A stretch of DNA of 52,444 nucleotides, taken from positions 1 through 52,444 of IMG/VR virus record IMGVR_UViG_3300036860_000446, one strand, 5' to 3'. Below, in pieces: positions 1 through 52,444 of the stretch. Origin of the DNA: a virus (lineage: Duplodnaviria > Caudoviricetes). The notes below the pieces were generated by a model. The model saw nothing but the letters and a program-made list of their open reading frames with translations, had not been told where the DNA came from and did no database searches. Position numbers and translations under genes: made by a program. Within the stretch, counting starts at the first letter, position 1; each line of letters opens with the position of its first letter.

Positions 1-2
1 AA

Positions 3-665
3 GAGGAGTTCGTCATCTGCGGCCATTGTCGCGACAGAGAAGACAGAATTGCCGTCATCATGATAGTTGCCGCTTGGAGCCAAAATGGGGCGATCGCCGG
101 CGGCCTGGATAGCGGTTGGAGAGGCGGCGATCCGATCAACACCATCGGCTGGAGCGATCAGCTTGCCGATATTGAGGCGAAGACTTCCACCGCCGGTGTG
201 GCGAGTCATGACATGTACATGGGCCTGTTCGAAGGTCAACGATTTTGGGGCGCGAAAAACGGCGCGGGCTCGTCCGGGGGAAATAGCACCGGGGAGCCAG
301 ATGGCAATGGTGCCTCGGTGGGTGTGGCCCGGTTCGGCACCGCTGGAAACGCCACCACCAACAAAACTGACGCCGGTCCCGGCCGTAATGGCGGTATCGG
401 AGAAGTCACATTGAACCGTTGATTGGTCTGCTTTGTAAACCTTAAAACCGGTCGGGTGGTCGCCGCCGTTGGCAACGGCGTGCTTGCCGTCGTTGTTGGC
501 AGTCGTCGCGGCGGGGGTATAGGGGCCACCGCTCGAGACGACGTGACCGCCCTGTTGCAGTCGCTCCCGGGTATCGAATTTCTCTTCCCGGATTCGGTCG
601 TCCCCCTCGCCGACGTTGTCGCCGGATCCAGGGGCGCCCTCGTTCCAGATTCGAGTCGCACACAT
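3..665 (-). CDS. Tail fiber/virion protein, runs off the left edge (missing from the ORF track)
   Basis: Hand translation: MCATRIWNEGAPGSGDNVGEGDDRIREEKFDTRERLQQGG..., open to the window edge. The W-x-E-x-x-P...GDD-x-IR-x-x-K...RER start resembles phage tail-fiber anchor segments. It follows the adaptor gene. Confidence 0.65.
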   Translation of the reverse strand, partial: MCATRIWNEGAPGSGDNVGEGDDRIREEKFDTRERLQQGGHVVSSGGPYTPAATTANNDGKHAVANGGDHPTGFKVYKADQSTVQCDFSDTAITAGTGVSFVGGGVSSGAEPGHTHRGTIAIWLPGAISPGRARAVFRAPKSLTFEQAHVHVMTRHTGGGSLRLNIGKLIAPADGVDRIAASPTAIQAAGDRPILAPSGNYHDDGNSVFSVATMAADDELL

Positions 666-668
666 AAC

Positions 669-755
669 TTAAGCAACCTCTAGACGGTGCGTCTGTTCGC
701 GACCGTCAAAGAACCCAGCTGCCCACGCCAACTCAAATCGGTTAAGAGTTGCCAT
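669..755 (-). pseudogene. 28-codon LAGLIDADG homing endonuclease remnant
   Basis: MATLNRFELAWAAGFFDGREQTHRLEVA*. ELAWAAGFFDG matches the LAGLIDADG helix but the ORF stops soon after. Its ATG overlaps the upstream TAA. Confidence 0.6.
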
Positions 756-1396
756 TAGTTATCCCATGTCCTTCCGGTTGTCACGATCTGGCTTGGTGCC
801 GGTGGATCGAAGAAGAATTCAGCGATGCGGTCGATTCTCTTCGAGATCATAATATTGTACTCCATGAGGGAGGCGCTGGCCTCCTGTTTGAGGCCCATCC
901 AGCTCTGGAGACGGTAAAGGCCACCTTGGACAATGACCTCGTCCCACTCCCTTGGAAGGGAGGAAACAGTGGTGGAGGTGGAAAGCGGCAGGAGGCGCTT
1001 GAGGTAACGGAGCTGGATGATGCGAACCGTGGAGTTGGGAATCGGGAAGAAGGTGATCTCGTTCCTCCACCACAGGTAGTGAGTCGGAATATCCTGGATG
1101 GTGGTATCTCGATAGGCATCATGCTGCCTGGCGGTTATAGGAATGAGACGATGACCATCGGTCATGTTGCGAACGGAAACCGGGGCGTAGAAATCATCCG
1201 GGGCCGCAACCGTCGAAACCCCCTCTTCGGTCTGGAGGACGGCAGTTTCCTGGTTCTCGGGAATTCTGATGGCGGTCACGAGATCATCATAACTATATTG
1301 GATGGCTGTCGTCAGCTGGTTGTCGATATCGGTTCGGTTGCCCATCCTGAATTTAAGGTCGGTTTCAAGCTGGGCTCGGGTCAAAGTTCCCATCAA
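755..1396 (-). CDS. Head-tail adaptor / tail tubular A-like protein (module A)
   Basis: 213 aa. Motifs PTHYLWW..EITFFPIPN...IQLRYLK and LPREWDEVIVQGGL are typical of podovirus adaptors. Late-operon position. Confidence 0.6.
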   Translation of the reverse strand: MMGTLTRAQLETDLKFRMGNRTDIDNQLTTAIQYSYDDLVTAIRIPENQETAVLQTEEGVSTVAAPDDFYAPVSVRNMTDGHRLIPITARQHDAYRDTTIQDIPTHYLWWRNEITFFPIPNSTVRIIQLRYLKRLLPLSTSTTVSSLPREWDEVIVQGGLYRLQSWMGLKQEASASLMEYNIMISKRIDRIAEFFFDPPAPSQIVTTGRTWDN

Positions 1397-1662
1397 AGTT
1401 TATCCAGTGGATGAAGCTTGTCAACGAAGCGGCGCCAGATGAGGCGGCCGGTATAAGGATCAATCACGGTTTCGCGTTCTGGGACGGTGAAACCGGAACG
1501 GGCACAAACAACCAGCTTGCCACGCTCCAGTCCAACAGTTCCAGTATCTTGGTCCTCGTCGGCAGGGAGGCCGGCATCTGGGGCTGCGTCGATCAGGAAG
1601 CCGGTGTCAGCTCCAGGCTCGGTTGTGTCCCACCAAATGCGAACGGTCTTAGTGAAGGGCAT
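1393..1662 (-). CDS. Hypothetical virion-region protein
   Basis: 89 aa, abuts both neighbours in the minus-strand operon. Confidence 0.6.
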   Translation of the reverse strand: MPFTKTVRIWWDTTEPGADTGFLIDAAPDAGLPADEDQDTGTVGLERGKLVVCARSGFTVPERETVIDPYTGRLIWRRFVDKLHPLDKL

Positions 1663-4317
1663 TTAACCTCCACAGGCGTTACCGACGCCATTTCCATTGG
1701 AGTCGTATTGACTCGGATTGAAAGTACGTTTGCAGTTATCGTGCAAGTCTATAACACCATCACCGTCGGAGTCGGCGTTGCTGACACCGTTAGCAACATC
1801 AGCGGGTTGTTCTCCATCAAAGGTCAGAACCGGCCAAACAGTCGTGAAGATTGATCGATTGAAACGGAAGGCTCGCGATCCGATCGCGCTACCGGCGGGC
1901 TGCGCCCCAGCAGTCAGCAATGGCGACCCAGCTGCGAGGTTGTAATTCGGTCGAGTAGCGCTAAGACGATTGATATACCCGAGTGCAGGAGATCGTGTCA
2001 GAATGCCTGAATCGGTGCAATTAGTCCCCGCTGCGCCGCCACTTTCAGCTGTAACGGCAGTTAAAAGTGAGTACACATTGTCAAAATCTTCGACTGGACC
2101 GGCATCCGGTGTACAAGCCGAATAGGTATCGTTAGAATTGAACCCAGATACGAGATCACGGATTGTTCCAGTCATTACGGTGTCTGGATATTGCGAGAAG
2201 CCGACCCCTCTGACAAATGCCCCACGACCATCACAGGTCATGTGGTCGATTGTTGCGTTATAGTTCATATTGATACCGCCGGCCCCGCCCCCACTATAGT
2301 TCGCGCCGTCGAATAAGATACAGCGCCCGGAGGTGTATGTTCCTGATGAAGTCCCACTAAGACCGACGATGAAGTTGTCCGACATGGTGACGGCTTTGGC
2401 ATTCGTATTGCCAGTACTGTTTTGGAAATATATGCCGACACGACCACAGATGTTGCTTCCTGTACAGTCTGCAGAGGATGTAATAGCAGTTTCGGCGCCG
2501 ATAAAGAAGTTACCCTTGGCCACAATCGGATTCAGTGAGGCTCCGCCCAACTCGAGTGTTTGGGCGAGCCCGAAGTTCTTTACTAAGTTTCCATACCAAT
2601 TACCAGTGAATAGGGCTCCCCCTTTAATGTTGCTAATGTAATTATGAGTAAATCCTGTACCTTGATATGACGAGTTTGGGTCGGTTGGATAGAACGTACC
2701 GGTTAGACCAGCACCAGAATTAACGATCCAATTATCATATACAGCGGCCCCGACCCCGGCAGCATTTAAGGATGCCCCCGAGGTACCGCCCAGATTATAG
2801 AGATCATAGGCAGTATTCAGACTGATATCTCCACCAAACAACGCGTCTCCCTGGAGATAAAAGCATTCCGAGTTGGAAATACATCCCTCAAAGAATAGGT
2901 TACGCTGTATTTTATTATTGATTGCAGGCAGAGCCGCTCCTTCATTAGGATGTAAATTGACGCCTTGATTACGATAAAAGGTAGAATCTACAACCTGTAC
3001 ACCATCGGAACTGACTCCGTTGAATTGTGGGAAGGCCAGTGTCGCGTTCGTATTTGTCTGTGTTGCTTGGCCAGCAACGGTTGTCACATCATGAAAAGCA
3101 CTCCAACGAACCTTGAAGTTTCTTACGCCTCTGTACATCCAACCGTCAACTGGCCCTTTGTAATCATGAAAATTGATGTAAGCGAGATCAGTAACTTTCG
3201 TTGATCCGGAGAAGGCATTGACCTCAACTCCATTAGATCCGTTAACTGTCGGACTGCCGGTGTTAGCAACATTAACAGCCTGAAAAACGGGCATTGGAGA
3301 GTTGCCAACACCAAGGTCTCCTTCGATTCGATATCCGTTAGATCCAGCCGATTGAAAAAGAGCGGCATCATAGACGATGGCGATCGAATCGCCGACGGCA
3401 GGAAGCGCGGCTATACAGAAGCCTGTGCTGGCACCGGTACAGCATGGGTAGGGGGTGAGAGCGGCGGTGCATTCGGAGTTGCCGTAGGCTGCTGGCTCGT
3501 TGTGTTGACTGACCGGACGGACTGGACAGGTTGCACCGGCGTTGGCGCCTGTACAGCAAGCAACCGGGGCGCCAGCACCGGTACAGTAGAAAGCACGGTT
3601 CGCGTGCGGCGTCAGCCGCTGTCCACCAGTAGTATCAGATCCACTAGTTGCATCAGCCGTATCGGTACAAACTGCGAAGGTTGAAGCACCAACCAGTCTA
3701 ATCTCGTATGATCGGTTTCGGGCCTTACCAGATTGAAAGACGACTCGACCGGTTTTCTTGGCCGAGTCAATTCCGACGGCTGGAGTAATCGTGAACTTTC
3801 TACCAACAGTACCAGCAGCGGCGCAGTCGGTGTCAGCATCTGCATCGACAAAGGCGGCAATCGTCGTTTCGACGACCGTGCCTTGGATATCGAGAAGGCC
3901 ACCATTTTGTATCTTCAGGAGTCTGGCTGTCGCCGTCGTGTTGAAACCGAGTCGATGACCAGCCCGCATACGGAGAATACCAGTCGAGTTTATCGTTAGG
4001 TCTCCGGTAATGGTCAGCGTTCGATAGCCGTTAGCATCTCGACCTGTTGAGGCCTCGTCATAGATGAGACTGCCATCAATGGTCGTGGCTCCGCATGCCT
4101 TGGCATCGGTTGTCAGAATGACGGTGTGGGTTGCACCAATCGAGCAGGTGTCGGTTGAAAGTGGAACGACCCCTCCACAGGAGGTCCACGATCCAGCAGT
4201 GTTCCAGTCACATGGAGTCGTTGCACATGCAGCTACGGTTGCGCAGGCATTAGCCATCGCGAGACGAGGTAGAAACACCAGTGATATAATACCAGCCCAC
4301 TTCAGGAACCGCTTCAT
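1663..4317 (-). CDS. Large signal-peptide protein with Cys-rich repeats, parallel beta-helix and a C-terminal thrombospondin type-3 repeat
   Basis: 884 aa. N-terminus MKRFLKWAGIISLVFLPRLAMA. Repeats CTGAGAPVACCTGANAGATC and CTAALTPYPCCTGASTGFC. Asn/Gly-rich beta-helix-like middle, YNLAAGSPLLTAG, C-terminal DSDGDGVIDLHDNC...NPSQYDSNGNGVGNAC. Confidence 0.75.
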   Translation of the reverse strand: MKRFLKWAGIISLVFLPRLAMANACATVAACATTPCDWNTAGSWTSCGGVVPLSTDTCSIGATHTVILTTDAKACGATTIDGSLIYDEASTGRDANGYRTLTITGDLTINSTGILRMRAGHRLGFNTTATARLLKIQNGGLLDIQGTVVETTIAAFVDADADTDCAAAGTVGRKFTITPAVGIDSAKKTGRVVFQSGKARNRSYEIRLVGASTFAVCTDTADATSGSDTTGGQRLTPHANRAFYCTGAGAPVACCTGANAGATCPVRPVSQHNEPAAYGNSECTAALTPYPCCTGASTGFCIAALPAVGDSIAIVYDAALFQSAGSNGYRIEGDLGVGNSPMPVFQAVNVANTGSPTVNGSNGVEVNAFSGSTKVTDLAYINFHDYKGPVDGWMYRGVRNFKVRWSAFHDVTTVAGQATQTNTNATLAFPQFNGVSSDGVQVVDSTFYRNQGVNLHPNEGAALPAINNKIQRNLFFEGCISNSECFYLQGDALFGGDISLNTAYDLYNLGGTSGASLNAAGVGAAVYDNWIVNSGAGLTGTFYPTDPNSSYQGTGFTHNYISNIKGGALFTGNWYGNLVKNFGLAQTLELGGASLNPIVAKGNFFIGAETAITSSADCTGSNICGRVGIYFQNSTGNTNAKAVTMSDNFIVGLSGTSSGTYTSGRCILFDGANYSGGGAGGINMNYNATIDHMTCDGRGAFVRGVGFSQYPDTVMTGTIRDLVSGFNSNDTYSACTPDAGPVEDFDNVYSLLTAVTAESGGAAGTNCTDSGILTRSPALGYINRLSATRPNYNLAAGSPLLTAGAQPAGSAIGSRAFRFNRSIFTTVWPVLTFDGEQPADVANGVSNADSDGDGVIDLHDNCKRTFNPSQYDSNGNGVGNACGG

Positions 4318-4556
4318 AGATCCCTCGGGCCGGCTGCGTCTCGGATTCTTATTTTTCCAGTCGATTGATCTTTGCAGATGGCGCCGAACCGAAAGGCACT
4401 TACATCTGCTGGACAGTCCGGCACAATAAAACTGCCGGCGATCTCTTCATCAGATGGAGAAATCTCACCGGTATCTGATCGCCTGAAGCCGGTCGAACCC
4501 CACCAGGCAGCCAGAAGAAGTGGAACGAAAACAAGTATGGGCCAACGTCGTCTCAC
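4314..4556 (-). CDS. Small protein with N-terminal signal/TM segment
   Basis: MRRRWPILVFVPLLLAAWWG; 4-nt overlaps with both neighbours. Confidence 0.6.
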   Translation of the reverse strand: MRRRWPILVFVPLLLAAWWGSTGFRRSDTGEISPSDEEIAGSFIVPDCPADVSAFRFGAICKDQSTGKIRIRDAAGPRDL

Positions 4557-4876
4557 TCAAAGACCTCTACCTCGACAGTGTCGGCCCCGACACCGTCCAT
4601 GAGCATATAAAGAGTGTGGGCGGAGTTTGGGCCTTCTATGTCTCGAACAGCCCCGGCGGGGACGACAAAGTAACGGCCGGCTTCGATCTCTCCAGAATAC
4701 CAGGCACAACGAACAGCACCAGTTACGGGACGAATAGAAATCTGCCCCCATGGAAGGATCCGCCAAGGGGTACCGGTCGTGGGAACGGCAGTGAAATCGA
4801 CGGTTATAACGGCCCCGGCGTTACCGTTGACCGAGATCCTTTGAGCATGTCCAGGACCTTTAAGAATCGCGCCCAT
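4553..4876 (-). CDS. Hypothetical virion protein
   Basis: 107 aa, beta-rich, AGGAG RBS. Confidence 0.6.
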   Translation of the reverse strand: MGAILKGPGHAQRISVNGNAGAVITVDFTAVPTTGTPWRILPWGQISIRPVTGAVRCAWYSGEIEAGRYFVVPAGAVRDIEGPNSAHTLYMLMDGVGADTVEVEVFE

Positions 4877-4885
4877 GCAGGCTCC

Positions 4886-5314
4886 TTAATCGAAGGCTTC
4901 ATCGGTTACGGTTGGCGTTGCGTTGGCTGCGGCAACGTGGTCCTTAACCCAGAAGGTTAGGACAACAGCGACGTCGGCTGAGGTACCACCGCCGGTGATG
5001 TTGATCTGGTCGCCTTTGGCGCATTCACGGGAGCCGGCAGTTGTCAGAGTGTCGGCGCTGGTTACGTTGACGGTGTCAGCGGTCAGGGAGGCAGCAGAGA
5101 GCCAGGTGACAGCAGTCGTACCGTTGGCAACCGTCAAGGTTCCGGCAGTTGATGTTCGGGCGAAACGGCTGATCTCCTGGAGGCGGCCAGCATAGGGCAT
5201 CTTGAACTTAAAGGTGGAGGCGTTGGTCGGTAGATACGCAACGATGGTGTCGTATGAACCTGCCGACGGACCACGTTCAGAGGTTCTCTGGAGGTGACGG
5301 TCGAGGTAGGCCAC
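4886..5314 (-). CDS. Putative minor capsid/decoration protein
   Basis: 142 aa, Thr/Ala-rich beta-sandwich-like, downstream of the MCP. Confidence 0.55.
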   Translation of the reverse strand: MAYLDRHLQRTSERGPSAGSYDTIVAYLPTNASTFKFKMPYAGRLQEISRFARTSTAGTLTVANGTTAVTWLSAASLTADTVNVTSADTLTTAGSRECAKGDQINITGGGTSADVAVVLTFWVKDHVAAANATPTVTDEAFD

Positions 5315-5317
5315 TGG

Positions 5318-5917
5318 TTATCCTCCGTACAGGAGTAGGCCGGTTCCGGTGCGGATCAGGGCATCACTGAAATAGAAGCGGACTCTGGCGTTGGTGTCGC
5401 CCATGATGCCATGACCAGCTCCAACAGATTCTCCAGCGAAACCATAGCCGGCCTCGAGAACATAGCCGACGCCTTCGGTGGATTCATTGTCCGAAATCAT
5501 GAAGTAACCGGTGTCTAGGAGAACGATGGCGACAGGCTGGCCAACGTCGGTGACATCCAGAACGTTAGCAACAGCAGTCGTACCATCAACTGTCGAGTTG
5601 TAGTTAGCCTCAAAGATGTTCTCGTTACAGGCAAGGGCAACCACAACGGTGTCGCCGGTAGCCGCCTTGCCCATCGAAAGACCGGCAAGAACGCCTTCTC
5701 CGGCTATGGTCAGATCGGAAACATCGATTCGATCATTGGTACCGGCGGTGACCAAAATAGTACCGTCGGCCCGATAGACCTTATTGTCGGAGTTCTTCAG
5801 GACGACAACGTCTCCAGCAACAAGAGCTTCTCCGGCGACGAATGCCTGACAAACCGGAGATCCACCGGTCTTGGTGCGGACAACTCGCATGTGACGATCA
5901 AGAATAGTCTGAGCCAC
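5318..5917 (-). CDS. Putative capsid cement/decoration protein
   Basis: 199 aa directly after the MCP; AGEALVAGDVVVL...VYRAD resembles cement-protein motifs. Confidence 0.55.
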   Translation of the reverse strand: MAQTILDRHMRVVRTKTGGSPVCQAFVAGEALVAGDVVVLKNSDNKVYRADGTILVTAGTNDRIDVSDLTIAGEGVLAGLSMGKAATGDTVVVALACNENIFEANYNSTVDGTTAVANVLDVTDVGQPVAIVLLDTGYFMISDNESTEGVGYVLEAGYGFAGESVGAGHGIMGDTNARVRFYFSDALIRTGTGLLLYGG

Positions 5918-5930
5918 TGTCTTACCTCTG

Positions 5931-5983
5931 TCCTCGGGTCATCGCCGAGGCTTGAAATACCAAGGATCTCATCGATCCTCGGC
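5931..5983 (-). promoter_or_regulatory. Twin hairpins after the MCP (attenuator/processing candidate)
   Basis: Minus strand: CCGAGGATC-GATGA-GATCCTTGG and CCTCGG-CGATGAC-CCGAGG; no U-tail. Confidence 0.35.
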
Positions 5984-5991
5984 GGGTTGGG

Positions 5992-6891
5992 TTACGGAGG
6001 ATTGCTGCCATCAATACCGCGCCACGTTCCGAAGCGAGATTCCATGCAACGGAAGTAGACTTTGTGCTTGGAGTCGCCGGTGTCGAAGTCGTCGCCGCTG
6101 GTGAACTCCGGCTTGTCGCGCCAGAAGAACTGAACGTCGTGGCCGCCCTTGGCAATCAGGAACCAGACCTTGGTACCGGTCAGGAAGTGCCAGACCTGGA
6201 AGCCGAACGCACCCTTGAGAACGTTGATCGTGTTCTCATTGGTGTAGGGAAGGGTCGGAGCCTTGAGGATCTCCTCGGCCGTGTATTGTAATTCCGTAGG
6301 AATTACAAGCTTGGCTGGATATAGCGGAGTGTTGAAGCCGCGCTCAGAAACGGTCTTCTCCATGCGGATCTTCGCGGCCTGCAAAGCAGCAATAGAAAGG
6401 ACGGCGTCCGGGGAGGGGCGGTTCGCGTAGGTACCGCCGCCCAGGAGGGCGTGGGCGGTCGAGCACAGGGCTTCACCGGCGGTGAAGCCGACGAAGCTGG
6501 TCGAGAAGGCGTTGTTGAATCCGGCTGCCTGGAGGATGTTGACCGTCTGATTGACGGAGCGGTTAAGGTGGATCGTCATCCGCTTAAGCTGGCCGTAGCG
6601 CTCGTCCCTAACGGCTTCCTTGGTGGCACGGAAGGCAAGCCCGTAGGCGGTCGGGTCGTAGCGAACAGTCGTGCCGGGGATCGTGTCGTCGTAGGTGACG
6701 GCTTCCCCTTCTGGCTTCTGGGGGACAAGGCCGAAGAAGGCCATTTTGTAGTCCGTCAGGTAGGGCTCGTTCATCGTGTCTACCTTGACGAACTGAGGAC
6801 CCTCCTGTTGGAACATGGCGTCCTCGTCGTTATAAATTGTCCGCAGGCCGGGGTCGAGGAGCCTTGCCTGGGAAAGCCGGGTGGTAGTCAT
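5992..6891 (-). CDS. Major capsid protein A (Mu gpT-like, HK97 fold)
   Basis: 299 aa. LLDPGLR, GLVPQKPEGEAVTYD, YGLAFRATKEA, LCSTAH, PAKLVIP, WFL...DFDTGD...WRGIDGS. Order portal-scaffold-MCP. Confidence 0.85.
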   Translation of the reverse strand: MTTTRLSQARLLDPGLRTIYNDEDAMFQQEGPQFVKVDTMNEPYLTDYKMAFFGLVPQKPEGEAVTYDDTIPGTTVRYDPTAYGLAFRATKEAVRDERYGQLKRMTIHLNRSVNQTVNILQAAGFNNAFSTSFVGFTAGEALCSTAHALLGGGTYANRPSPDAVLSIAALQAAKIRMEKTVSERGFNTPLYPAKLVIPTELQYTAEEILKAPTLPYTNENTINVLKGAFGFQVWHFLTGTKVWFLIAKGGHDVQFFWRDKPEFTSGDDFDTGDSKHKVYFRCMESRFGTWRGIDGSNPP

Positions 6892-7247
6892 TAGGGCGTG
6901 TCCTCAGTGTAGGCTTGAATCCCAAGCCGGGCGCCTTCCGCTTTGTGCTCTTCCCGAACCAGTTTGACCCATTCGTTTGCCTTTTTGACTCTGGCCGTAT
7001 CGCGAGCCTCCGCAACGTCACGCTTGCAGCGCATGAGAACAGCGTCACCGAGGCGAAGGCGGCCATCAGGCTTCTCGAGCGGGTAGCCCTTGAAAGCCTT
7101 ACCGCTCTCGTCGCTCGTGACAACGTCAACGTAGCCGTCCAGCTGAGCCTCAACACGGCTGCGATCGTTTTCGTGGCCCCAGATGTAGACGTAGTTGGGG
7201 TCCATGAGGTCCTTCGGAATGGTCATCGCCTTGTCGGTATCGGCCAT
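6891..7247 (-). CDS. Hypothetical head-module protein
   Basis: 118 aa between scaffold and MCP, translationally coupled; PNYVYIW...GDAVLMRC. Confidence 0.65.
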   Translation of the reverse strand: MADTDKAMTIPKDLMDPNYVYIWGHENDRSRVEAQLDGYVDVVTSDESGKAFKGYPLEKPDGRLRLGDAVLMRCKRDVAEARDTARVKKANEWVKLVREEHKAEGARLGIQAYTEDTP

Positions 7248-7948
7248 CAGTGAATTCCTCCTGGTCCGGTGATAAGGACGCCGTCATAGCTGGTGTCCTT
7301 GGTGATGTCAGCGGCCCGCTTGGGGTCGATACCGAGCTTCTTTAGGACGTGCATCTGGCCGTCCTCGAACTTGATGTCCTCGGCTTTGGGCTGATTCGGT
7401 GGGGCAGGAGAAGGAGTCGAGGCGGTTGCAGAACGGGCGGCCTCAGCTTGATACTTTGCAACCTCAGCTGCGACCTGCTCCTTGACGATCTCGTCGGTGT
7501 GCTTGGACTTGATCAGATCCAGGAGGCCCTCGTAGGTACCTGGCTGGGCGAGAACCTCGGGGGACATGCGGGAAGCGATCTGGTCGACTTCCTTACCGAA
7601 TTTCTTGACGTCCTCGGAACGCTTTACCTCGAGGAGGCTACGCTCACGTTTGGCCTCGCGGTCGAAGCTGGCGTCGATAAAGGGCTTAGCGCGCTTGGTC
7701 CAGTGGTCATCGAGCGCCTTCTGGGGGTCGTTGAGGACGACCTCGGAACTCAGGGGCTCCTCGGCGGTCTCGGTGGCTGGCTTGGACATCGCGGCGAGTT
7801 GGCCTTGGGCGAAGGCGAGCTGGCGCTCGGTGTCGGCCATGCGGCCGTCGAGGGTTGATTTCTGGGTCTCGAGGGTCTTGGTTAGGTCGTCGACCTTGGT
7901 CTGGAGGTCGGCGGCGGCTTTCTGCTCGGGCGTCTGGGTGTCAGTCAT
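7247..7948 (-). CDS. Capsid scaffolding protein A
   Basis: Charged coiled-coil with a Pro-rich linker, between portal and MCP. Start moved to MTDTQ because of the GGAG RBS and promoter position. Confidence 0.7.
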   Translation of the reverse strand: MTDTQTPEQKAAADLQTKVDDLTKTLETQKSTLDGRMADTERQLAFAQGQLAAMSKPATETAEEPLSSEVVLNDPQKALDDHWTKRAKPFIDASFDREAKRERSLLEVKRSEDVKKFGKEVDQIASRMSPEVLAQPGTYEGLLDLIKSKHTDEIVKEQVAAEVAKYQAEAARSATASTPSPAPPNQPKAEDIKFEDGQMHVLKKLGIDPKRAADITKDTSYDGVLITGPGGIH

Positions 7949-7962
7949 ACGAGTCTCCATGG

Positions 7963-7991
7963 ATTATAGCACAAGTTGATAGGTGTGTCAA
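7963..7991 (-). promoter_or_regulatory. Consensus sigma70 promoter for scaffold/MCP
   Basis: TTGACA (7991-7986), 17 nt spacer, TATAAT (7968-7963), with extended -10 TGn. Confidence 0.85.
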
Positions 7992-8206
7992 GAGCTAAGT
8001 TTTTCCTCCAGGAGGACCTGAGCCCTAGCCCAGGCCTCCGCCTGCCCCCTGAGGCGGAGGGCCTCCCCCTTGTACTCCGCTGCCGGGAGGTTGCTGTCCA
8101 CCGTTAACTGCCTGTCCCTGGCCAGGTCCTCCTGCGCCTTGAAGAGGTTCAAGAGGTCTCTGTAACCGGGGTGCAAGCTAAGTTCTTTGAGAGAGGATCG
8201 GCTCAT
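7988..8206 (-). CDS. Small helical protein between portal and scaffold
   Basis: 72 aa; same position as 39159-39476 in module B, with a similar G-Q-x-x-A helix. Confidence 0.6.
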   Translation of the reverse strand: MSRSSLKELSLHPGYRDLLNLFKAQEDLARDRQLTVDSNLPAAEYKGEALRLRGQAEAWARAQVLLEEKLSS

Positions 8207-8639
8207 GTTTTGTTATGTAGGCCAACAGTCGTTCAATCCTGGTTGGCGATTCTTTGAGCAGCCCAAGCGCCTGATTGCAGGCACTACAAAGAAGTCCTCT
8301 GGTCTTACCAGTTCTGTGATTATGGTCCACATGAAAACCGGATTTACCGCTTCCGTTGAATTTGGTTGGAGGCCCAAAACAGGCGGCGCAAACACCTCCT
8401 TGGGCTTCAACCAGTCGTTCATAATCTTCGATCGACATCCCATAGTTTTTCCTGTACCACCATTTTCTAGCGGACAGGCGCGGGCCCTCCGGGTGCTTGG
8501 CCCGGTGCTCCCTGATTCGCTTGAGGATTTTGTCCCTGTTCCTGTTGTAATACGCCTTGTCCGCCTTGCGAGCCGGCTCCAATCGATCCGAGCGCTTGAA
8601 TACCTTGCGCGAGCTGCGCGCCTTGAGCTCCGATCTCAT
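8178..8639 (-). CDS. Endonuclease VII-family (HNH-type) nuclease
   Basis: YGMSIEDYERL...QGGVCAAC...FHVDHNHRTGKTRGLLCSACNQALG; GGAGG RBS 9 nt upstream. Confidence 0.9.
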   Translation of the reverse strand: MRSELKARSSRKVFKRSDRLEPARKADKAYYNRNRDKILKRIREHRAKHPEGPRLSARKWWYRKNYGMSIEDYERLVEAQGGVCAACFGPPTKFNGSGKSGFHVDHNHRTGKTRGLLCSACNQALGLLKESPTRIERLLAYITKHEPILSQRT

Positions 8640-10404
8640 TGTAGATGTCCTCCAGTTGGGGGATTAACTCGTCTTTGTGTCGGTTCTCGAACGAAACCAG
8701 AATGTCGGAAAGCATGACCTCAGCGCCCTTCCCCAACTTGGCGATGAGCTCGAGGAGGGGCGGGGAAATCGGGCCCATTTGCTGGACGGTGAAACCGAGC
8801 TGGGCGGCCTGTTGAGCGAAGTTGGTCCAGAGCTGGTAGAGGGAAACGGCGTCCTGGCGTTGGATCTGGCGGTTGACGGCGGCGCTGGATGGGAGAACCT
8901 CAACGGAAACGGCCTTGTGAAGGGGGACGTCTCGGGGGAAGTTGATCCGAAGGCGTTCCATGGCGACGCCGTCCGGACCTAGAACCTCTTGGATGAGGCC
9001 ATCCGGGTTCATCTGGTCGATCATGCTGGCGATCATGAGGCCGGCTTCGCCAAGGGCGTCACGCATGTCGCGGACCTGGAAGTCGAACTTCTTGTTGCCC
9101 TCCTGGATGATGGCTAAGGTGCCGGTCGCCGTTCCACGGCGACTGGCTGAGGGCTCCCGGCCAACGCTGAAGTCGGAAACTCCGGTGCGGCGCTCCGCCA
9201 TGGCGTGGGCGTTCTGCTCGAGGGCGAGGGCCTGTACCTTGAAGTCGCCCATGGGCATGGGCATGACGTCGGTGTCCTGGAGGGCAGGGATGCGTTTGCC
9301 GCTATAGAGGTCTTCCATAGCGTCCCAGCTTGGGGTACCAGGGCGAACTTTGAACATGCTCAGGTTGGAGTAGTTGGCAGCGTCGATCAACTGGTTGTGG
9401 ATCGTGTTGACTTCCTCGTTGATGTCACCGATTTGGTCAGCGACTCCAAGACCAGCGATCTGGTGCTCGATAACCTCTAGGCGGCCGATAACGAAGGGAC
9501 GGCGACGGTGGAAGAATGGAATGGCGTTGCAGCGGAGAACGGTGCCACCCTCTGGCTCGATCTCGAGCTGGATCTCTTCCTCGACACCGTCATCGTTGAT
9601 GTCGTAGCGAGCCCAGAGCTCATGGGTGGTAATCATCTCGGAAGAGCGCGGGAGAAGGCCGGCGGTTTCGTCACGGGCCTGCTCGACACGCTCAAATGGG
9701 ATGCGGGCGCCTGTTAACGCTTCCTCGAGATTGAAGATTTCCTTGGATTTGGCGCGCTTGACCAGCTGGCCCGGGGTGAACGGGCGTATGTGACAGATCC
9801 ATGGGGCGGTTTGGATGTCGGTTGAACCGTCGGCCCACACGAAGTATTCTGGCTGGATGGATTCAACATGGGGCCGATCCTCGACGAGGATCTCGTCTTC
9901 AACGATGTCGAATTTCTCGTCGTAGTGGAGTTCGACGCCACGGCGGCGAAGCCAGGAGAGTTTGAGGATTCCAAGACCAAGCTTGACGGCGTCGTAGCTG
10001 AAGTCTCGGATGGCGCGGTAGACGGGGAACTGTTCGGTGCGCCCCCAGTCCAGGTATTCGGTGAATTGTTCGGCGAAGTCCTGGTAGTCGGGATGGCGAT
10101 GCTGGACTTTCCAGAGGGGGTCTTGCCCGAACAGGGAAGTCATGAAGCGGGCGTGGATCGCGGCGCTGTGGGTCGGGACCATGGGAACATTAACGTTGGA
10201 GGCGTTCTTGGTCGGGAAGTTCTTCGGGTCGCGCCGACCCTCATGGAGCTTGATGGCACGCTCCCAGCGGGCCTCGAGGTCGCGCCGGTTGGCCTTGGCC
10301 TTTTTGACCTCGGTGGAGAAGTGGGCCACGACCCGGGTCTCCTGCTCCTTGGTCAGCGGGAACTGCTTGTAGAGGTCCTCAGCGGTCTTCTTGGATTTGG
10401 CCAC
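8467..10404 (-). CDS. Portal protein A
   Basis: 645 aa after TerL. LGLGILKLSW, RRPFVIGR...AGLGVADQI, ERRTGVSDFSVG...TATG. Confidence 0.85.
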   Translation of the reverse strand: MAKSKKTAEDLYKQFPLTKEQETRVVAHFSTEVKKAKANRRDLEARWERAIKLHEGRRDPKNFPTKNASNVNVPMVPTHSAAIHARFMTSLFGQDPLWKVQHRHPDYQDFAEQFTEYLDWGRTEQFPVYRAIRDFSYDAVKLGLGILKLSWLRRRGVELHYDEKFDIVEDEILVEDRPHVESIQPEYFVWADGSTDIQTAPWICHIRPFTPGQLVKRAKSKEIFNLEEALTGARIPFERVEQARDETAGLLPRSSEMITTHELWARYDINDDGVEEEIQLEIEPEGGTVLRCNAIPFFHRRRPFVIGRLEVIEHQIAGLGVADQIGDINEEVNTIHNQLIDAANYSNLSMFKVRPGTPSWDAMEDLYSGKRIPALQDTDVMPMPMGDFKVQALALEQNAHAMAERRTGVSDFSVGREPSASRRGTATGTLAIIQEGNKKFDFQVRDMRDALGEAGLMIASMIDQMNPDGLIQEVLGPDGVAMERLRINFPRDVPLHKAVSVEVLPSSAAVNRQIQRQDAVSLYQLWTNFAQQAAQLGFTVQQMGPISPPLLELIAKLGKGAEVMLSDILVSFENRHKDELIPQLEDIYNEIGAQGAQLAQGIQALGSIGAGSQGGQGVLQQEQGQNPQANQGAPGQAPGGPAPVR

Positions 10405-10503
10405 TCAGTCTCCGGAGCAGTTAGAGATAATGGCACCGCAACGCTGACAGATCAGCTTGCAGTTGATCTCGGAAACGGGACCATCGCAGACGGGGCAGAG
10501 CAC
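10405..10503 (-). CDS. 32-aa zinc-finger microprotein
   Basis: Hand translation MLCPVCDGPVSEINCKLICQRCGAIISNCSGD (GTG start); fills the gap exactly. Confidence 0.55.
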   Translation of the reverse strand: MLCPVCDGPVSEINCKLICQRCGAIISNCSGD

Positions 10504-10655
10504 TAGCGGGCTTTCTTGAGTTTCTTCTTGACGCGCTCTGGGAGATTTTTACCCTTGGATGCTCGATCGAACTCGTCGACGGTCTTTTTGCTGATCTCGC
10601 CGCGCCTGAGCATGGCGTGAAACTTCCGGCGTTGAGCGTCTGATTTGTATGGCAT
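10503..10655 (-). CDS. 50-aa basic microprotein
   Basis: MPYKSDAQRRKFHAMLRRGEISKKTVDEFDRASKGKNLPERVKKKLKKAR; MPYKS-x-AQ type phage peptide. Confidence 0.7.
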   Translation of the reverse strand: MPYKSDAQRRKFHAMLRRGEISKKTVDEFDRASKGKNLPERVKKKLKKAR

Positions 10656-10661
10656 AGCTAG

Positions 10662-10769
10662 TTAAGACCTAGCCTTCCTCTTCTCATCCGCACTAGAGCC
10701 CCGGTAGGAATAACCGGCGAAGAATCCGATCACGGCAGCGACGATGTATCCGATAACAGTCAGAAACAT
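10662..10769 (-). CDS. 35-aa single-TM microprotein
   Basis: MFLTVIGYIVAAVIGFFAGYSYRGSSADEKRKARS; GGAGG RBS. Confidence 0.6.
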   Translation of the reverse strand: MFLTVIGYIVAAVIGFFAGYSYRGSSADEKRKARS

Positions 10770-10879
10770 CAGCGGGCCTCCTTCAGTTTCTTCATCGCTT
10801 TCTTCTTGGTCATGGCCTTCTTAGCTGCGGCCTTTCCAGCTTTGGTGTAGGGGAAATGCTTACCGTTTACTTTTGGCAC
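10769..10879 (-). CDS. 36-aa Lys-rich microprotein (could start at 10984)
   Basis: GTG start after GGGAG: MPKVNGKHFPYTKAGKAAAKKAMTKKKAMKKLKEAR. Confidence 0.6.
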   Translation of the reverse strand: MPKVNGKHFPYTKAGKAAAKKAMTKKKAMKKLKEAR

Positions 10880-10987
10880 TCGGTTCTCCCATGTTGCGAG
10901 GAAGCCAATCTGTCGTCCAACATGTCGGCGCATCGGCCCCTCGTAGATAGTGTCGCGGTATCCAATTTCCACGTCATCGCTCATAGG

Positions 10988-11017
10988 ACTCTACCTCAAG
11001 TATACCCATCATGTCAA
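10988..11017 (-). promoter_or_regulatory. Sigma70-like promoter upstream of the portal cluster
   Basis: TTGACA-N18-TAGAGT; shares AGAAAGGACTTGAC with the 15081-15110 promoter. Confidence 0.6.
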
Positions 11018-11035
11018 GTCCTTTCTTTAGGTGAG

Positions 11036-11053
11036 CCCCAGGTACGTCCCAAC
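11036..11053 (+). repeat. Conserved motif, copy 1 (CCCCAGGTACGTCCCAAC)
   Basis: The 17-mer recurs exactly at 15139 and 22645, and inverted with 1 mismatch at 16713-16730. Confidence 0.85.
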
Positions 11054-12627
11054 TAGTACCCCGTCAGCGGGTTCATCCCAGCCTTCAAGGCTGCATTATA
11101 CCACTCATCCGCCGACTTTGGCTTGAAGGCGCGGGATCCGCTGAAAATCCAAACCTGTTGACTGAGCGCGTAGGCGTCGAGGAGGTCGCGGGGGCTGGTC
11201 TTGTCCGGGAACCATGTGTACTCATCAATGAAGTCTACCATATTTCGCCTGATGAAAGCTCGGCCGGAGGCGAAAGTTTCGCCAACGACCTGGTTGATGC
11301 GGGATTCCTTGGCGCCGGTCGAATTGGAGCCGGAGATCGGGACGACGGGCAGGTAGTCACCCTTGGACTTGCCGTACCATTCCAGGGGTTTCTGGAGGAG
11401 GCGGCTGAAGGCGACGGCCTCGATGTTGATTTGAGGGGGGCGGCGCTGCTTCCACACTTTGTAGACGTCCATGAGGCACTCGAACGGGTCTTTGCGGAGG
11501 GCGATGGCATCGCGGACGAAGATGCGTCCCTGAGCATCAGTTGAGGTCACGACGATGGCGGTCCGGTCGGCGCGGTTTCCGGGAGTCGCGGCTGGGTCGA
11601 CGACCATGTAGGAGAAGAGCTCCTCCGTTCGGATCATCTCGCCGTCCTCGAGGATCAGGACCTCCTTTCCCTCCGCGTCGATTCCTTCCTCGTAATAACG
11701 GAGCCAGCTGCTGTGGAAGGCGGCGGAGTCGGAATCGCGTGGATCGTTCATGTACTGGCAAGCAAACTTGTAGGGGCCGAGCTTGATGCGGAGGCGGGCG
11801 AGCTCGTCGGTGGGGAACCGCTCGGGCCACAGACTGTTTCCATCGGGAAGAATCGCGGTTCGATCCGGCCCCACCTTACATTCCGGTTCATGCTCCCGGA
11901 TCCACCCGTTCAGGTCGATCCTGCCCCATCTGTTACCGACGGTATCGATCCAATCCCGCTCCGGAACCTCGAGAAGCGGGAAGGCGTATTGGTGCCAGCT
12001 GATGCGGCGGGGGACCTCAACGGTGGACTCGGCACAGGTTTCATCGATGAGGTCATCCTCGATGATCCCGGTGAAGTGACGACCAGTAACTTTGGTGCCG
12101 ACGCCGATTGCGGTAATGTTGGGCTCGGAGCCGGGGGCGTTGCCGAGGCGCATCTCGGATTGGTTCCAGAGTGCCTTGTGCATATCCTCCGGGATCGTTT
12201 CCGGGAACAGCCAGCGCAGGAGGACGTTCCCCTCGAAGTGGTGCTCGATCTCGCCCAGATGGATGGCAGCAACGTCGCCGCCGCTCATGACGAGCAGCAT
12301 TCGCTCGAGCGGGCCCCAGAAACGCGGCGGATCTGGCTCCTGGATCAGACGCCAGGTCGGCTTTCCTCTAGAATAAACTGTACTCTTTAAATGTCCCCGA
12401 GGATGTTCACCCAGCCTTCGACGGATCGTCGGGTCCTGGGCGAACCTGCACATCCTGAGATGGAAGTCGCGGGTCAGGTCCTGATACCCCAGGACCGCCT
12501 TGTTCAGAAAGTAGAGCGACTTCCTGCATTTCAACCTCAGGTTGTGCCGGATCAGGTCCGGATCCAACTTCAACTGTTGGCCGAGCTTTTTCGCAAACTT
12601 CAAAGTCTGTATCGATGGTTGTGTCAT
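11053..12627 (-). CDS. terL: Terminase large subunit A
   Basis: Walker A PRGHLKST, Walker B GRHFTGIIEDD, GNRW coupling motif, CQYMNDP, nuclease VVDPA ... DLLDA. Start could be 12669. Confidence 0.92.
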   Translation of the reverse strand: MTQPSIQTLKFAKKLGQQLKLDPDLIRHNLRLKCRKSLYFLNKAVLGYQDLTRDFHLRMCRFAQDPTIRRRLGEHPRGHLKSTVYSRGKPTWRLIQEPDPPRFWGPLERMLLVMSGGDVAAIHLGEIEHHFEGNVLLRWLFPETIPEDMHKALWNQSEMRLGNAPGSEPNITAIGVGTKVTGRHFTGIIEDDLIDETCAESTVEVPRRISWHQYAFPLLEVPERDWIDTVGNRWGRIDLNGWIREHEPECKVGPDRTAILPDGNSLWPERFPTDELARLRIKLGPYKFACQYMNDPRDSDSAAFHSSWLRYYEEGIDAEGKEVLILEDGEMIRTEELFSYMVVDPAATPGNRADRTAIVVTSTDAQGRIFVRDAIALRKDPFECLMDVYKVWKQRRPPQINIEAVAFSRLLQKPLEWYGKSKGDYLPVVPISGSNSTGAKESRINQVVGETFASGRAFIRRNMVDFIDEYTWFPDKTSPRDLLDAYALSQQVWIFSGSRAFKPKSADEWYNAALKAGMNPLTGY

Positions 12628-12922
12628 CTTCCTCCGAAATGGCCTGGAGGATACGTAGCGTCTTATCATCCAGGGTGATCTTCTTCGCCACCGCGATCTT
12701 CGTTACTGGTGTGAAGCCGCTACGGTCCAACCATTCCTTGATCATCCACGCCTTGACGCGCTCCTGGGTTGGTCCCGTGATCAGGTTCAGCTGCTCCCGC
12801 AGCGCCAGCGGGACTCCCTTTTGCAGGAGCTCATTGATATCCTCGGTCGACATCTGCGGCAGTTTCTCGGTTCCGATCAGCTCGAGGAGCTCCTGAAGCA
12901 GATTGTCGTTAGGTTTCGACAT
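12407..12922 (-). CDS. Putative terminase small subunit A
   Basis: Immediately upstream of TerL; helical, WLDRSGFTPVTK motif, disordered tail overlapping terL; GAGGGAG RBS. Confidence 0.5.
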   Translation of the reverse strand: MSKPNDNLLQELLELIGTEKLPQMSTEDINELLQKGVPLALREQLNLITGPTQERVKAWMIKEWLDRSGFTPVTKIAVAKKITLDDKTLRILQAISEEDDTTIDTDFEVCEKARPTVEVGSGPDPAQPEVEMQEVALLSEQGGPGVSGPDPRLPSQDVQVRPGPDDPSKAG

Positions 12923-13061
12923 CCAACGCTCCCTCGTCGATGAGGATCTGGACTGCGGCGCGGGCAGCAGAGAGCGCCATCCTATCATCAACATCAACGG
13001 TGTTCTCCAGGATCGTATCCTGGACCGTTTGGATCAGGTCGACCAGATCCGCATAGGTCAT
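12909..13061 (-). CDS. 50-aa acidic microprotein
   Basis: MTYADLVDLIQTVQDTILENTVDVDDRMALSAARAAVQILIDEGALDVET; GGAGGGG RBS. Confidence 0.6.
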   Translation of the reverse strand: MTYADLVDLIQTVQDTILENTVDVDDRMALSAARAAVQILIDEGALDVET

Positions 13062-13073
13062 AGTCCCCTCCAC

Positions 13074-14969
13074 CTACTGGCGTTCATCACAGCCGATGTC
13101 CCACGCGCTTCCTTGCTGCGCCTCACAATCATTATAGAACAAATCCACCCCGTTGCAAATGTCCGCTGTTCTCCCGGATGGCATCCCGGTAGCCGTACCA
13201 GCATTGCGGGCATTGCTGACCGCCTTGAGGTGGAAATCTCCCGTCGAGATGTTGACGAATCCCGGGGCTGCGCACTTGTTGTTGTCGTTGCCTGTACCAT
13301 CGTTGTCTACATCAGCGCTTGTTATCGTCTGCGCGCACGTCTTGTTAGCTCCATTGAACGCAATCAGAGTTCCGCTCGTAGCGGACTTAACGATGTTATT
13401 CTGGAACACTCCAGACGAAGTCCAAGCCACTAGTTGTTGACTTCCATCTGAATAAAGTATATTGTTTCGGAATATATTCCCGGTGACAACTGAACCGGCT
13501 CCAAAGCGTTGTTCAATAGCCTTGATGCCGTCGGGAACATAGAACGTGTTATTGTAAATCTTATTGTCCCTGACCTTGCAGAGAGAACTAGCAGCTGTCT
13601 CCACAATGAGCCCGCTATCTCCAGGATTATCGCAGAGATTGTTGTAGATTTGTATGTTGTCGCCGAGCGATCCCAATCCAGAGTCGAGTGTATGGTCGTA
13701 TTTGATGCACCCAGCATTTACATCCCTGAAGACATTATTCCGAACGATCCAGCCCCAGGATTTCTCTATGACGATTCCCTGGCCAGGGTGCGCCCCTGGA
13801 TTGTTGGTCCGCTCGATCAAGTTCCCGCTGACAACGCTTCCGGTACTGTCTCCGTGCAGGACGCCACCGTTGACCTCATAGGCAAGGATCATGCCCGAAG
13901 AAGTTCCGCTGCTACCCGGGCCCATGACCGTCGGATCGCCTAAGTCGTGGATCCAGTTATCGGTGATCGTAACTACCAGCGGTGTTCCTGTAGGTCCAGC
14001 GGTCGTGTGGATGCCCTCGCTCCCGGTATAGGCGATCTCGCTGTTCTTGATCGTGACAGGCGTTGCCTGACCGCCGTTCAATACCACCCAGCCAACCCCA
14101 TAGTCGCTCCCAGAATTGAACTTATCAGCATTATATAGAATCGTCGCGCCGTCGATGACGATGTTCGTTGCCGAACTCAACAACTGAATCGCTGCTCTGC
14201 GATGGCAGCGAAACGTCACACCCCTGATCGTGATCCAGGAACTCGTGCCCAGTTCAAAGCCAACGCCGTTGTTGTTTGTGAAGACGTAAGGGCGCGAGTT
14301 GGATGCGCCACCTGGAGCGTCGGCTCCAGTTCCCCAATAGACGAATATATTCGTGCCCGTTGTCTGCGCGCTGTAGCTCTCCCACTGGGCGGTGATGCCA
14401 GCGAGCCCGATCTCGCGCCGTGTCATCTGGCCATCCGGCCGCTGCGCCCCAATCGCCAAATCGGAGAAGCTGGACCCGGCAACGTACCAGACGACGTTGC
14501 AGGCTATGGAGCTCGGTAGTCCGTTACATGGTGCGTTGCAGGAGCCAGCCGTACCGGAGCATTGGGTCCAGGCGCCAAGATCCTCGGTCCCGTCGATATA
14601 GACAGGCTCCCCAGATCCGCGCGTTCCAGTGAAGCCGTTGTTCTGGATGATGATGGGGTGGCTACTCGCGCCGTTCTTGCCCGTGATCGAGAACCTGTCG
14701 CCGAAATAGCGGCCTTCGGTATTGCCGGGACAGTTGTCGTGAGTGGAGTGGACTCCGCGAATGTTGAGCACGTCATCCTGAGCAGAGAGCAGCCCGATAC
14801 CGTCTGCCAGTAGCTTCTTCGGGTTGTTTGTCGTCGGGCTGGAGAGGCAGGAGGCGGAACTCCCGTTGCCAGCAGTCGGACAGGTCGCATCGACGTAGTA
14901 GGTCGCTGCCCACACCTGTCCACCCAGCACCAACCCCAGCAACACCCCAACCAGCCGCAGTCGCTTCAT
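13074..14969 (-). CDS. Signal-peptide right-handed beta-helix (pectin lyase-like) protein
   Basis: MKRLRLVGVLLGLVLGGQVWA/ATYYVD; repeats IVRNNVF, IYNNLC, IYNNTF, FRNNIL; C-terminal GDFHLKAVSNARNAG...AWDIGCDE. Confidence 0.8.
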   Translation of the reverse strand: MKRLRLVGVLLGLVLGGQVWAATYYVDATCPTAGNGSSASCLSSPTTNNPKKLLADGIGLLSAQDDVLNIRGVHSTHDNCPGNTEGRYFGDRFSITGKNGASSHPIIIQNNGFTGTRGSGEPVYIDGTEDLGAWTQCSGTAGSCNAPCNGLPSSIACNVVWYVAGSSFSDLAIGAQRPDGQMTRREIGLAGITAQWESYSAQTTGTNIFVYWGTGADAPGGASNSRPYVFTNNNGVGFELGTSSWITIRGVTFRCHRRAAIQLLSSATNIVIDGATILYNADKFNSGSDYGVGWVVLNGGQATPVTIKNSEIAYTGSEGIHTTAGPTGTPLVVTITDNWIHDLGDPTVMGPGSSGTSSGMILAYEVNGGVLHGDSTGSVVSGNLIERTNNPGAHPGQGIVIEKSWGWIVRNNVFRDVNAGCIKYDHTLDSGLGSLGDNIQIYNNLCDNPGDSGLIVETAASSLCKVRDNKIYNNTFYVPDGIKAIEQRFGAGSVVTGNIFRNNILYSDGSQQLVAWTSSGVFQNNIVKSATSGTLIAFNGANKTCAQTITSADVDNDGTGNDNNKCAAPGFVNISTGDFHLKAVSNARNAGTATGMPSGRTADICNGVDLFYNDCEAQQGSAWDIGCDERQ

Positions 14970-15080
14970 TTCTACCCCGCCAGCCTCCAAACGTCAACCC
15001 CCGAAGACCACCGACCCAGCCGGAGGCTTGCCGAGCCGGTGGCGCTACCCCACGACGGAGTAGCTTCGGGGAGGGATCTA

Positions 15081-15110
15081 TTTATACCACGAATCCGCCT
15101 CCTGAGTCAA
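15081..15110 (-). promoter_or_regulatory. Sigma70-like promoter heading late operon A
   Basis: TTGACT-N18-TATAAA with extended -10 TGn. Confidence 0.6.
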
Positions 15111-15137
15111 GTCCTTTCTATGCAGAGAATCGGTACA

Positions 15138-15155
15138 CCCCAGGTACGTCCCAAC
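15138..15155 (+). repeat. Conserved motif, copy 2
   Basis: CCCCAGGTACGTCCCAAC, 27 nt upstream of the -35 box. Confidence 0.85.
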
Positions 15156-15462
15156 CCTGCCCCCATTTTAGCCTTCCTCGCAGCTCGCCGATCCTCCCCA
15201 TGCGCCTGGCTATCGTGGCTAAGACCTAGTCCCATTCATTTCTGATCAGTAAATAGTCGGCGGTCTTGGTTCTAGCCGCGCGCGCCTATGGGAGGGTGGT
15301 CGGCTTGAACCCCCTTGTGGTGGTACTGTGAAGGGAGCGCAGTAGGCCGCTCCCGGAGCGTGTTTTTGCTCTCTGACAATTCAGGGCACCGATTCCCTGC
15401 GGGTCTCCCCAAACGGGCGATCTCGCGAGGGGGAGATCCGAAACATCGGCAGGAGAAGGCCA

Positions 15463-15780
15463 ATGTTGAGGATCAGGATCAAGGCAGGGATCGGAACGTA
15501 CACTCCGGCAGGAGGGTCGGAAACGGAGATCCTACGGCGCGAAGTGCATGTGCTCGACGCCAGTGGGAACACGGTCGCAAAACTCAATGTCCCGACGGCC
15601 GCAAGGCTCGCGCAAGCTGCAGCGGCGGACAAGGACGGCGAGTCGCTCGTGGATTTCGGCGCCAGACTCGTGCAAGCCGTGGCGGAAAACGACGCCAAAC
15701 TGGCCGAAATGACGGGTCAGGGGAAGACGGCGCGCAAGTCAAAGACGACGATCCGGCCACTGTTCGAGACGGAGGGGTAG
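15463..15780 (+). CDS. Hypothetical early protein
   Basis: 105 aa, AGGAG RBS, first gene of the plus-strand block. Confidence 0.65.
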   Translation: MLRIRIKAGIGTYTPAGGSETEILRREVHVLDASGNTVAKLNVPTAARLAQAAAADKDGESLVDFGARLVQAVAENDAKLAEMTGQGKTARKSKTTIRPLFETEG

Positions 15781-15783
15781 GTT

Positions 15784-15833
15784 CCGATCCAGGATCGGGG
15801 ACGGCCACCATGGCGTCCCCCGTCCTTTGTTTT
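15784..15833 (+). terminator. Hairpins plus T-tract
   Basis: CCGATCC-A-GGATCGG and GGGGACG...CGTCCCC, followed by CTTTGTTTT. Confidence 0.4.
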
Positions 15834-15862
15834 CAGCGAGCGTTTGTTAAGGAGAAGACCAG

Positions 15863-16021
15863 ATGAGCAGAGCAGAGCGCGTCAGAAGAGCCAGACAACT
15901 CCTTGAGGAGGTCGAGGAAATCGTCGAATGGGAGGCAAGGCACGGATACGAGGGCGCCGATTGTCGGAATCCTCGCGCCGGAGAGCTTCTCATCGAGGTT
16001 AGGGATCTGATCTCGGAATAA
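15863..16021 (+). CDS. 52-aa hypothetical protein
   Basis: MSRAERVRRARQLLEEVEEIVEWEARHG...; AAGGAG RBS. Confidence 0.6.
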   Translation: MSRAERVRRARQLLEEVEEIVEWEARHGYEGADCRNPRAGELLIEVRDLISE

Positions 16022-16123
16022 CGACGTTGAGTGACGCCCTCACGGAAGCACTTGACTCTCCTGAGCCCGCACCGGCCTGAGATCAGTCGCTTGACGAACG
16101 TGAGGGCGTCATTGAGCGTCGTT
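16020..16123 (+). ncRNA. Rod-like ~104-nt hairpin (sRNA or RNase III site candidate)
   Basis: 25-nt arms 16020-16044 and 16099-16123, plus inner AAGC/GCTT, TGA/TCA, TCTC/GAGA and GCC/GGC pairings. Confidence 0.5.
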
Positions 16124-16156
16124 TAACGTCGGCCTGCTCGTCACAGGAGATGAGAC

Positions 16157-16669
16157 GTGCACAAGATCACACTCCAAATGTACAAGAGGGCAATGGAGCT
16201 GCGGGTTCCTCTACTCCAGCGCTCGCGGGTCCTCGTCCAGGAGAATGGAGAATTCTACTGGGAGGACGCTCCGCCTTGGCAGCTCAATCCGGAAGATGTC
16301 GATGATGGGTATGGAGCATATCATGGTCGCGGAGTGCTCAGGCCGGTCGGGACGGCCAAAATGCCGCCGGCGCAAGGCTCCATGCCAGGGCGGACCGCGA
16401 CTGCGGCGCTGCTCAAGGAGAAGAATCGCAGGGATCGAGAAGTGGATCCGGAGACCGGGAAAACAGTCTCAAACAGGTTGCCATCGGAACGCTCCCACCA
16501 TAACAGATACTCATCCAGGTCGGTCAGGTCGACTACAACGCTCCCGGATGGGAGAAGGGTCGTGCTTGGGAGAACGGGGAGAATCCTCAAGACGCTCACG
16601 GCAAGGCTCAACAGGGTCAGGAAGCCAAGAGAAAGCAGGTGGCGGGTGGTTTTGGTAACGGAGGGCTGA
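16157..16669 (+). CDS. Hypothetical basic protein
   Basis: 170 aa, AGGAG RBS. Confidence 0.6.
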   Translation: MHKITLQMYKRAMELRVPLLQRSRVLVQENGEFYWEDAPPWQLNPEDVDDGYGAYHGRGVLRPVGTAKMPPAQGSMPGRTATAALLKEKNRRDREVDPETGKTVSNRLPSERSHHNRYSSRSVRSTTTLPDGRRVVLGRTGRILKTLTARLNRVRKPRESRWRVVLVTEG

Positions 16670-16712
16670 GAAAATGGCGGTCCCAACCATCAGTTTCGCG
16701 TGTCCTTGTCTG

Positions 16713-16730
16713 GTTGGGACGTACGTGGGG
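16713..16730 (-). repeat. Conserved motif, copy 3 (inverted, 1 mismatch)
   Basis: Reverse complement CCCCACGTACGTCCCAAC; can also pair with GTCCCAACCA at 16680-16689. Confidence 0.75.
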
Positions 16731-16746
16731 CCAGAGGGGCCTGAGA

Positions 16747-16938
16747 ATGCTCGATAATGGTCATAGGCTCAGTATCTCCTGCTTGCAGGGGACTCATCGA
16801 ATCTGTATCGCGATCAGCTCGGGGTACACAAAGGGGTGTGAGTGTCTTTGTCATATCGCGCTGGATGCTGCTGTCAGCGAAGAGCAGCAGGTCGAGGATT
16901 TCATCGCTGGGCGAAGCAGGGAGGAGGAGGAGCCATGA
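16747..16938 (+). CDS. Small Cys/His-rich protein
   Basis: MLDNGHRLSISCLQGTHRIC...GCECLCH; coupled to the next gene. Confidence 0.5.
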   Translation: MLDNGHRLSISCLQGTHRICIAISSGYTKGCECLCHIALDAAVSEEQQVEDFIAGRSREEEEP

Positions 16939-17211
16939 GGAAGGTCGTGAATCTGACGGGGGCGGCAATCCTGGCGTGGATGTTGCTCGCGTTCGTAGTG
17001 TGGGTCGTTGTTGTGGTAAGCAGGTGAGCGACGAGGATGCCTTAGAGGCCGCTATCCTGGTCGTCGTCGTCGTTCTCATACTCCTCTAAAGGAGGCTAAG
17101 ATGAACAGGGAACTGTCGCCGCTCGCGATCATCATCGTGCTGATGGCTTGGAACGCAGAGCTATATGGGCCTCCGGTTCACGCGAGGCAGGCCTCCGCTC
17201 TCAACAACTGA
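16935..17211 (+). CDS. Three tandem hydrophobic micropeptide genes (16935-17027, 17024-17089, 17101-17211)
   Basis: 30, 21 and 36 aa, each with one hydrophobic stretch; strong RBS or ATGA/GTGA coupling. Confidence 0.5.
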
Positions 17212-17218
17212 GGGCGAG

Positions 17219-17512
17219 ATGAAGGAAACGGTTTTGTGTCGGACCAGGCCTCAGAAGCTCGGGGAGATAGTCAGGATAGTCAGCAGGCGGGACCAGAGGC
17301 TGTGGGGGAGGATCCGGGTTGACAGCATCCGAAGCGATCCGGAACTTTGTCAAGTGCACGGGACTTTCGTGGAGGCCAGCAAAGAAAGTCAGTGGTATCC
17401 TGGAGATCCTGCATATTTGCATTGGGGGCAGAGCTCAGACTGGGCGTATCTGAGAGAAAGGGAGATGGAGGATGGGGAGGCACAGGAAAAAGCGACGCCA
17501 TCAGAAGGTTGA
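17219..17512 (+). CDS. Small beta-rich protein, CRTxP family
   Basis: MKETVLCRTRPQKLGEIVRI; paralog of 20173, 20393 and 20689. Confidence 0.6.
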   Translation: MKETVLCRTRPQKLGEIVRIVSRRDQRLWGRIRVDSIRSDPELCQVHGTFVEASKESQWYPGDPAYLHWGQSSDWAYLREREMEDGEAQEKATPSEG

Positions 17513-17789
17513 GATCCTCGCGGATGAGCAAGTCGAAGAGGAGTTCGGCCTTCATCAGCCTCTCAACGAGGCCGACGCCAAGGCGTACGTGTTCATGCTC
17601 ATCAATGACGCGATCAGGGCATTGGTTGAGCTGTTGGACACGCCGGGATGGCCGGAGAAGTTGAAGCACGCCGAAGAAGCGCAGACGGCAGTCGAGGGTG
17701 TCGTCGAGGAATGTGAGGGGATGCAGCCGGAGGGGCCGAGCGATGAAACTGGCGATAACGGTCGTGATGGGGATCGGGTTGCTGGTTGA
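17472..17789 (+). CDS. Hypothetical protein
   Basis: 105 aa with basic N-terminus and acidic helical body. Confidence 0.55.
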   Translation: MGRHRKKRRHQKVEILADEQVEEEFGLHQPLNEADAKAYVFMLINDAIRALVELLDTPGWPEKLKHAEEAQTAVEGVVEECEGMQPEGPSDETGDNGRDGDRVAG

Positions 17790-17826
17790 ATATACGATCC
17801 TGTGGTTTATCCGATCCAGAAAGTAG
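17743..17826 (+). CDS. 27-aa TM micropeptide
   Basis: MKLAITVVMGIGLLVEYTILWFIRSRK; GGAGGGG RBS. Confidence 0.45.
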   Translation: MKLAITVVMGIGLLVEYTILWFIRSRK

Positions 17827-17839
17827 CCACCGGAGAACG

Positions 17840-17963
17840 GTAGCCACCACTGAGAGAGCGGCTTACACCTCATGCCGGACCTCCGCTTAGGCGAACTGTT
17901 CCGGAAGAGGGTGCTGTCTTGGTGGACGGTAGGCGGCGGTTCGAGTCCGTCGCTGGTGGCTAC
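17840..17963 (+). ncRNA. tRNA-like structured RNA (non-canonical)
   Basis: Closing stem GTAGCCACCA/TGGTGGCTAC; T-arm GCGGCGG-TTCGAGT-CCGTCGC; D-like, extended anticodon-position and variable-like arms; no CCA. Confidence 0.55.
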
Positions 17964-17994
17964 TTTTTGGGTCGGAACCTCAAGGAGGATCCAG

Positions 17995-18222
17995 ATGGGG
18001 CTTTATAGGGTCAAGTTCAAGCTCGGTGATGTAGAGGTGAGCTCTCCCATGGTGGTTGAGGGCTCGAGCAAGGTCATTGTCGTGAGGTGGTGCGAGGCGG
18101 TTGTCAGGGATCTGGACGAGGTTCCGGATTCGTATGAAGTCGAGGCGTTCTCGCCGTTCAATGTCGACCAGGAGGTCAAGGTAGGGTCGCTGTACGGGGA
18201 TCTGGGAGGCGAGGGTGGGTGA
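17995..18222 (+). CDS. Hypothetical protein
   Basis: 75 aa from MGLYRVKF; AAGGAGG RBS. Confidence 0.6.
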   Translation: MGLYRVKFKLGDVEVSSPMVVEGSSKVIVVRWCEAVVRDLDEVPDSYEVEAFSPFNVDQEVKVGSLYGDLGGEGG

Positions 18223-18454
18223 GCGCTGCTATAATCCGAATAGGGTCAAGGTTGGGGATCGATTGCACGGCTCCCTCGGAGATGTGACCAGTGACATAGT
18301 TAAAGAAATTATAGTCTCGGAGCCCTCTCACAGGAAAAAAAACGGAGCCCTCTGCGTAAGACTGTTTCGGTTCGTCAGCGGACTCGCTATTGCTGAATGC
18401 GACATGTCAGAGAGGAGGGTGGTTTGGCTCGAGGTCACAGATGACGGGGAGTGA
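18215..18454 (+). CDS. Small beta-rich protein
   Basis: 79 aa; VKVGDRL KOW/SH3-like start. Confidence 0.55.
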   Translation: MGERCYNPNRVKVGDRLHGSLGDVTSDIVKEIIVSEPSHRKKNGALCVRLFRFVSGLAIAECDMSERRVVWLEVTDDGE

Positions 18455-18641
18455 GTTGAGGCAGAAAAGGTATCGGGCCGGGCTCACGGCAAGGAAGCTG
18501 TGGAGTATAGCGTTAGGGAAGTTTGGCCCCGGGAGGGCGCCAGGCCCATTTGAGATCCTCGAATTCGAGGATGGGAAGTTGGAGTTAGGGGAAAGGGAGC
18601 TCAGGAGCTTGATTAAAATCATCTCGGAAAGATCGACATGA
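18441..18641 (+). CDS. XRE-like HTH protein
   Basis: MTGSELRQKRYRAGLTARKL...ILEFEDGK. Confidence 0.55.
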   Translation: MTGSELRQKRYRAGLTARKLWSIALGKFGPGRAPGPFEILEFEDGKLELGERELRSLIKIISERST

Positions 18642-18913
18642 TTGTTTGTAAGAGGTGGGATCTGGTCAAAAGGGGGGCGGTTCTCTCGTACAAGGGAAAC
18701 GATAATAAGACTCGAGTTATTTTAGTGCTGCGCCTCTCTTACAGCAGGAATTATCTTTGCATGGCGGTCCTGCCTCTCCGGGTTCTCGGGGAAACGAGGT
18801 GGATTGCAGAGAGCACGCTGAAAGCATGCGGAGCGGGAGTAGTCAGGAGTTGGCACGCAGGACTCATTCGAGTGCTGTGGTGGAGAAGACTCAAATGGGA
18901 ATGGGAGGACTAG
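18638..18913 (+). CDS. Hypothetical protein
   Basis: 91 aa, ATGA-coupled. Confidence 0.5.
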   Translation: MIVCKRWDLVKRGAVLSYKGNDNKTRVILVLRLSYSRNYLCMAVLPLRVLGETRWIAESTLKACGAGVVRSWHAGLIRVLWWRRLKWEWED

Positions 18914-19436
18914 TACAGGCAGCATCCCAATGATGGCCGTTTGGAGGGCGGATCTTCTCGCCGCAGCAGCCATCGAAGATCCTACAAACGAGGTACCATT
19001 CCTCGAGGGTCGGGTCGGGGAGGTCGGCTGGGAAAGTGGCCTCGTCGCGGTGCAGGGGGTGGCGCTGTTCGCTGAGGTGGTCCAGCAAAGAGCGGAAGTC
19101 GCCGCCGTTGTCGCCGCAGCGGTGTTCCCTCTCTTTGAAAGAGAGGGGCCAGCAGCGCGGAAGCATGACGAGGTGGTGCTGCTGCCAGCTGGGCTCCTTC
19201 AACAGGAGCCACTCCAGGAACCAGCGACCGCCGTTCTGATAGCTCGGGGTCGGGTCGGGTTTGCCGGGGCGGAGGATGAAGTCGATGAAAACGCTGCGCT
19301 CGACCTTATCTGGGAGACGCGCACACAGGGCCTGCTCGATGATTTTTGAAGATGGGGTGTTGGTCTTGGTGGCCTCCTCTTCCAGACGCTTGATGATTCC
19401 TGAGGGAAGATAGATGCTCATCCGTTCCTTGCTCAT
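18891..19436 (-). CDS. Ribbon-helix-helix protein with a C-terminal domain
   Basis: MSKERMSIYLPSGIIKRLEEEA...SSKIIEQAL is a CopG/Arc pattern. Confidence 0.7.
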   Translation of the reverse strand: MSKERMSIYLPSGIIKRLEEEATKTNTPSSKIIEQALCARLPDKVERSVFIDFILRPGKPDPTPSYQNGGRWFLEWLLLKEPSWQQHHLVMLPRCWPLSFKEREHRCGDNGGDFRSLLDHLSEQRHPLHRDEATFPADLPDPTLEEWYLVCRIFDGCCGEKIRPPNGHHWDAACTSPPIPI

Positions 19437-19606
19437 CAGAATTTTCCCTCGTCGTAGGGGAGCAGGGGCTTGGCATCGAAGATTGCTTGGGCGAGAAGGC
19501 GGCGCACGGTTTCGGCAACGGTGAGGTCGCTCGCCTCCGCAAGCGTCTTGATGCGGGTGTAGAAGTTAGGCTCGAGATCGACTTGGACCTTGGCCCTGAA
19601 TTTCAT
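19436..19606 (-). CDS. Ribbon-helix-helix protein (56 aa)
   Basis: MKFRAKVQVDLEPNFYTRIKTLAEASDLTVAETVRRLLAQAI; AAGGAGG RBS. Confidence 0.7.
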   Translation of the reverse strand: MKFRAKVQVDLEPNFYTRIKTLAEASDLTVAETVRRLLAQAIFDAKPLLPYDEGKF

Positions 19607-19749
19607 TAGCGACCCTCCTTTGCGAGGTGCTCGGCAACTAAGCGACGGATGAGCTGGGCGACGCTGGTCTTTTGGAGGTCGGCTTCGGCTTTCAGGCGGA
19701 AAGCGAGGTCGGGGTCGAAGGCAACGTTGATTTGAACTCGTGGGGTCAT
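19606..19749 (-). CDS. Ribbon-helix-helix protein (47 aa; not in the ORF track)
   Basis: MTPRVQINVAFDPDLAFRLKAEADLQKTSVAQLIRRLVAEHLAKEGR; AAAGGAG RBS. Confidence 0.75.
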   Translation of the reverse strand: MTPRVQINVAFDPDLAFRLKAEADLQKTSVAQLIRRLVAEHLAKEGR

Positions 19750-19769
19750 GGTGGCTCCTTTCAACGGTA

Positions 19770-19798
19770 ATGATAGGGGATCGTAAGCAAGAAGTCAA
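19770..19798 (-). promoter_or_regulatory. Sigma70 promoter of the RHH operon
   Basis: TTGACT-N17-TATCAT. Confidence 0.7.
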
Positions 19799-19859
19799 GA
19801 ACTATTTTCGAGTGGCAGATTTCGAGTGACGGAGGATTTTGTCCCTATCGCTTACCCGC

Positions 19860-20113
19860 TAAACAACACCATTGACACAGACAGACTTCTTTCTGTATTC
19901 ATGGTGTTGTTTAAAAGAGAGGGGGATGATGTAGAGAGAAGGAGAACGACGCAAGTCATTGATAACGTTAGATGAGGCTCTCGATAAATTGTCGCGTTTT
20001 CGAGCAACATTTTGTACACTAAGTTGTAGGTAGTCTCTAGAGTAGACAGGTCGTAGGAAGTCTCGATGGTTTCTAGGGCTTATAATTTTTAATTTGTCGC
20101 GTTTTCGAGCAAC
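19860..20113. repeat. AT-rich control/origin-like tract with inverted and direct repeats
   Basis: TAAACAACACCAT (19860-19872) and ATGGTGTTGTTTA (19901-19913); TTGTCGCGTTTTCGAGCAAC at 19989-20008 and 20094-20113. Confidence 0.75.
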
Positions 20114-20162
20114 TTTAAATCGGGTAAAAGATGGCCGCTTGATGGGTATCGTAGAGTGTAAC

Positions 20163-20400
20163 AGGAGGCTCCGTGAAGATCGAATGTAAAACGCCGCCGA
20201 CGAAGATAGGGGAGGAGATCGTGTACTACTCTATCTTCGGGCACGTCGTCAAGGGCGTGGTGGTGGGGCTCATCGAAGGGGGGTCGAATCCGGTCTTTCG
20301 TGTCCTGTTTTCGGAAGACTCTCGGGGGCAGAATGGGGTCGCTCCAGGAACCTCAGAGACGTGGCAGTGGAACAAGAGAATGAGGAGGCTCCGTGAAGAT
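20163..20400 (+). repeat. 18-bp direct repeat spanning RBS and start codon
   Basis: AGGAGGCTCCGTGAAGAT at 20163-20180 and 20383-20400. Confidence 0.85.
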
Positions 20401-20412
20401 GGTGGAGTGTAA
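20173..20412 (+). CDS. Small beta-rich protein, CRTxP family
   Basis: MKIECKTPPTKIGEEIVYY. Confidence 0.65.
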   Translation: MKIECKTPPTKIGEEIVYYSIFGHVVKGVVVGLIEGGSNPVFRVLFSEDSRGQNGVAPGTSETWQWNKRMRRLREDGGV

Positions 20413-20692
20413 GAAGTTGCCGCCAGTCGGGGCTCTCATCGTCGCGAGGCCCCGGAACAGGAAAACGGGGATGCTCGCGAGGGTCGTGGACATATTAAAG
20501 TTAAAGCCCAGGATGGAGATACAGGTCGTTTTAAGTAAGGTGCCAGCCATGTACGAGAGACGGGGGTGGGTTGTGGGTAAGCTGGTTGCGTTCACGTGGG
20601 GAGGAGAGTGGGGCTGGAGCCTGCGCTGGCTGAGACCTGATCCGGATGAGCCGGGTGCTATCAGGGATAGCAGAAGGCGGAGGGCCAGGTGA
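20393..20692 (+). CDS. Small beta-rich protein, CRTxP family
   Basis: MKMVECKKLPPVGALIVAR. Confidence 0.65.
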   Translation: MKMVECKKLPPVGALIVARPRNRKTGMLARVVDILKLKPRMEIQVVLSKVPAMYERRGWVVGKLVAFTWGGEWGWSLRWLRPDPDEPGAIRDSRRRRAR

Positions 20693-20943
20693 GGGAGAAG
20701 GTGCTGTGTCGAACGCCACCGACGGTGGGGGAAGAGATAGAGGTCGCCAGGGGCGGCGTCATTTTTCTCCGGGGGATCGTCGGCTCTGTTGCATCGGACG
20801 GCAGAGAGACCAAGGTCTGGTATACTATCACCTGGAGCAGTTCGGAGGCCTGGCAAAGGGGACAGAAGCTTTGGGGGTACTGGAAGTCGCCCAATGAGTC
20901 AAACATAAAGTACAGGGTCAGATACATCGAGGAGGAAACGTGA
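20689..20943 (+). CDS. Small beta-rich protein, CRTxP family
   Basis: MREKVLCRTPPTVGEEIEVA. Confidence 0.65.
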   Translation: MREKVLCRTPPTVGEEIEVARGGVIFLRGIVGSVASDGRETKVWYTITWSSSEAWQRGQKLWGYWKSPNESNIKYRVRYIEEET

Positions 20944-21011
20944 AGTTCACGGAAATTTGTACGTGCCGGTTTTGTCTGCAAGACACATCGAAAAGAAAGG
21001 AGGTGATACAG

Positions 21012-21431
21012 ATGCTCAGAGTCGGCGACGTTGTTGTCGTCAAGGCTGTTGGGATTCCCAACCGATTCCGGACGATCAAGCCCGGAAGTCTGTTCAAGGT
21101 CACGGGAGTCCGCAACGGGTCCGGAACCAAGATCGTTGTCGGGGACCAGGCGAACCCGCGTGGGATCAACACGCGGGCGGAGTTTTTTTACCTGCTCACG
21201 GCGCGGGATCGTGATTCCATCAAATCCACGGGTAATACGGATTTGGCGGTTCGCGTGAAGGCGATCGAGGATTTCGGACCTGCCTCGGCGCCTGACCCGG
21301 ATATGGTTCGGGTCAACGTCAATGGTGCGTTCGCTTCTCTCGCACCCGATAAGGCGAGCGCGCTCAGCAAGAAGAACTCCAATCGGCTCTTCCAGCGCAA
21401 GCTGGCGAGGGCGCTTTCCGGGCGGCGGTAA
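21012..21431 (+). CDS. Hypothetical protein with KOW/SH3-like start
   Basis: MLRVGDVVVVKA; AAAGGAGGTGA RBS. Confidence 0.65.
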   Translation: MLRVGDVVVVKAVGIPNRFRTIKPGSLFKVTGVRNGSGTKIVVGDQANPRGINTRAEFFYLLTARDRDSIKSTGNTDLAVRVKAIEDFGPASAPDPDMVRVNVNGAFASLAPDKASALSKKNSNRLFQRKLARALSGRR

Positions 21432-21531
21432 GCTCGGGTTGGGGTTTTAGCTCTTGAAGTGGAGGCCGGGGGTTGCGGTGGAGGACCCCCGGCTTAGTGC
21501 TCTCATTCTAACTGGTGAAGGAGGAACGAAT

Positions 21532-22641
21532 GTGAGTTGCTGTCCGGTTTGCGATCTTCGCGGGCACGAAGTCGTGAAGGGGGTGGACAGACTGAGGGGG
21601 TTCGAGATCGAGCTTAGCAGCAGCGCGATCGAGGCGCTCTCGGAAGTGGAACGGTGCAAGAAACACCTGAGCCGGTGCGATGGAAGGTGTCAGGTGGAGG
21701 CCAGCAATGAGCCCTGCGATTGCAAGGTGTGTCTCAAGGAACAGGTGGCGCTGGCGCTGAAGGAAAAGCCGGAATGCCCGGGGCATCCGTGCTGGGATCC
21801 GGGGAAGGAGAAGTCGGGGATCTTCCTGGCCGGGGTCATGATGAAGAGCGGGCTCGATATGGAAGGGTCTTTCATCGACTGGAGAAGGACGCCGAGGGAT
21901 AACAGGTATTGGGATCTGAAAACGGATTCGAGCTGCGGCTTCGAAATCGCGACGCCGCCCTGGACGGGGAAGATGGTAGGGGAGGAGCTTGGAAAGGGGC
22001 TGGCGCCGCTGGTCACGTTGGAGGCGGCACATCCGGGGTGGAGGTTACAGGACGACAGGTGTGGGCTGCATTGCACCATCGATGTCAGCGATCAGGGGCT
22101 GAGGGGGGTGAAGCAGATTCTCTTGATGGCGGCCCGCCACCAGAGCGCCCTGTTGGGGACGCAGCCGAAGTACAGGTGGAACAATCACAACTGTCGGAAG
22201 TTCGGAGAGGCGTGGCTCGGGACCGTTAACACGCCGGGGTTCAAGCGACGTGTTACCTACATTCAGTCAGCGGGGCAGCTCAGGGAAATAGTCCCGGAGA
22301 AGTACTTCCTGGTCAATACGAAGAAGTTTCAGGACGGGGAGGGACTGCTCGAGTTCAGGTTCGGCGGGGCCGTTATCGCTGCTGAGAAAATCGAGGCGTA
22401 CGGGGTGCTGATCGAGTGTCTGGTGCAGGCGGCGATCGAACATCCGGTGACCGTTGAAACCAGCGACAGGAAGAAGCGGCTGTACAAGGAGGTCATCGAG
22501 CCGTTTATCAAGGACCAGAGGGTGCAGAAGGCGTGGGAGGGGGCATTGTGGCCGGCCCTTGCGGACGTAAGTTTGCCGTCGGATCCGAAGGCGCCGCCGA
22601 AACTGGCCATAAAGACGCGGCTGAGGGAGCTGGGACTATGA
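21532..22641 (+). CDS. Putative amidoligase (COOH-NH2 ligase fold) with a Cys-rich insert
   Basis: GFEIEL, WDLKTDSSCGFEIATPP, DRCGLHCTID, KYFLVN, LLEFR. Start moved to the GTG after AAGGAGGA. Confidence 0.8.
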   Translation: MSCCPVCDLRGHEVVKGVDRLRGFEIELSSSAIEALSEVERCKKHLSRCDGRCQVEASNEPCDCKVCLKEQVALALKEKPECPGHPCWDPGKEKSGIFLAGVMMKSGLDMEGSFIDWRRTPRDNRYWDLKTDSSCGFEIATPPWTGKMVGEELGKGLAPLVTLEAAHPGWRLQDDRCGLHCTIDVSDQGLRGVKQILLMAARHQSALLGTQPKYRWNNHNCRKFGEAWLGTVNTPGFKRRVTYIQSAGQLREIVPEKYFLVNTKKFQDGEGLLEFRFGGAVIAAEKIEAYGVLIECLVQAAIEHPVTVETSDRKKRLYKEVIEPFIKDQRVQKAWEGALWPALADVSLPSDPKAPPKLAIKTRLRELGL

Positions 22642-22644
22642 GGA

Positions 22645-22661
22645 CCCAGGTACGTCCCAAC
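22645..22661 (+). repeat. Conserved motif, copy 4
   Basis: CCCAGGTACGTCCCAAC between the amidoligase and GATase genes. Confidence 0.85.
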
Positions 22662-22790
22662 CAGTTTGCTGCTAACGCGGGTCGTGCTGAGGCGAGGGTT
22701 GAAGAGGACCCGGTAATTTGGGTCCCCTCCGACTAGCCTGGGTTGTGAGAGGACTCTAACACAAACTGATCGATAGGTCAAGGGGGTCAA

Positions 22791-23558
22791 ATGTGCAGGT
22801 TGGCATACATACCGCCGGGGGTTGACCCGGAGCAGAAGGAAGTTATCAACCTACTGGAGTTCCTCGCCACCATGCAGGGGAAAGATGGAGTCGGGGTTGG
22901 TGGCTGGACCCCGAAGAACGAGGGAAGGCTGGCCAAGGGGGTCGACATGCAACCGGCGGAGGCCATCGACAAGTTGAAGGATGCCGATGCGCTTCGGAAG
23001 GGGGTCATGTTCCATTGTCGGGCGGCGACCTCGGGCGGTAAGTTGGATGGGCTGTGTCAGCCATTCATCTTCCAGAACCAGATGACGGTTCACAACGGCC
23101 ACTGGACAGACTGGAAGGATGTCCTGTGGCCGCTGATCATCAGCAAGGCGATCCGGCCGGGGGACGGTCCGATCAATGACAGCGCAGCGGCGGCAGCGGT
23201 CGCGGGGGCAACAGAAGGGTGGGGGCTCAGTTGGATGGACAACGGGGTCTTTATCACCTGGAACCACAAGCAGAGGTGGCCCATGCTCATCCTCAACAGG
23301 GGAGACTTCTGCTATAGCGCGCTCCCGGCGAAGATGGGCGGGGGGGTCATCTACGCGAGCCAGTTCCCCTATACGTGGCCGGTCAAGGTCATGGAATTCC
23401 ACAACGACTCGAAGGCGATCCTGACGCCGGCGGGGCCGTTCATGCTGCTTGGGAACGAGCCGTTCCAGAAGCGGGCCTACTACTCGTACGGAGGGGAATA
23501 CTCGGGTGGACGGTGGAAGGGGCACGGGTACCCTCTCGGGGAGGGGTGCGGCGTATGA
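22791..23558 (+). CDS. Class II (Ntn) glutamine amidotransferase
   Basis: N-terminal MC, GKDGVG, FHCRAATSG, CQPF, VHNG, NDS. Confidence 0.85.
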   Translation: MCRLAYIPPGVDPEQKEVINLLEFLATMQGKDGVGVGGWTPKNEGRLAKGVDMQPAEAIDKLKDADALRKGVMFHCRAATSGGKLDGLCQPFIFQNQMTVHNGHWTDWKDVLWPLIISKAIRPGDGPINDSAAAAAVAGATEGWGLSWMDNGVFITWNHKQRWPMLILNRGDFCYSALPAKMGGGVIYASQFPYTWPVKVMEFHNDSKAILTPAGPFMLLGNEPFQKRAYYSYGGEYSGGRWKGHGYPLGEGCGV

Positions 23559-24034
23559 AACACAGCATCATGATTTCACTGGCGAGTGGGCAATTACGCC
23601 CCAGGAGGGTGTATAATGGGGAATATGTTGCCAGCAGGTGTGGGAGGTTCCTCAGAAGGATCGGGGGAGGGAAGGGAACGGGGGCGGTGGCGGCGCCTAA
23701 CGGGATCGTTTTATGTTCGGATCCGAAGTTGCACGAGTTGGGGGGCAGAGAGGGCCTGCAAATCCTGTTGGTCAGGGACTTCGCGCCGGGAACGCTCAGG
23801 TTGCTGCTGGATCCGAAGAGGTATCCGAGATCCATTTTGGAGGCGGTCTCGTGGATGCTGAAAGAAGGGCCTGGGCTGCGGGGGTCTGGGATGCGAGGCT
23901 TAAGGTCCGAGCCACAAACACAGGTGTCCGTGCGTGGATTGGGGGATTTAGCATTCGAGCCGATGGAGACTTCGGCTCCACTACCACGGATGGCTCGTAT
24001 ATTCAGGCAGCCTGGGAACGAGCCATCGGAATAA
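23555..24034 (+). CDS. Hypothetical protein
   Basis: ATGA-coupled to the GATase; 159 aa from MKHSIM. Confidence 0.5.
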   Translation: MKHSIMISLASGQLRPRRVYNGEYVASRCGRFLRRIGGGKGTGAVAAPNGIVLCSDPKLHELGGREGLQILLVRDFAPGTLRLLLDPKRYPRSILEAVSWMLKEGPGLRGSGMRGLRSEPQTQVSVRGLGDLAFEPMETSAPLPRMARIFRQPGNEPSE

Positions 24035-24198
24035 AGTATAGTCACAGAAACCTGATCCACATCATACCGCTCATCGAGGAATATTCGAGGCGGTCTGAAA
24101 CTAAAGCGCTTCTTGTTTACTTGAGGGCGCGGTGGAGGAGAAGTGGGGAGACACAGGCGGTTCGCGGGCTTCTTAGGGAGATCAAACGACATGGCTGA
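23851..24198 (+). CDS. Possible degenerate LAGLIDADG-like protein
   Basis: GGAGG RBS + GTG: MDAERRAWAAGVWDAR...IIPLIEEYSRR...LLREIKRHG; coupled to the next gene. Confidence 0.4.
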   Translation: MDAERRAWAAGVWDARLKVRATNTGVRAWIGGFSIRADGDFGSTTTDGSYIQAAWERAIGIKYSHRNLIHIIPLIEEYSRRSETKALLVYLRARWRRSGETQAVRGLLREIKRHG

Positions 24199-24565
24199 GA
24201 AAGCAAACTGTTGGTGCTGTGCTGTGACCATAGAGGTTGACGACAAGTGCGCCAAACCGTTCATCTGTGAGGCGTGCATGAAAGGGGAGCACAGGGCGAT
24301 CGAGAGTCCGGCGGACATGTTCATGGTGTCGACGGATTGCAAGGCGGACCCGTGCAAGGCGTACCGGTCGCTGAGGGTCAGTAGGCAGTCAGCCCAGAAG
24401 CTCTTCAACAACCGGGATCTCATCAAGTGCAAGGCGTGTGGGAAAGCGAAGACGGAACTCAAGATCGTCAAGTCGTGGATCGTTGATGATGACAAGGCGG
24501 AGGAAATCCTACCGACGAAGGAGTGGCGGGGCAAGACGCCGGAGGAGGCGGCAGCAGCATCATGA
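24191..24565 (+). CDS. Zinc-binding hypothetical protein
   Basis: CWCC, CEAC and CKAC motifs; GGGAG RBS. Confidence 0.6.
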   Translation: MAEKANCWCCAVTIEVDDKCAKPFICEACMKGEHRAIESPADMFMVSTDCKADPCKAYRSLRVSRQSAQKLFNNRDLIKCKACGKAKTELKIVKSWIVDDDKAEEILPTKEWRGKTPEEAAAAS

Positions 24566-25470
24566 TACAGAACCAGTCCAGGCTCTCTGAGCTGGAGAAG
24601 TGCCCGAGGCGATACGCCTGGAGGTGGCTCTATAACCTCGCGACCAAGAAAAGCTCGCTGACGGCGGATCGAGGGACCTGGCTTCATGCCGGACTTGCGG
24701 GGTGGTATAAGTCATTTGATGCAGGGGTCGCGCTCCGGGCCTACGATGAGGCGTTCAAGCTCAGCGATCAGGATAAAAACAGCGGGGAGGTGACCGAAAC
24801 TTACACCACTTGGAGGATCAGGTTGGAAGAATACTGCCGGAGGAACCGGAACCCGATATTCAGGGTTCTCATGGCTCCGGAGCAGGAGCTTGTCCTGCCG
24901 GTTGGCAGGCATAAGTTGTTCACGAGGATCGATCTCATAGTCCAGATGAAGGATACGAACGAAATCTGGGCCATGGATCACAAATCGGCGGAACGAACGG
25001 GACCGAGTTGGTACTCAAAGTATTACGTGGACAAGCAGGGCTCCAGCTACATCTTGGCTGTTGCCAATGAGTTAGGGGTCCAGCCGGCTGGGTGGATTAT
25101 CAACGTCGTGAAGTCCACCAAGGCGGACTGGTTTGAAAGACAGGCGTTCACGAGGCAGAAAGACCAGCTGGAAAGTTTCGTCAGGCAGACAGAAAAACAG
25201 CTTGACAGGCTGGAGAAAGCTGTGGTAGAATTCCCTGGTGAAGAGGACCCAGGGGTCGCTGCCTACCTAGACGAGCACTTTCCTCAGTACACGCATGAAT
25301 GTCACACGTGGGGGACGTGCCCGTTTTTATCGATTTGCCAGGCTGGGATCAAGGCAGCGAGGTCAAGCTTCAAGGTGAGGGAACGGGACTACGTTGATGA
25401 TCAGCGGGATTCTGCTGGTCTTGGTGGCTCCAACAGTAGTAGTTCACTTTCTACGCCCGAAGAGGCGTAA
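24562..25470 (+). CDS. Cas4/RecB-like PD-(D/E)XK exonuclease
   Basis: CPRRY, RGTWLH, RIDLIV...AMDHKS, C-terminal C...CPFLSIC (Fe-S ligand pattern). Confidence 0.85.
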   Translation: MIQNQSRLSELEKCPRRYAWRWLYNLATKKSSLTADRGTWLHAGLAGWYKSFDAGVALRAYDEAFKLSDQDKNSGEVTETYTTWRIRLEEYCRRNRNPIFRVLMAPEQELVLPVGRHKLFTRIDLIVQMKDTNEIWAMDHKSAERTGPSWYSKYYVDKQGSSYILAVANELGVQPAGWIINVVKSTKADWFERQAFTRQKDQLESFVRQTEKQLDRLEKAVVEFPGEEDPGVAAYLDEHFPQYTHECHTWGTCPFLSICQAGIKAARSSFKVRERDYVDDQRDSAGLGGSNSSSSLSTPEEA

Positions 25471-25485
25471 ACCTGGGGGTTCAGA

Positions 25486-25806
25486 ATGAGCAAGTTTCAG
25501 CCGGTTCCGCGAGCGATGTACCCGATGATCAACAATCTCACGGGAGGGAAGGTGCCGGTCAGGGTTATCTCCCGCACGGTGCGGCAGGCGTCGCATCACA
25601 ATGGCCGGAAGTCAACAGCGATCGGGACGCAGCTGTATCTGACAGAGGGGATCAGCGAGAGGCTCGGGAAGGCGGTCAAGGCGCTTGGAACGACGAAGCA
25701 GGCGGCGGTCGCGGGGATCGTCCATGCAATGTTGCCGAAGCTGGAGCAGCTGGCGTCGGCAGTCGAGAAGCCGATCAAGAAGCTCTGCCCGACCTGCAAG
25801 CAGTAG
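25486..25806 (+). CDS. Hypothetical, possibly RHH-like DNA-binding protein
   Basis: TQLYLTEGISERLGKAVKALGTTKQAAV; C-terminal CPTC. Confidence 0.55.
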   Translation: MSKFQPVPRAMYPMINNLTGGKVPVRVISRTVRQASHHNGRKSTAIGTQLYLTEGISERLGKAVKALGTTKQAAVAGIVHAMLPKLEQLASAVEKPIKKLCPTCKQ

Positions 25807-25821
25807 CGGAAAGGAGAAACG

Positions 25822-26586
25822 TTGAGTTTAGCAATTCGCCCCCTCCAGGATAGTCCGAGTCCGCATCTGAGTGTGCTACTGGTATCTCCTGGAGGGTATG
25901 GGAAAACGACCTCTCTTATCACGGCGCCGAAGCCCCTCCTTATAGGGGACGTGGATGGGGGTTTTGAGTCGCTGTTCAAGGAGGGTCTAATAAGGCCGGA
26001 GCAGAGGGAAAAGATCGACCTGGCTCCGATCAGGAGTTACGGGGATGCGCTCGAGTTTGCAACCTCGGCGTGGAAGGGGTATGCCACGATCGGGTTCGAC
26101 AGTTTCAGCTGGTTCATGAGCAATATCATCAAGCCGGAATGTTTGGCGATGAGCAACCATGAACTGATGGAACAGAGGGATTGGGGCCTTTACTTTGAAA
26201 GAGGGCTCTCGATCGTCAGGAAGTTGCACGAGTTGGCGATGTCGGAAAACGGGTGTCATGTCATTGTGACGAGTCACGAGGCGGATAAGGGAGGGAATGA
26301 GGGAGAAATTGGGAAGATCGGACCGGCGGTTAGTGGGCAACTGTTTGATATCCTGCCGGGGATATTCAACTTCGTTTTCTTCCTTCGTGTCATTCATGCC
26401 GGGATAGACCGGTCGGGGAGGGTACCGAAGCCGATTTTAGAGAGAAAGTTTCTGACGGAAGCTGACGGGAGGACACCAGCGAAGGCGAGGCGGACCCTGT
26501 TGCCGATGGAGAAGCCGGATTTCTCCGCGATCTGGGAGAAGGTAAAACCGCAGGCAACGCTCGAGCGGGTGTTCAAGGAGGGGTAA
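25822..26586 (+). CDS. Sak4-like (AAA_24) ATPase/annealase
   Basis: Walker A PGGYGKTT, TIGFDSFS, RDWG, VIVTSHE, GPAVSGQ. Confidence 0.85.
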   Translation: MSLAIRPLQDSPSPHLSVLLVSPGGYGKTTSLITAPKPLLIGDVDGGFESLFKEGLIRPEQREKIDLAPIRSYGDALEFATSAWKGYATIGFDSFSWFMSNIIKPECLAMSNHELMEQRDWGLYFERGLSIVRKLHELAMSENGCHVIVTSHEADKGGNEGEIGKIGPAVSGQLFDILPGIFNFVFFLRVIHAGIDRSGRVPKPILERKFLTEADGRTPAKARRTLLPMEKPDFSAIWEKVKPQATLERVFKEG

Positions 26587-26587
26587 C

Positions 26588-26851
26588 ATGGGGTGTGGAT
26601 GTCAGGGTGAGAAGGAAGATGACGTTTCGGCTGTTGCAACAAGACAGGCACTCCTGGAGATCATCGAGGAGTGGATAGCAAGGTCAGACGACGGCAAGAA
26701 GTGGCTCTCCGAGATGGCTGCCAAAGTCGGGGTACCGCTACAGATTGCTTTACCGCTGAAAGGTTCAACAGAGAGCGCCGCTGGCGCAGAGGAGAATCAT
26801 GAAGATCGCCGTGAACTTGAAGGACGTAGCTGCTGCGGACCTGGTTCCTGA
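26588..26851 (+). CDS. Hypothetical protein
   Basis: 87 aa; GGAGGGG RBS. Confidence 0.5.
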   Translation: MGCGCQGEKEDDVSAVATRQALLEIIEEWIARSDDGKKWLSEMAAKVGVPLQIALPLKGSTESAAGAEENHEDRRELEGRSCCGPGS

Positions 26852-27275
26852 GGGGTCGCGAAGGGCCAGGATTGCGCGGGCGGAGCTGTACCCGAAGGAT
26901 GCAAATATCGACCCCACGAATTGCGAGATCGTGGGAAAGGTCGATAAGAACGGAAACCAGGCGTATGCGTGGATCAGGGTCGGGTTTGTTCTCGAAGAGC
27001 ACCCAACGAACTATGGGGTGAGCCCGTCCGGGAAGACGATCAGTTACGCTGGTCGATGGGTGTGGTCGAATTTCTTCCTGTATCCGGATCGGATGGTGCC
27101 GGTTTATGAGTTGTTTCAGAACTCAGGAGCGACGTTCGACAAGGATGGGTTTGATGTGGCGGAGCTCGTTGGGAAGACGGTTGATGCGGTTGTCGCGCAC
27201 AAGCCGAGACAGGATGACCCGGAAACGAAGGAGGCATACGTGAAGAGGGTCAGGATTGCGGTTGATAGGGGGTAA
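26799..27275 (+). CDS. DUF669-like ssDNA-binding protein
   Basis: VPEG..RARI, YAGRWVWSNF, LVGKTVDAVV; the usual partner of Sak4. Confidence 0.7.
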   Translation: MKIAVNLKDVAAADLVPEGSRRARIARAELYPKDANIDPTNCEIVGKVDKNGNQAYAWIRVGFVLEEHPTNYGVSPSGKTISYAGRWVWSNFFLYPDRMVPVYELFQNSGATFDKDGFDVAELVGKTVDAVVAHKPRQDDPETKEAYVKRVRIAVDRG

Positions 27276-27720
27276 CTGAAGAGGTCGCTAAGGGCTCTGA
27301 AGGTTAGCGCCACCTGATCAGGTGGCGACTATGGGACGGAGCCTGCCCTTCCCCGGCTCACCCCCGCCGGGCGACGAACGGGGTAGTCACGGAAGCCGAA
27401 AACCCGGGTTGAGCCTTTGGCCTCCGGCTGTGCTGCCAGCGCGTTATCCCGTGCCTGGCGTGACGAGAGACGGGGTGGAGATAGACAGCACCACACGGAC
27501 AAGGCTTTGGCCGGTAAGCATGGTGGCTATCGAACAGTCGGTCCCAGTAGCAGAGACGCCGACGACCAGCAAAATCTGGGTGGGTAGCGAGTGGTGATGG
27601 TGCTGTCCTCAAGGCGTCGCTTGGCGCTCGCTTTTTCAAACCAACCGCGAAAACCGGCTGGTAGCTAACTGTGACCGTAAAGCCCCGCTGCGGTGCGACA
27701 AAATGCGGGGCATTGCTCTC
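27276..27720 (+). ncRNA. Candidate ~440-nt structured non-coding RNA
   Basis: Gap without a credible gene, containing a 20-bp palindrome and several long-range complementary segments. Confidence 0.4.
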
Positions 27721-27739
27721 ATATAAAGGAGGTGCTAAG

Positions 27740-27976
27740 GTGGGGAAGATCGTGGTGGTGGCGGAGAGGTTGGAAAGAAACGAAAGGCCACATCAGCCAG
27801 GGAGCTGGATGCTATTGACCCCGAGGGGGAGGGGAAGGAGCAGGCGGCAGGAGATTTGCGGGCAAGGGATCTTCAACTTGATGGGGATCAAGAAGCCGGG
27901 CACGTATACGATTGAGTGTCGGGTCAAGAGGGGACGCTTGTCGTCATCACCCAGATCGTCATCGGAAACTACCTGA
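27740..27976 (+). CDS. Hypothetical protein
   Basis: AAAGGAGGT RBS + GTG; 78 aa. Confidence 0.6.
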   Translation: MGKIVVVAERLERNERPHQPGSWMLLTPRGRGRSRRQEICGQGIFNLMGIKKPGTYTIECRVKRGRLSSSPRSSSETT

Positions 27977-28123
27977 CGGCCTGGTTGGTGTTCGCGGCGT
28001 CGCTGGCATGGTGGTGTACAGGTCGGTGTAGCATAGATAAGACCTAGCCGTACTTTTTGACCCCCCACCCCCGGTGGGCGGGGAACGGGTTGAGGTTAAC
28101 GATCGTCAAAATGGGGAACTGCG

Positions 28124-29197
28124 ATGTACCTGGGGCACGACGCGGAACTCGCGGTTTTGAATCAGAACGGGGAGGGGGTCTCGGCGCATGCGTTCTATCC
28201 GCCGAAGGAAAGTCCGCAGTACACGGGGTACTATTCGGAACAGCAGCAGTGGCATCGGGACTCGTTCTTCAGGGATGGAACCAGTCTCGAACTGAACACC
28301 CCGGGCGGGATCAGTTGCTTCGCTGGGCTGATGAGCGTAACGATCCTCACGATGCAGCAGGCGGAAAAGAGGCTGCCGGAGGGGTACAAGTTGGAACCGG
28401 TCAGCAGCTATGAGGTCGTGGATGACCTCAGCAGGGCGCCGGAGGATGTGGTCAGGACGGGGTGCGGGCCAGTTAGGAACGCGTATGAGGGGTGGGAGGA
28501 GAAGGGGGCGTGGGTGGATCCGTTAGCGAAGAAGAGATTTGCGGGGGGTCATATCCACGTGTCGGCGATGAGAGGGGATCCGCTTACCACCATGCTCGCG
28601 GATGAGGAGAGGCGGAAGAGGACGTGCTCGTTCGTTGTCCGGTATTTGGATCTGTTTTGTGCGGTCCCGTGGGTCTATCTGGGGGTAGAGGGGGTCAAGG
28701 GGATCGAACGGAGAACGGTGTTCGGGAAGGCGGGGGAGTACAGGTTCCAGAGGTACAAGGTTCCAGCTGGGCACGAACCGGGGATTGGAATCGAGTACAG
28801 GGTGCTGGGGCCGGAGTGGCTCAAGGATATCGGGCTGGCGGCGCTCGCTTTCAACCTGGTCAGGGGGGTCACCAGGGTGGCAACAAACAGGTTGGTGGAG
28901 CGGGAGAGGAAAAAGGCGAAGCTGGTCAGGTGGTCGTCGATGGTTCTAGAAGCGAGAGAAGCAATCAACAAGGGGGATACAAAGGAAATTTTCGAATCGC
29001 CGACGTATCAAAGGAGGCTGGAAAGGGTGCTCAGGCAGGTGCATTCGTATGATCCGAGCAGGTTTCAGATCCGGCACCTGACGTTCATCAGGAACAACGC
29101 GGAAAGGTTGTTCGCAAGGGTGCCGGGGATCTCTAAGTGGGTTGGGTCAACGTCGAACAACTGGCCGGAATGCTTAGAGAGATGGGGGTTTGTATGA
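28124..29197 (+). CDS. phiEco32-like COOH-NH2 ligase type 2
   Basis: LGHDAEL, RDGTSLELN, GCGP..NAY, RFAGGHIHVS, RRTVFGKAGEYR, GIEYRVL. Confidence 0.88.
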   Translation: MYLGHDAELAVLNQNGEGVSAHAFYPPKESPQYTGYYSEQQQWHRDSFFRDGTSLELNTPGGISCFAGLMSVTILTMQQAEKRLPEGYKLEPVSSYEVVDDLSRAPEDVVRTGCGPVRNAYEGWEEKGAWVDPLAKKRFAGGHIHVSAMRGDPLTTMLADEERRKRTCSFVVRYLDLFCAVPWVYLGVEGVKGIERRTVFGKAGEYRFQRYKVPAGHEPGIGIEYRVLGPEWLKDIGLAALAFNLVRGVTRVATNRLVERERKKAKLVRWSSMVLEAREAINKGDTKEIFESPTYQRRLERVLRQVHSYDPSRFQIRHLTFIRNNAERLFARVPGISKWVGSTSNNWPECLERWGFV

Positions 29198-30515
29198 GGA
29201 AGGCGCTGGCCGACGTTGATAAATCGTGCCCGTACTTTAGCGAGAAAGATCACGGTGACACGAACAGCATGATTCGCACGCCCACCTGCAAGGCATGGCC
29301 CGGCCACTCCACGGCGCGCGTGCGCGAGGTCCGCAAAGGAGGCGCAGCGTGAGCAGCAAGCCGATGGAGACGAGCGCGGCCCGACCTATAGCAACACGGT
29401 GGCGGCGTCTGGTTTGTTGGCTCGTCGGCTGCGAATGCCACGGGGGGCGATGGCGCGAGCATTCCTGCTGGTGCGTCAGATGCTGGAGGAACATGTGATT
29501 AGTAAGCCGATGGATGCTGAGAAGGCGCTGGCCGATCTCAAGACCCTGCTGTGCCCACGCTACCCGAAGGACTGCAACACAGAACAGTGTACCAAGCGAT
29601 TCGCTGCCGTGGACACTCTCGCCCGGGCGGCGTTCGAGGAAGCGGATGCAACATGGCCTGAACGTCACGATAGCCGAAACCCGAAGCCACCGCCGAAGTG
29701 GCTCACGGAGACAAGTCGATGAGCGAGACAAAGAAGCCTGTGACAGTGATTATGTGCGGTGCCAGCGACCTCCACCCATACGAGTGCGGAGGCGGCTGCA
29801 TCCACTGTGAGCGCACCGTGTCCGAGCGCCACAAGCCGGACTGTTGCTGGCTCTGCCAGAACGGCCCGCCGGTGTGCGAATACGCTGAGTGCCACCCGGA
29901 GCGAGCATGAGCGAGACGAAGCCCGACCGCTGCCCGACATGTAACAGTGACCGTGTGTGGGCGCGTCGAGCCCCGTGGTGTACGTGGCCTGACGATAAGA
30001 ACGGCGGTGAGCACGACAAGTGGCATGACATTCCGACTGAGCCCGACGCCCCGAAGCCCGAGACGCAGGCCGAGAGGCTGAGGCGGGAGGCGCATCAGAC
30101 GTGTCCATGCGATTGCAGTGGGGCCTACCGTGACGGCTACTGCATTGACGAAACCGACGACACGCCGCGATACCTCTGGCCTGCCCACGCAGCCATCGAC
30201 GCCCTCGCCGACGCGCTCGCGGAGAAGGAGGCCACGATCGAGCTACTTGAGGGCGAAGTCAAGGCCGCCGAGACGCTCTCTGGAATGGATAACGTGATCG
30301 CACAGTTCGAGTCTCAGTTGAAGGTTGAGCGCGAGGAAAACGCCTCCCTCCTCAAGCGGGCCGAGGCGGCGGAACGGGACGGGCGACGCGCCGGTATCGG
30401 CATCGCGCTCGCTGTCATCGGGATGTCGCACGAGTCGTTCCGCTACCTAATGAAAGAGGGCCAGCGGCCAAGCAGCGAGAGGTACGAAGACATCTTCCCC
30501 GATGTGCAGCCATGA
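29194..30515 (+). CDS. Chain of five coupled Cys-rich genes (29194-29352, 29349-29498, 29495-29722, 29719-29910, 29907-30515)
   Basis: Each overlaps the next by ATGA/GTGA; CxxC or CxC motifs; the last ends in a coiled coil. Confidence 0.55.
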
Positions 30516-30543
30516 GGTGGGTGCCGCCCTGGAGGCGGGGGAG

Positions 30544-30990
30544 ATGAGCCGCCAGACGACGCCGCTGCGGCTGCCGCCTGATGTTGCACAGGAGGTCCCA
30601 AGCAGCACACACGAGCTCGTGCTGAGGCTGGTTGTGCCGGGGGAGCCGGTCGCCAAGGGGCGGCCACGGTTCACGCGCAAGGGGGGTGTCTACACGCCCA
30701 CTAGAACCAGGCAGGCCGAGGATGTTATCAGGGGGATGGTGATTGCCGTGACGCCGCCGGCAGATCGATCGTCGCGCCGCCTCGAAACCGGCCCACTGGT
30801 CCTCACCTGCCGCTTCTACCGCGCCACCGGCAGAACAGCCGACACCGACAACCTCGTCAAGCTCGTCAAGGACGCCCTCAACGGCATCGTCTGGCAGGAC
30901 GACCGCCAAGTCGTCCAGCTCCACGCCGCACGCTTCGACAGGCAGCCCAACCCGCGCACCGAAATCGCCGTGTATCGAATGGTGACGTGA
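30544..30990 (+). CDS. rusA: RusA-family Holliday junction resolvase
   Basis: VPGEPVAKGRPRF, YTP..T, ADTDNLVKLVKDALNGIVWQDDRQV. Confidence 0.92.
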   Translation: MSRQTTPLRLPPDVAQEVPSSTHELVLRLVVPGEPVAKGRPRFTRKGGVYTPTRTRQAEDVIRGMVIAVTPPADRSSRRLETGPLVLTCRFYRATGRTADTDNLVKLVKDALNGIVWQDDRQVVQLHAARFDRQPNPRTEIAVYRMVT

Positions 30991-31304
30991 AAAGGGCGGC
31001 TCACGCGCCGGTCGCATACGCGCGAACCACGGTCATGCATATTGACAAACGGGCCAGACAGGTAGAGGATCTATCCGTGAGCAGAAAACGTCGGCGGGTA
31101 TGGTCCATCGGCGGTGTTTTTCCGCCGCGCGACTTCCCTGCTTATGTCGTAGGCCAAGGCTCCAAAGCAGTCCACAGGCAACGCTACCAGGCAGCTCGCA
31201 GTACCAGGAACCCAAGCGCTGAACCGGACAACTCCCGGAAAGGACCGCCCCTACAACCTGAAAGGGGCCTCCCGAGACCCGGGGAGACGAAACCCGTCGC
31301 TTGA
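30987..31304 (+). CDS. Hypothetical basic protein (start uncertain)
   Basis: GTGA-coupled to rusA; alternative GTG near 31077. Confidence 0.35.
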   Translation: MKRAAHAPVAYARTTVMHIDKRARQVEDLSVSRKRRRVWSIGGVFPPRDFPAYVVGQGSKAVHRQRYQAARSTRNPSAEPDNSRKGPPLQPERGLPRPGETKPVA

Positions 31305-31461
31305 AATCCGGGCGGGCCTGTGTCGCAAGGCCCCCGAAAGTCCCTGGTCACGCAGAGCGAACAACCCCAAAGAACCCCAGGACGCATGGGGGGTAGGGGG
31401 GCTCTGAAAGACGAGCCCCACCTACATCGGCGCGGCAGTACCACTGTGATAGAATCCAGCC

Positions 31462-31755
31462 ATGGAGATCTACGACTCCAACCGCCAGCCTCCAGTGAAT
31501 CCTGCAGCCACACACCGCTGCCTCTTCCTCAACGACAAGCTCATCGGCTCATGGCCTCTCGATATCGGATTCATCATGCGCATAGAACCGCAGAGCCCAC
31601 CAACCACAGCAACGATCACGCAGAGATACCGAGGCCGATTGACAGCACCTGCCGATGCTTACCTACCGGTCGGTAGGTTAAAAAGCCCCCCGAGCGATGA
31701 CGATCCTGCCCAGGATCGCCCTGCATCCACAAGCGAGCCTGATTCCATACCATAG
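31462..31755 (+). CDS. Hypothetical protein
   Basis: 97-aa ORF with plausible composition. Confidence 0.45.
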   Translation: MEIYDSNRQPPVNPAATHRCLFLNDKLIGSWPLDIGFIMRIEPQSPPTTATITQRYRGRLTAPADAYLPVGRLKSPPSDDDPAQDRPASTSEPDSIP

Positions 31756-31902
31756 CGCCAGCGTCCGGTAATATATGATATGTAGTCCTGCGTTACCTGT
31801 TGAGCCGCACGCACTTACGCATTCGCATGCCTGCCGCTGTATCACGCTGACCTGACGCCACTTGCGCCGATTTAATGGCGTCTGCTCATAGAGAGCAGCC
31901 AC

Positions 31903-31932
31903 TTGACACGCGCCTATGGGCAGCGGTAGAGT
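31903..31932 (+). promoter_or_regulatory. Sigma70-like promoter upstream of terS B
   Basis: TTGACA-N18-TAGAGT, the same boxes as 10988-11017. Confidence 0.55.
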
Positions 31933-32064
31933 AGTCTACGTGGAACCGGAATACCGCCTACCCTCCCCAGCCAACGAATTCAGCCTTGGTCTGACCCCCG
32001 TGAAAATTCGCGCAGAATTACGACCTATTTCTCTGCATGTCTTGTCCCACAAGGGGTTCTGCGC

Positions 32065-32601
32065 ATGGGCAAGGTAGCCAAGGATTTTGAGGCTTTCGAT
32101 TTGCCGCGTGGTCGCATGCCGAAGATCCTGCAGCCGAACGTTACGCAGGAGCAGGAGGAGCGGGAGCGGAAGGCCATTATGGGTAACGTGAAGTGGCCGG
32201 AGAAGGTAACGGGGGATCGGAAGAAAGACGCGGAGTGGCTGACGCCGCGGCAGCGGGCCTGGGTGGAACTGGTATCAGACTACCGCGGGACGTTGGCGGA
32301 GTGTGCGCGGGTGGCGGGGTATTCCAGGCCGAACGACGTAGTGAACTACCTGCTGCGGAATCCGTATGTGGTGCGCGGGGTGTTGAGGCGGTATCACAAG
32401 CGGATGATGAAGCTGCATGCGGCGTTCAAGCCGTTGCCGAGCGTGGTGATGGACGTGGAGCGGCCACGGAAGCAGTTGTTCATCCCGGTGGGCGGGCTGG
32501 CGGCAAAGGTGGTTCGGGAGATGCAGACTGGGCAGGTGCGCGCCGCTGGAGGTGGTCATGGGGCGGGGTCGGCGGATTCGATCTTGGGGGAGAAATCCTG
32601 A
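32065..32601 (+). CDS. terS: Terminase small subunit B
   Basis: LTPRQRAWV...ECARVAGYS...LLRNPYV is a TerS HTH signature. Confidence 0.75.
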   Translation: MGKVAKDFEAFDLPRGRMPKILQPNVTQEQEERERKAIMGNVKWPEKVTGDRKKDAEWLTPRQRAWVELVSDYRGTLAECARVAGYSRPNDVVNYLLRNPYVVRGVLRRYHKRMMKLHAAFKPLPSVVMDVERPRKQLFIPVGGLAAKVVREMQTGQVRAAGGGHGAGSADSILGEKS

Positions 32602-34073
32602 TGTGCCTCTGCGGCTTCTTTAAGTGGTGCGACCTGTGCCGTCCAAGCGGTGAGCCTGGACGGTCTGATCTGAAGGAGTACGGTCGGTCCATGACCTTCG
32701 CGCCGGAAGAGATGCGCTACGTCGCGGAAGCGTTCGCTGCGGGTCCTCCTGCGCGTGCCGCCTACCGGAAGCACAAGGCCGAGATGGACGAACAGTACCG
32801 GGTGAAGCCGTGAATGCCACACGGCGGTCCTGGTTGAAGGCGGCCCCGTTCGGGTTGGTGGCGTTTCTTGCCCCGAAGGCGTTGACTGGGGCGACGGGCG
32901 GCTGCCCGAAATGCGGCGGGGAATGGACGCGGCCGGACTGGCGGCGTGGGTCGTTCGGGGCGGGCCTTGAGGAGGACCAGAGACCGTGTACGTTCCACAT
33001 TCGGCGGGGCGGCGTTGAGGCGTGCCTGCGGATGTGCGTAGCGTGCCGGTACTGTGAGTTCGGGCCGTGCCTGGAGTCTGGACGTCCGACCAAGGCCGTG
33101 GCGGCGTACTACGCGGAGCCCTGGCCGCAGATGCGGCGGGAAGTCCGATGAACGACCGCGGCTCGATTGCCTGGAAGATCGGCCCGAAGCGCGACGTGGA
33201 CGGGAACTGCATCAGCAAGGGTCTGTGGGGGCATCCGTGCCTGCGGGAGAAGGAACACGACGGGATGTGCTGCATGATTCTCGACCCGGAGCGCGTCGTC
33301 ACGATTCTGTCGGATTCTCCCGATGAAGCCTGACCTTCGTGTGCTATGCCCAGAGTGCAAAGCGACTGGTCTGAAGTCGCGCGTGAATCCCGGCATGGCG
33401 ATGGAGACGTGTATGGGCGTCGATTCCTACTACGATGAGGAAGGCCGCTACCACCGACACGATCCGAATATAACGACTCAGGGCTTCGTATGCTCCAACG
33501 GACACTCCTGGTATACGAAGACTCCGAGTGTATGCTGGTGCGGTAAAGCCGGGTACTCTCCGCCGACCCCTACTGTTCTCAGCGTCGATTCCCGATGAAG
33601 CCTGACGAGCGCGCCCACGCATCGACCTGCCCGACGTTCTCGGTAATCCCCGGGCTCCCGTGTGCCTGCGCTCATTCCAAGATCACAGCCGAGACGATCC
33701 GCGCCTACGTCGAGAGGTTTAAGGCTGTCAGTGCGCCAGAAATAATCTGCTCAGAGTGTGGCAAGAAGTTTCTCTCTATTATGCGAGGCGCCGGCCCATT
33801 CCTGAACGGACCACCAATCACCAATTGCGCCGCACACGAATATCCGTGAGCGCCCCCATCAAGACCTGCCGCTGCCCGGGCATTATTAAGGCCTGCCGTC
33901 CGCGTCTTCGTAGGTGTCGTTGTCCTCAATTCCTCCCGGGGCTCATCGTGTCGCATGTTCTGTGCGTACGGTGTAAGCCCATCAAGGAAATGCTGCTCAA
34001 CGCGCTCCTGTACGGTTCGGGCGTCACCGCAATCGAGCGAGAGCCGCCCCGCCCGCGTCTCGTCTCGAAGTGA
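32601..34073 (+). CDS. Six coupled small Cys-rich genes (32601-32813, 32810-33151, 33148-33333, 33323-33598, 33595-33849, 33846-34073)
   Basis: Continuous overlaps between terS and terL; multiple CxxC; 32810 begins with a twin-arginine-like TRRSWLK plus hydrophobic stretch. Confidence 0.55.
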
Positions 34074-35863
34074 CCCCCGGCTCCGACCTCCTGCTGGAAC
34101 TGGAACGCGACCTGTCGGTGTGCACATTTGCCGAATTGCAGGAGCGCTGGGGTCAGGGCGACCGGAACCTCGTCATCGCGGATCTGGCCCGCAAGGCGCG
34201 GCGCGAGGTCTCCTGGGAACAGGCCGTCCCCGCCGACCACAATCCCATCTACTACACGGCGGAGCGGGCGTACTTTTCCAACAAGAAGGCGAAGGGGAAC
34301 CCGCGGTTTTTGTATGCTCCCTATCACCGCGATCGATTCTGTAAGATGGCGCTTGAGCACATCCTGTCGCCGCCGTCGATAGTCGCGGCTCTCTTGATCC
34401 TTGCGCTCCGGTATTCCTACAAGAGCACCTTCACCCTTGGCGTCATCCCGATGTGGTTCGCGCACCGGTTGAAGCGTCTGCTCGGTCACGATGCCCGGAT
34501 CGTGTTGCGGCACCATAAGGAGGAAATGGCGAGCGGCCATCTCGTCCGCCTGAAGGATAAATACCGTTTCGATCCGTGGACCCGCCGGGTGTGGCACGAC
34601 GCCTGTCCGGCCGAAGGGAGAAGGGACTTCGGCCACTCGACGGCGTTTTCACTCCCATGGATCGGCCGCGGGGAGCAGACCGAAGTCACGTTCCGGGCGA
34701 TTGGCGTGAGCGCGTGCGATACGGGCGCTCACGGCGATCTAGACTGCGGCGACGACATCGTGACGGAAGAGCACCTGAAGTCAAAGTTGGTGCGCCGCGA
34801 TTCCAGGGAACGTTACGAGGCCCGCACCTATCAGTCGGATGACGAAACTCGCGAGATGAACACCGGCACCCCGTACCATCCGGAGGACACCTACGCCTGG
34901 ATGGAGAAGGCCCTGGACGACGACGGGACGCCGATCTACCGCGTGGTCAAGATCCCGGCCATCGCCAAAGAGTGCCCTGATTGCAAACACCCGACCGTAG
35001 ATGATAAGGCGGGCGAGCCGAACCACCTGCGTGCCGGAAAGTGTACGGAGTGCGGCTGCGAATCGACCGCCGCGCTCACGCACCCGTTCAAGTGCTCGTG
35101 GGATTTCCTGAATCGGCGCCGGAAGCAGGAGATGGGGCGCTCGCACAACGATTCCATGTGGCGGAAGCAGTACCAGATCCAGCTCCGCGCGGAATCCGAC
35201 ATGGTGGGCGACTCGTCATGGTTGCGCGAGGCGACGCTGGACGACATCCCCGAGAACGCTTGGCCGGTCCTCCCGGTCGATCCGGCCTGGAAGGGGACGG
35301 CGAACGCCGGGGATGGCGACGCCGCCGCCGGCCAGATGTGGTTCATGGCCCGCCGTGCCGGCGTCATCCTCCGTTATCTGGTGGACGGCTTCCACTCGCG
35401 CCTGCTATCGAGCAACGAGGGCACCGAGGAGATGTTTCGGCTGATGCAGAAATGGAACTGCCGGGCGACGGCTCCAGAGGAGCACGGCGGGCAGGAATTC
35501 CGGCAGAAGATCCGTGACCACGCGACCGCGCTGGGCTACACGGTCACCCTGATCGACCTCAAGCTCAAGCAGACGGCGAAATGGCAGCGGATGTTGGCGT
35601 TCTTGCGGGAGGCCGAGAAGGGGACGGTGTTCTACGTGCCCGAGACCGTCCCGCCGGAGGTGTTGCAGGCCCTCCGCGACCAGATGGACGGCTATCACCC
35701 CGAAATGGACGACGACGACGCGCTGGACTGCGCCGGCTACTCCATGGACCCGAATATCGCCAAGAACTGGGCGCCCGCCTGGAACTCCGGCCAGCAGAAC
35801 GCCAGCGCATCCCGCCGTCCGCGTTCCCAGGAGGTGCCCAGAACACGTCACTGCTCTTTGTGA
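34070..35863 (+). CDS. terL: Terminase large subunit B
   Basis: LRYSYKST (variant Walker A), TGAHGDLDCGDDIV, GTPYHPED, KQYQ, VDPA, DDALDC. Confidence 0.85.
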   Translation: MTPGSDLLLELERDLSVCTFAELQERWGQGDRNLVIADLARKARREVSWEQAVPADHNPIYYTAERAYFSNKKAKGNPRFLYAPYHRDRFCKMALEHILSPPSIVAALLILALRYSYKSTFTLGVIPMWFAHRLKRLLGHDARIVLRHHKEEMASGHLVRLKDKYRFDPWTRRVWHDACPAEGRRDFGHSTAFSLPWIGRGEQTEVTFRAIGVSACDTGAHGDLDCGDDIVTEEHLKSKLVRRDSRERYEARTYQSDDETREMNTGTPYHPEDTYAWMEKALDDDGTPIYRVVKIPAIAKECPDCKHPTVDDKAGEPNHLRAGKCTECGCESTAALTHPFKCSWDFLNRRRKQEMGRSHNDSMWRKQYQIQLRAESDMVGDSSWLREATLDDIPENAWPVLPVDPAWKGTANAGDGDAAAGQMWFMARRAGVILRYLVDGFHSRLLSSNEGTEEMFRLMQKWNCRATAPEEHGGQEFRQKIRDHATALGYTVTLIDLKLKQTAKWQRMLAFLREAEKGTVFYVPETVPPEVLQALRDQMDGYHPEMDDDDALDCAGYSMDPNIAKNWAPAWNSGQQNASASRRPRSQEVPRTRHCSL

Positions 35864-35869
35864 GTAGGC

Positions 35870-35899
35870 TTGACAAGCAATTCCATATAGGCGTACCGT
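35870..35899 (+). promoter_or_regulatory. Sigma70-like promoter after terL B
   Basis: TTGACA-N18-TACCGT, in the same position as the promoter after terL A. Confidence 0.5.
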
Positions 35900-36032
35900 T
35901 GTCAGTGGGTATGGATGCGCTACACGGGCGCATAGGCAATCCGGAGCCGAAATCCGGATGAAAGAGGACGACCCCAGCGTCCGTAGACGGCCGGGGGACT
36001 CACAAGGTCCCCCGCGAGCCATAGGAGGCTAG

Positions 36033-36434
36033 ATGGGCAGGATTCAGCGCCCCAACCTGTGGGTCCAGCAGATCCTCACCACAGCGATCGGCAGTTCGGA
36101 CGCCACGACCCTCTTCGACATCATCGTCCCGGGCGACTACGCCACCCTCGTGGCCGTGGTCGCAACCCAGAAGACCGCGGGTGCCACCACCGGGACATTC
36201 TCGATCCAGATCATGGCCGGGGCTGCCGACGCCGCGAACGTGGCGATTGGGGACGCCAGCTCCGGAACCTTCATCGACGCCGATGCCGTGGCCGGAACGG
36301 TTCACGGGCTTTTCAAGCCGAACGGCCGGGCCGTCTCGGATGCAATGGGCCAGCACATCGGGATCAAGACCGTGAAAACCGGAACAGTATCTACCGGGGC
36401 CGTCCTGTTGCTGCAACTCTTCTGGCAGCTGTAA
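36033..36434 (+). CDS. Putative virion beta-sandwich protein
   Basis: 133 aa, Thr/Ala/Gly-rich; AGGAGG RBS. Confidence 0.65.
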   Translation: MGRIQRPNLWVQQILTTAIGSSDATTLFDIIVPGDYATLVAVVATQKTAGATTGTFSIQIMAGAADAANVAIGDASSGTFIDADAVAGTVHGLFKPNGRAVSDAMGQHIGIKTVKTGTVSTGAVLLLQLFWQL

Positions 36435-36444
36435 GGAGCGACCC

Positions 36445-36774
36445 GTGCCGGTCATCCAGATTGACGTGAACGCAACGGCCGACGGTGACAACACGGTGAT
36501 CGCTGCCCCAGCCGCAGGACTCCGCATCGAAGTCCTGTCGTACCACCTGACGAACAACACGGCAACCGCCGGCGCCGTTCTGTTCAAGAGCGGCGCGAAT
36601 ACGATCGGGCGGACACATCTCGCCTCGAACGCGACGAACCCGGTCATTTCCCAGAACGGCAAACGTGAAGTCCCGGTGTTCATCTGCAATGCGGCGGAAG
36701 CGTTCATCATCAACACGACCGCTGGGCAGGATGTGGTGGGACACCTGACCTATATCATCAGGTCGGACGAATGA
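36445..36774 (+). CDS. Putative virion beta-sandwich protein
   Basis: 109 aa, GDNTVIAAPAAGLRIEVLSY; AAGGAG RBS. Confidence 0.65.
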   Translation: MPVIQIDVNATADGDNTVIAAPAAGLRIEVLSYHLTNNTATAGAVLFKSGANTIGRTHLASNATNPVISQNGKREVPVFICNAAEAFIINTTAGQDVVGHLTYIIRSDE

Positions 36775-36896
36775 CCCTGTCCTTCCTTCCCGGCTGGCGT
36801 GACAAGCCGCTCGTGGCGATGACACCGGCCGAGATCGAGCGGTTCTTCGATGAGAAAGTGGCGCTGGTTCTGGCGCCGACGAAGGTGACGCACTAG
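36771..36896 (+). CDS. 41-aa microprotein
   Basis: ATGA-coupled; MTLSFLPGWRDKPLVAMTPAEIERFFDEK... Confidence 0.45.
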   Translation: MTLSFLPGWRDKPLVAMTPAEIERFFDEKVALVLAPTKVTH

Positions 36897-36940
36897 ACGT
36901 ACCGCACGCCGTCCGACGGGACGGAGCGGCACAGACCACG

Positions 36941-36998
36941 AAGAGAAAAGGGCGGCCTTGCAGGGGCCTGCAAACCCTGCGGCCGCCCTTTCTCTTTT
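36941..36998 (+). terminator. Long hairpin / intrinsic terminator candidate
   Basis: AAGAGAAAAGGGCGGCC ... GGCCGCCCTTTCTCTTTT. Confidence 0.55.
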
Positions 36999-37006
36999 GG
37001 AGCGAC

Positions 37007-37278
37007 ATGGCCGACGAACCGACGCCCGACCCTGAGCCGACGCGAACGCCAGTTGAGCCGGAGCCCGCCCCGACCCATACGACGCTGTTCCCGAACCCGG
37101 TGAAGGTCATCTACGACTGATGCGGAAGCGACCCAGGATCAGCAAGGCCAAGGCGCGGGAAATGTTGCGGAACCCGCCGCACGGTCGTCCGCTCACGAAG
37201 CCGCAACGCGGTTTGTTCGGAGTCATCGCCTCGGGGCTGCCGCTTCGCGGCTTGCGCATCACGCGCCATAAGAGATAG
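37007..37278 (+). CDS. Two microproteins (37007-37120 Pro/Glu-rich; 37120-37278 basic)
   Basis: MADEPTPDPEPT... (37 aa) and MRKRPRISKAKAREMLRNPPHGRPLTKPQRGLFGVIASG... (52 aa). Confidence 0.55.
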
Positions 37279-37281
37279 CGA

Positions 37282-39162
37282 ATGGACCCACAATCCACGG
37301 CAACCGCGCCGGCTGTACGCGAAGGCAACGAGACGCAGCGGCAGGATGAAACCAGATTCGTCCTCGATTTCGTTGAACAGTCGGCACGCGCCCGCAACCC
37401 CTACATGCCAACGTGGGAAGAGATCCTCAACAACTATCTTGTCGTTCCTTATGGGGCGGACGATCGATCCTTCTACACGGCTTCGGTCGCAGGATCGGCC
37501 ACACATACCCTGCGCAGAGACCGCCGCGCCCGCCTGAAAGACCCGGAAACCCATCAGATCGTTGAGACCATCACATCGCAGGCGATCGATCTCCTGCTGG
37601 GACAGCGGGAATACATCGCCGCGATTCCGACTGCGACCGGCAGTTATGACCGCGCACGGCTGATCGGCAACGTGCTGATGGCGTTTTTCGAGCAGCCCGG
37701 GATCTGGACGACGCATTACCAGCTCTTCAAAGACGCCTTCCTGTTTGGGACCGCCATACTCGAGATCGGCTGGGAGAGCCGCGCCCGTTTGCAGTACGTC
37801 CGCGGCAGCAAGGAACCGGAGCGCGTCATCTACCGTGACCAGCCGCTTCATCGTCCCGTGGACATCTGGAAGTTTTATCCGGACCCATCGGGCACCTCTA
37901 TCCAGCGCGACATGATCGGTTGCGCCAAGGAGTTCGAGATCACCATCCAGGAGGCCCGCCGCCTCGCGGAACCGTCCGAAGACGGAGAGCCGGGCGTGTA
38001 CGACAAAGACGACGTGGAGGCCGCGATTCTCGCCTACCGCGAACGCTGTGAAGACCAGCGCAAGCGTTTCCCCAGCATCTCCCGCCAGATGCCAGAGCGG
38101 TTCCAGACGATGAAGGGCCTCGAATACTGGGGCGAATCGCCAGAGAAGGCGTCGGACGGCATGAGCAACCGCGTGATCACCCTGCTCAACGGCGTCCGCG
38201 TCCGCTCGCGCGGCAACGTCTATTGGGATGGCAACATTCCCTTCAAAGAGATTGTCGTCAACCCGATTGCCGGTCGATTCTGGGGCCTCTCCCCAGCCGA
38301 GGTCATCCGTTACCTTCAGGATTCCGCTGACAACATGCTGATGGTGCTGAACGACGCCGCCGATCTGGCCGTGCGCGGCCCGCTCCTGGTAGGCGCTGCG
38401 TTCGGCGGGAACCCCGATCAGCTCCGGGATCGCATGCTGGGCGACATCATCAATTGCACGGACCCAAAGATGGTGGGAACGGTTCCGGTCGATCTGAATG
38501 CGCTTCAGTTCGCGGCGCTTGACTACATGCGGCGCAAGCAGAGCATGCGCGAGGCCACCGGAGCGACCGATACGCCACAGGCCATCGGCGGTGGCGGCCA
38601 AGGCGGCGTTGACAAAACGGCGACTGAGGCGAGCCTGTTGTATCAGGCGGCCTCCCGGCGCGTCATCCAGATGGTCCTGCCGATCGAAAAAGACGCCTAT
38701 CCGTGGATCGGCAAAACAACGCATTCCAGGATGCGCCAGTTCATCGACGCCGACACGATCGTGGCGACCCTCGGCGGCCAGGCCCAGGAAATTCCCTTTG
38801 CAGAGATCGATAACGACGCCGACGTACGCTTCGTTGGATCGCGCCATGCCGGAAGCAAATTCCAGAAGGCGGTCCAGAACCGCCAGATGGCCGAAGTCCT
38901 GGGGAGCGACCGCGGCGAGCGTTTGGCCCTGCTCGCCCCCGAAGTGCTGGTCCGCTGGTTCCGTGACGGCATGGAGATTCCGGATGCTGAGGCCATTGTT
39001 GAGCGCATGACGGACCGCGCTTTGGCGCTCAAGCGGCTCTCGATCATGTCGCAGGGACAGGGCGGGCCACTCGGCTCCGTACCAACGGAGCAGTTCGAGG
39101 CCGACGAGACGTTCGGGACGCTCCCCGGCGAGGCGGAGCAGCAGGGCGAGGCCATTCAATGA
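37282..39162 (+). CDS. Portal protein B
   Basis: 626 aa. FGTAILEIGW, DIWKFYPDP, IPF...NPIAGRFWGLS, REATGAT...KTATEA. Confidence 0.88.
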   Translation: MDPQSTATAPAVREGNETQRQDETRFVLDFVEQSARARNPYMPTWEEILNNYLVVPYGADDRSFYTASVAGSATHTLRRDRRARLKDPETHQIVETITSQAIDLLLGQREYIAAIPTATGSYDRARLIGNVLMAFFEQPGIWTTHYQLFKDAFLFGTAILEIGWESRARLQYVRGSKEPERVIYRDQPLHRPVDIWKFYPDPSGTSIQRDMIGCAKEFEITIQEARRLAEPSEDGEPGVYDKDDVEAAILAYRERCEDQRKRFPSISRQMPERFQTMKGLEYWGESPEKASDGMSNRVITLLNGVRVRSRGNVYWDGNIPFKEIVVNPIAGRFWGLSPAEVIRYLQDSADNMLMVLNDAADLAVRGPLLVGAAFGGNPDQLRDRMLGDIINCTDPKMVGTVPVDLNALQFAALDYMRRKQSMREATGATDTPQAIGGGGQGGVDKTATEASLLYQAASRRVIQMVLPIEKDAYPWIGKTTHSRMRQFIDADTIVATLGGQAQEIPFAEIDNDADVRFVGSRHAGSKFQKAVQNRQMAEVLGSDRGERLALLAPEVLVRWFRDGMEIPDAEAIVERMTDRALALKRLSIMSQGQGGPLGSVPTEQFEADETFGTLPGEAEQQGEAIQ

Positions 39163-39476
39163 ACGAGATCGTTGAGAAGGTGACCGAGCGTTTCCATCGC
39201 GTTCTTGAGATGGCACGGGGTCCGCGACGGGTACAGCAGGAGGCCGCGAAGCGCGAACCGACGCCCGACGAGAAACTGGCCCGGTCTCTGGGCGACTGGC
39301 TTGCCGCAGATGAAGCATCGTTGCTGGTGAGATGGCTCAATGACCAGGCAGGAAAAGCAAACGTGACCGCGCACACACAGCGCGCAAGCCACGCCGATCA
39401 GAACTATGCGCTCGGCCAAGAAGCCGCGTACCGGGCCGTCGCGCAGCGCATCAGGCTGATTCGCGGCGACAAATAG
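39159..39476 (+). CDS. Small helical protein between portal and scaffold
   Basis: 105 aa, ATGA-coupled. Confidence 0.6.
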   Translation: MNEIVEKVTERFHRVLEMARGPRRVQQEAAKREPTPDEKLARSLGDWLAADEASLLVRWLNDQAGKANVTAHTQRASHADQNYALGQEAAYRAVAQRIRLIRGDK

Positions 39477-39514
39477 AGCGGCAACCGCTTCGGCGGCCCG
39501 CAGGAGATCCAAGA

Positions 39515-40267
39515 ATGGTGGAACCGACAGCATCGTCGCAAGCATCCACGAGCGCCCCGGCTGGCGCTGGACAGCCGGAAGCCGGTTCGGGAACCGCCGG
39601 GAAACCTGCGGCCGCGCCGGCGTCCCCCGGAATCGACCCGGAGGCCCTGTCGAAGACCATCTCGAAGCAGATTCAGGATGGCTTCGCCAACCTGTGGCGG
39701 GGAATCGAATCCGCGACGGACAAGAAGATCGAAGCACGGCTGCGGCGGGAGCGTGAACCCCGCTCGCGACGCACGACGGAGGAAGAGGACGATCTGGGTC
39801 TGGGCGATCCGGAGGAGCGCACTACGCCGCGCGACCGCCGGGCAACCGACCGCGAGGACAGACGACCGAGCCGAGACCATGCCCGCGATACGCGCGACGC
39901 CATCCGCGATTTCCGGCAGGAAAACGAGAACTGGCGCGAGCTGTTGCCGCAGGTCATGGAGATCGCCAACGACCCGCAGAGGGCTCGCCCCTTCCGCGTT
40001 GTCGGTGACGACGGCGAAGTCGATTATCTGTCTTCGCTCAACGCGATCCGTGACAACCTCGAACTCCAGGCGTACCGCGAGCAGAAGGCGAAGGCCGCGA
40101 CCGACCGCAAGGAAGACAGAGAACGCCAGAAACGCGACGCCGCGATTAGCGGCAGCGGAGCCTCCGGCGGCGAAGAGGACGTGTCCAACCTGACGGACGA
40201 CGAACTTCTGGCCCGCATGGAGAAAGAAGGGCTCATCAGCGAGACCGACCCGCTCCGCAAACGCTGA
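39515..40267 (+). CDS. Capsid scaffolding protein B
   Basis: 250 aa, highly charged and disordered, directly before the MCP. Confidence 0.7.
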   Translation: MVEPTASSQASTSAPAGAGQPEAGSGTAGKPAAAPASPGIDPEALSKTISKQIQDGFANLWRGIESATDKKIEARLRREREPRSRRTTEEEDDLGLGDPEERTTPRDRRATDREDRRPSRDHARDTRDAIRDFRQENENWRELLPQVMEIANDPQRARPFRVVGDDGEVDYLSSLNAIRDNLELQAYREQKAKAATDRKEDRERQKRDAAISGSGASGGEEDVSNLTDDELLARMEKEGLISETDPLRKR

Positions 40268-40284
40268 GACCGGCAGAGGATTAA

Positions 40285-41208
40285 ATGGCCATCACACGGA
40301 TGGGGACCGGGACCACCAATCTCGGTCCCAACCTGCTCACGACCTACTTGAATCGCAGGTTCGTGAGCGTCCTGCGCGCTTCGCTCGTCGCGGCCGCGCT
40401 GGGCATGCCGTCCGACATGGGCGCGAACGACGGGACCACGGTCCGCTGGCAGTTCTTCAGCCAGCCGGCCGCCGTCACGACAACCCTGACGGAAGGCTCC
40501 GACCCGACGAACTCGGCGGACTTCACCACGACCACGGTGACCGGGACGCTCGGGGAGTACGGCAGCTACACCGACGTGTCGAAGTTCCTGCTCCGGACCG
40601 GGCTGACCGGGACGAAGCAGGAGATGGTGGACGGTCTGGCCTACATGGCGGCCATCTCCATCGACACGCTCTCGATCGGCGAGATCGATGGATCGACAAC
40701 CTCCGTCGATTCGGGAACGGCACTCACGGCGGAATCGGTCCGGCAGGCGGTCGCGGCCTTGCTCGACAACAACTGCAAGCCGCACCGCAAGACTCCCGGC
40801 CTATTCCCGCTCCTAGTCACCACGGACGCCGCCTACGACATGATGGGCGAGGGCGCACCGACGTGGTTCCAGGCGAAGTCCGATCTGTACCAGCAGTCTC
40901 TCCAGCAGCCGTTCCAGAACACGCCCGCGTCGGCAACGCTCTACGGGGCGACCGTCCGGACGACCAACAATGTTCAGGTGGATACGGCCCCCACGCCGGA
41001 TGACGAGCTGGGGGTGCTGGTGGCCGATGATTCGTTCGGCATCGCGTCTCTCGACACCGACGTGATGCAGCCCGAGATCATCATCACGAACCCCGAAGAG
41101 AACGTCGGGGCTCCGCTGCGCAACCGCGGGACGATGGGCTGGTGGGTTCTTTTTGTGGCCAAGCTCTTCGCGAATGCGAGGGTCGTTGTAGTCAAGGCCG
41201 ATATTTGA
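40285..41208 (+). CDS. Major capsid protein B (N4-gp56-like)
   Basis: GTTVRW, LTEGSDP, GTLGEYGSYTDVS, AAISIDTL, PLRNRGTMGW. Confidence 0.85.
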   Translation: MAITRMGTGTTNLGPNLLTTYLNRRFVSVLRASLVAAALGMPSDMGANDGTTVRWQFFSQPAAVTTTLTEGSDPTNSADFTTTTVTGTLGEYGSYTDVSKFLLRTGLTGTKQEMVDGLAYMAAISIDTLSIGEIDGSTTSVDSGTALTAESVRQAVAALLDNNCKPHRKTPGLFPLLVTTDAAYDMMGEGAPTWFQAKSDLYQQSLQQPFQNTPASATLYGATVRTTNNVQVDTAPTPDDELGVLVADDSFGIASLDTDVMQPEIIITNPEENVGAPLRNRGTMGWWVLFVAKLFANARVVVVKADI

Positions 41209-41227
41209 TCGGCTGAGGACTCATCGC

Positions 41228-42034
41228 GTGGGATGGGCGGAACGATCGAAGAAGAACCAAGGGGGCGGGCCACGCACCGCCCCCAAAGTGCTGATCTGCA
41301 TCCCGTCGGTTGATCACACGGTCACGGTGCCGATCATGCACTTGATAGCAACGCTGATGCGGGATGCGCCGACCACCTTCCATCTCCCCAAAAGTTTGTG
41401 TGGCAAGCGCACGATCGCCGAGCCGCGCAATCGTCTTCTGGCGCGCTTCCGGGAAACCGGCGACAATCCGGAAGACGCGCTCTGGTTCATCGACGCTGAC
41501 GTGATCCCATCCAACAACACGGCTCGCTTGTTCCCGCATCTGGCCGATCCGGCGATTGACATCTGGGGAGGCATCTACCCGCTGGTGGCGCGCGGATCGG
41601 GCGAGACCGATCCGCTCGATATCACCTGGACAATGTACGACGAGAAGGATGGTCACTTCATACCTGCTGAACCCGACGAGTCGAAGGACTTGCAGGAGGT
41701 CGGCGGTCTCGGAACGGGATGCATGTTCATCCGGCGTCGCGTTCTGGACGATCCGGCGCTCCATCTCACCGAGGATTTCAAGGGTGTTCCCTGTGTGTTT
41801 CAGACGACGCACCACCCGGATGGGTCGGTGAACTACTCCGATGACCTGGACTTCTGCCTGCGCGCCCGCAAGGCTGGATATCGCATTTGGGCCAATCCTC
41901 ATGTGAAGTGGGGCCATCGGAAGGCGGGGGACGTTCGTGATTCATTCGAGCTTGGAGCTGCGGCCTTCGCCGCCGGCTACCAGCACCGACAGAACGAAGA
42001 GGAGCGCGACAAGCCGCGCATCGTGAGCGCCTGA
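41228..42034 (+). CDS. GT-A fold (GT2-like) glycosyltransferase
   Basis: VLICIPS, PRNRL, LWFIDAD (DxD), GTGCMFIRR, SDDLDFCLRARKAGY...GH. Confidence 0.8.
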   Translation: MGWAERSKKNQGGGPRTAPKVLICIPSVDHTVTVPIMHLIATLMRDAPTTFHLPKSLCGKRTIAEPRNRLLARFRETGDNPEDALWFIDADVIPSNNTARLFPHLADPAIDIWGGIYPLVARGSGETDPLDITWTMYDEKDGHFIPAEPDESKDLQEVGGLGTGCMFIRRRVLDDPALHLTEDFKGVPCVFQTTHHPDGSVNYSDDLDFCLRARKAGYRIWANPHVKWGHRKAGDVRDSFELGAAAFAAGYQHRQNEEERDKPRIVSA

Positions 42035-42648
42035 TGCCGATCCCTCGAACGCCCATCCTGTGCGCCCCCTCGAACGCGATCAGCCCGTTGGGAACCGGCA
42101 TGCCATCAAGCGATCTCATCAAGGGGCTGCGCGTGCTCAACCCGCGGATCTACATCCCGATGCCCGAGCACTACCGTGAATGGTATCCGGGCCAGCGCGC
42201 CGGTCAGACCTGCATCTGGCTTGGGCATCCGGCCGCCGAAGGCTCCGATAAAATCTGCGCCTTTCATCTCGGGATGATTCCGGAGTGGACGCAGGTCGGG
42301 CCCGACAAGGTCATGATCGCACGCGGCTGGCGTTCGATTCTCGATCTCTGCATCCGGCGCCGCGTCGCGGCCAAGCGGGCCGTTGAGCGCGTCTTCAACG
42401 TCCGGATGGACATCGACGGCAAAGATGGCCTCTGCAGGATTTGCCGCAAGGATGGGCTCAAGAGTCCGGTGGACGGCAAGGCCGACGTCTGTGTGGCACA
42501 CCGTCACGCGGCCATGAATCTTAATCAGCATCGGGAAAACAAAAAGGAAGCGGCCTGGAAGCAGGAACATCCTCCCGGGCCCAAGCGCGGACCGTACATC
42601 TTCCATCACAGGAGACCCCAGCATGCTTCGCAAGCGCAGCCTCAGTGA
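42034..42648 (+). CDS. Hypothetical protein with a CxxC...CxxH motif
   Basis: 204 aa, coupled; RGWRSIL, CRIC...CVAH. Confidence 0.6.
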   Translation: MPIPRTPILCAPSNAISPLGTGMPSSDLIKGLRVLNPRIYIPMPEHYREWYPGQRAGQTCIWLGHPAAEGSDKICAFHLGMIPEWTQVGPDKVMIARGWRSILDLCIRRRVAAKRAVERVFNVRMDIDGKDGLCRICRKDGLKSPVDGKADVCVAHRHAAMNLNQHRENKKEAAWKQEHPPGPKRGPYIFHHRRPQHASQAQPQ

Positions 42649-43276
42649 GGTTCACGACCTGCAAATCTTCGATGGGCCGACCGTCATTCTCCGTGGCCAT
42701 CCGAGCCGCGGGATTCCGCGCGACTCGCAGATCCGGATCGCTACCGCGGAAGGTCAGTTCGTCGTGGAGGACACGGCGACAAAGGAATTCGCCTTCACCG
42801 GCGATCCCGGACGCTACGTCTACAGCATCCGGAAGCACTACCCGAGGACGAAGCGGGGCCTCCGGTATGTCGCCGAATTCCTGATCGGGATGACCGTGAA
42901 ACAGTGGGAGGCGATGGAATACATGGAGCCTTCGTTCTCGCACGTCCGCCAAACCACGAAGGGGCCTCGCTGGAAGTGCGGCGCCCTCGGCTGCGGCAAC
43001 ACGGCGATCTCAAAGATTTCTGCCATGGAGCACGAGGCCTCACACAGGGGCAAGAGTTTCCTCGAGGCCGTGGACGCCAAGGCCCTGGAACAGGAACTGC
43101 AAGACGCAACCGGAGAGATTCCTATGGAGCCGAGCGTCCCGCAGCTTTCCACGCGCGACCGCCAGGAGATCGCCGAAATGAACAAGGCGCCGGAAGTGGT
43201 CCGTCGCCGCGCCGGTCGGCCGCGCAAGAACCCCAAGGGCGACTGGACGAACGTGCCGGGAATCGAGGAGACGTAA
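42623..43276 (+). CDS. Protein with C2H2-like finger and AT-hook-like motif
   Basis: WKCGALGC...EHEASH; RRAGRPRK. Confidence 0.6.
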   Translation: MLRKRSLSEVHDLQIFDGPTVILRGHPSRGIPRDSQIRIATAEGQFVVEDTATKEFAFTGDPGRYVYSIRKHYPRTKRGLRYVAEFLIGMTVKQWEAMEYMEPSFSHVRQTTKGPRWKCGALGCGNTAISKISAMEHEASHRGKSFLEAVDAKALEQELQDATGEIPMEPSVPQLSTRDRQEIAEMNKAPEVVRRRAGRPRKNPKGDWTNVPGIEET

Positions 43277-43277
43277 T

Positions 43278-44333
43278 TTGCCTTTTGTCGGCGGGGGCGA
43301 CTTCCCTCAGACCGGAGCCAATCGGACGCGCGCCAACGCGCAGATCGAAATCTGTGAGTATATCGGCGGCACGGATGACGCGAAGGAGCTGCTACGTGCT
43401 GGGCACTCGTGGGACGCGGCGGTGCGGGAATTCAATTCCTGCCCATGGAAGTTCAACCGGATGACCCAGGACATCCCGCTGTCGTCTTCCATGCTGGACG
43501 CTTCGTCCGCTCCGACCGTCAGTCGCGATGCCGGAACTGGGGCCGGCTTCGTGCTGTCGTCGGGGCGGACGATTACCTACTGGGTCGAAGAGCGCGTCAA
43601 GGATGGCGAACAGATCACGAGGCGCAACGTCACGGCCTCCGCATCGCGGACCGTGACATTGACGGGAGATGGCACGACCGACAAGCCGGTCATCACGCGC
43701 CCGACAACCGTGAATGTCGAAACAACCCACTGGGCGCTGTTCGGGACCGCGACCAACGGAGCGTTTCCAGACGGGAATGAGATTGACGAGGTGGAGATCG
43801 CCACCACCACGATCGAAGACACCCGCACGGGCAACAATCCGGAGCACGCGACGGGCAATCCGTACTACGTCGGGAGCGGACTTCTGGAGGCGGAGTTCCG
43901 CAATCCGCGCGCGGCGAATCTCTTAGACGCCAACGGCCACGAGTGCTACGCGGTCGATTACCTACCATGGGAGGTATTTCAACGCCTGTTGGGGGATGAC
44001 CGCTCCACACCTTCCAACGTCCTCGAATACTACACGGTCAGAAACGCGCACGAGACCGGGCTGGTGATCTGGTATCCGCGCATCCTGCGGCCGGCGGCGT
44101 ACGCCGAGTTACGGATCGTGTACCACCGCCGGATCGCGTTGGCGACCGGAGACACCGACCGGCTCAACGTGCCGGTGGAGGTGGACGAGGCGATCTTCCA
44201 GCTTGCGGTTGCGCATCACATCGCCAAGAGCAAAGGCTTCATCGAGGCGTCGGCATCAAAGAAGCGGGCCGGGGAGATCCGGCTTCTCGTCGAAAGAGAT
44301 TGGCGAGATTTTCCGCCCAAAGATCCGGGGTAG
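43278..44333 (+). CDS. Head-tail adaptor B with an inserted beta domain
   Basis: CPWKFN near the N-terminus; YYTV...IWYP...LRIVYHRR...LNVP at the C-terminus; insert at 43506-43841. Confidence 0.65.
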   Translation: MPFVGGGDFPQTGANRTRANAQIEICEYIGGTDDAKELLRAGHSWDAAVREFNSCPWKFNRMTQDIPLSSSMLDASSAPTVSRDAGTGAGFVLSSGRTITYWVEERVKDGEQITRRNVTASASRTVTLTGDGTTDKPVITRPTTVNVETTHWALFGTATNGAFPDGNEIDEVEIATTTIEDTRTGNNPEHATGNPYYVGSGLLEAEFRNPRAANLLDANGHECYAVDYLPWEVFQRLLGDDRSTPSNVLEYYTVRNAHETGLVIWYPRILRPAAYAELRIVYHRRIALATGDTDRLNVPVEVDEAIFQLAVAHHIAKSKGFIEASASKKRAGEIRLLVERDWRDFPPKDPG

Positions 44334-44336
44334 ACC

Positions 44337-45428
44337 GTGGCCCAACTTGCCAAGCTGATATGGGTGGTGAGTAGCCGCGCAACTGGCAAGCCCATACGCG
44401 GCGCGACAGTCGAGGTGCGCAGCCAGGGCGCTCAGGTTAATGGCCTGCATGCTGGCTCGCAAACCTCCTTCACGGTAGATGCGCCGGGTGCCATTGCAGC
44501 CTCTGATGTCGTCGCGGTCGATGCCACCAGCGCCCCCACGCGCTCAGTTATCAGCATCGCCGCCACGAACGTCACGGTGGGTGGCGCTGGCTTCCTGGAC
44601 GTTGCAGACGACTCACGCCTGTCGGTTCTCACACCCAAGCCGACCATCTACAACGATTCCATCGGCAACGAGACCAAGCCTAATCCGCTGACCACCGATA
44701 TCAACGGATTGGTGGAGTGCTGGGTGCTGGGCGGCATGTACGACCTGCTGGTGACGGCGCTCGGCACCTCTACCCTCTACACCGATGTCGCCACAGTCGG
44801 TGGCGAGTCCATGCGTAGCAACATCTATGGCGGTGCTGGATTCGTTCGCGGCTGGAACTTCGACACGCTGCGTTCACTGGACACCGGAGATGCCGTGTTC
44901 CGAGTCGCTGAGGCGGGTACGGCACGCTTCACCATCTTCAAGGGTGGCGGGTTCACATCAGGCGGCACCAACGCCAGTACCATCAGCGGGCCGCTTACTG
45001 TCAACGGTCTGCTTACTCTCGCCGTGGGTATATCCGGCGATATCATCACGACTAGTGACATCAAAGGTCGCCGCATATACGGTGACAGGGGAACCGCTCT
45101 GGTTGTAGGGGACTTCTCTCTCAGCTCCGGGTGGGGTGACACGGCCACCGTCTCTCTCAACGATCCGGGTAATGAGTTCGACACGCGATGTATGGTGGCA
45201 GTCACGGCAAATGGCTCAGGCATCGGGACGAACCCAACGCTTACCGTCACTTGGAAGAATGGGGCCTTCTCAGATAAGCCTCGCGTGGTGGCAATGCGGA
45301 CGAATAGTACCGCGCCGAGTACGGCCTTTTGGGTGTCTAACCCAAGCGCGACCCAAGGCGTATTCGACTTCATCGGCACGCCGGTTGCGGGCAGCGTGTA
45401 TGGCCTTGTCTGGATAACGGTGGGCTGA
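44337..45428 (+). CDS. Tail fiber/spike protein 1
   Basis: TIYND..G..KPNPLTTD.NG head-binding-like motif; Gly/Thr-rich. Confidence 0.7.
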   Translation: MAQLAKLIWVVSSRATGKPIRGATVEVRSQGAQVNGLHAGSQTSFTVDAPGAIAASDVVAVDATSAPTRSVISIAATNVTVGGAGFLDVADDSRLSVLTPKPTIYNDSIGNETKPNPLTTDINGLVECWVLGGMYDLLVTALGTSTLYTDVATVGGESMRSNIYGGAGFVRGWNFDTLRSLDTGDAVFRVAEAGTARFTIFKGGGFTSGGTNASTISGPLTVNGLLTLAVGISGDIITTSDIKGRRIYGDRGTALVVGDFSLSSGWGDTATVSLNDPGNEFDTRCMVAVTANGSGIGTNPTLTVTWKNGAFSDKPRVVAMRTNSTAPSTAFWVSNPSATQGVFDFIGTPVAGSVYGLVWITVG

Positions 45429-47308
45429 TGCCGCAACTCGGGCGATTTGATTCCAGCTACCACGATCCCACCACGGGCCGCCCCCGTCGCAATATCTCCG
45501 TGCAGCTCTACCGCGAGGGCGCGACAGTTTCCGGGAATCAATCCGGTTCGTCTCCCTTTTCAATAAGCGTCAGGCATCGCGGCAAGATCGCCGCTGCCGA
45601 TTCCGTGTTCCTGGATACGACCACCGGCACAGAGTACACGGTGGACAGCGTCACGGCGACGACCGTTATAATCAGCGGCTTCGTCGGCACGCTCAACCTG
45701 ACGAACGGCCAGCGGCTCATCCCGTCCAACAATCTCCCGACGCTCTACAGCGACGACCAGGGCGGGGCGACGACACCGAATCCGCTGACCACTTCCGCGC
45801 TCGGCCGCGCCGCCTGCTCGATGGAGAACGGGGCTTATGAGGTGATCGCCGGAGGACTGCTGTTTTCGGCGCAGGTCATTGGAGGGGAAGCTCCGTCCGT
45901 TGTCTACAGTGGCGAGTCGGACGGTGCTTCCGCAATCGCGCACATCGAGGACACGCGCTTTTCGATGGCGACGGCTGGCGCGAAACTCAAGTCCTTTCGC
46001 AATCTTGGCACAGAGAAGGCCAGCATAGACAAGGACGGCACGGGAGTCTTCCCGCGTATCGGGCCAGTCAGTTCTACAACGGCCGGCGGGGCGCTCCGGA
46101 TAATTGACGGTGTGATGTTCCCTCTTACCGTCGCCGGGGTGCAGGCCGCCCTGGACGAGTGTGAAACGGTCGGCGGCGGGACCGTCAAGATCCCTTCTGC
46201 TGCCGGGATTGCCGTGACTTCTACGAGCGTCAAGATCCCCAATCGCGTGCGACTCTCCGGGCACGGTCAACAAGGTTCAACCGCCACCTTCATCGCCAGC
46301 GCATCAACTAACGTCTCCGCGATGGTGGAAAACAAGACCCAGGACGGAACGCAAGCCTACGCCTACATCGAGCACGTTCAAATTAATGGGAACAAATCCA
46401 GCGGGGCGCTCGTCACGGCCGGACTCTATCTTAAGAGCGTATACGTCGGATCGCGCATCAAGGACACGTTGGTCATCGGATGTAGCGGCAACGGGATCAA
46501 GCTGGACGGTGGGGCGGCGGCCGGTCTCGGGCAGATCGTCCTAGATAACATCATCGTCTCCACCTCTAACGATCACAACATCCTCATCACCGGCCCCGTC
46601 AGTCAGGTGTACGGGTTCCAGGTGGGGAGCGAAAGCGTCGCGGCTGGCAAGGCGCAAATCAAGATCACGAACGCCGCCGCCAGCGCCTCCTTCGGGCACA
46701 TCCTGATCGGCCTCAACTTCGAGGGCACGACGGCCGCGGATGGTCTGTGGCTAGACGGATGTAGCAATGTTCAGGTCTGCGGCATTGCAGACGATGGGAA
46801 CGGGTCGGCGCTCAACCTCATCAAAATCACAGGGAGCGTCGGCGGAAGCGATGGCGCGTTCGCGGCGGGCGGACACGTTATCCTTAACGCCAACGCCAAC
46901 CTGACGACGATCATCGACGACCAAGTCGCTGGCGTCACCGTCGGGAACGCGCAGGGACGGTTCGTTAGATGGTACTCGTCGCCTATTGCCAGCGCCACGC
47001 TGGATGCCTCGCAAATCGTCGGCTTGCAACCAGCGCGGAAGGGCGTTGCCATCACGGCGGCTGCCACGATTACACCCGTTCAAGGCAGCAGTTACTTTGT
47101 GGTCAACGGCAACACCGGCATCACGTCAATTACGGCCACGGCACGAGACAACGGCCGCATCATCGTGCTGCGCTTTTCCGGTACACCAACCATCACCGAT
47201 GGAAGCAACCTCATCATGGCGGGCAATCTGGTGGCGTCTGCCGATGACACGCTGACCATGGTGTGCGACGGCACGAACTGGGTTGAGATCGCTCGGTCGG
47301 TGAACTGA
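45428..47308 (+). CDS. Tailspike with pectate-lyase-like beta-helix
   Basis: N-terminus paralogous to 44337; VQAALD...GGGTVKIP...VRLSGHG; C-terminal DGTNWVEIARS. Confidence 0.8.
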   Translation: MPQLGRFDSSYHDPTTGRPRRNISVQLYREGATVSGNQSGSSPFSISVRHRGKIAAADSVFLDTTTGTEYTVDSVTATTVIISGFVGTLNLTNGQRLIPSNNLPTLYSDDQGGATTPNPLTTSALGRAACSMENGAYEVIAGGLLFSAQVIGGEAPSVVYSGESDGASAIAHIEDTRFSMATAGAKLKSFRNLGTEKASIDKDGTGVFPRIGPVSSTTAGGALRIIDGVMFPLTVAGVQAALDECETVGGGTVKIPSAAGIAVTSTSVKIPNRVRLSGHGQQGSTATFIASASTNVSAMVENKTQDGTQAYAYIEHVQINGNKSSGALVTAGLYLKSVYVGSRIKDTLVIGCSGNGIKLDGGAAAGLGQIVLDNIIVSTSNDHNILITGPVSQVYGFQVGSESVAAGKAQIKITNAAASASFGHILIGLNFEGTTAADGLWLDGCSNVQVCGIADDGNGSALNLIKITGSVGGSDGAFAAGGHVILNANANLTTIIDDQVAGVTVGNAQGRFVRWYSSPIASATLDASQIVGLQPARKGVAITAAATITPVQGSSYFVVNGNTGITSITATARDNGRIIVLRFSGTPTITDGSNLIMAGNLVASADDTLTMVCDGTNWVEIARSVN

Positions 47309-49197
47309 TGGCCCCCGTTTCTTTCGGCAACGGCCGTGTCGCCTCGAAGGACGCCTCAGCGATCGAAGATGGGGCACTCGTCACGGCGGAGGACTGCTAC
47401 TACAAGGCGAACAATCCGGCGCCCTGGAAGGCGCAGGGGCGCAGCGAGTTTAATTCCTCCGCAGAGGCGGGCAGCATCAAGGGGCTGCGGGCGCTGATCT
47501 ACGACGGCGCGACGGACGTGCTGGTGGCCCACGTCGGCACGACGTACCGCGAGGCGACACTTGCCGCGACCGGGACTTTCGGCGCTGCCGTGTCCGGCCT
47601 GACTGGCGGGACGACGCTGGACTCGATCCACTACAACAATGAGCACATCCTGTTGAACGGCGTGGATCGCGGCCGCGTGCGATCCTCTGCGGGCGTCTAC
47701 ACCCTGCTCGGCATGCTGGCAAACACGAGCGCGCCGACTGTTTCACGTGATGCCGGAGCTGGAACCGGCTTCACGCTCACGGCCTCCAGCACGATCAAGT
47801 ATTGGGTCGAAGAGCGGGTCAAGTCGGGCTTTACCATCCTCCGGCGGAACGCCTCCACAACCGCCGAAGTCGTCACGCTGACCGGGGACGGAACGCTTGA
47901 CAAGCCCGTAATCACGCGGCCCGCGACGGTCAACAGCGACGCCACGCATTGGGCTCTCTACGGAACGTCCACGGACGGGAGTTTCCCGACCGGAGCGGAG
48001 ATCGCCGAAGTCGCCATCGGCACCACAACCATTGAGGACACACGCACCGGAACGGACCCGGTCCTGCCTTCCGGCGACGATTACGAGATCGTCTCCGCGA
48101 CCATCGCCGGGTTGACCTTCAACGTCGCCAAGAACGGTCAGCCGCCGATCCTGCTCCAGGGCGATGTGTTCGAGGACGCCATTTGTGGATTTGACCAAGG
48201 CGATAAGTCGATCCTGCGGCACTCCTACACCGACAATATCCATGCCTGGCCATCGACGCACAAGATCCGTGCCGGGGACACGAAAGAGGAGGACGAGGGA
48301 ATCGCCTTCCGGACCGTCGGGTCGGTTGGCGTCGCCCTGCTCAGGGACTCGGCCGCCCGCATCAATGCGCTCCCGAAGCCGGAAGACCCGGCGTTCCAGC
48401 CAGAGCGCATCCGGATTCAAATCCCCGGAGCCCCGGGCTGCGTCGGGCCATTCGCCTGCGACGTGATCTCTCGCGGTGAAGGGTCCGAACTGGTCTATGT
48501 GTCGCCGGAGTCCTTGGTGGCGACAGACGGCTACGAGTGGGAGACGGTTGGCGGGGACCTCGACTGGCCCGCCGAGTTCACCTTGGCTTCGATGGCAACG
48601 GCCGTGCTCATAGACAACACGCACGAAGCCCGGCTCGAACTGACCGCGACGGCGGCGAACGGGAGCGTCTACGACTGGTATTTCCATTATCACCGATCGC
48701 ACCTCAAGCCGGCCATGGGCGGCGGGATTGCATTCAAGGTGACGGGGCCGATCAAGCGGGCATCCACCTGCAAAACGCGAGCGAAGCTCAACGGCGTGAC
48801 GCGCATCTTCTCCGGGCACACGAACGGGAAAGTGTATCTGGAGGCTGGACAGGTCACGGACGCATCCGGCACGACCATCGCCATGAAGGCGGAGACGAAG
48901 GACTACTACTTCGCCGGGATTGGGGCGAAGTCCAGGATGACGCGGCTCTACGTCCACCATCAGGCAGCACCTGGACAGACCGCGACCGTGACGGTCATCG
49001 CCAAGAACGCGAAGCAAGACGATGGCGAGACTCCGGAGCAACTGGACCTCACCCGCCGGGAGGCGACCCCCATCCGCTTCGACACCAATGCAGAGGGGCA
49101 TCGCTTCCGGTTCGAGAACTCCGACACGTCCGGGCCGGTTTCTCTGGACTACATGATTGCGGATATTGGCGAAGCCGACAAAGTGAGGGGCCAATGA
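47308..49197 (+). CDS. Tail nozzle / tail tubular B-like protein with an inserted beta domain
   Basis: 629 aa, beta-propeller-like; PGCVGP, ETKDYYF...RLYV; insert at 47728-48060. Confidence 0.65.
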   Translation: MAPVSFGNGRVASKDASAIEDGALVTAEDCYYKANNPAPWKAQGRSEFNSSAEAGSIKGLRALIYDGATDVLVAHVGTTYREATLAATGTFGAAVSGLTGGTTLDSIHYNNEHILLNGVDRGRVRSSAGVYTLLGMLANTSAPTVSRDAGAGTGFTLTASSTIKYWVEERVKSGFTILRRNASTTAEVVTLTGDGTLDKPVITRPATVNSDATHWALYGTSTDGSFPTGAEIAEVAIGTTTIEDTRTGTDPVLPSGDDYEIVSATIAGLTFNVAKNGQPPILLQGDVFEDAICGFDQGDKSILRHSYTDNIHAWPSTHKIRAGDTKEEDEGIAFRTVGSVGVALLRDSAARINALPKPEDPAFQPERIRIQIPGAPGCVGPFACDVISRGEGSELVYVSPESLVATDGYEWETVGGDLDWPAEFTLASMATAVLIDNTHEARLELTATAANGSVYDWYFHYHRSHLKPAMGGGIAFKVTGPIKRASTCKTRAKLNGVTRIFSGHTNGKVYLEAGQVTDASGTTIAMKAETKDYYFAGIGAKSRMTRLYVHHQAAPGQTATVTVIAKNAKQDDGETPEQLDLTRREATPIRFDTNAEGHRFRFENSDTSGPVSLDYMIADIGEADKVRGQ

Positions 49198-51083
49198 GTA
49201 TCCGCGCCTATCCAGGCGTTGACCCAGGCAAGTTCCCGTCTGGGGCGCAGCGTCAGATCATCACGACGATAGACGCAGCCCTGCGGTCGATTTCGGCGGG
49301 TCTGTCGCAGACGCAACCGACCAGCTCCACGCTCGCGGGTGGCGTTCCGGCGGCGTCTTTCGTCACGATCAACAACGATGCGGCGCTGGCGAATGAGCGG
49401 CGCCTGGTGGTGGTCTCCCCATTGTCTGGGACGGATGGTGGTCCCGGCGGGGCTTTCTCTCTGGCGCTGTCCACAACGGCGCTGGCGGCGCTTCTGGGAG
49501 GAACGCCTGCCAACACCTACGGCACGACGTTCCTTGCCGGGAGCGCGACGACGTTCGTGCGGACGGACGACCGGCTCAAGTTCCCGACTGCGCTAATGTC
49601 CGCAGCCAACAGCAGCCTTCTAACGCTCACCGATAATGCGACGGATCAGATACTCACGGGAAGCCTTGGCAATCTAAACATCAACCCAACGGTTGGCCTG
49701 ACGATCAATCTGGCGTCCAGCACAAGCGCACAATTGGTGATACGACCAGATTCTACGACCGCCGCATCTCTCGCTATGAGTGTTATCGGACAGGCGGTGG
49801 CGGGCAATCGCACGCTTCTCGCTCCAGGATGGCTGCAGCCGACATCCAGCGACATTTTCTCCAGTCAGACGTTCCGCTCATGGGACGTGAATTCGGTGCC
49901 AGGAGGCGGCCAGCATACCTCTGATACCTGGGTTGGCTACGACATATCATCCTATACGGTATCTCCGCATGCTGGCAGTGGCGCAGGCAACAAGGTCTAT
50001 GGCTTTCGTGGCGCGCCGGACTCACTGAGGATAGGAAACTCCAACGCGACCTACGACGCCATTGCGATGGCCTACTTTGCCGCTCCATCCCGCACATTCG
50101 GAGTCACGGCTACCTCCACGGTGAGCGCCGGTATCATCACGGAACCGGCCATCATCGGTGGCACGAAGCAAGTCGGCTTGTTGGTGCAGCAGCGCACGGC
50201 AGGTCAGACGGCCACCGATCGTCTCGGCATCGACATCGAGGCGCAGAACTCTGGCACGAATCGGTGGGGACTGCGTAGCGGTGATCGCTTGGAAATCAGC
50301 AGCCCGGCCGCTCGCGCCACGACGGTGCTCCTGTTGCATCAACTGGCGACGGGAGGGGTGGCCGGTGCGCATGTCAACTTTGACGATAAGGCAGGCGACC
50401 CGCCCGCTCCGGTTGCTGGCGACCTGTGGCGCAATGGCGACTCGCTTTGGTTCAGGCAGGCGGCAGCGAGTGTGGATTTGACGGCTGCCAGTGGCGCACC
50501 GACCACAGCTGAGTATGTGGTCGCTGTGGCCGATGCCGGTCTGAGCGCCGAGCGCGTGGCCACCGACACAGCCACCATCGACGTAGACATGGGCACCGCA
50601 GCGCAGGCCAAGTGGAACGTGATCGCGGACTCATCGGCCCAGCGTGTCACGGTGCGCAAGAACTCTGGGGCGGATGTCGGAACGCGCACGCGCTTGAATC
50701 TCATCGAGGGCAGCAATGTCACGATGACCGTGGCCGATGATGCGGGCAGCAATGAAGTGGACATCACCATCAACGCATCTGTGGCGGGCGGCGGGCTGAC
50801 GCTAACCGAGGTTGAGAAGGATCTGGGCACGCTGCCACGCTATGCCGACACCTTCGATATAACCGGGCTGGCTGGACTGACGGCCGGAAAGCAGGTGCTC
50901 ATCGTGCAAAAGGCTGGACCATATACAGGCAAGGGTGATCGCCAAGACGAGGCCGAAATGGATCAAGTATCCGCGACTGGCTATGTGGTCGATGCCAACA
51001 CAATCCGCGCCTACTGGGTATGCCAGCCCTATAGCGGCCCCATGTCGGGGAATGTCAAATTTGGCTATGCCGTAAGCGGGTAG
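49194..51083 (+). CDS. Tail fiber-like protein
   Basis: ATGA-coupled start MSIRAY; LANERRL/LSAERV repeats, PVAGDLWRNG, TRLNLIEGSNVT. Confidence 0.7.
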   Translation: MSIRAYPGVDPGKFPSGAQRQIITTIDAALRSISAGLSQTQPTSSTLAGGVPAASFVTINNDAALANERRLVVVSPLSGTDGGPGGAFSLALSTTALAALLGGTPANTYGTTFLAGSATTFVRTDDRLKFPTALMSAANSSLLTLTDNATDQILTGSLGNLNINPTVGLTINLASSTSAQLVIRPDSTTAASLAMSVIGQAVAGNRTLLAPGWLQPTSSDIFSSQTFRSWDVNSVPGGGQHTSDTWVGYDISSYTVSPHAGSGAGNKVYGFRGAPDSLRIGNSNATYDAIAMAYFAAPSRTFGVTATSTVSAGIITEPAIIGGTKQVGLLVQQRTAGQTATDRLGIDIEAQNSGTNRWGLRSGDRLEISSPAARATTVLLLHQLATGGVAGAHVNFDDKAGDPPAPVAGDLWRNGDSLWFRQAAASVDLTAASGAPTTAEYVVAVADAGLSAERVATDTATIDVDMGTAAQAKWNVIADSSAQRVTVRKNSGADVGTRTRLNLIEGSNVTMTVADDAGSNEVDITINASVAGGGLTLTEVEKDLGTLPRYADTFDITGLAGLTAGKQVLIVQKAGPYTGKGDRQDEAEMDQVSATGYVVDANTIRAYWVCQPYSGPMSGNVKFGYAVSG

Positions 51084-51091
51084 GAGGCTGA

Positions 51092-51781
51092 ATGGCCATC
51101 ATACAGAGCGGCGCGACTACTGACCTTCTGACCGTCGATCCAAACACCAAGGCGGCGCATGTGACGGCACGCCCAGTCGATCCGACTACTCTGGGGCACT
51201 ATCGCTTCTCAGTCGTTACTGGAACACTCGCCGCTGCACTTGCTGCCAATGCTATCGTATTCAGTTGCAGGTGGGGCAATGCCGCGAACCTGGCGCTTGT
51301 GACCAAGTTCCGCACTCGCTTCCTGCCGCTGACCCCATTTACGGCCGCAACGCTCACGGATCACACTTCATTCGATGCCGTTGTTGGCACATCATTCTCA
51401 GTGGCTCATACTGGTGGAACTGCTCTGACACTAACTGGCACAGCCTTGAAGATGCGCCAGAATATGGGTGCCACGCTATTCAGTGACATCCGCATTGCCA
51501 CAACCGCTGCGCTTGGCGGCGGCACAATCACCCTGACAGCCCACCCATTCTCGCAATCGATCCGCAAGGGTAATCGAGTCAATCCTGCGGCTGCCACTGA
51601 GGAAGTTATCATGCCTGCAATAGATGGACTCAATAGTGACTTCGATGTAGCGAGCGGTGAGTATCCACTTGTCTTGTCGCAGGATACAGGGATTGTAGTC
51701 CGAAATAGGACTGTTTGGCCAGCCGCCGGAACTGGCATCCTGCTTGTTGAAATGGTTTGGGCAGAGGTTGCATCCTACTAA
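51092..51781 (+). CDS. Tail-region structural protein
   Basis: 229 aa; AGGAGG RBS; YPLVLSQDTGIVVRN...WAEVASY. Confidence 0.65.
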   Translation: MAIIQSGATTDLLTVDPNTKAAHVTARPVDPTTLGHYRFSVVTGTLAAALAANAIVFSCRWGNAANLALVTKFRTRFLPLTPFTAATLTDHTSFDAVVGTSFSVAHTGGTALTLTGTALKMRQNMGATLFSDIRIATTAALGGGTITLTAHPFSQSIRKGNRVNPAAATEEVIMPAIDGLNSDFDVASGEYPLVLSQDTGIVVRNRTVWPAAGTGILLVEMVWAEVASY

Positions 51782-51791
51782 GGAGACTAAT

Positions 51792-52067
51792 ATGGCGAAA
51801 GCATTTGTGATGTTTTATAACGGTAACGTGCAGAATACCGACCCATTAACTATGACGATCTCGTTTCGCATGACACTTGGAGGACCAGACACTCCCACCA
51901 ATCCAGCTGTGGACTCAATAGAAGTTACGGCTGTCGATATACCGTTAAATGCCACACCGGCCCGGATAGCCAGAGCAGTTGTGGATCGCGCCATTGAGAG
52001 AGCACTTGACTTTAGCGTAACGCTAGACGATTCAGACGTAATATTCCAAGGGTTTGAGAGAGGCTAA
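51792..52067 (+). CDS. Hypothetical tail-region protein
   Basis: 91 aa from MAKAFVM; AAGGAG RBS. Confidence 0.6.
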   Translation: MAKAFVMFYNGNVQNTDPLTMTISFRMTLGGPDTPTNPAVDSIEVTAVDIPLNATPARIARAVVDRAIERALDFSVTLDDSDVIFQGFERG

Positions 52068-52444
52068 TGCCCAAAGCCGTGATGATGGAAGTCTACAGTC
52101 ACAACGCCGATCCTGCCGATTCAACGCAGGTTCAGGCGCTCGTCACGTTCCGCATACTCGGCGCGCCAAGCGATCTTGGCACGATAGATAGCACGGTCAC
52201 GATCATCAGCACCGACACCCCTGCCACCATCACCACGAAGATCCAGAACGCCGTCATCGCCCGCGCCGCAGAGTATGGTGTGGCTCTGGTTGACTCCGAT
52301 CTCATTCCAGTAACCTATGGCGTACCGCAGTCGCTCATGTCTCCCGCCAACTCCTCCACCCTGACCATGCTGGACGACGGTGTGGACCAGAGCATCACCG
52401 GCTCGCTCGGCAACCTGAAAATCTACCCGGCGTCCGTCAATCCG
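52067..52444 (+). CDS. Tail-region protein, runs off the right edge (not in the ORF track)
   Basis: MPKAVMMEVYSHNADP..., open to the end; similar to the 51792 product and to part of the 49194 product. Confidence 0.65.
   Translation, partial: MPKAVMMEVYSHNADPADSTQVQALVTFRILGAPSDLGTIDSTVTIISTDTPATITTKIQNAVIARAAEYGVALVDSDLIPVTYGVPQSLMSPANSSTLTMLDDGVDQSITGSLGNLKIYPASVNP

Follow-up and report, generated by a model that had tools for sequence, protein, structure and literature searches.

A public viral record with two virion-assembly modules is very probably a chimera of two different soil phages

The record IMGVR_UViG_3300036860_000446 is a linear IMG/VR metagenome record of 52,444 nt, which was analysed over its full length and is referred to here as the window. 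It carries two sets of terminase, portal and capsid genes, and the question it raises is whether a single phage can hold, and use, both. The initial annotation listed a genome with two capsid systems, a natural hybrid, tandem prophages and a chimeric contig as possible readings, and only the last of these, which we adopt here, fits the evidence. Its description of two virion-assembly modules was correct in that both TerL/portal/capsid sets are real, but they do not belong to one genome. The window is very probably a chimeric contig in which two different soil phages, A and B, were falsely joined by the assembler, most likely at a short sequence shared by both. Since the record is then an in-silico chimera, it represents an assembly artefact and there is no two-capsid phage to explain. 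This reading is carried by direct observation of a break in the assembly graph, of the behaviour of sequencing depth, of the left half without the right half, and of the synteny of relatives. The window is an incomplete piece of phage A followed by an incomplete piece of phage B, with one virion module per phage, each truncated by a contig end.

Phage A, a podovirus-like phage of roughly 53–56 kb with an SU10-type portal and adaptor, occupies the window from position 1 to about 29.3 kb:

1–29316: phage A fragment, about half of a genome of roughly 53–56 kb
1–15 kb, minus strand: head and neck genes
755–1396, minus strand: SU10-type head-tail adaptor (Pfam SU10_adaptor, PF24175, 60.6 bits, cut-off 27)
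5992–6891, minus strand: major capsid protein (Phage_capsid_4, 2.1e-12; Mu-like_gpT, 5.7e-05)
8467–10404, minus strand: portal (phrog_1216, 2e-42; Pfam SU10_portal, PF23899, 142.7 bits)
11053–12669, minus strand: TerL (phrog_38, 8.8e-60)
13074–14990, minus strand: beta-helix protein of 638 aa (Pfam Beta_helix, 1.5e-12)
15–29.2 kb, plus strand: early or recombination genes
28124–29197, plus strand: COOH-NH2 ligase-type gene (phrog_3815, 8.6e-16; Pfam COOH-NH2_lig, 24.6 bits, just below the cut-off of 25)

The match to Mu-like_gpT, alongside that to Phage_capsid_4, bears out the earlier description of the left capsid protein as Mu gpT-like. The 638-aa reading frame had been taken for the small terminase subunit, TerS; Pfam makes it a right-handed beta-helix (1.5e-12), so that it is not TerS, and its product is tailspike- or depolymerase-like. 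A TerS-like gene on the left may instead correspond to the ORF at 12407–12997, which has a weak PHROG match (6e-4). An 884-aa ORF (1663–4317) received no usable annotation from Pfam, PHROGs or PDB sequence searches. The region at 15–29 kb, once read as a single early region serving both modules, belongs to the left set alone, and the COOH-NH2 ligase-type gene is the final A-specific gene ahead of the junction.

Phage B is unrelated to A, has relatives of about 40–43 kb, and fills the window from about 29.5 to 52.4 kb, where it is truncated at the right end:

30554–52444, plus strand: phage B fragment, with RusA, small genes, TerL, portal, capsid and downstream virion genes
30502–30990, plus strand: RusA Holliday-junction resolvase, B version (Pfam RusA, 6.4e-21)
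34070–35863, plus strand: TerL (phrog_38, 4.7e-34)
37282–39162, plus strand: portal (Pfam SU10_portal, 54.7 bits)
40285–41208, plus strand: major capsid protein (phrog_1357, 6.5e-23)

The other right-hand virion proteins gave no usable annotation in Pfam, PHROGs or PDB sequence searches, and the names ‘TerS’, ‘adaptor’, ‘spikes’, ‘nozzle’ and ‘N4-gp56-like’ given to genes of this half found no support there or in a tblastn comparison with GenBank phages. The TerL, portal and capsid proteins of B had no tblastn match at all among 50,697 GenBank phage records.

In both sets the core ORFs are intact, as first reported, and the two sets are indeed not copies of one another. A duplication was rejected: no DNA repeat linking the halves reaches 50 nt, and in BLASTP comparisons the two TerL proteins are 22% identical over 98 aa (E 0.001), while neither the portals nor the capsid proteins match significantly. 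A sigma70-like site had been described between terL and portal in both sets; one was found on the left (10 of 12 positions matching) and none on the right.

The composition of the window breaks at the join, as would be expected of a chimeric contig. GC content moves from 0.55–0.60 on the left to 0.61–0.66 on the right, GC skew falls from about +0.25 (up to +0.26) to near 0, and a Markov model of k-mers places the change-point at 29,249. Tetranucleotide profiles switch between 27.5 and 32.5 kb, with 10 of 11 left windows fitting the left profile better and all seven right windows the right; the exception is the first of these windows (1–5000), which is slightly closer to the right profile. All four copies of a 17-nt motif lie to the left of 23 kb, and there is no tandem repeat at the junction.

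The assembly graph was examined in four runs (X1–X4) as Logan contigs, so that the depths given here are contig mean k-mer depths rather than counts of raw reads. X1 and X2 come from possible source samples of the window, and their Logan assemblies are independent of the one that produced it. A fifth run, X5, matched at 0.26 of the sampled words. Two features define the junction:

29317–29483: shared sequence, an exact 167 nt common to both phages and to other genomes; most likely the point of the false join
29484–30583, plus strand: mosaic cassette of small Cys-rich ORFs and the start of RusA, of which the window has B's version

In X1 and X2 the join is absent as a single contig: one contig stops at 29346 on the left, another begins at 30554 on the right, and short nodes of higher depth lie in between. 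The 167-nt stretch forms a separate contig with a depth of 85 in X2, where its flanks stand at 30.5 and 21.3, and of 17.5 in X1. Immediately after it, position 29484 is T on the window's branch and G on an alternative branch (depth 26.6 in X2); G is also found in X3 (depth 13.5) and in X4 (on a contig of depth 2), and the allele at this position distinguishes the A and B versions. Within the cassette, an X2 contig covering 29454–30368 has a depth of 23.6, and a second shared node of 59 nt (30525–30583; depth 64.8 in X2) closes it. The phage A contig of X4 arrives at these 59 nt by way of different sequence, with a joint from 27789 to 30525 at depth 11.1. In X3, which contains almost no B, phage A sequence is linked to 29026–29535 by a 534-nt contig (depth 13.5), and the shared node is thus native to A as well; a variant in the same run joins 27730 to 29026 and bypasses most of the COOH-NH2 ligase-type gene. 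The join therefore lies within sequence that belongs to both source genomes, a repeat node of the kind at which chimeric contigs form. The initial annotation had placed the boundary at 29.2 kb, within 50–300 nt of both the change-point and this node. As a counter-point, there is a 30-nt overlap between the short Logan contigs, so that X1 and X2 both contain the path taken by the window in their k=31 graphs; the assembler behind the record, possibly drawing on read pairs, chose this path.

These data suggest how the record could have arisen. A metagenome assembler would have passed from phage A to phage B along an exact stretch common to both, namely the node at 29317–29483, inside a mosaic small-gene/RusA cassette that also shares 30525–30583. 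We infer that the crossover lies in the first of these nodes and not in the second, and that no real molecule joins A and B.

Comparison of depth across the junction, put forward in the initial annotation as a check on a single genome, revealed a step there, and the step reverses between runs. The ratio of left to right contig depth is 0.76 in X1 (9.74:12.9) and 1.43 in X2 (30.5:21.3). One molecule would give an equal ratio in both runs, so these values argue against it. The X1 ratio taken alone is weak evidence, as two contigs of phage A in that run already differ by 16% (11.3 and 9.74, with phage B at 12.9). The coverage of the two sides is thus unequal and varies independently. Phage B itself assembles in these runs as one Logan contig of 21,822 nt, from 30554 to about 52375, with a depth of 12.9 in X1 and 21.3 in X2.

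Each side is also found elsewhere without the other, which the initial annotation had likewise named as something that would refute a single genome. The left half occurs without the right on a 52,917-nt contig in X3 (depth 21.3) and a 38,488-nt contig in X4 (depth 11.1). Their identity to the window exceeds 99.9%, with 3 and 2 mismatches, respectively, and one gap each across about 8.4 kb; they depart from its sequence at 27736 and 27789 and, judged by coordinates only, reach about 25.2 kb and 9.8 kb to the left of window position 1. The binned depth of the right half is 0–3.1 in X3 and 0.4–2.5 in X4, on short contigs of which several are divergent. The exact left TerL is present on four JGI contigs of up to 53,392 nt and on Logan contigs of up to 52,917 nt. 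The exact right TerL is present on two JGI contigs, the longest being the window itself, and its 90% cluster has a member on one 21,822-nt Logan contig. None of the runs X1–X4 holds the right half without the left, which is seen separately as that 21,822-nt contig and, at the level of similarity, in relatives. Metagenome scans with the adaptor protein and with a 44-nt probe from the shared node gave no matches. Exact 40-nt probes taken from either half hit no IMG/VR contig, in a search that may have excluded the record of the window and others nearly identical to it.

A genuine recombinant of A and B deserves consideration at this point. Co-infection of one host followed by recombination at the shared cassette would leave a hybrid beside both parents in the source samples, and the contig would then be a natural inter-lineage hybrid with two packaging and capsid systems. 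The 167-nt and 59-nt stretches are exact and in the same orientation, and both phages are present in X1 and X2, which makes homologous recombination physically possible; the k-mer graphs of two runs, moreover, contain the joined path. However, the depths of the two sides differ in a manner that reverses between runs, and the node depths are explained by at least two separate genomes. Judged by the gene content of relatives, such a hybrid would carry two packaging systems and be missing A's DNA polymerase, primase and other virion genes along with the replication module of B. Only one of the two reciprocal products is represented in the window, both ends of which are contig breaks. We consider a recombinant molecule very improbable. 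Exact stretches in two unrelated, co-occurring phages do suggest recent gene exchange, and A and B probably have a common host.

Relatives of the two halves support the chimeric contig. They were found in IMG/VR through alignments, single-protein TerL scans for close relatives having found none. The left-type record G006 (55,716 nt, CheckV 100%) is collinear with the window over 15–27,263 only, through its own positions 29951–55601 and in the same gene order from adaptor to early genes, with identities of 62% for TerL, 67% for capsid, 46–47% for portal and 50% for an AAA_24 protein. DNA polymerase A, which is missing from the window, is encoded in the remaining roughly 30 kb of G006, as are virion proteins, a 2375-aa ORF and a DUF3987 primase/helicase. 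Relative to G006, the window has the extra 884-aa ORF (1663–4317) and the segment at 27.3–29.3 kb, neither matched in that record. The nearest GenBank record to the left type is MW202554.1 (‘Podoviridae sp.’, circular, 44,345 nt), with a TerL 34% identical, a single TerL locus (two CDS in its annotation) and one portal. On the right, G001 (43,206 nt), G003 (40,247 nt) and G004 (41,639 nt, CheckV 91%) match the window at 33.9–51.1 kb only, with no match at 29.3–33.9 kb. They share with it the order TerL, 133-aa gene, portal, capsid, downstream virion genes and 629-aa protein, at identities of 36–37% (TerL), 39–44% (portal), 41–45% (capsid) and 39–46% (629-aa protein). In each of them TerL and the capsid gene are present once. 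The DNA polymerase A and DUF3987 protein of G001 and the RecT of G004 have no counterpart in the window. A DNA polymerase A of their own and just one virion module are seen in relatives of either half. The capsid gene of B was matched in all five right-type records and in none of five left-type ones, and the TerL of A, used as a query on the right-type records, gave a weak match at their own TerL in two and none in three. Contigs carrying both TerL/capsid pairs, which the initial annotation had suggested looking for, did not appear among these records: right-type records have one TerL place each, left-type ones lack the B capsid gene, and X3 and X4 contain the same left phage without the right half.

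The same comparison bears on the proposal of one genome with two capsid, portal and terminase systems, whether as a phage with dimorphic virions or as a helper with a resident satellite. The intact core ORFs of both sets speak for such a genome, but the A half is found without B at >99.9% identity, none of the five left-type records has the B capsid gene, and the five right-type records show one TerL place each. Phage B was rejected as a satellite because its relatives carry their own replication or recombination genes, together with downstream virion genes. We regard a two-system genome as exceedingly unlikely. Equally improbable is the idea of two prophages lying side by side in one bacterial chromosome. 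The window does present complete-looking head modules on opposite strands with RusA between them. However, searches for an integrase, resolvase or recombinase with PF00589 (tyrosine integrase) and PF00239 (serine recombinase) gave no match in the window, with positive controls matching; no host-like gene was found among the window ORFs scanned, and no RNA gene, tRNAs included, by Rfam or ARAGORN. The reported absence of an integrase between the modules is therefore upheld, no direct repeat of at least 50 nt was found, and neither were any of the integrase, att repeat, tRNA or host genes expected at the borders of tandem prophages. Phage A, furthermore, runs on for about 25 kb leftward in X3, where G006 has phage genes, and the relatives are virus records of 40–56 kb with one module each; the unequal depths also speak against adjacent prophages.

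With the chimeric contig as the preferred reading, there is no evidence here that any phage makes two types of capsid, and the biological weight of the record is small. The point it makes concerns data quality, in that two half-genomes have been joined in a public viral record whose completeness is rated at about 94%. That rating may be a coincidence of length with left-type references (52,444/55,716 = 0.94). Records of this kind can yield false ‘dual-module’ phages and spurious gene-sharing links among viral clusters, and can also mislead the assignment of host or taxonomy. A cheap flag for such chimeras is a contig that combines two TerL/portal/capsid sets with a step in GC or GC skew.

Among known systems, virion proteins of both phages show a likeness to those of SU10, drawn from the Pfam families PF23899 and PF24175 for portal and adaptor. 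Both portals pass the SU10_portal cut-off of 30 (142.7 and 54.7 bits) and the left adaptor passes that of SU10_adaptor, a family without a match among the right-hand ORFs; a PDB sequence search gave no match for either capsid protein. As for the join, Roux et al. (2017, PeerJ 5:e3817, PMC5610896) report that, in viral-metagenome simulations, chimeric contigs made up <5% of contigs of at least 10 kb and were commoner with metaSPAdes and IDBA-UD than with MEGAHIT. The window resembles the chimeras described there in that its two phages occur together and have identical sequence in common, 167 nt and 59 nt long, at which the contig passes from one genome to the other. It differs from them in that its sources are otherwise unrelated rather than strains of one species, and what they share is confined to a small mosaic cassette.

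The window is an entire 52,444-nt virus record of IMG/VR, classed as linear with a CheckV completeness of 94%, and is therefore a contig assembled from a metagenome and not the genome of an isolate. The core of the initial annotation, that it carries two sets of TerL, portal and capsid genes, is borne out by PHROG and Pfam matches, with the left set on the minus strand and the right set on the plus strand. We call the left part of the window (1 to ~29.3 kb) phage A and the right part (~29.5–52.4 kb) phage B.

Virion genes of the two sets
755–1396, minus, SU10-type adaptor, phage A
5992–6891, minus, capsid protein, phage A (Phage_capsid_4, 2.1e-12; Mu-like_gpT, 5.7e-05)
8467–10404, minus, portal, phage A (phrog_1216, 2e-42; Pfam SU10_portal, 142.7 bits)
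11053–12669, minus, TerL, phage A (phrog_38, 8.8e-60)
34070–35863, plus, TerL, phage B (phrog_38, 4.7e-34)
37282–39162, plus, portal, phage B (SU10_portal, 54.7 bits)
40285–41208, plus, capsid protein, phage B (phrog_1357, 6.5e-23)

As had been proposed, the sets are not duplicates: the two TerL proteins share 22% identity over 98 aa, the portals and the capsid proteins give no significant BLASTP match, and no DNA repeat of at least 50 nt links the two halves of the window. Searches of the window for an integrase, resolvase, tRNA or Rfam RNA found none. Several finer labels were wrong or found no support. The ORF at 13074–14990 is a beta-helix protein and not a TerS, and no search supported the names TerS, adaptor, spikes, nozzle and N4-gp56-like given to genes of the right half; a sigma70-like site claimed between terL and portal of both sets was found in the left set and not in the right.

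Composition changes near 29 kb, from a GC content of 0.55–0.60 on the left to 0.61–0.66 on the right and from a GC skew of +0.20 to +0.26 across 16–29 kb to about zero. In phage A the skew is very strong throughout the early region, which lies on the plus strand, and much weaker over the head genes. A third-order Markov comparison, with models trained on 15.5–27 kb and 31.5–52 kb, placed the change-point at 29,249. The left tetranucleotide profile was the better fit for 10 of 11 left windows (1–5000 being the sole misfit) and the right profile for all seven right windows, with a tie at 27.5–32.5 kb.

In a protein cluster look-up, four JGI contigs of up to 53,392 nt carried the exact left TerL, and Logan contigs of up to 52,917 nt carried members of its 90% cluster. 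For the right TerL, exact matches were on two JGI contigs, the longer of them the window itself, and one cluster member was on a Logan contig of 21,822 nt. Left TerL relatives at ~60–63% identity occur on contigs of 53,840, 55,770 and 56,012 nt; the TerL of G006, an IMG/VR relative of phage A (55,716 nt, CheckV 100%), shows 62% identity. When window ORFs of at least 60 aa were compared with G006 (tblastn, E ≤1e-5), only those between 6 and 27,272 matched, collinearly, among the matches listed (at least 45 bits). Reciprocally, 24 of 167 G006 ORFs matched the window at 60 bits or more, all at 29,951–55,601 of G006 and 15–27,263 of the window. The part of G006 without a window counterpart holds a DNA polymerase A, sought in the window and absent there, a DUF3987 primase/helicase, an RNase H-like protein, a 2375-aa ORF and virion structural proteins. 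None of five left-type records carries the right capsid gene, and all five right-type records do. Three of the latter, G001, G003 and G004 (43,206, 40,247 and 41,639 nt), are matched only by window ORFs at 33.9–51.1 kb, in conserved order, and have one TerL place and one capsid gene apiece. G001 encodes a DNA polymerase A and a DUF3987 protein of its own, G004 a RecT; the G003 virion module continues past the right-hand end of its record and restarts at the beginning, the arrangement that a circularly permuted ~40-kb genome would show.

Five public soil-metagenome runs contain part of 24.3–34.2 kb. Two of these, X1 and X2, contain 0.99 of the words sampled from this interval and may be the source samples; the other three contain only 0.26–0.43. 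Logan contigs of four runs (X1–X4) were compared with the window at 19.3–39.2 kb, and no single contig of X1 or X2 spans the join. The left contig stops at 29346 (mean k-mer depth 9.74 in X1, 30.5 in X2) and the right contig, of 21,822 nt, begins at 30554 and reaches ~52,375 by coordinates (12.9 and 21.3), so that the left:right depth ratio shifts from 0.76 in X1 to 1.43 in X2. Short nodes of greater depth separate the two contigs, at 29317–29483 (17.5 in X1, 85 in X2) and 30525–30583 (64.8 in X2). The right contig ends near the right end of the window (52375–52444) in both runs, and the left contig of X1 has a computed end at ~845; the ends of the IMG contig thus roughly coincide with graph breaks rather than with genome termini.

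Phage A occurs without phage B in X3 (contig of 52,917 nt, depth 21.3) and X4 (38,488 nt, depth 11.1). Over ~8.4 kb these contigs differ from the window by three and two letters, respectively, plus one gap each; they extend, by coordinates, ~25.2 kb and ~9.8 kb past window position 1 and depart from the window at 27736 and 27789. In these runs the binned depth of the right half is only 0–3.1, and the short contigs that supply it include several divergent ones. In X3, a contig of 534 nt (depth 13.5) links 27730 to 29026–29535, and the node at 29317–29483 is therefore native to phage A too. Position 29484 is T in the window, as on the X2 branch of depth 23.6. The other X2 branch (depth 26.6) has G there, as do X3 and, on a contig of depth 2, X4. 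The X4 contig of phage A arrives at the 59-nt node 30525–30583 through ~0.8 kb of other sequence.

We conclude that the window is very probably a chimeric contig in which roughly half of phage A (1–29.3 kb) is joined to roughly half of phage B (29.5–52.4 kb). As evidence against its two-module observation, the initial annotation had named a coverage step or a lack of spanning reads near 29.2 kb, or each half as a complete genome with its own replication module; results of both kinds were obtained, the second for the right half at the level of relatives. Each phage would have its version of a mosaic cassette of small genes and RusA, parts of which are identical in the two, and the first identical part (29317–29483) would be where the IMG assembly switched from A to B. 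A real A/B recombinant formed at the shared cassette would fit the joined path, which exists in the k=31 graph of both X1 and X2, and no run with phage B alone was found; we nevertheless regard it as highly improbable. The 94% completeness equals 52,444/55,716, and its agreement in length with left-type references may be coincidental.

The cassette itself (29200–30600) consists of small ORFs rich in Cys and the beginning of RusA. Phages A and B, which co-occur in soil and are unrelated, have the stretches of 167 nt (29317–29483) and 59 nt (30525–30583) exactly in common. This suggests recent horizontal exchange and probably a shared host; from the node depth, other genomes in these soils would carry the stretches as well. 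Farther left, 27300–28100 lacks a convincing ORF. G006 ends at the equivalent of ~27.3 kb, the X3 contig ends at 27736 and the X4 contig diverges at 27789; phage A may have a hypervariable site here, or its genome may physically end here. The X3 variant linking 27730 to 29026 omits most of a COOH-NH2 ligase gene, the second of two such genes in the phage A early region.

Amidoligase/COOH-NH2 ligase-type genes and copies of a 17-nt motif
21454–22641, plus, ligase-type gene (phrog_2443, 7.9e-07)
28124–29197, plus, ligase-type gene (phrog_3815, 8.6e-16)
11037–11053, plus, motif
15139–15155, plus, motif
16713–16729, minus, motif
22645–22661, plus, motif

The motif, CCCAGGTACGTCCCAAC, has one copy with a single mismatch. 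All four copies lie in phage A, left of 23 kb, at or beside ORF ends, a count reached in none of 100 shuffles; it is absent from all 110 loci examined, G006 among them, and may be a phage-specific promoter, terminator or regulator site. Within the head/neck module of phage A, an 884-aa ORF (1663–4317, minus) of lower GC (~0.51) has no PHROG or G006 match, its sole match being a weak thrombospondin type-3/COMP calcium-binding repeat at the C-terminal end, and looks like an inserted cassette. The 2375-aa ORF of G006 (L107:11589–18716, minus) adjoins virion genes and has no Pfam or PHROG match. The phage A portal gives weak tblastn matches to those of Enterobacter phage EcP1, Vibrio phage phi50-12 and Alteromonas phage PT11-V19, which are N4-like phages, and by analogy the product of the giant G006 ORF might be a virion RNA polymerase.

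What remains of biological interest is modest: exact sequence sharing by two unrelated soil phages, and a phage B lineage whose TerL, portal and capsid proteins have no tblastn-detectable relative among 50,697 GenBank phage records. As for the contig, chimeras between coexisting viruses with highly similar regions are described as a documented failure of virome assembly (PMC5610896).
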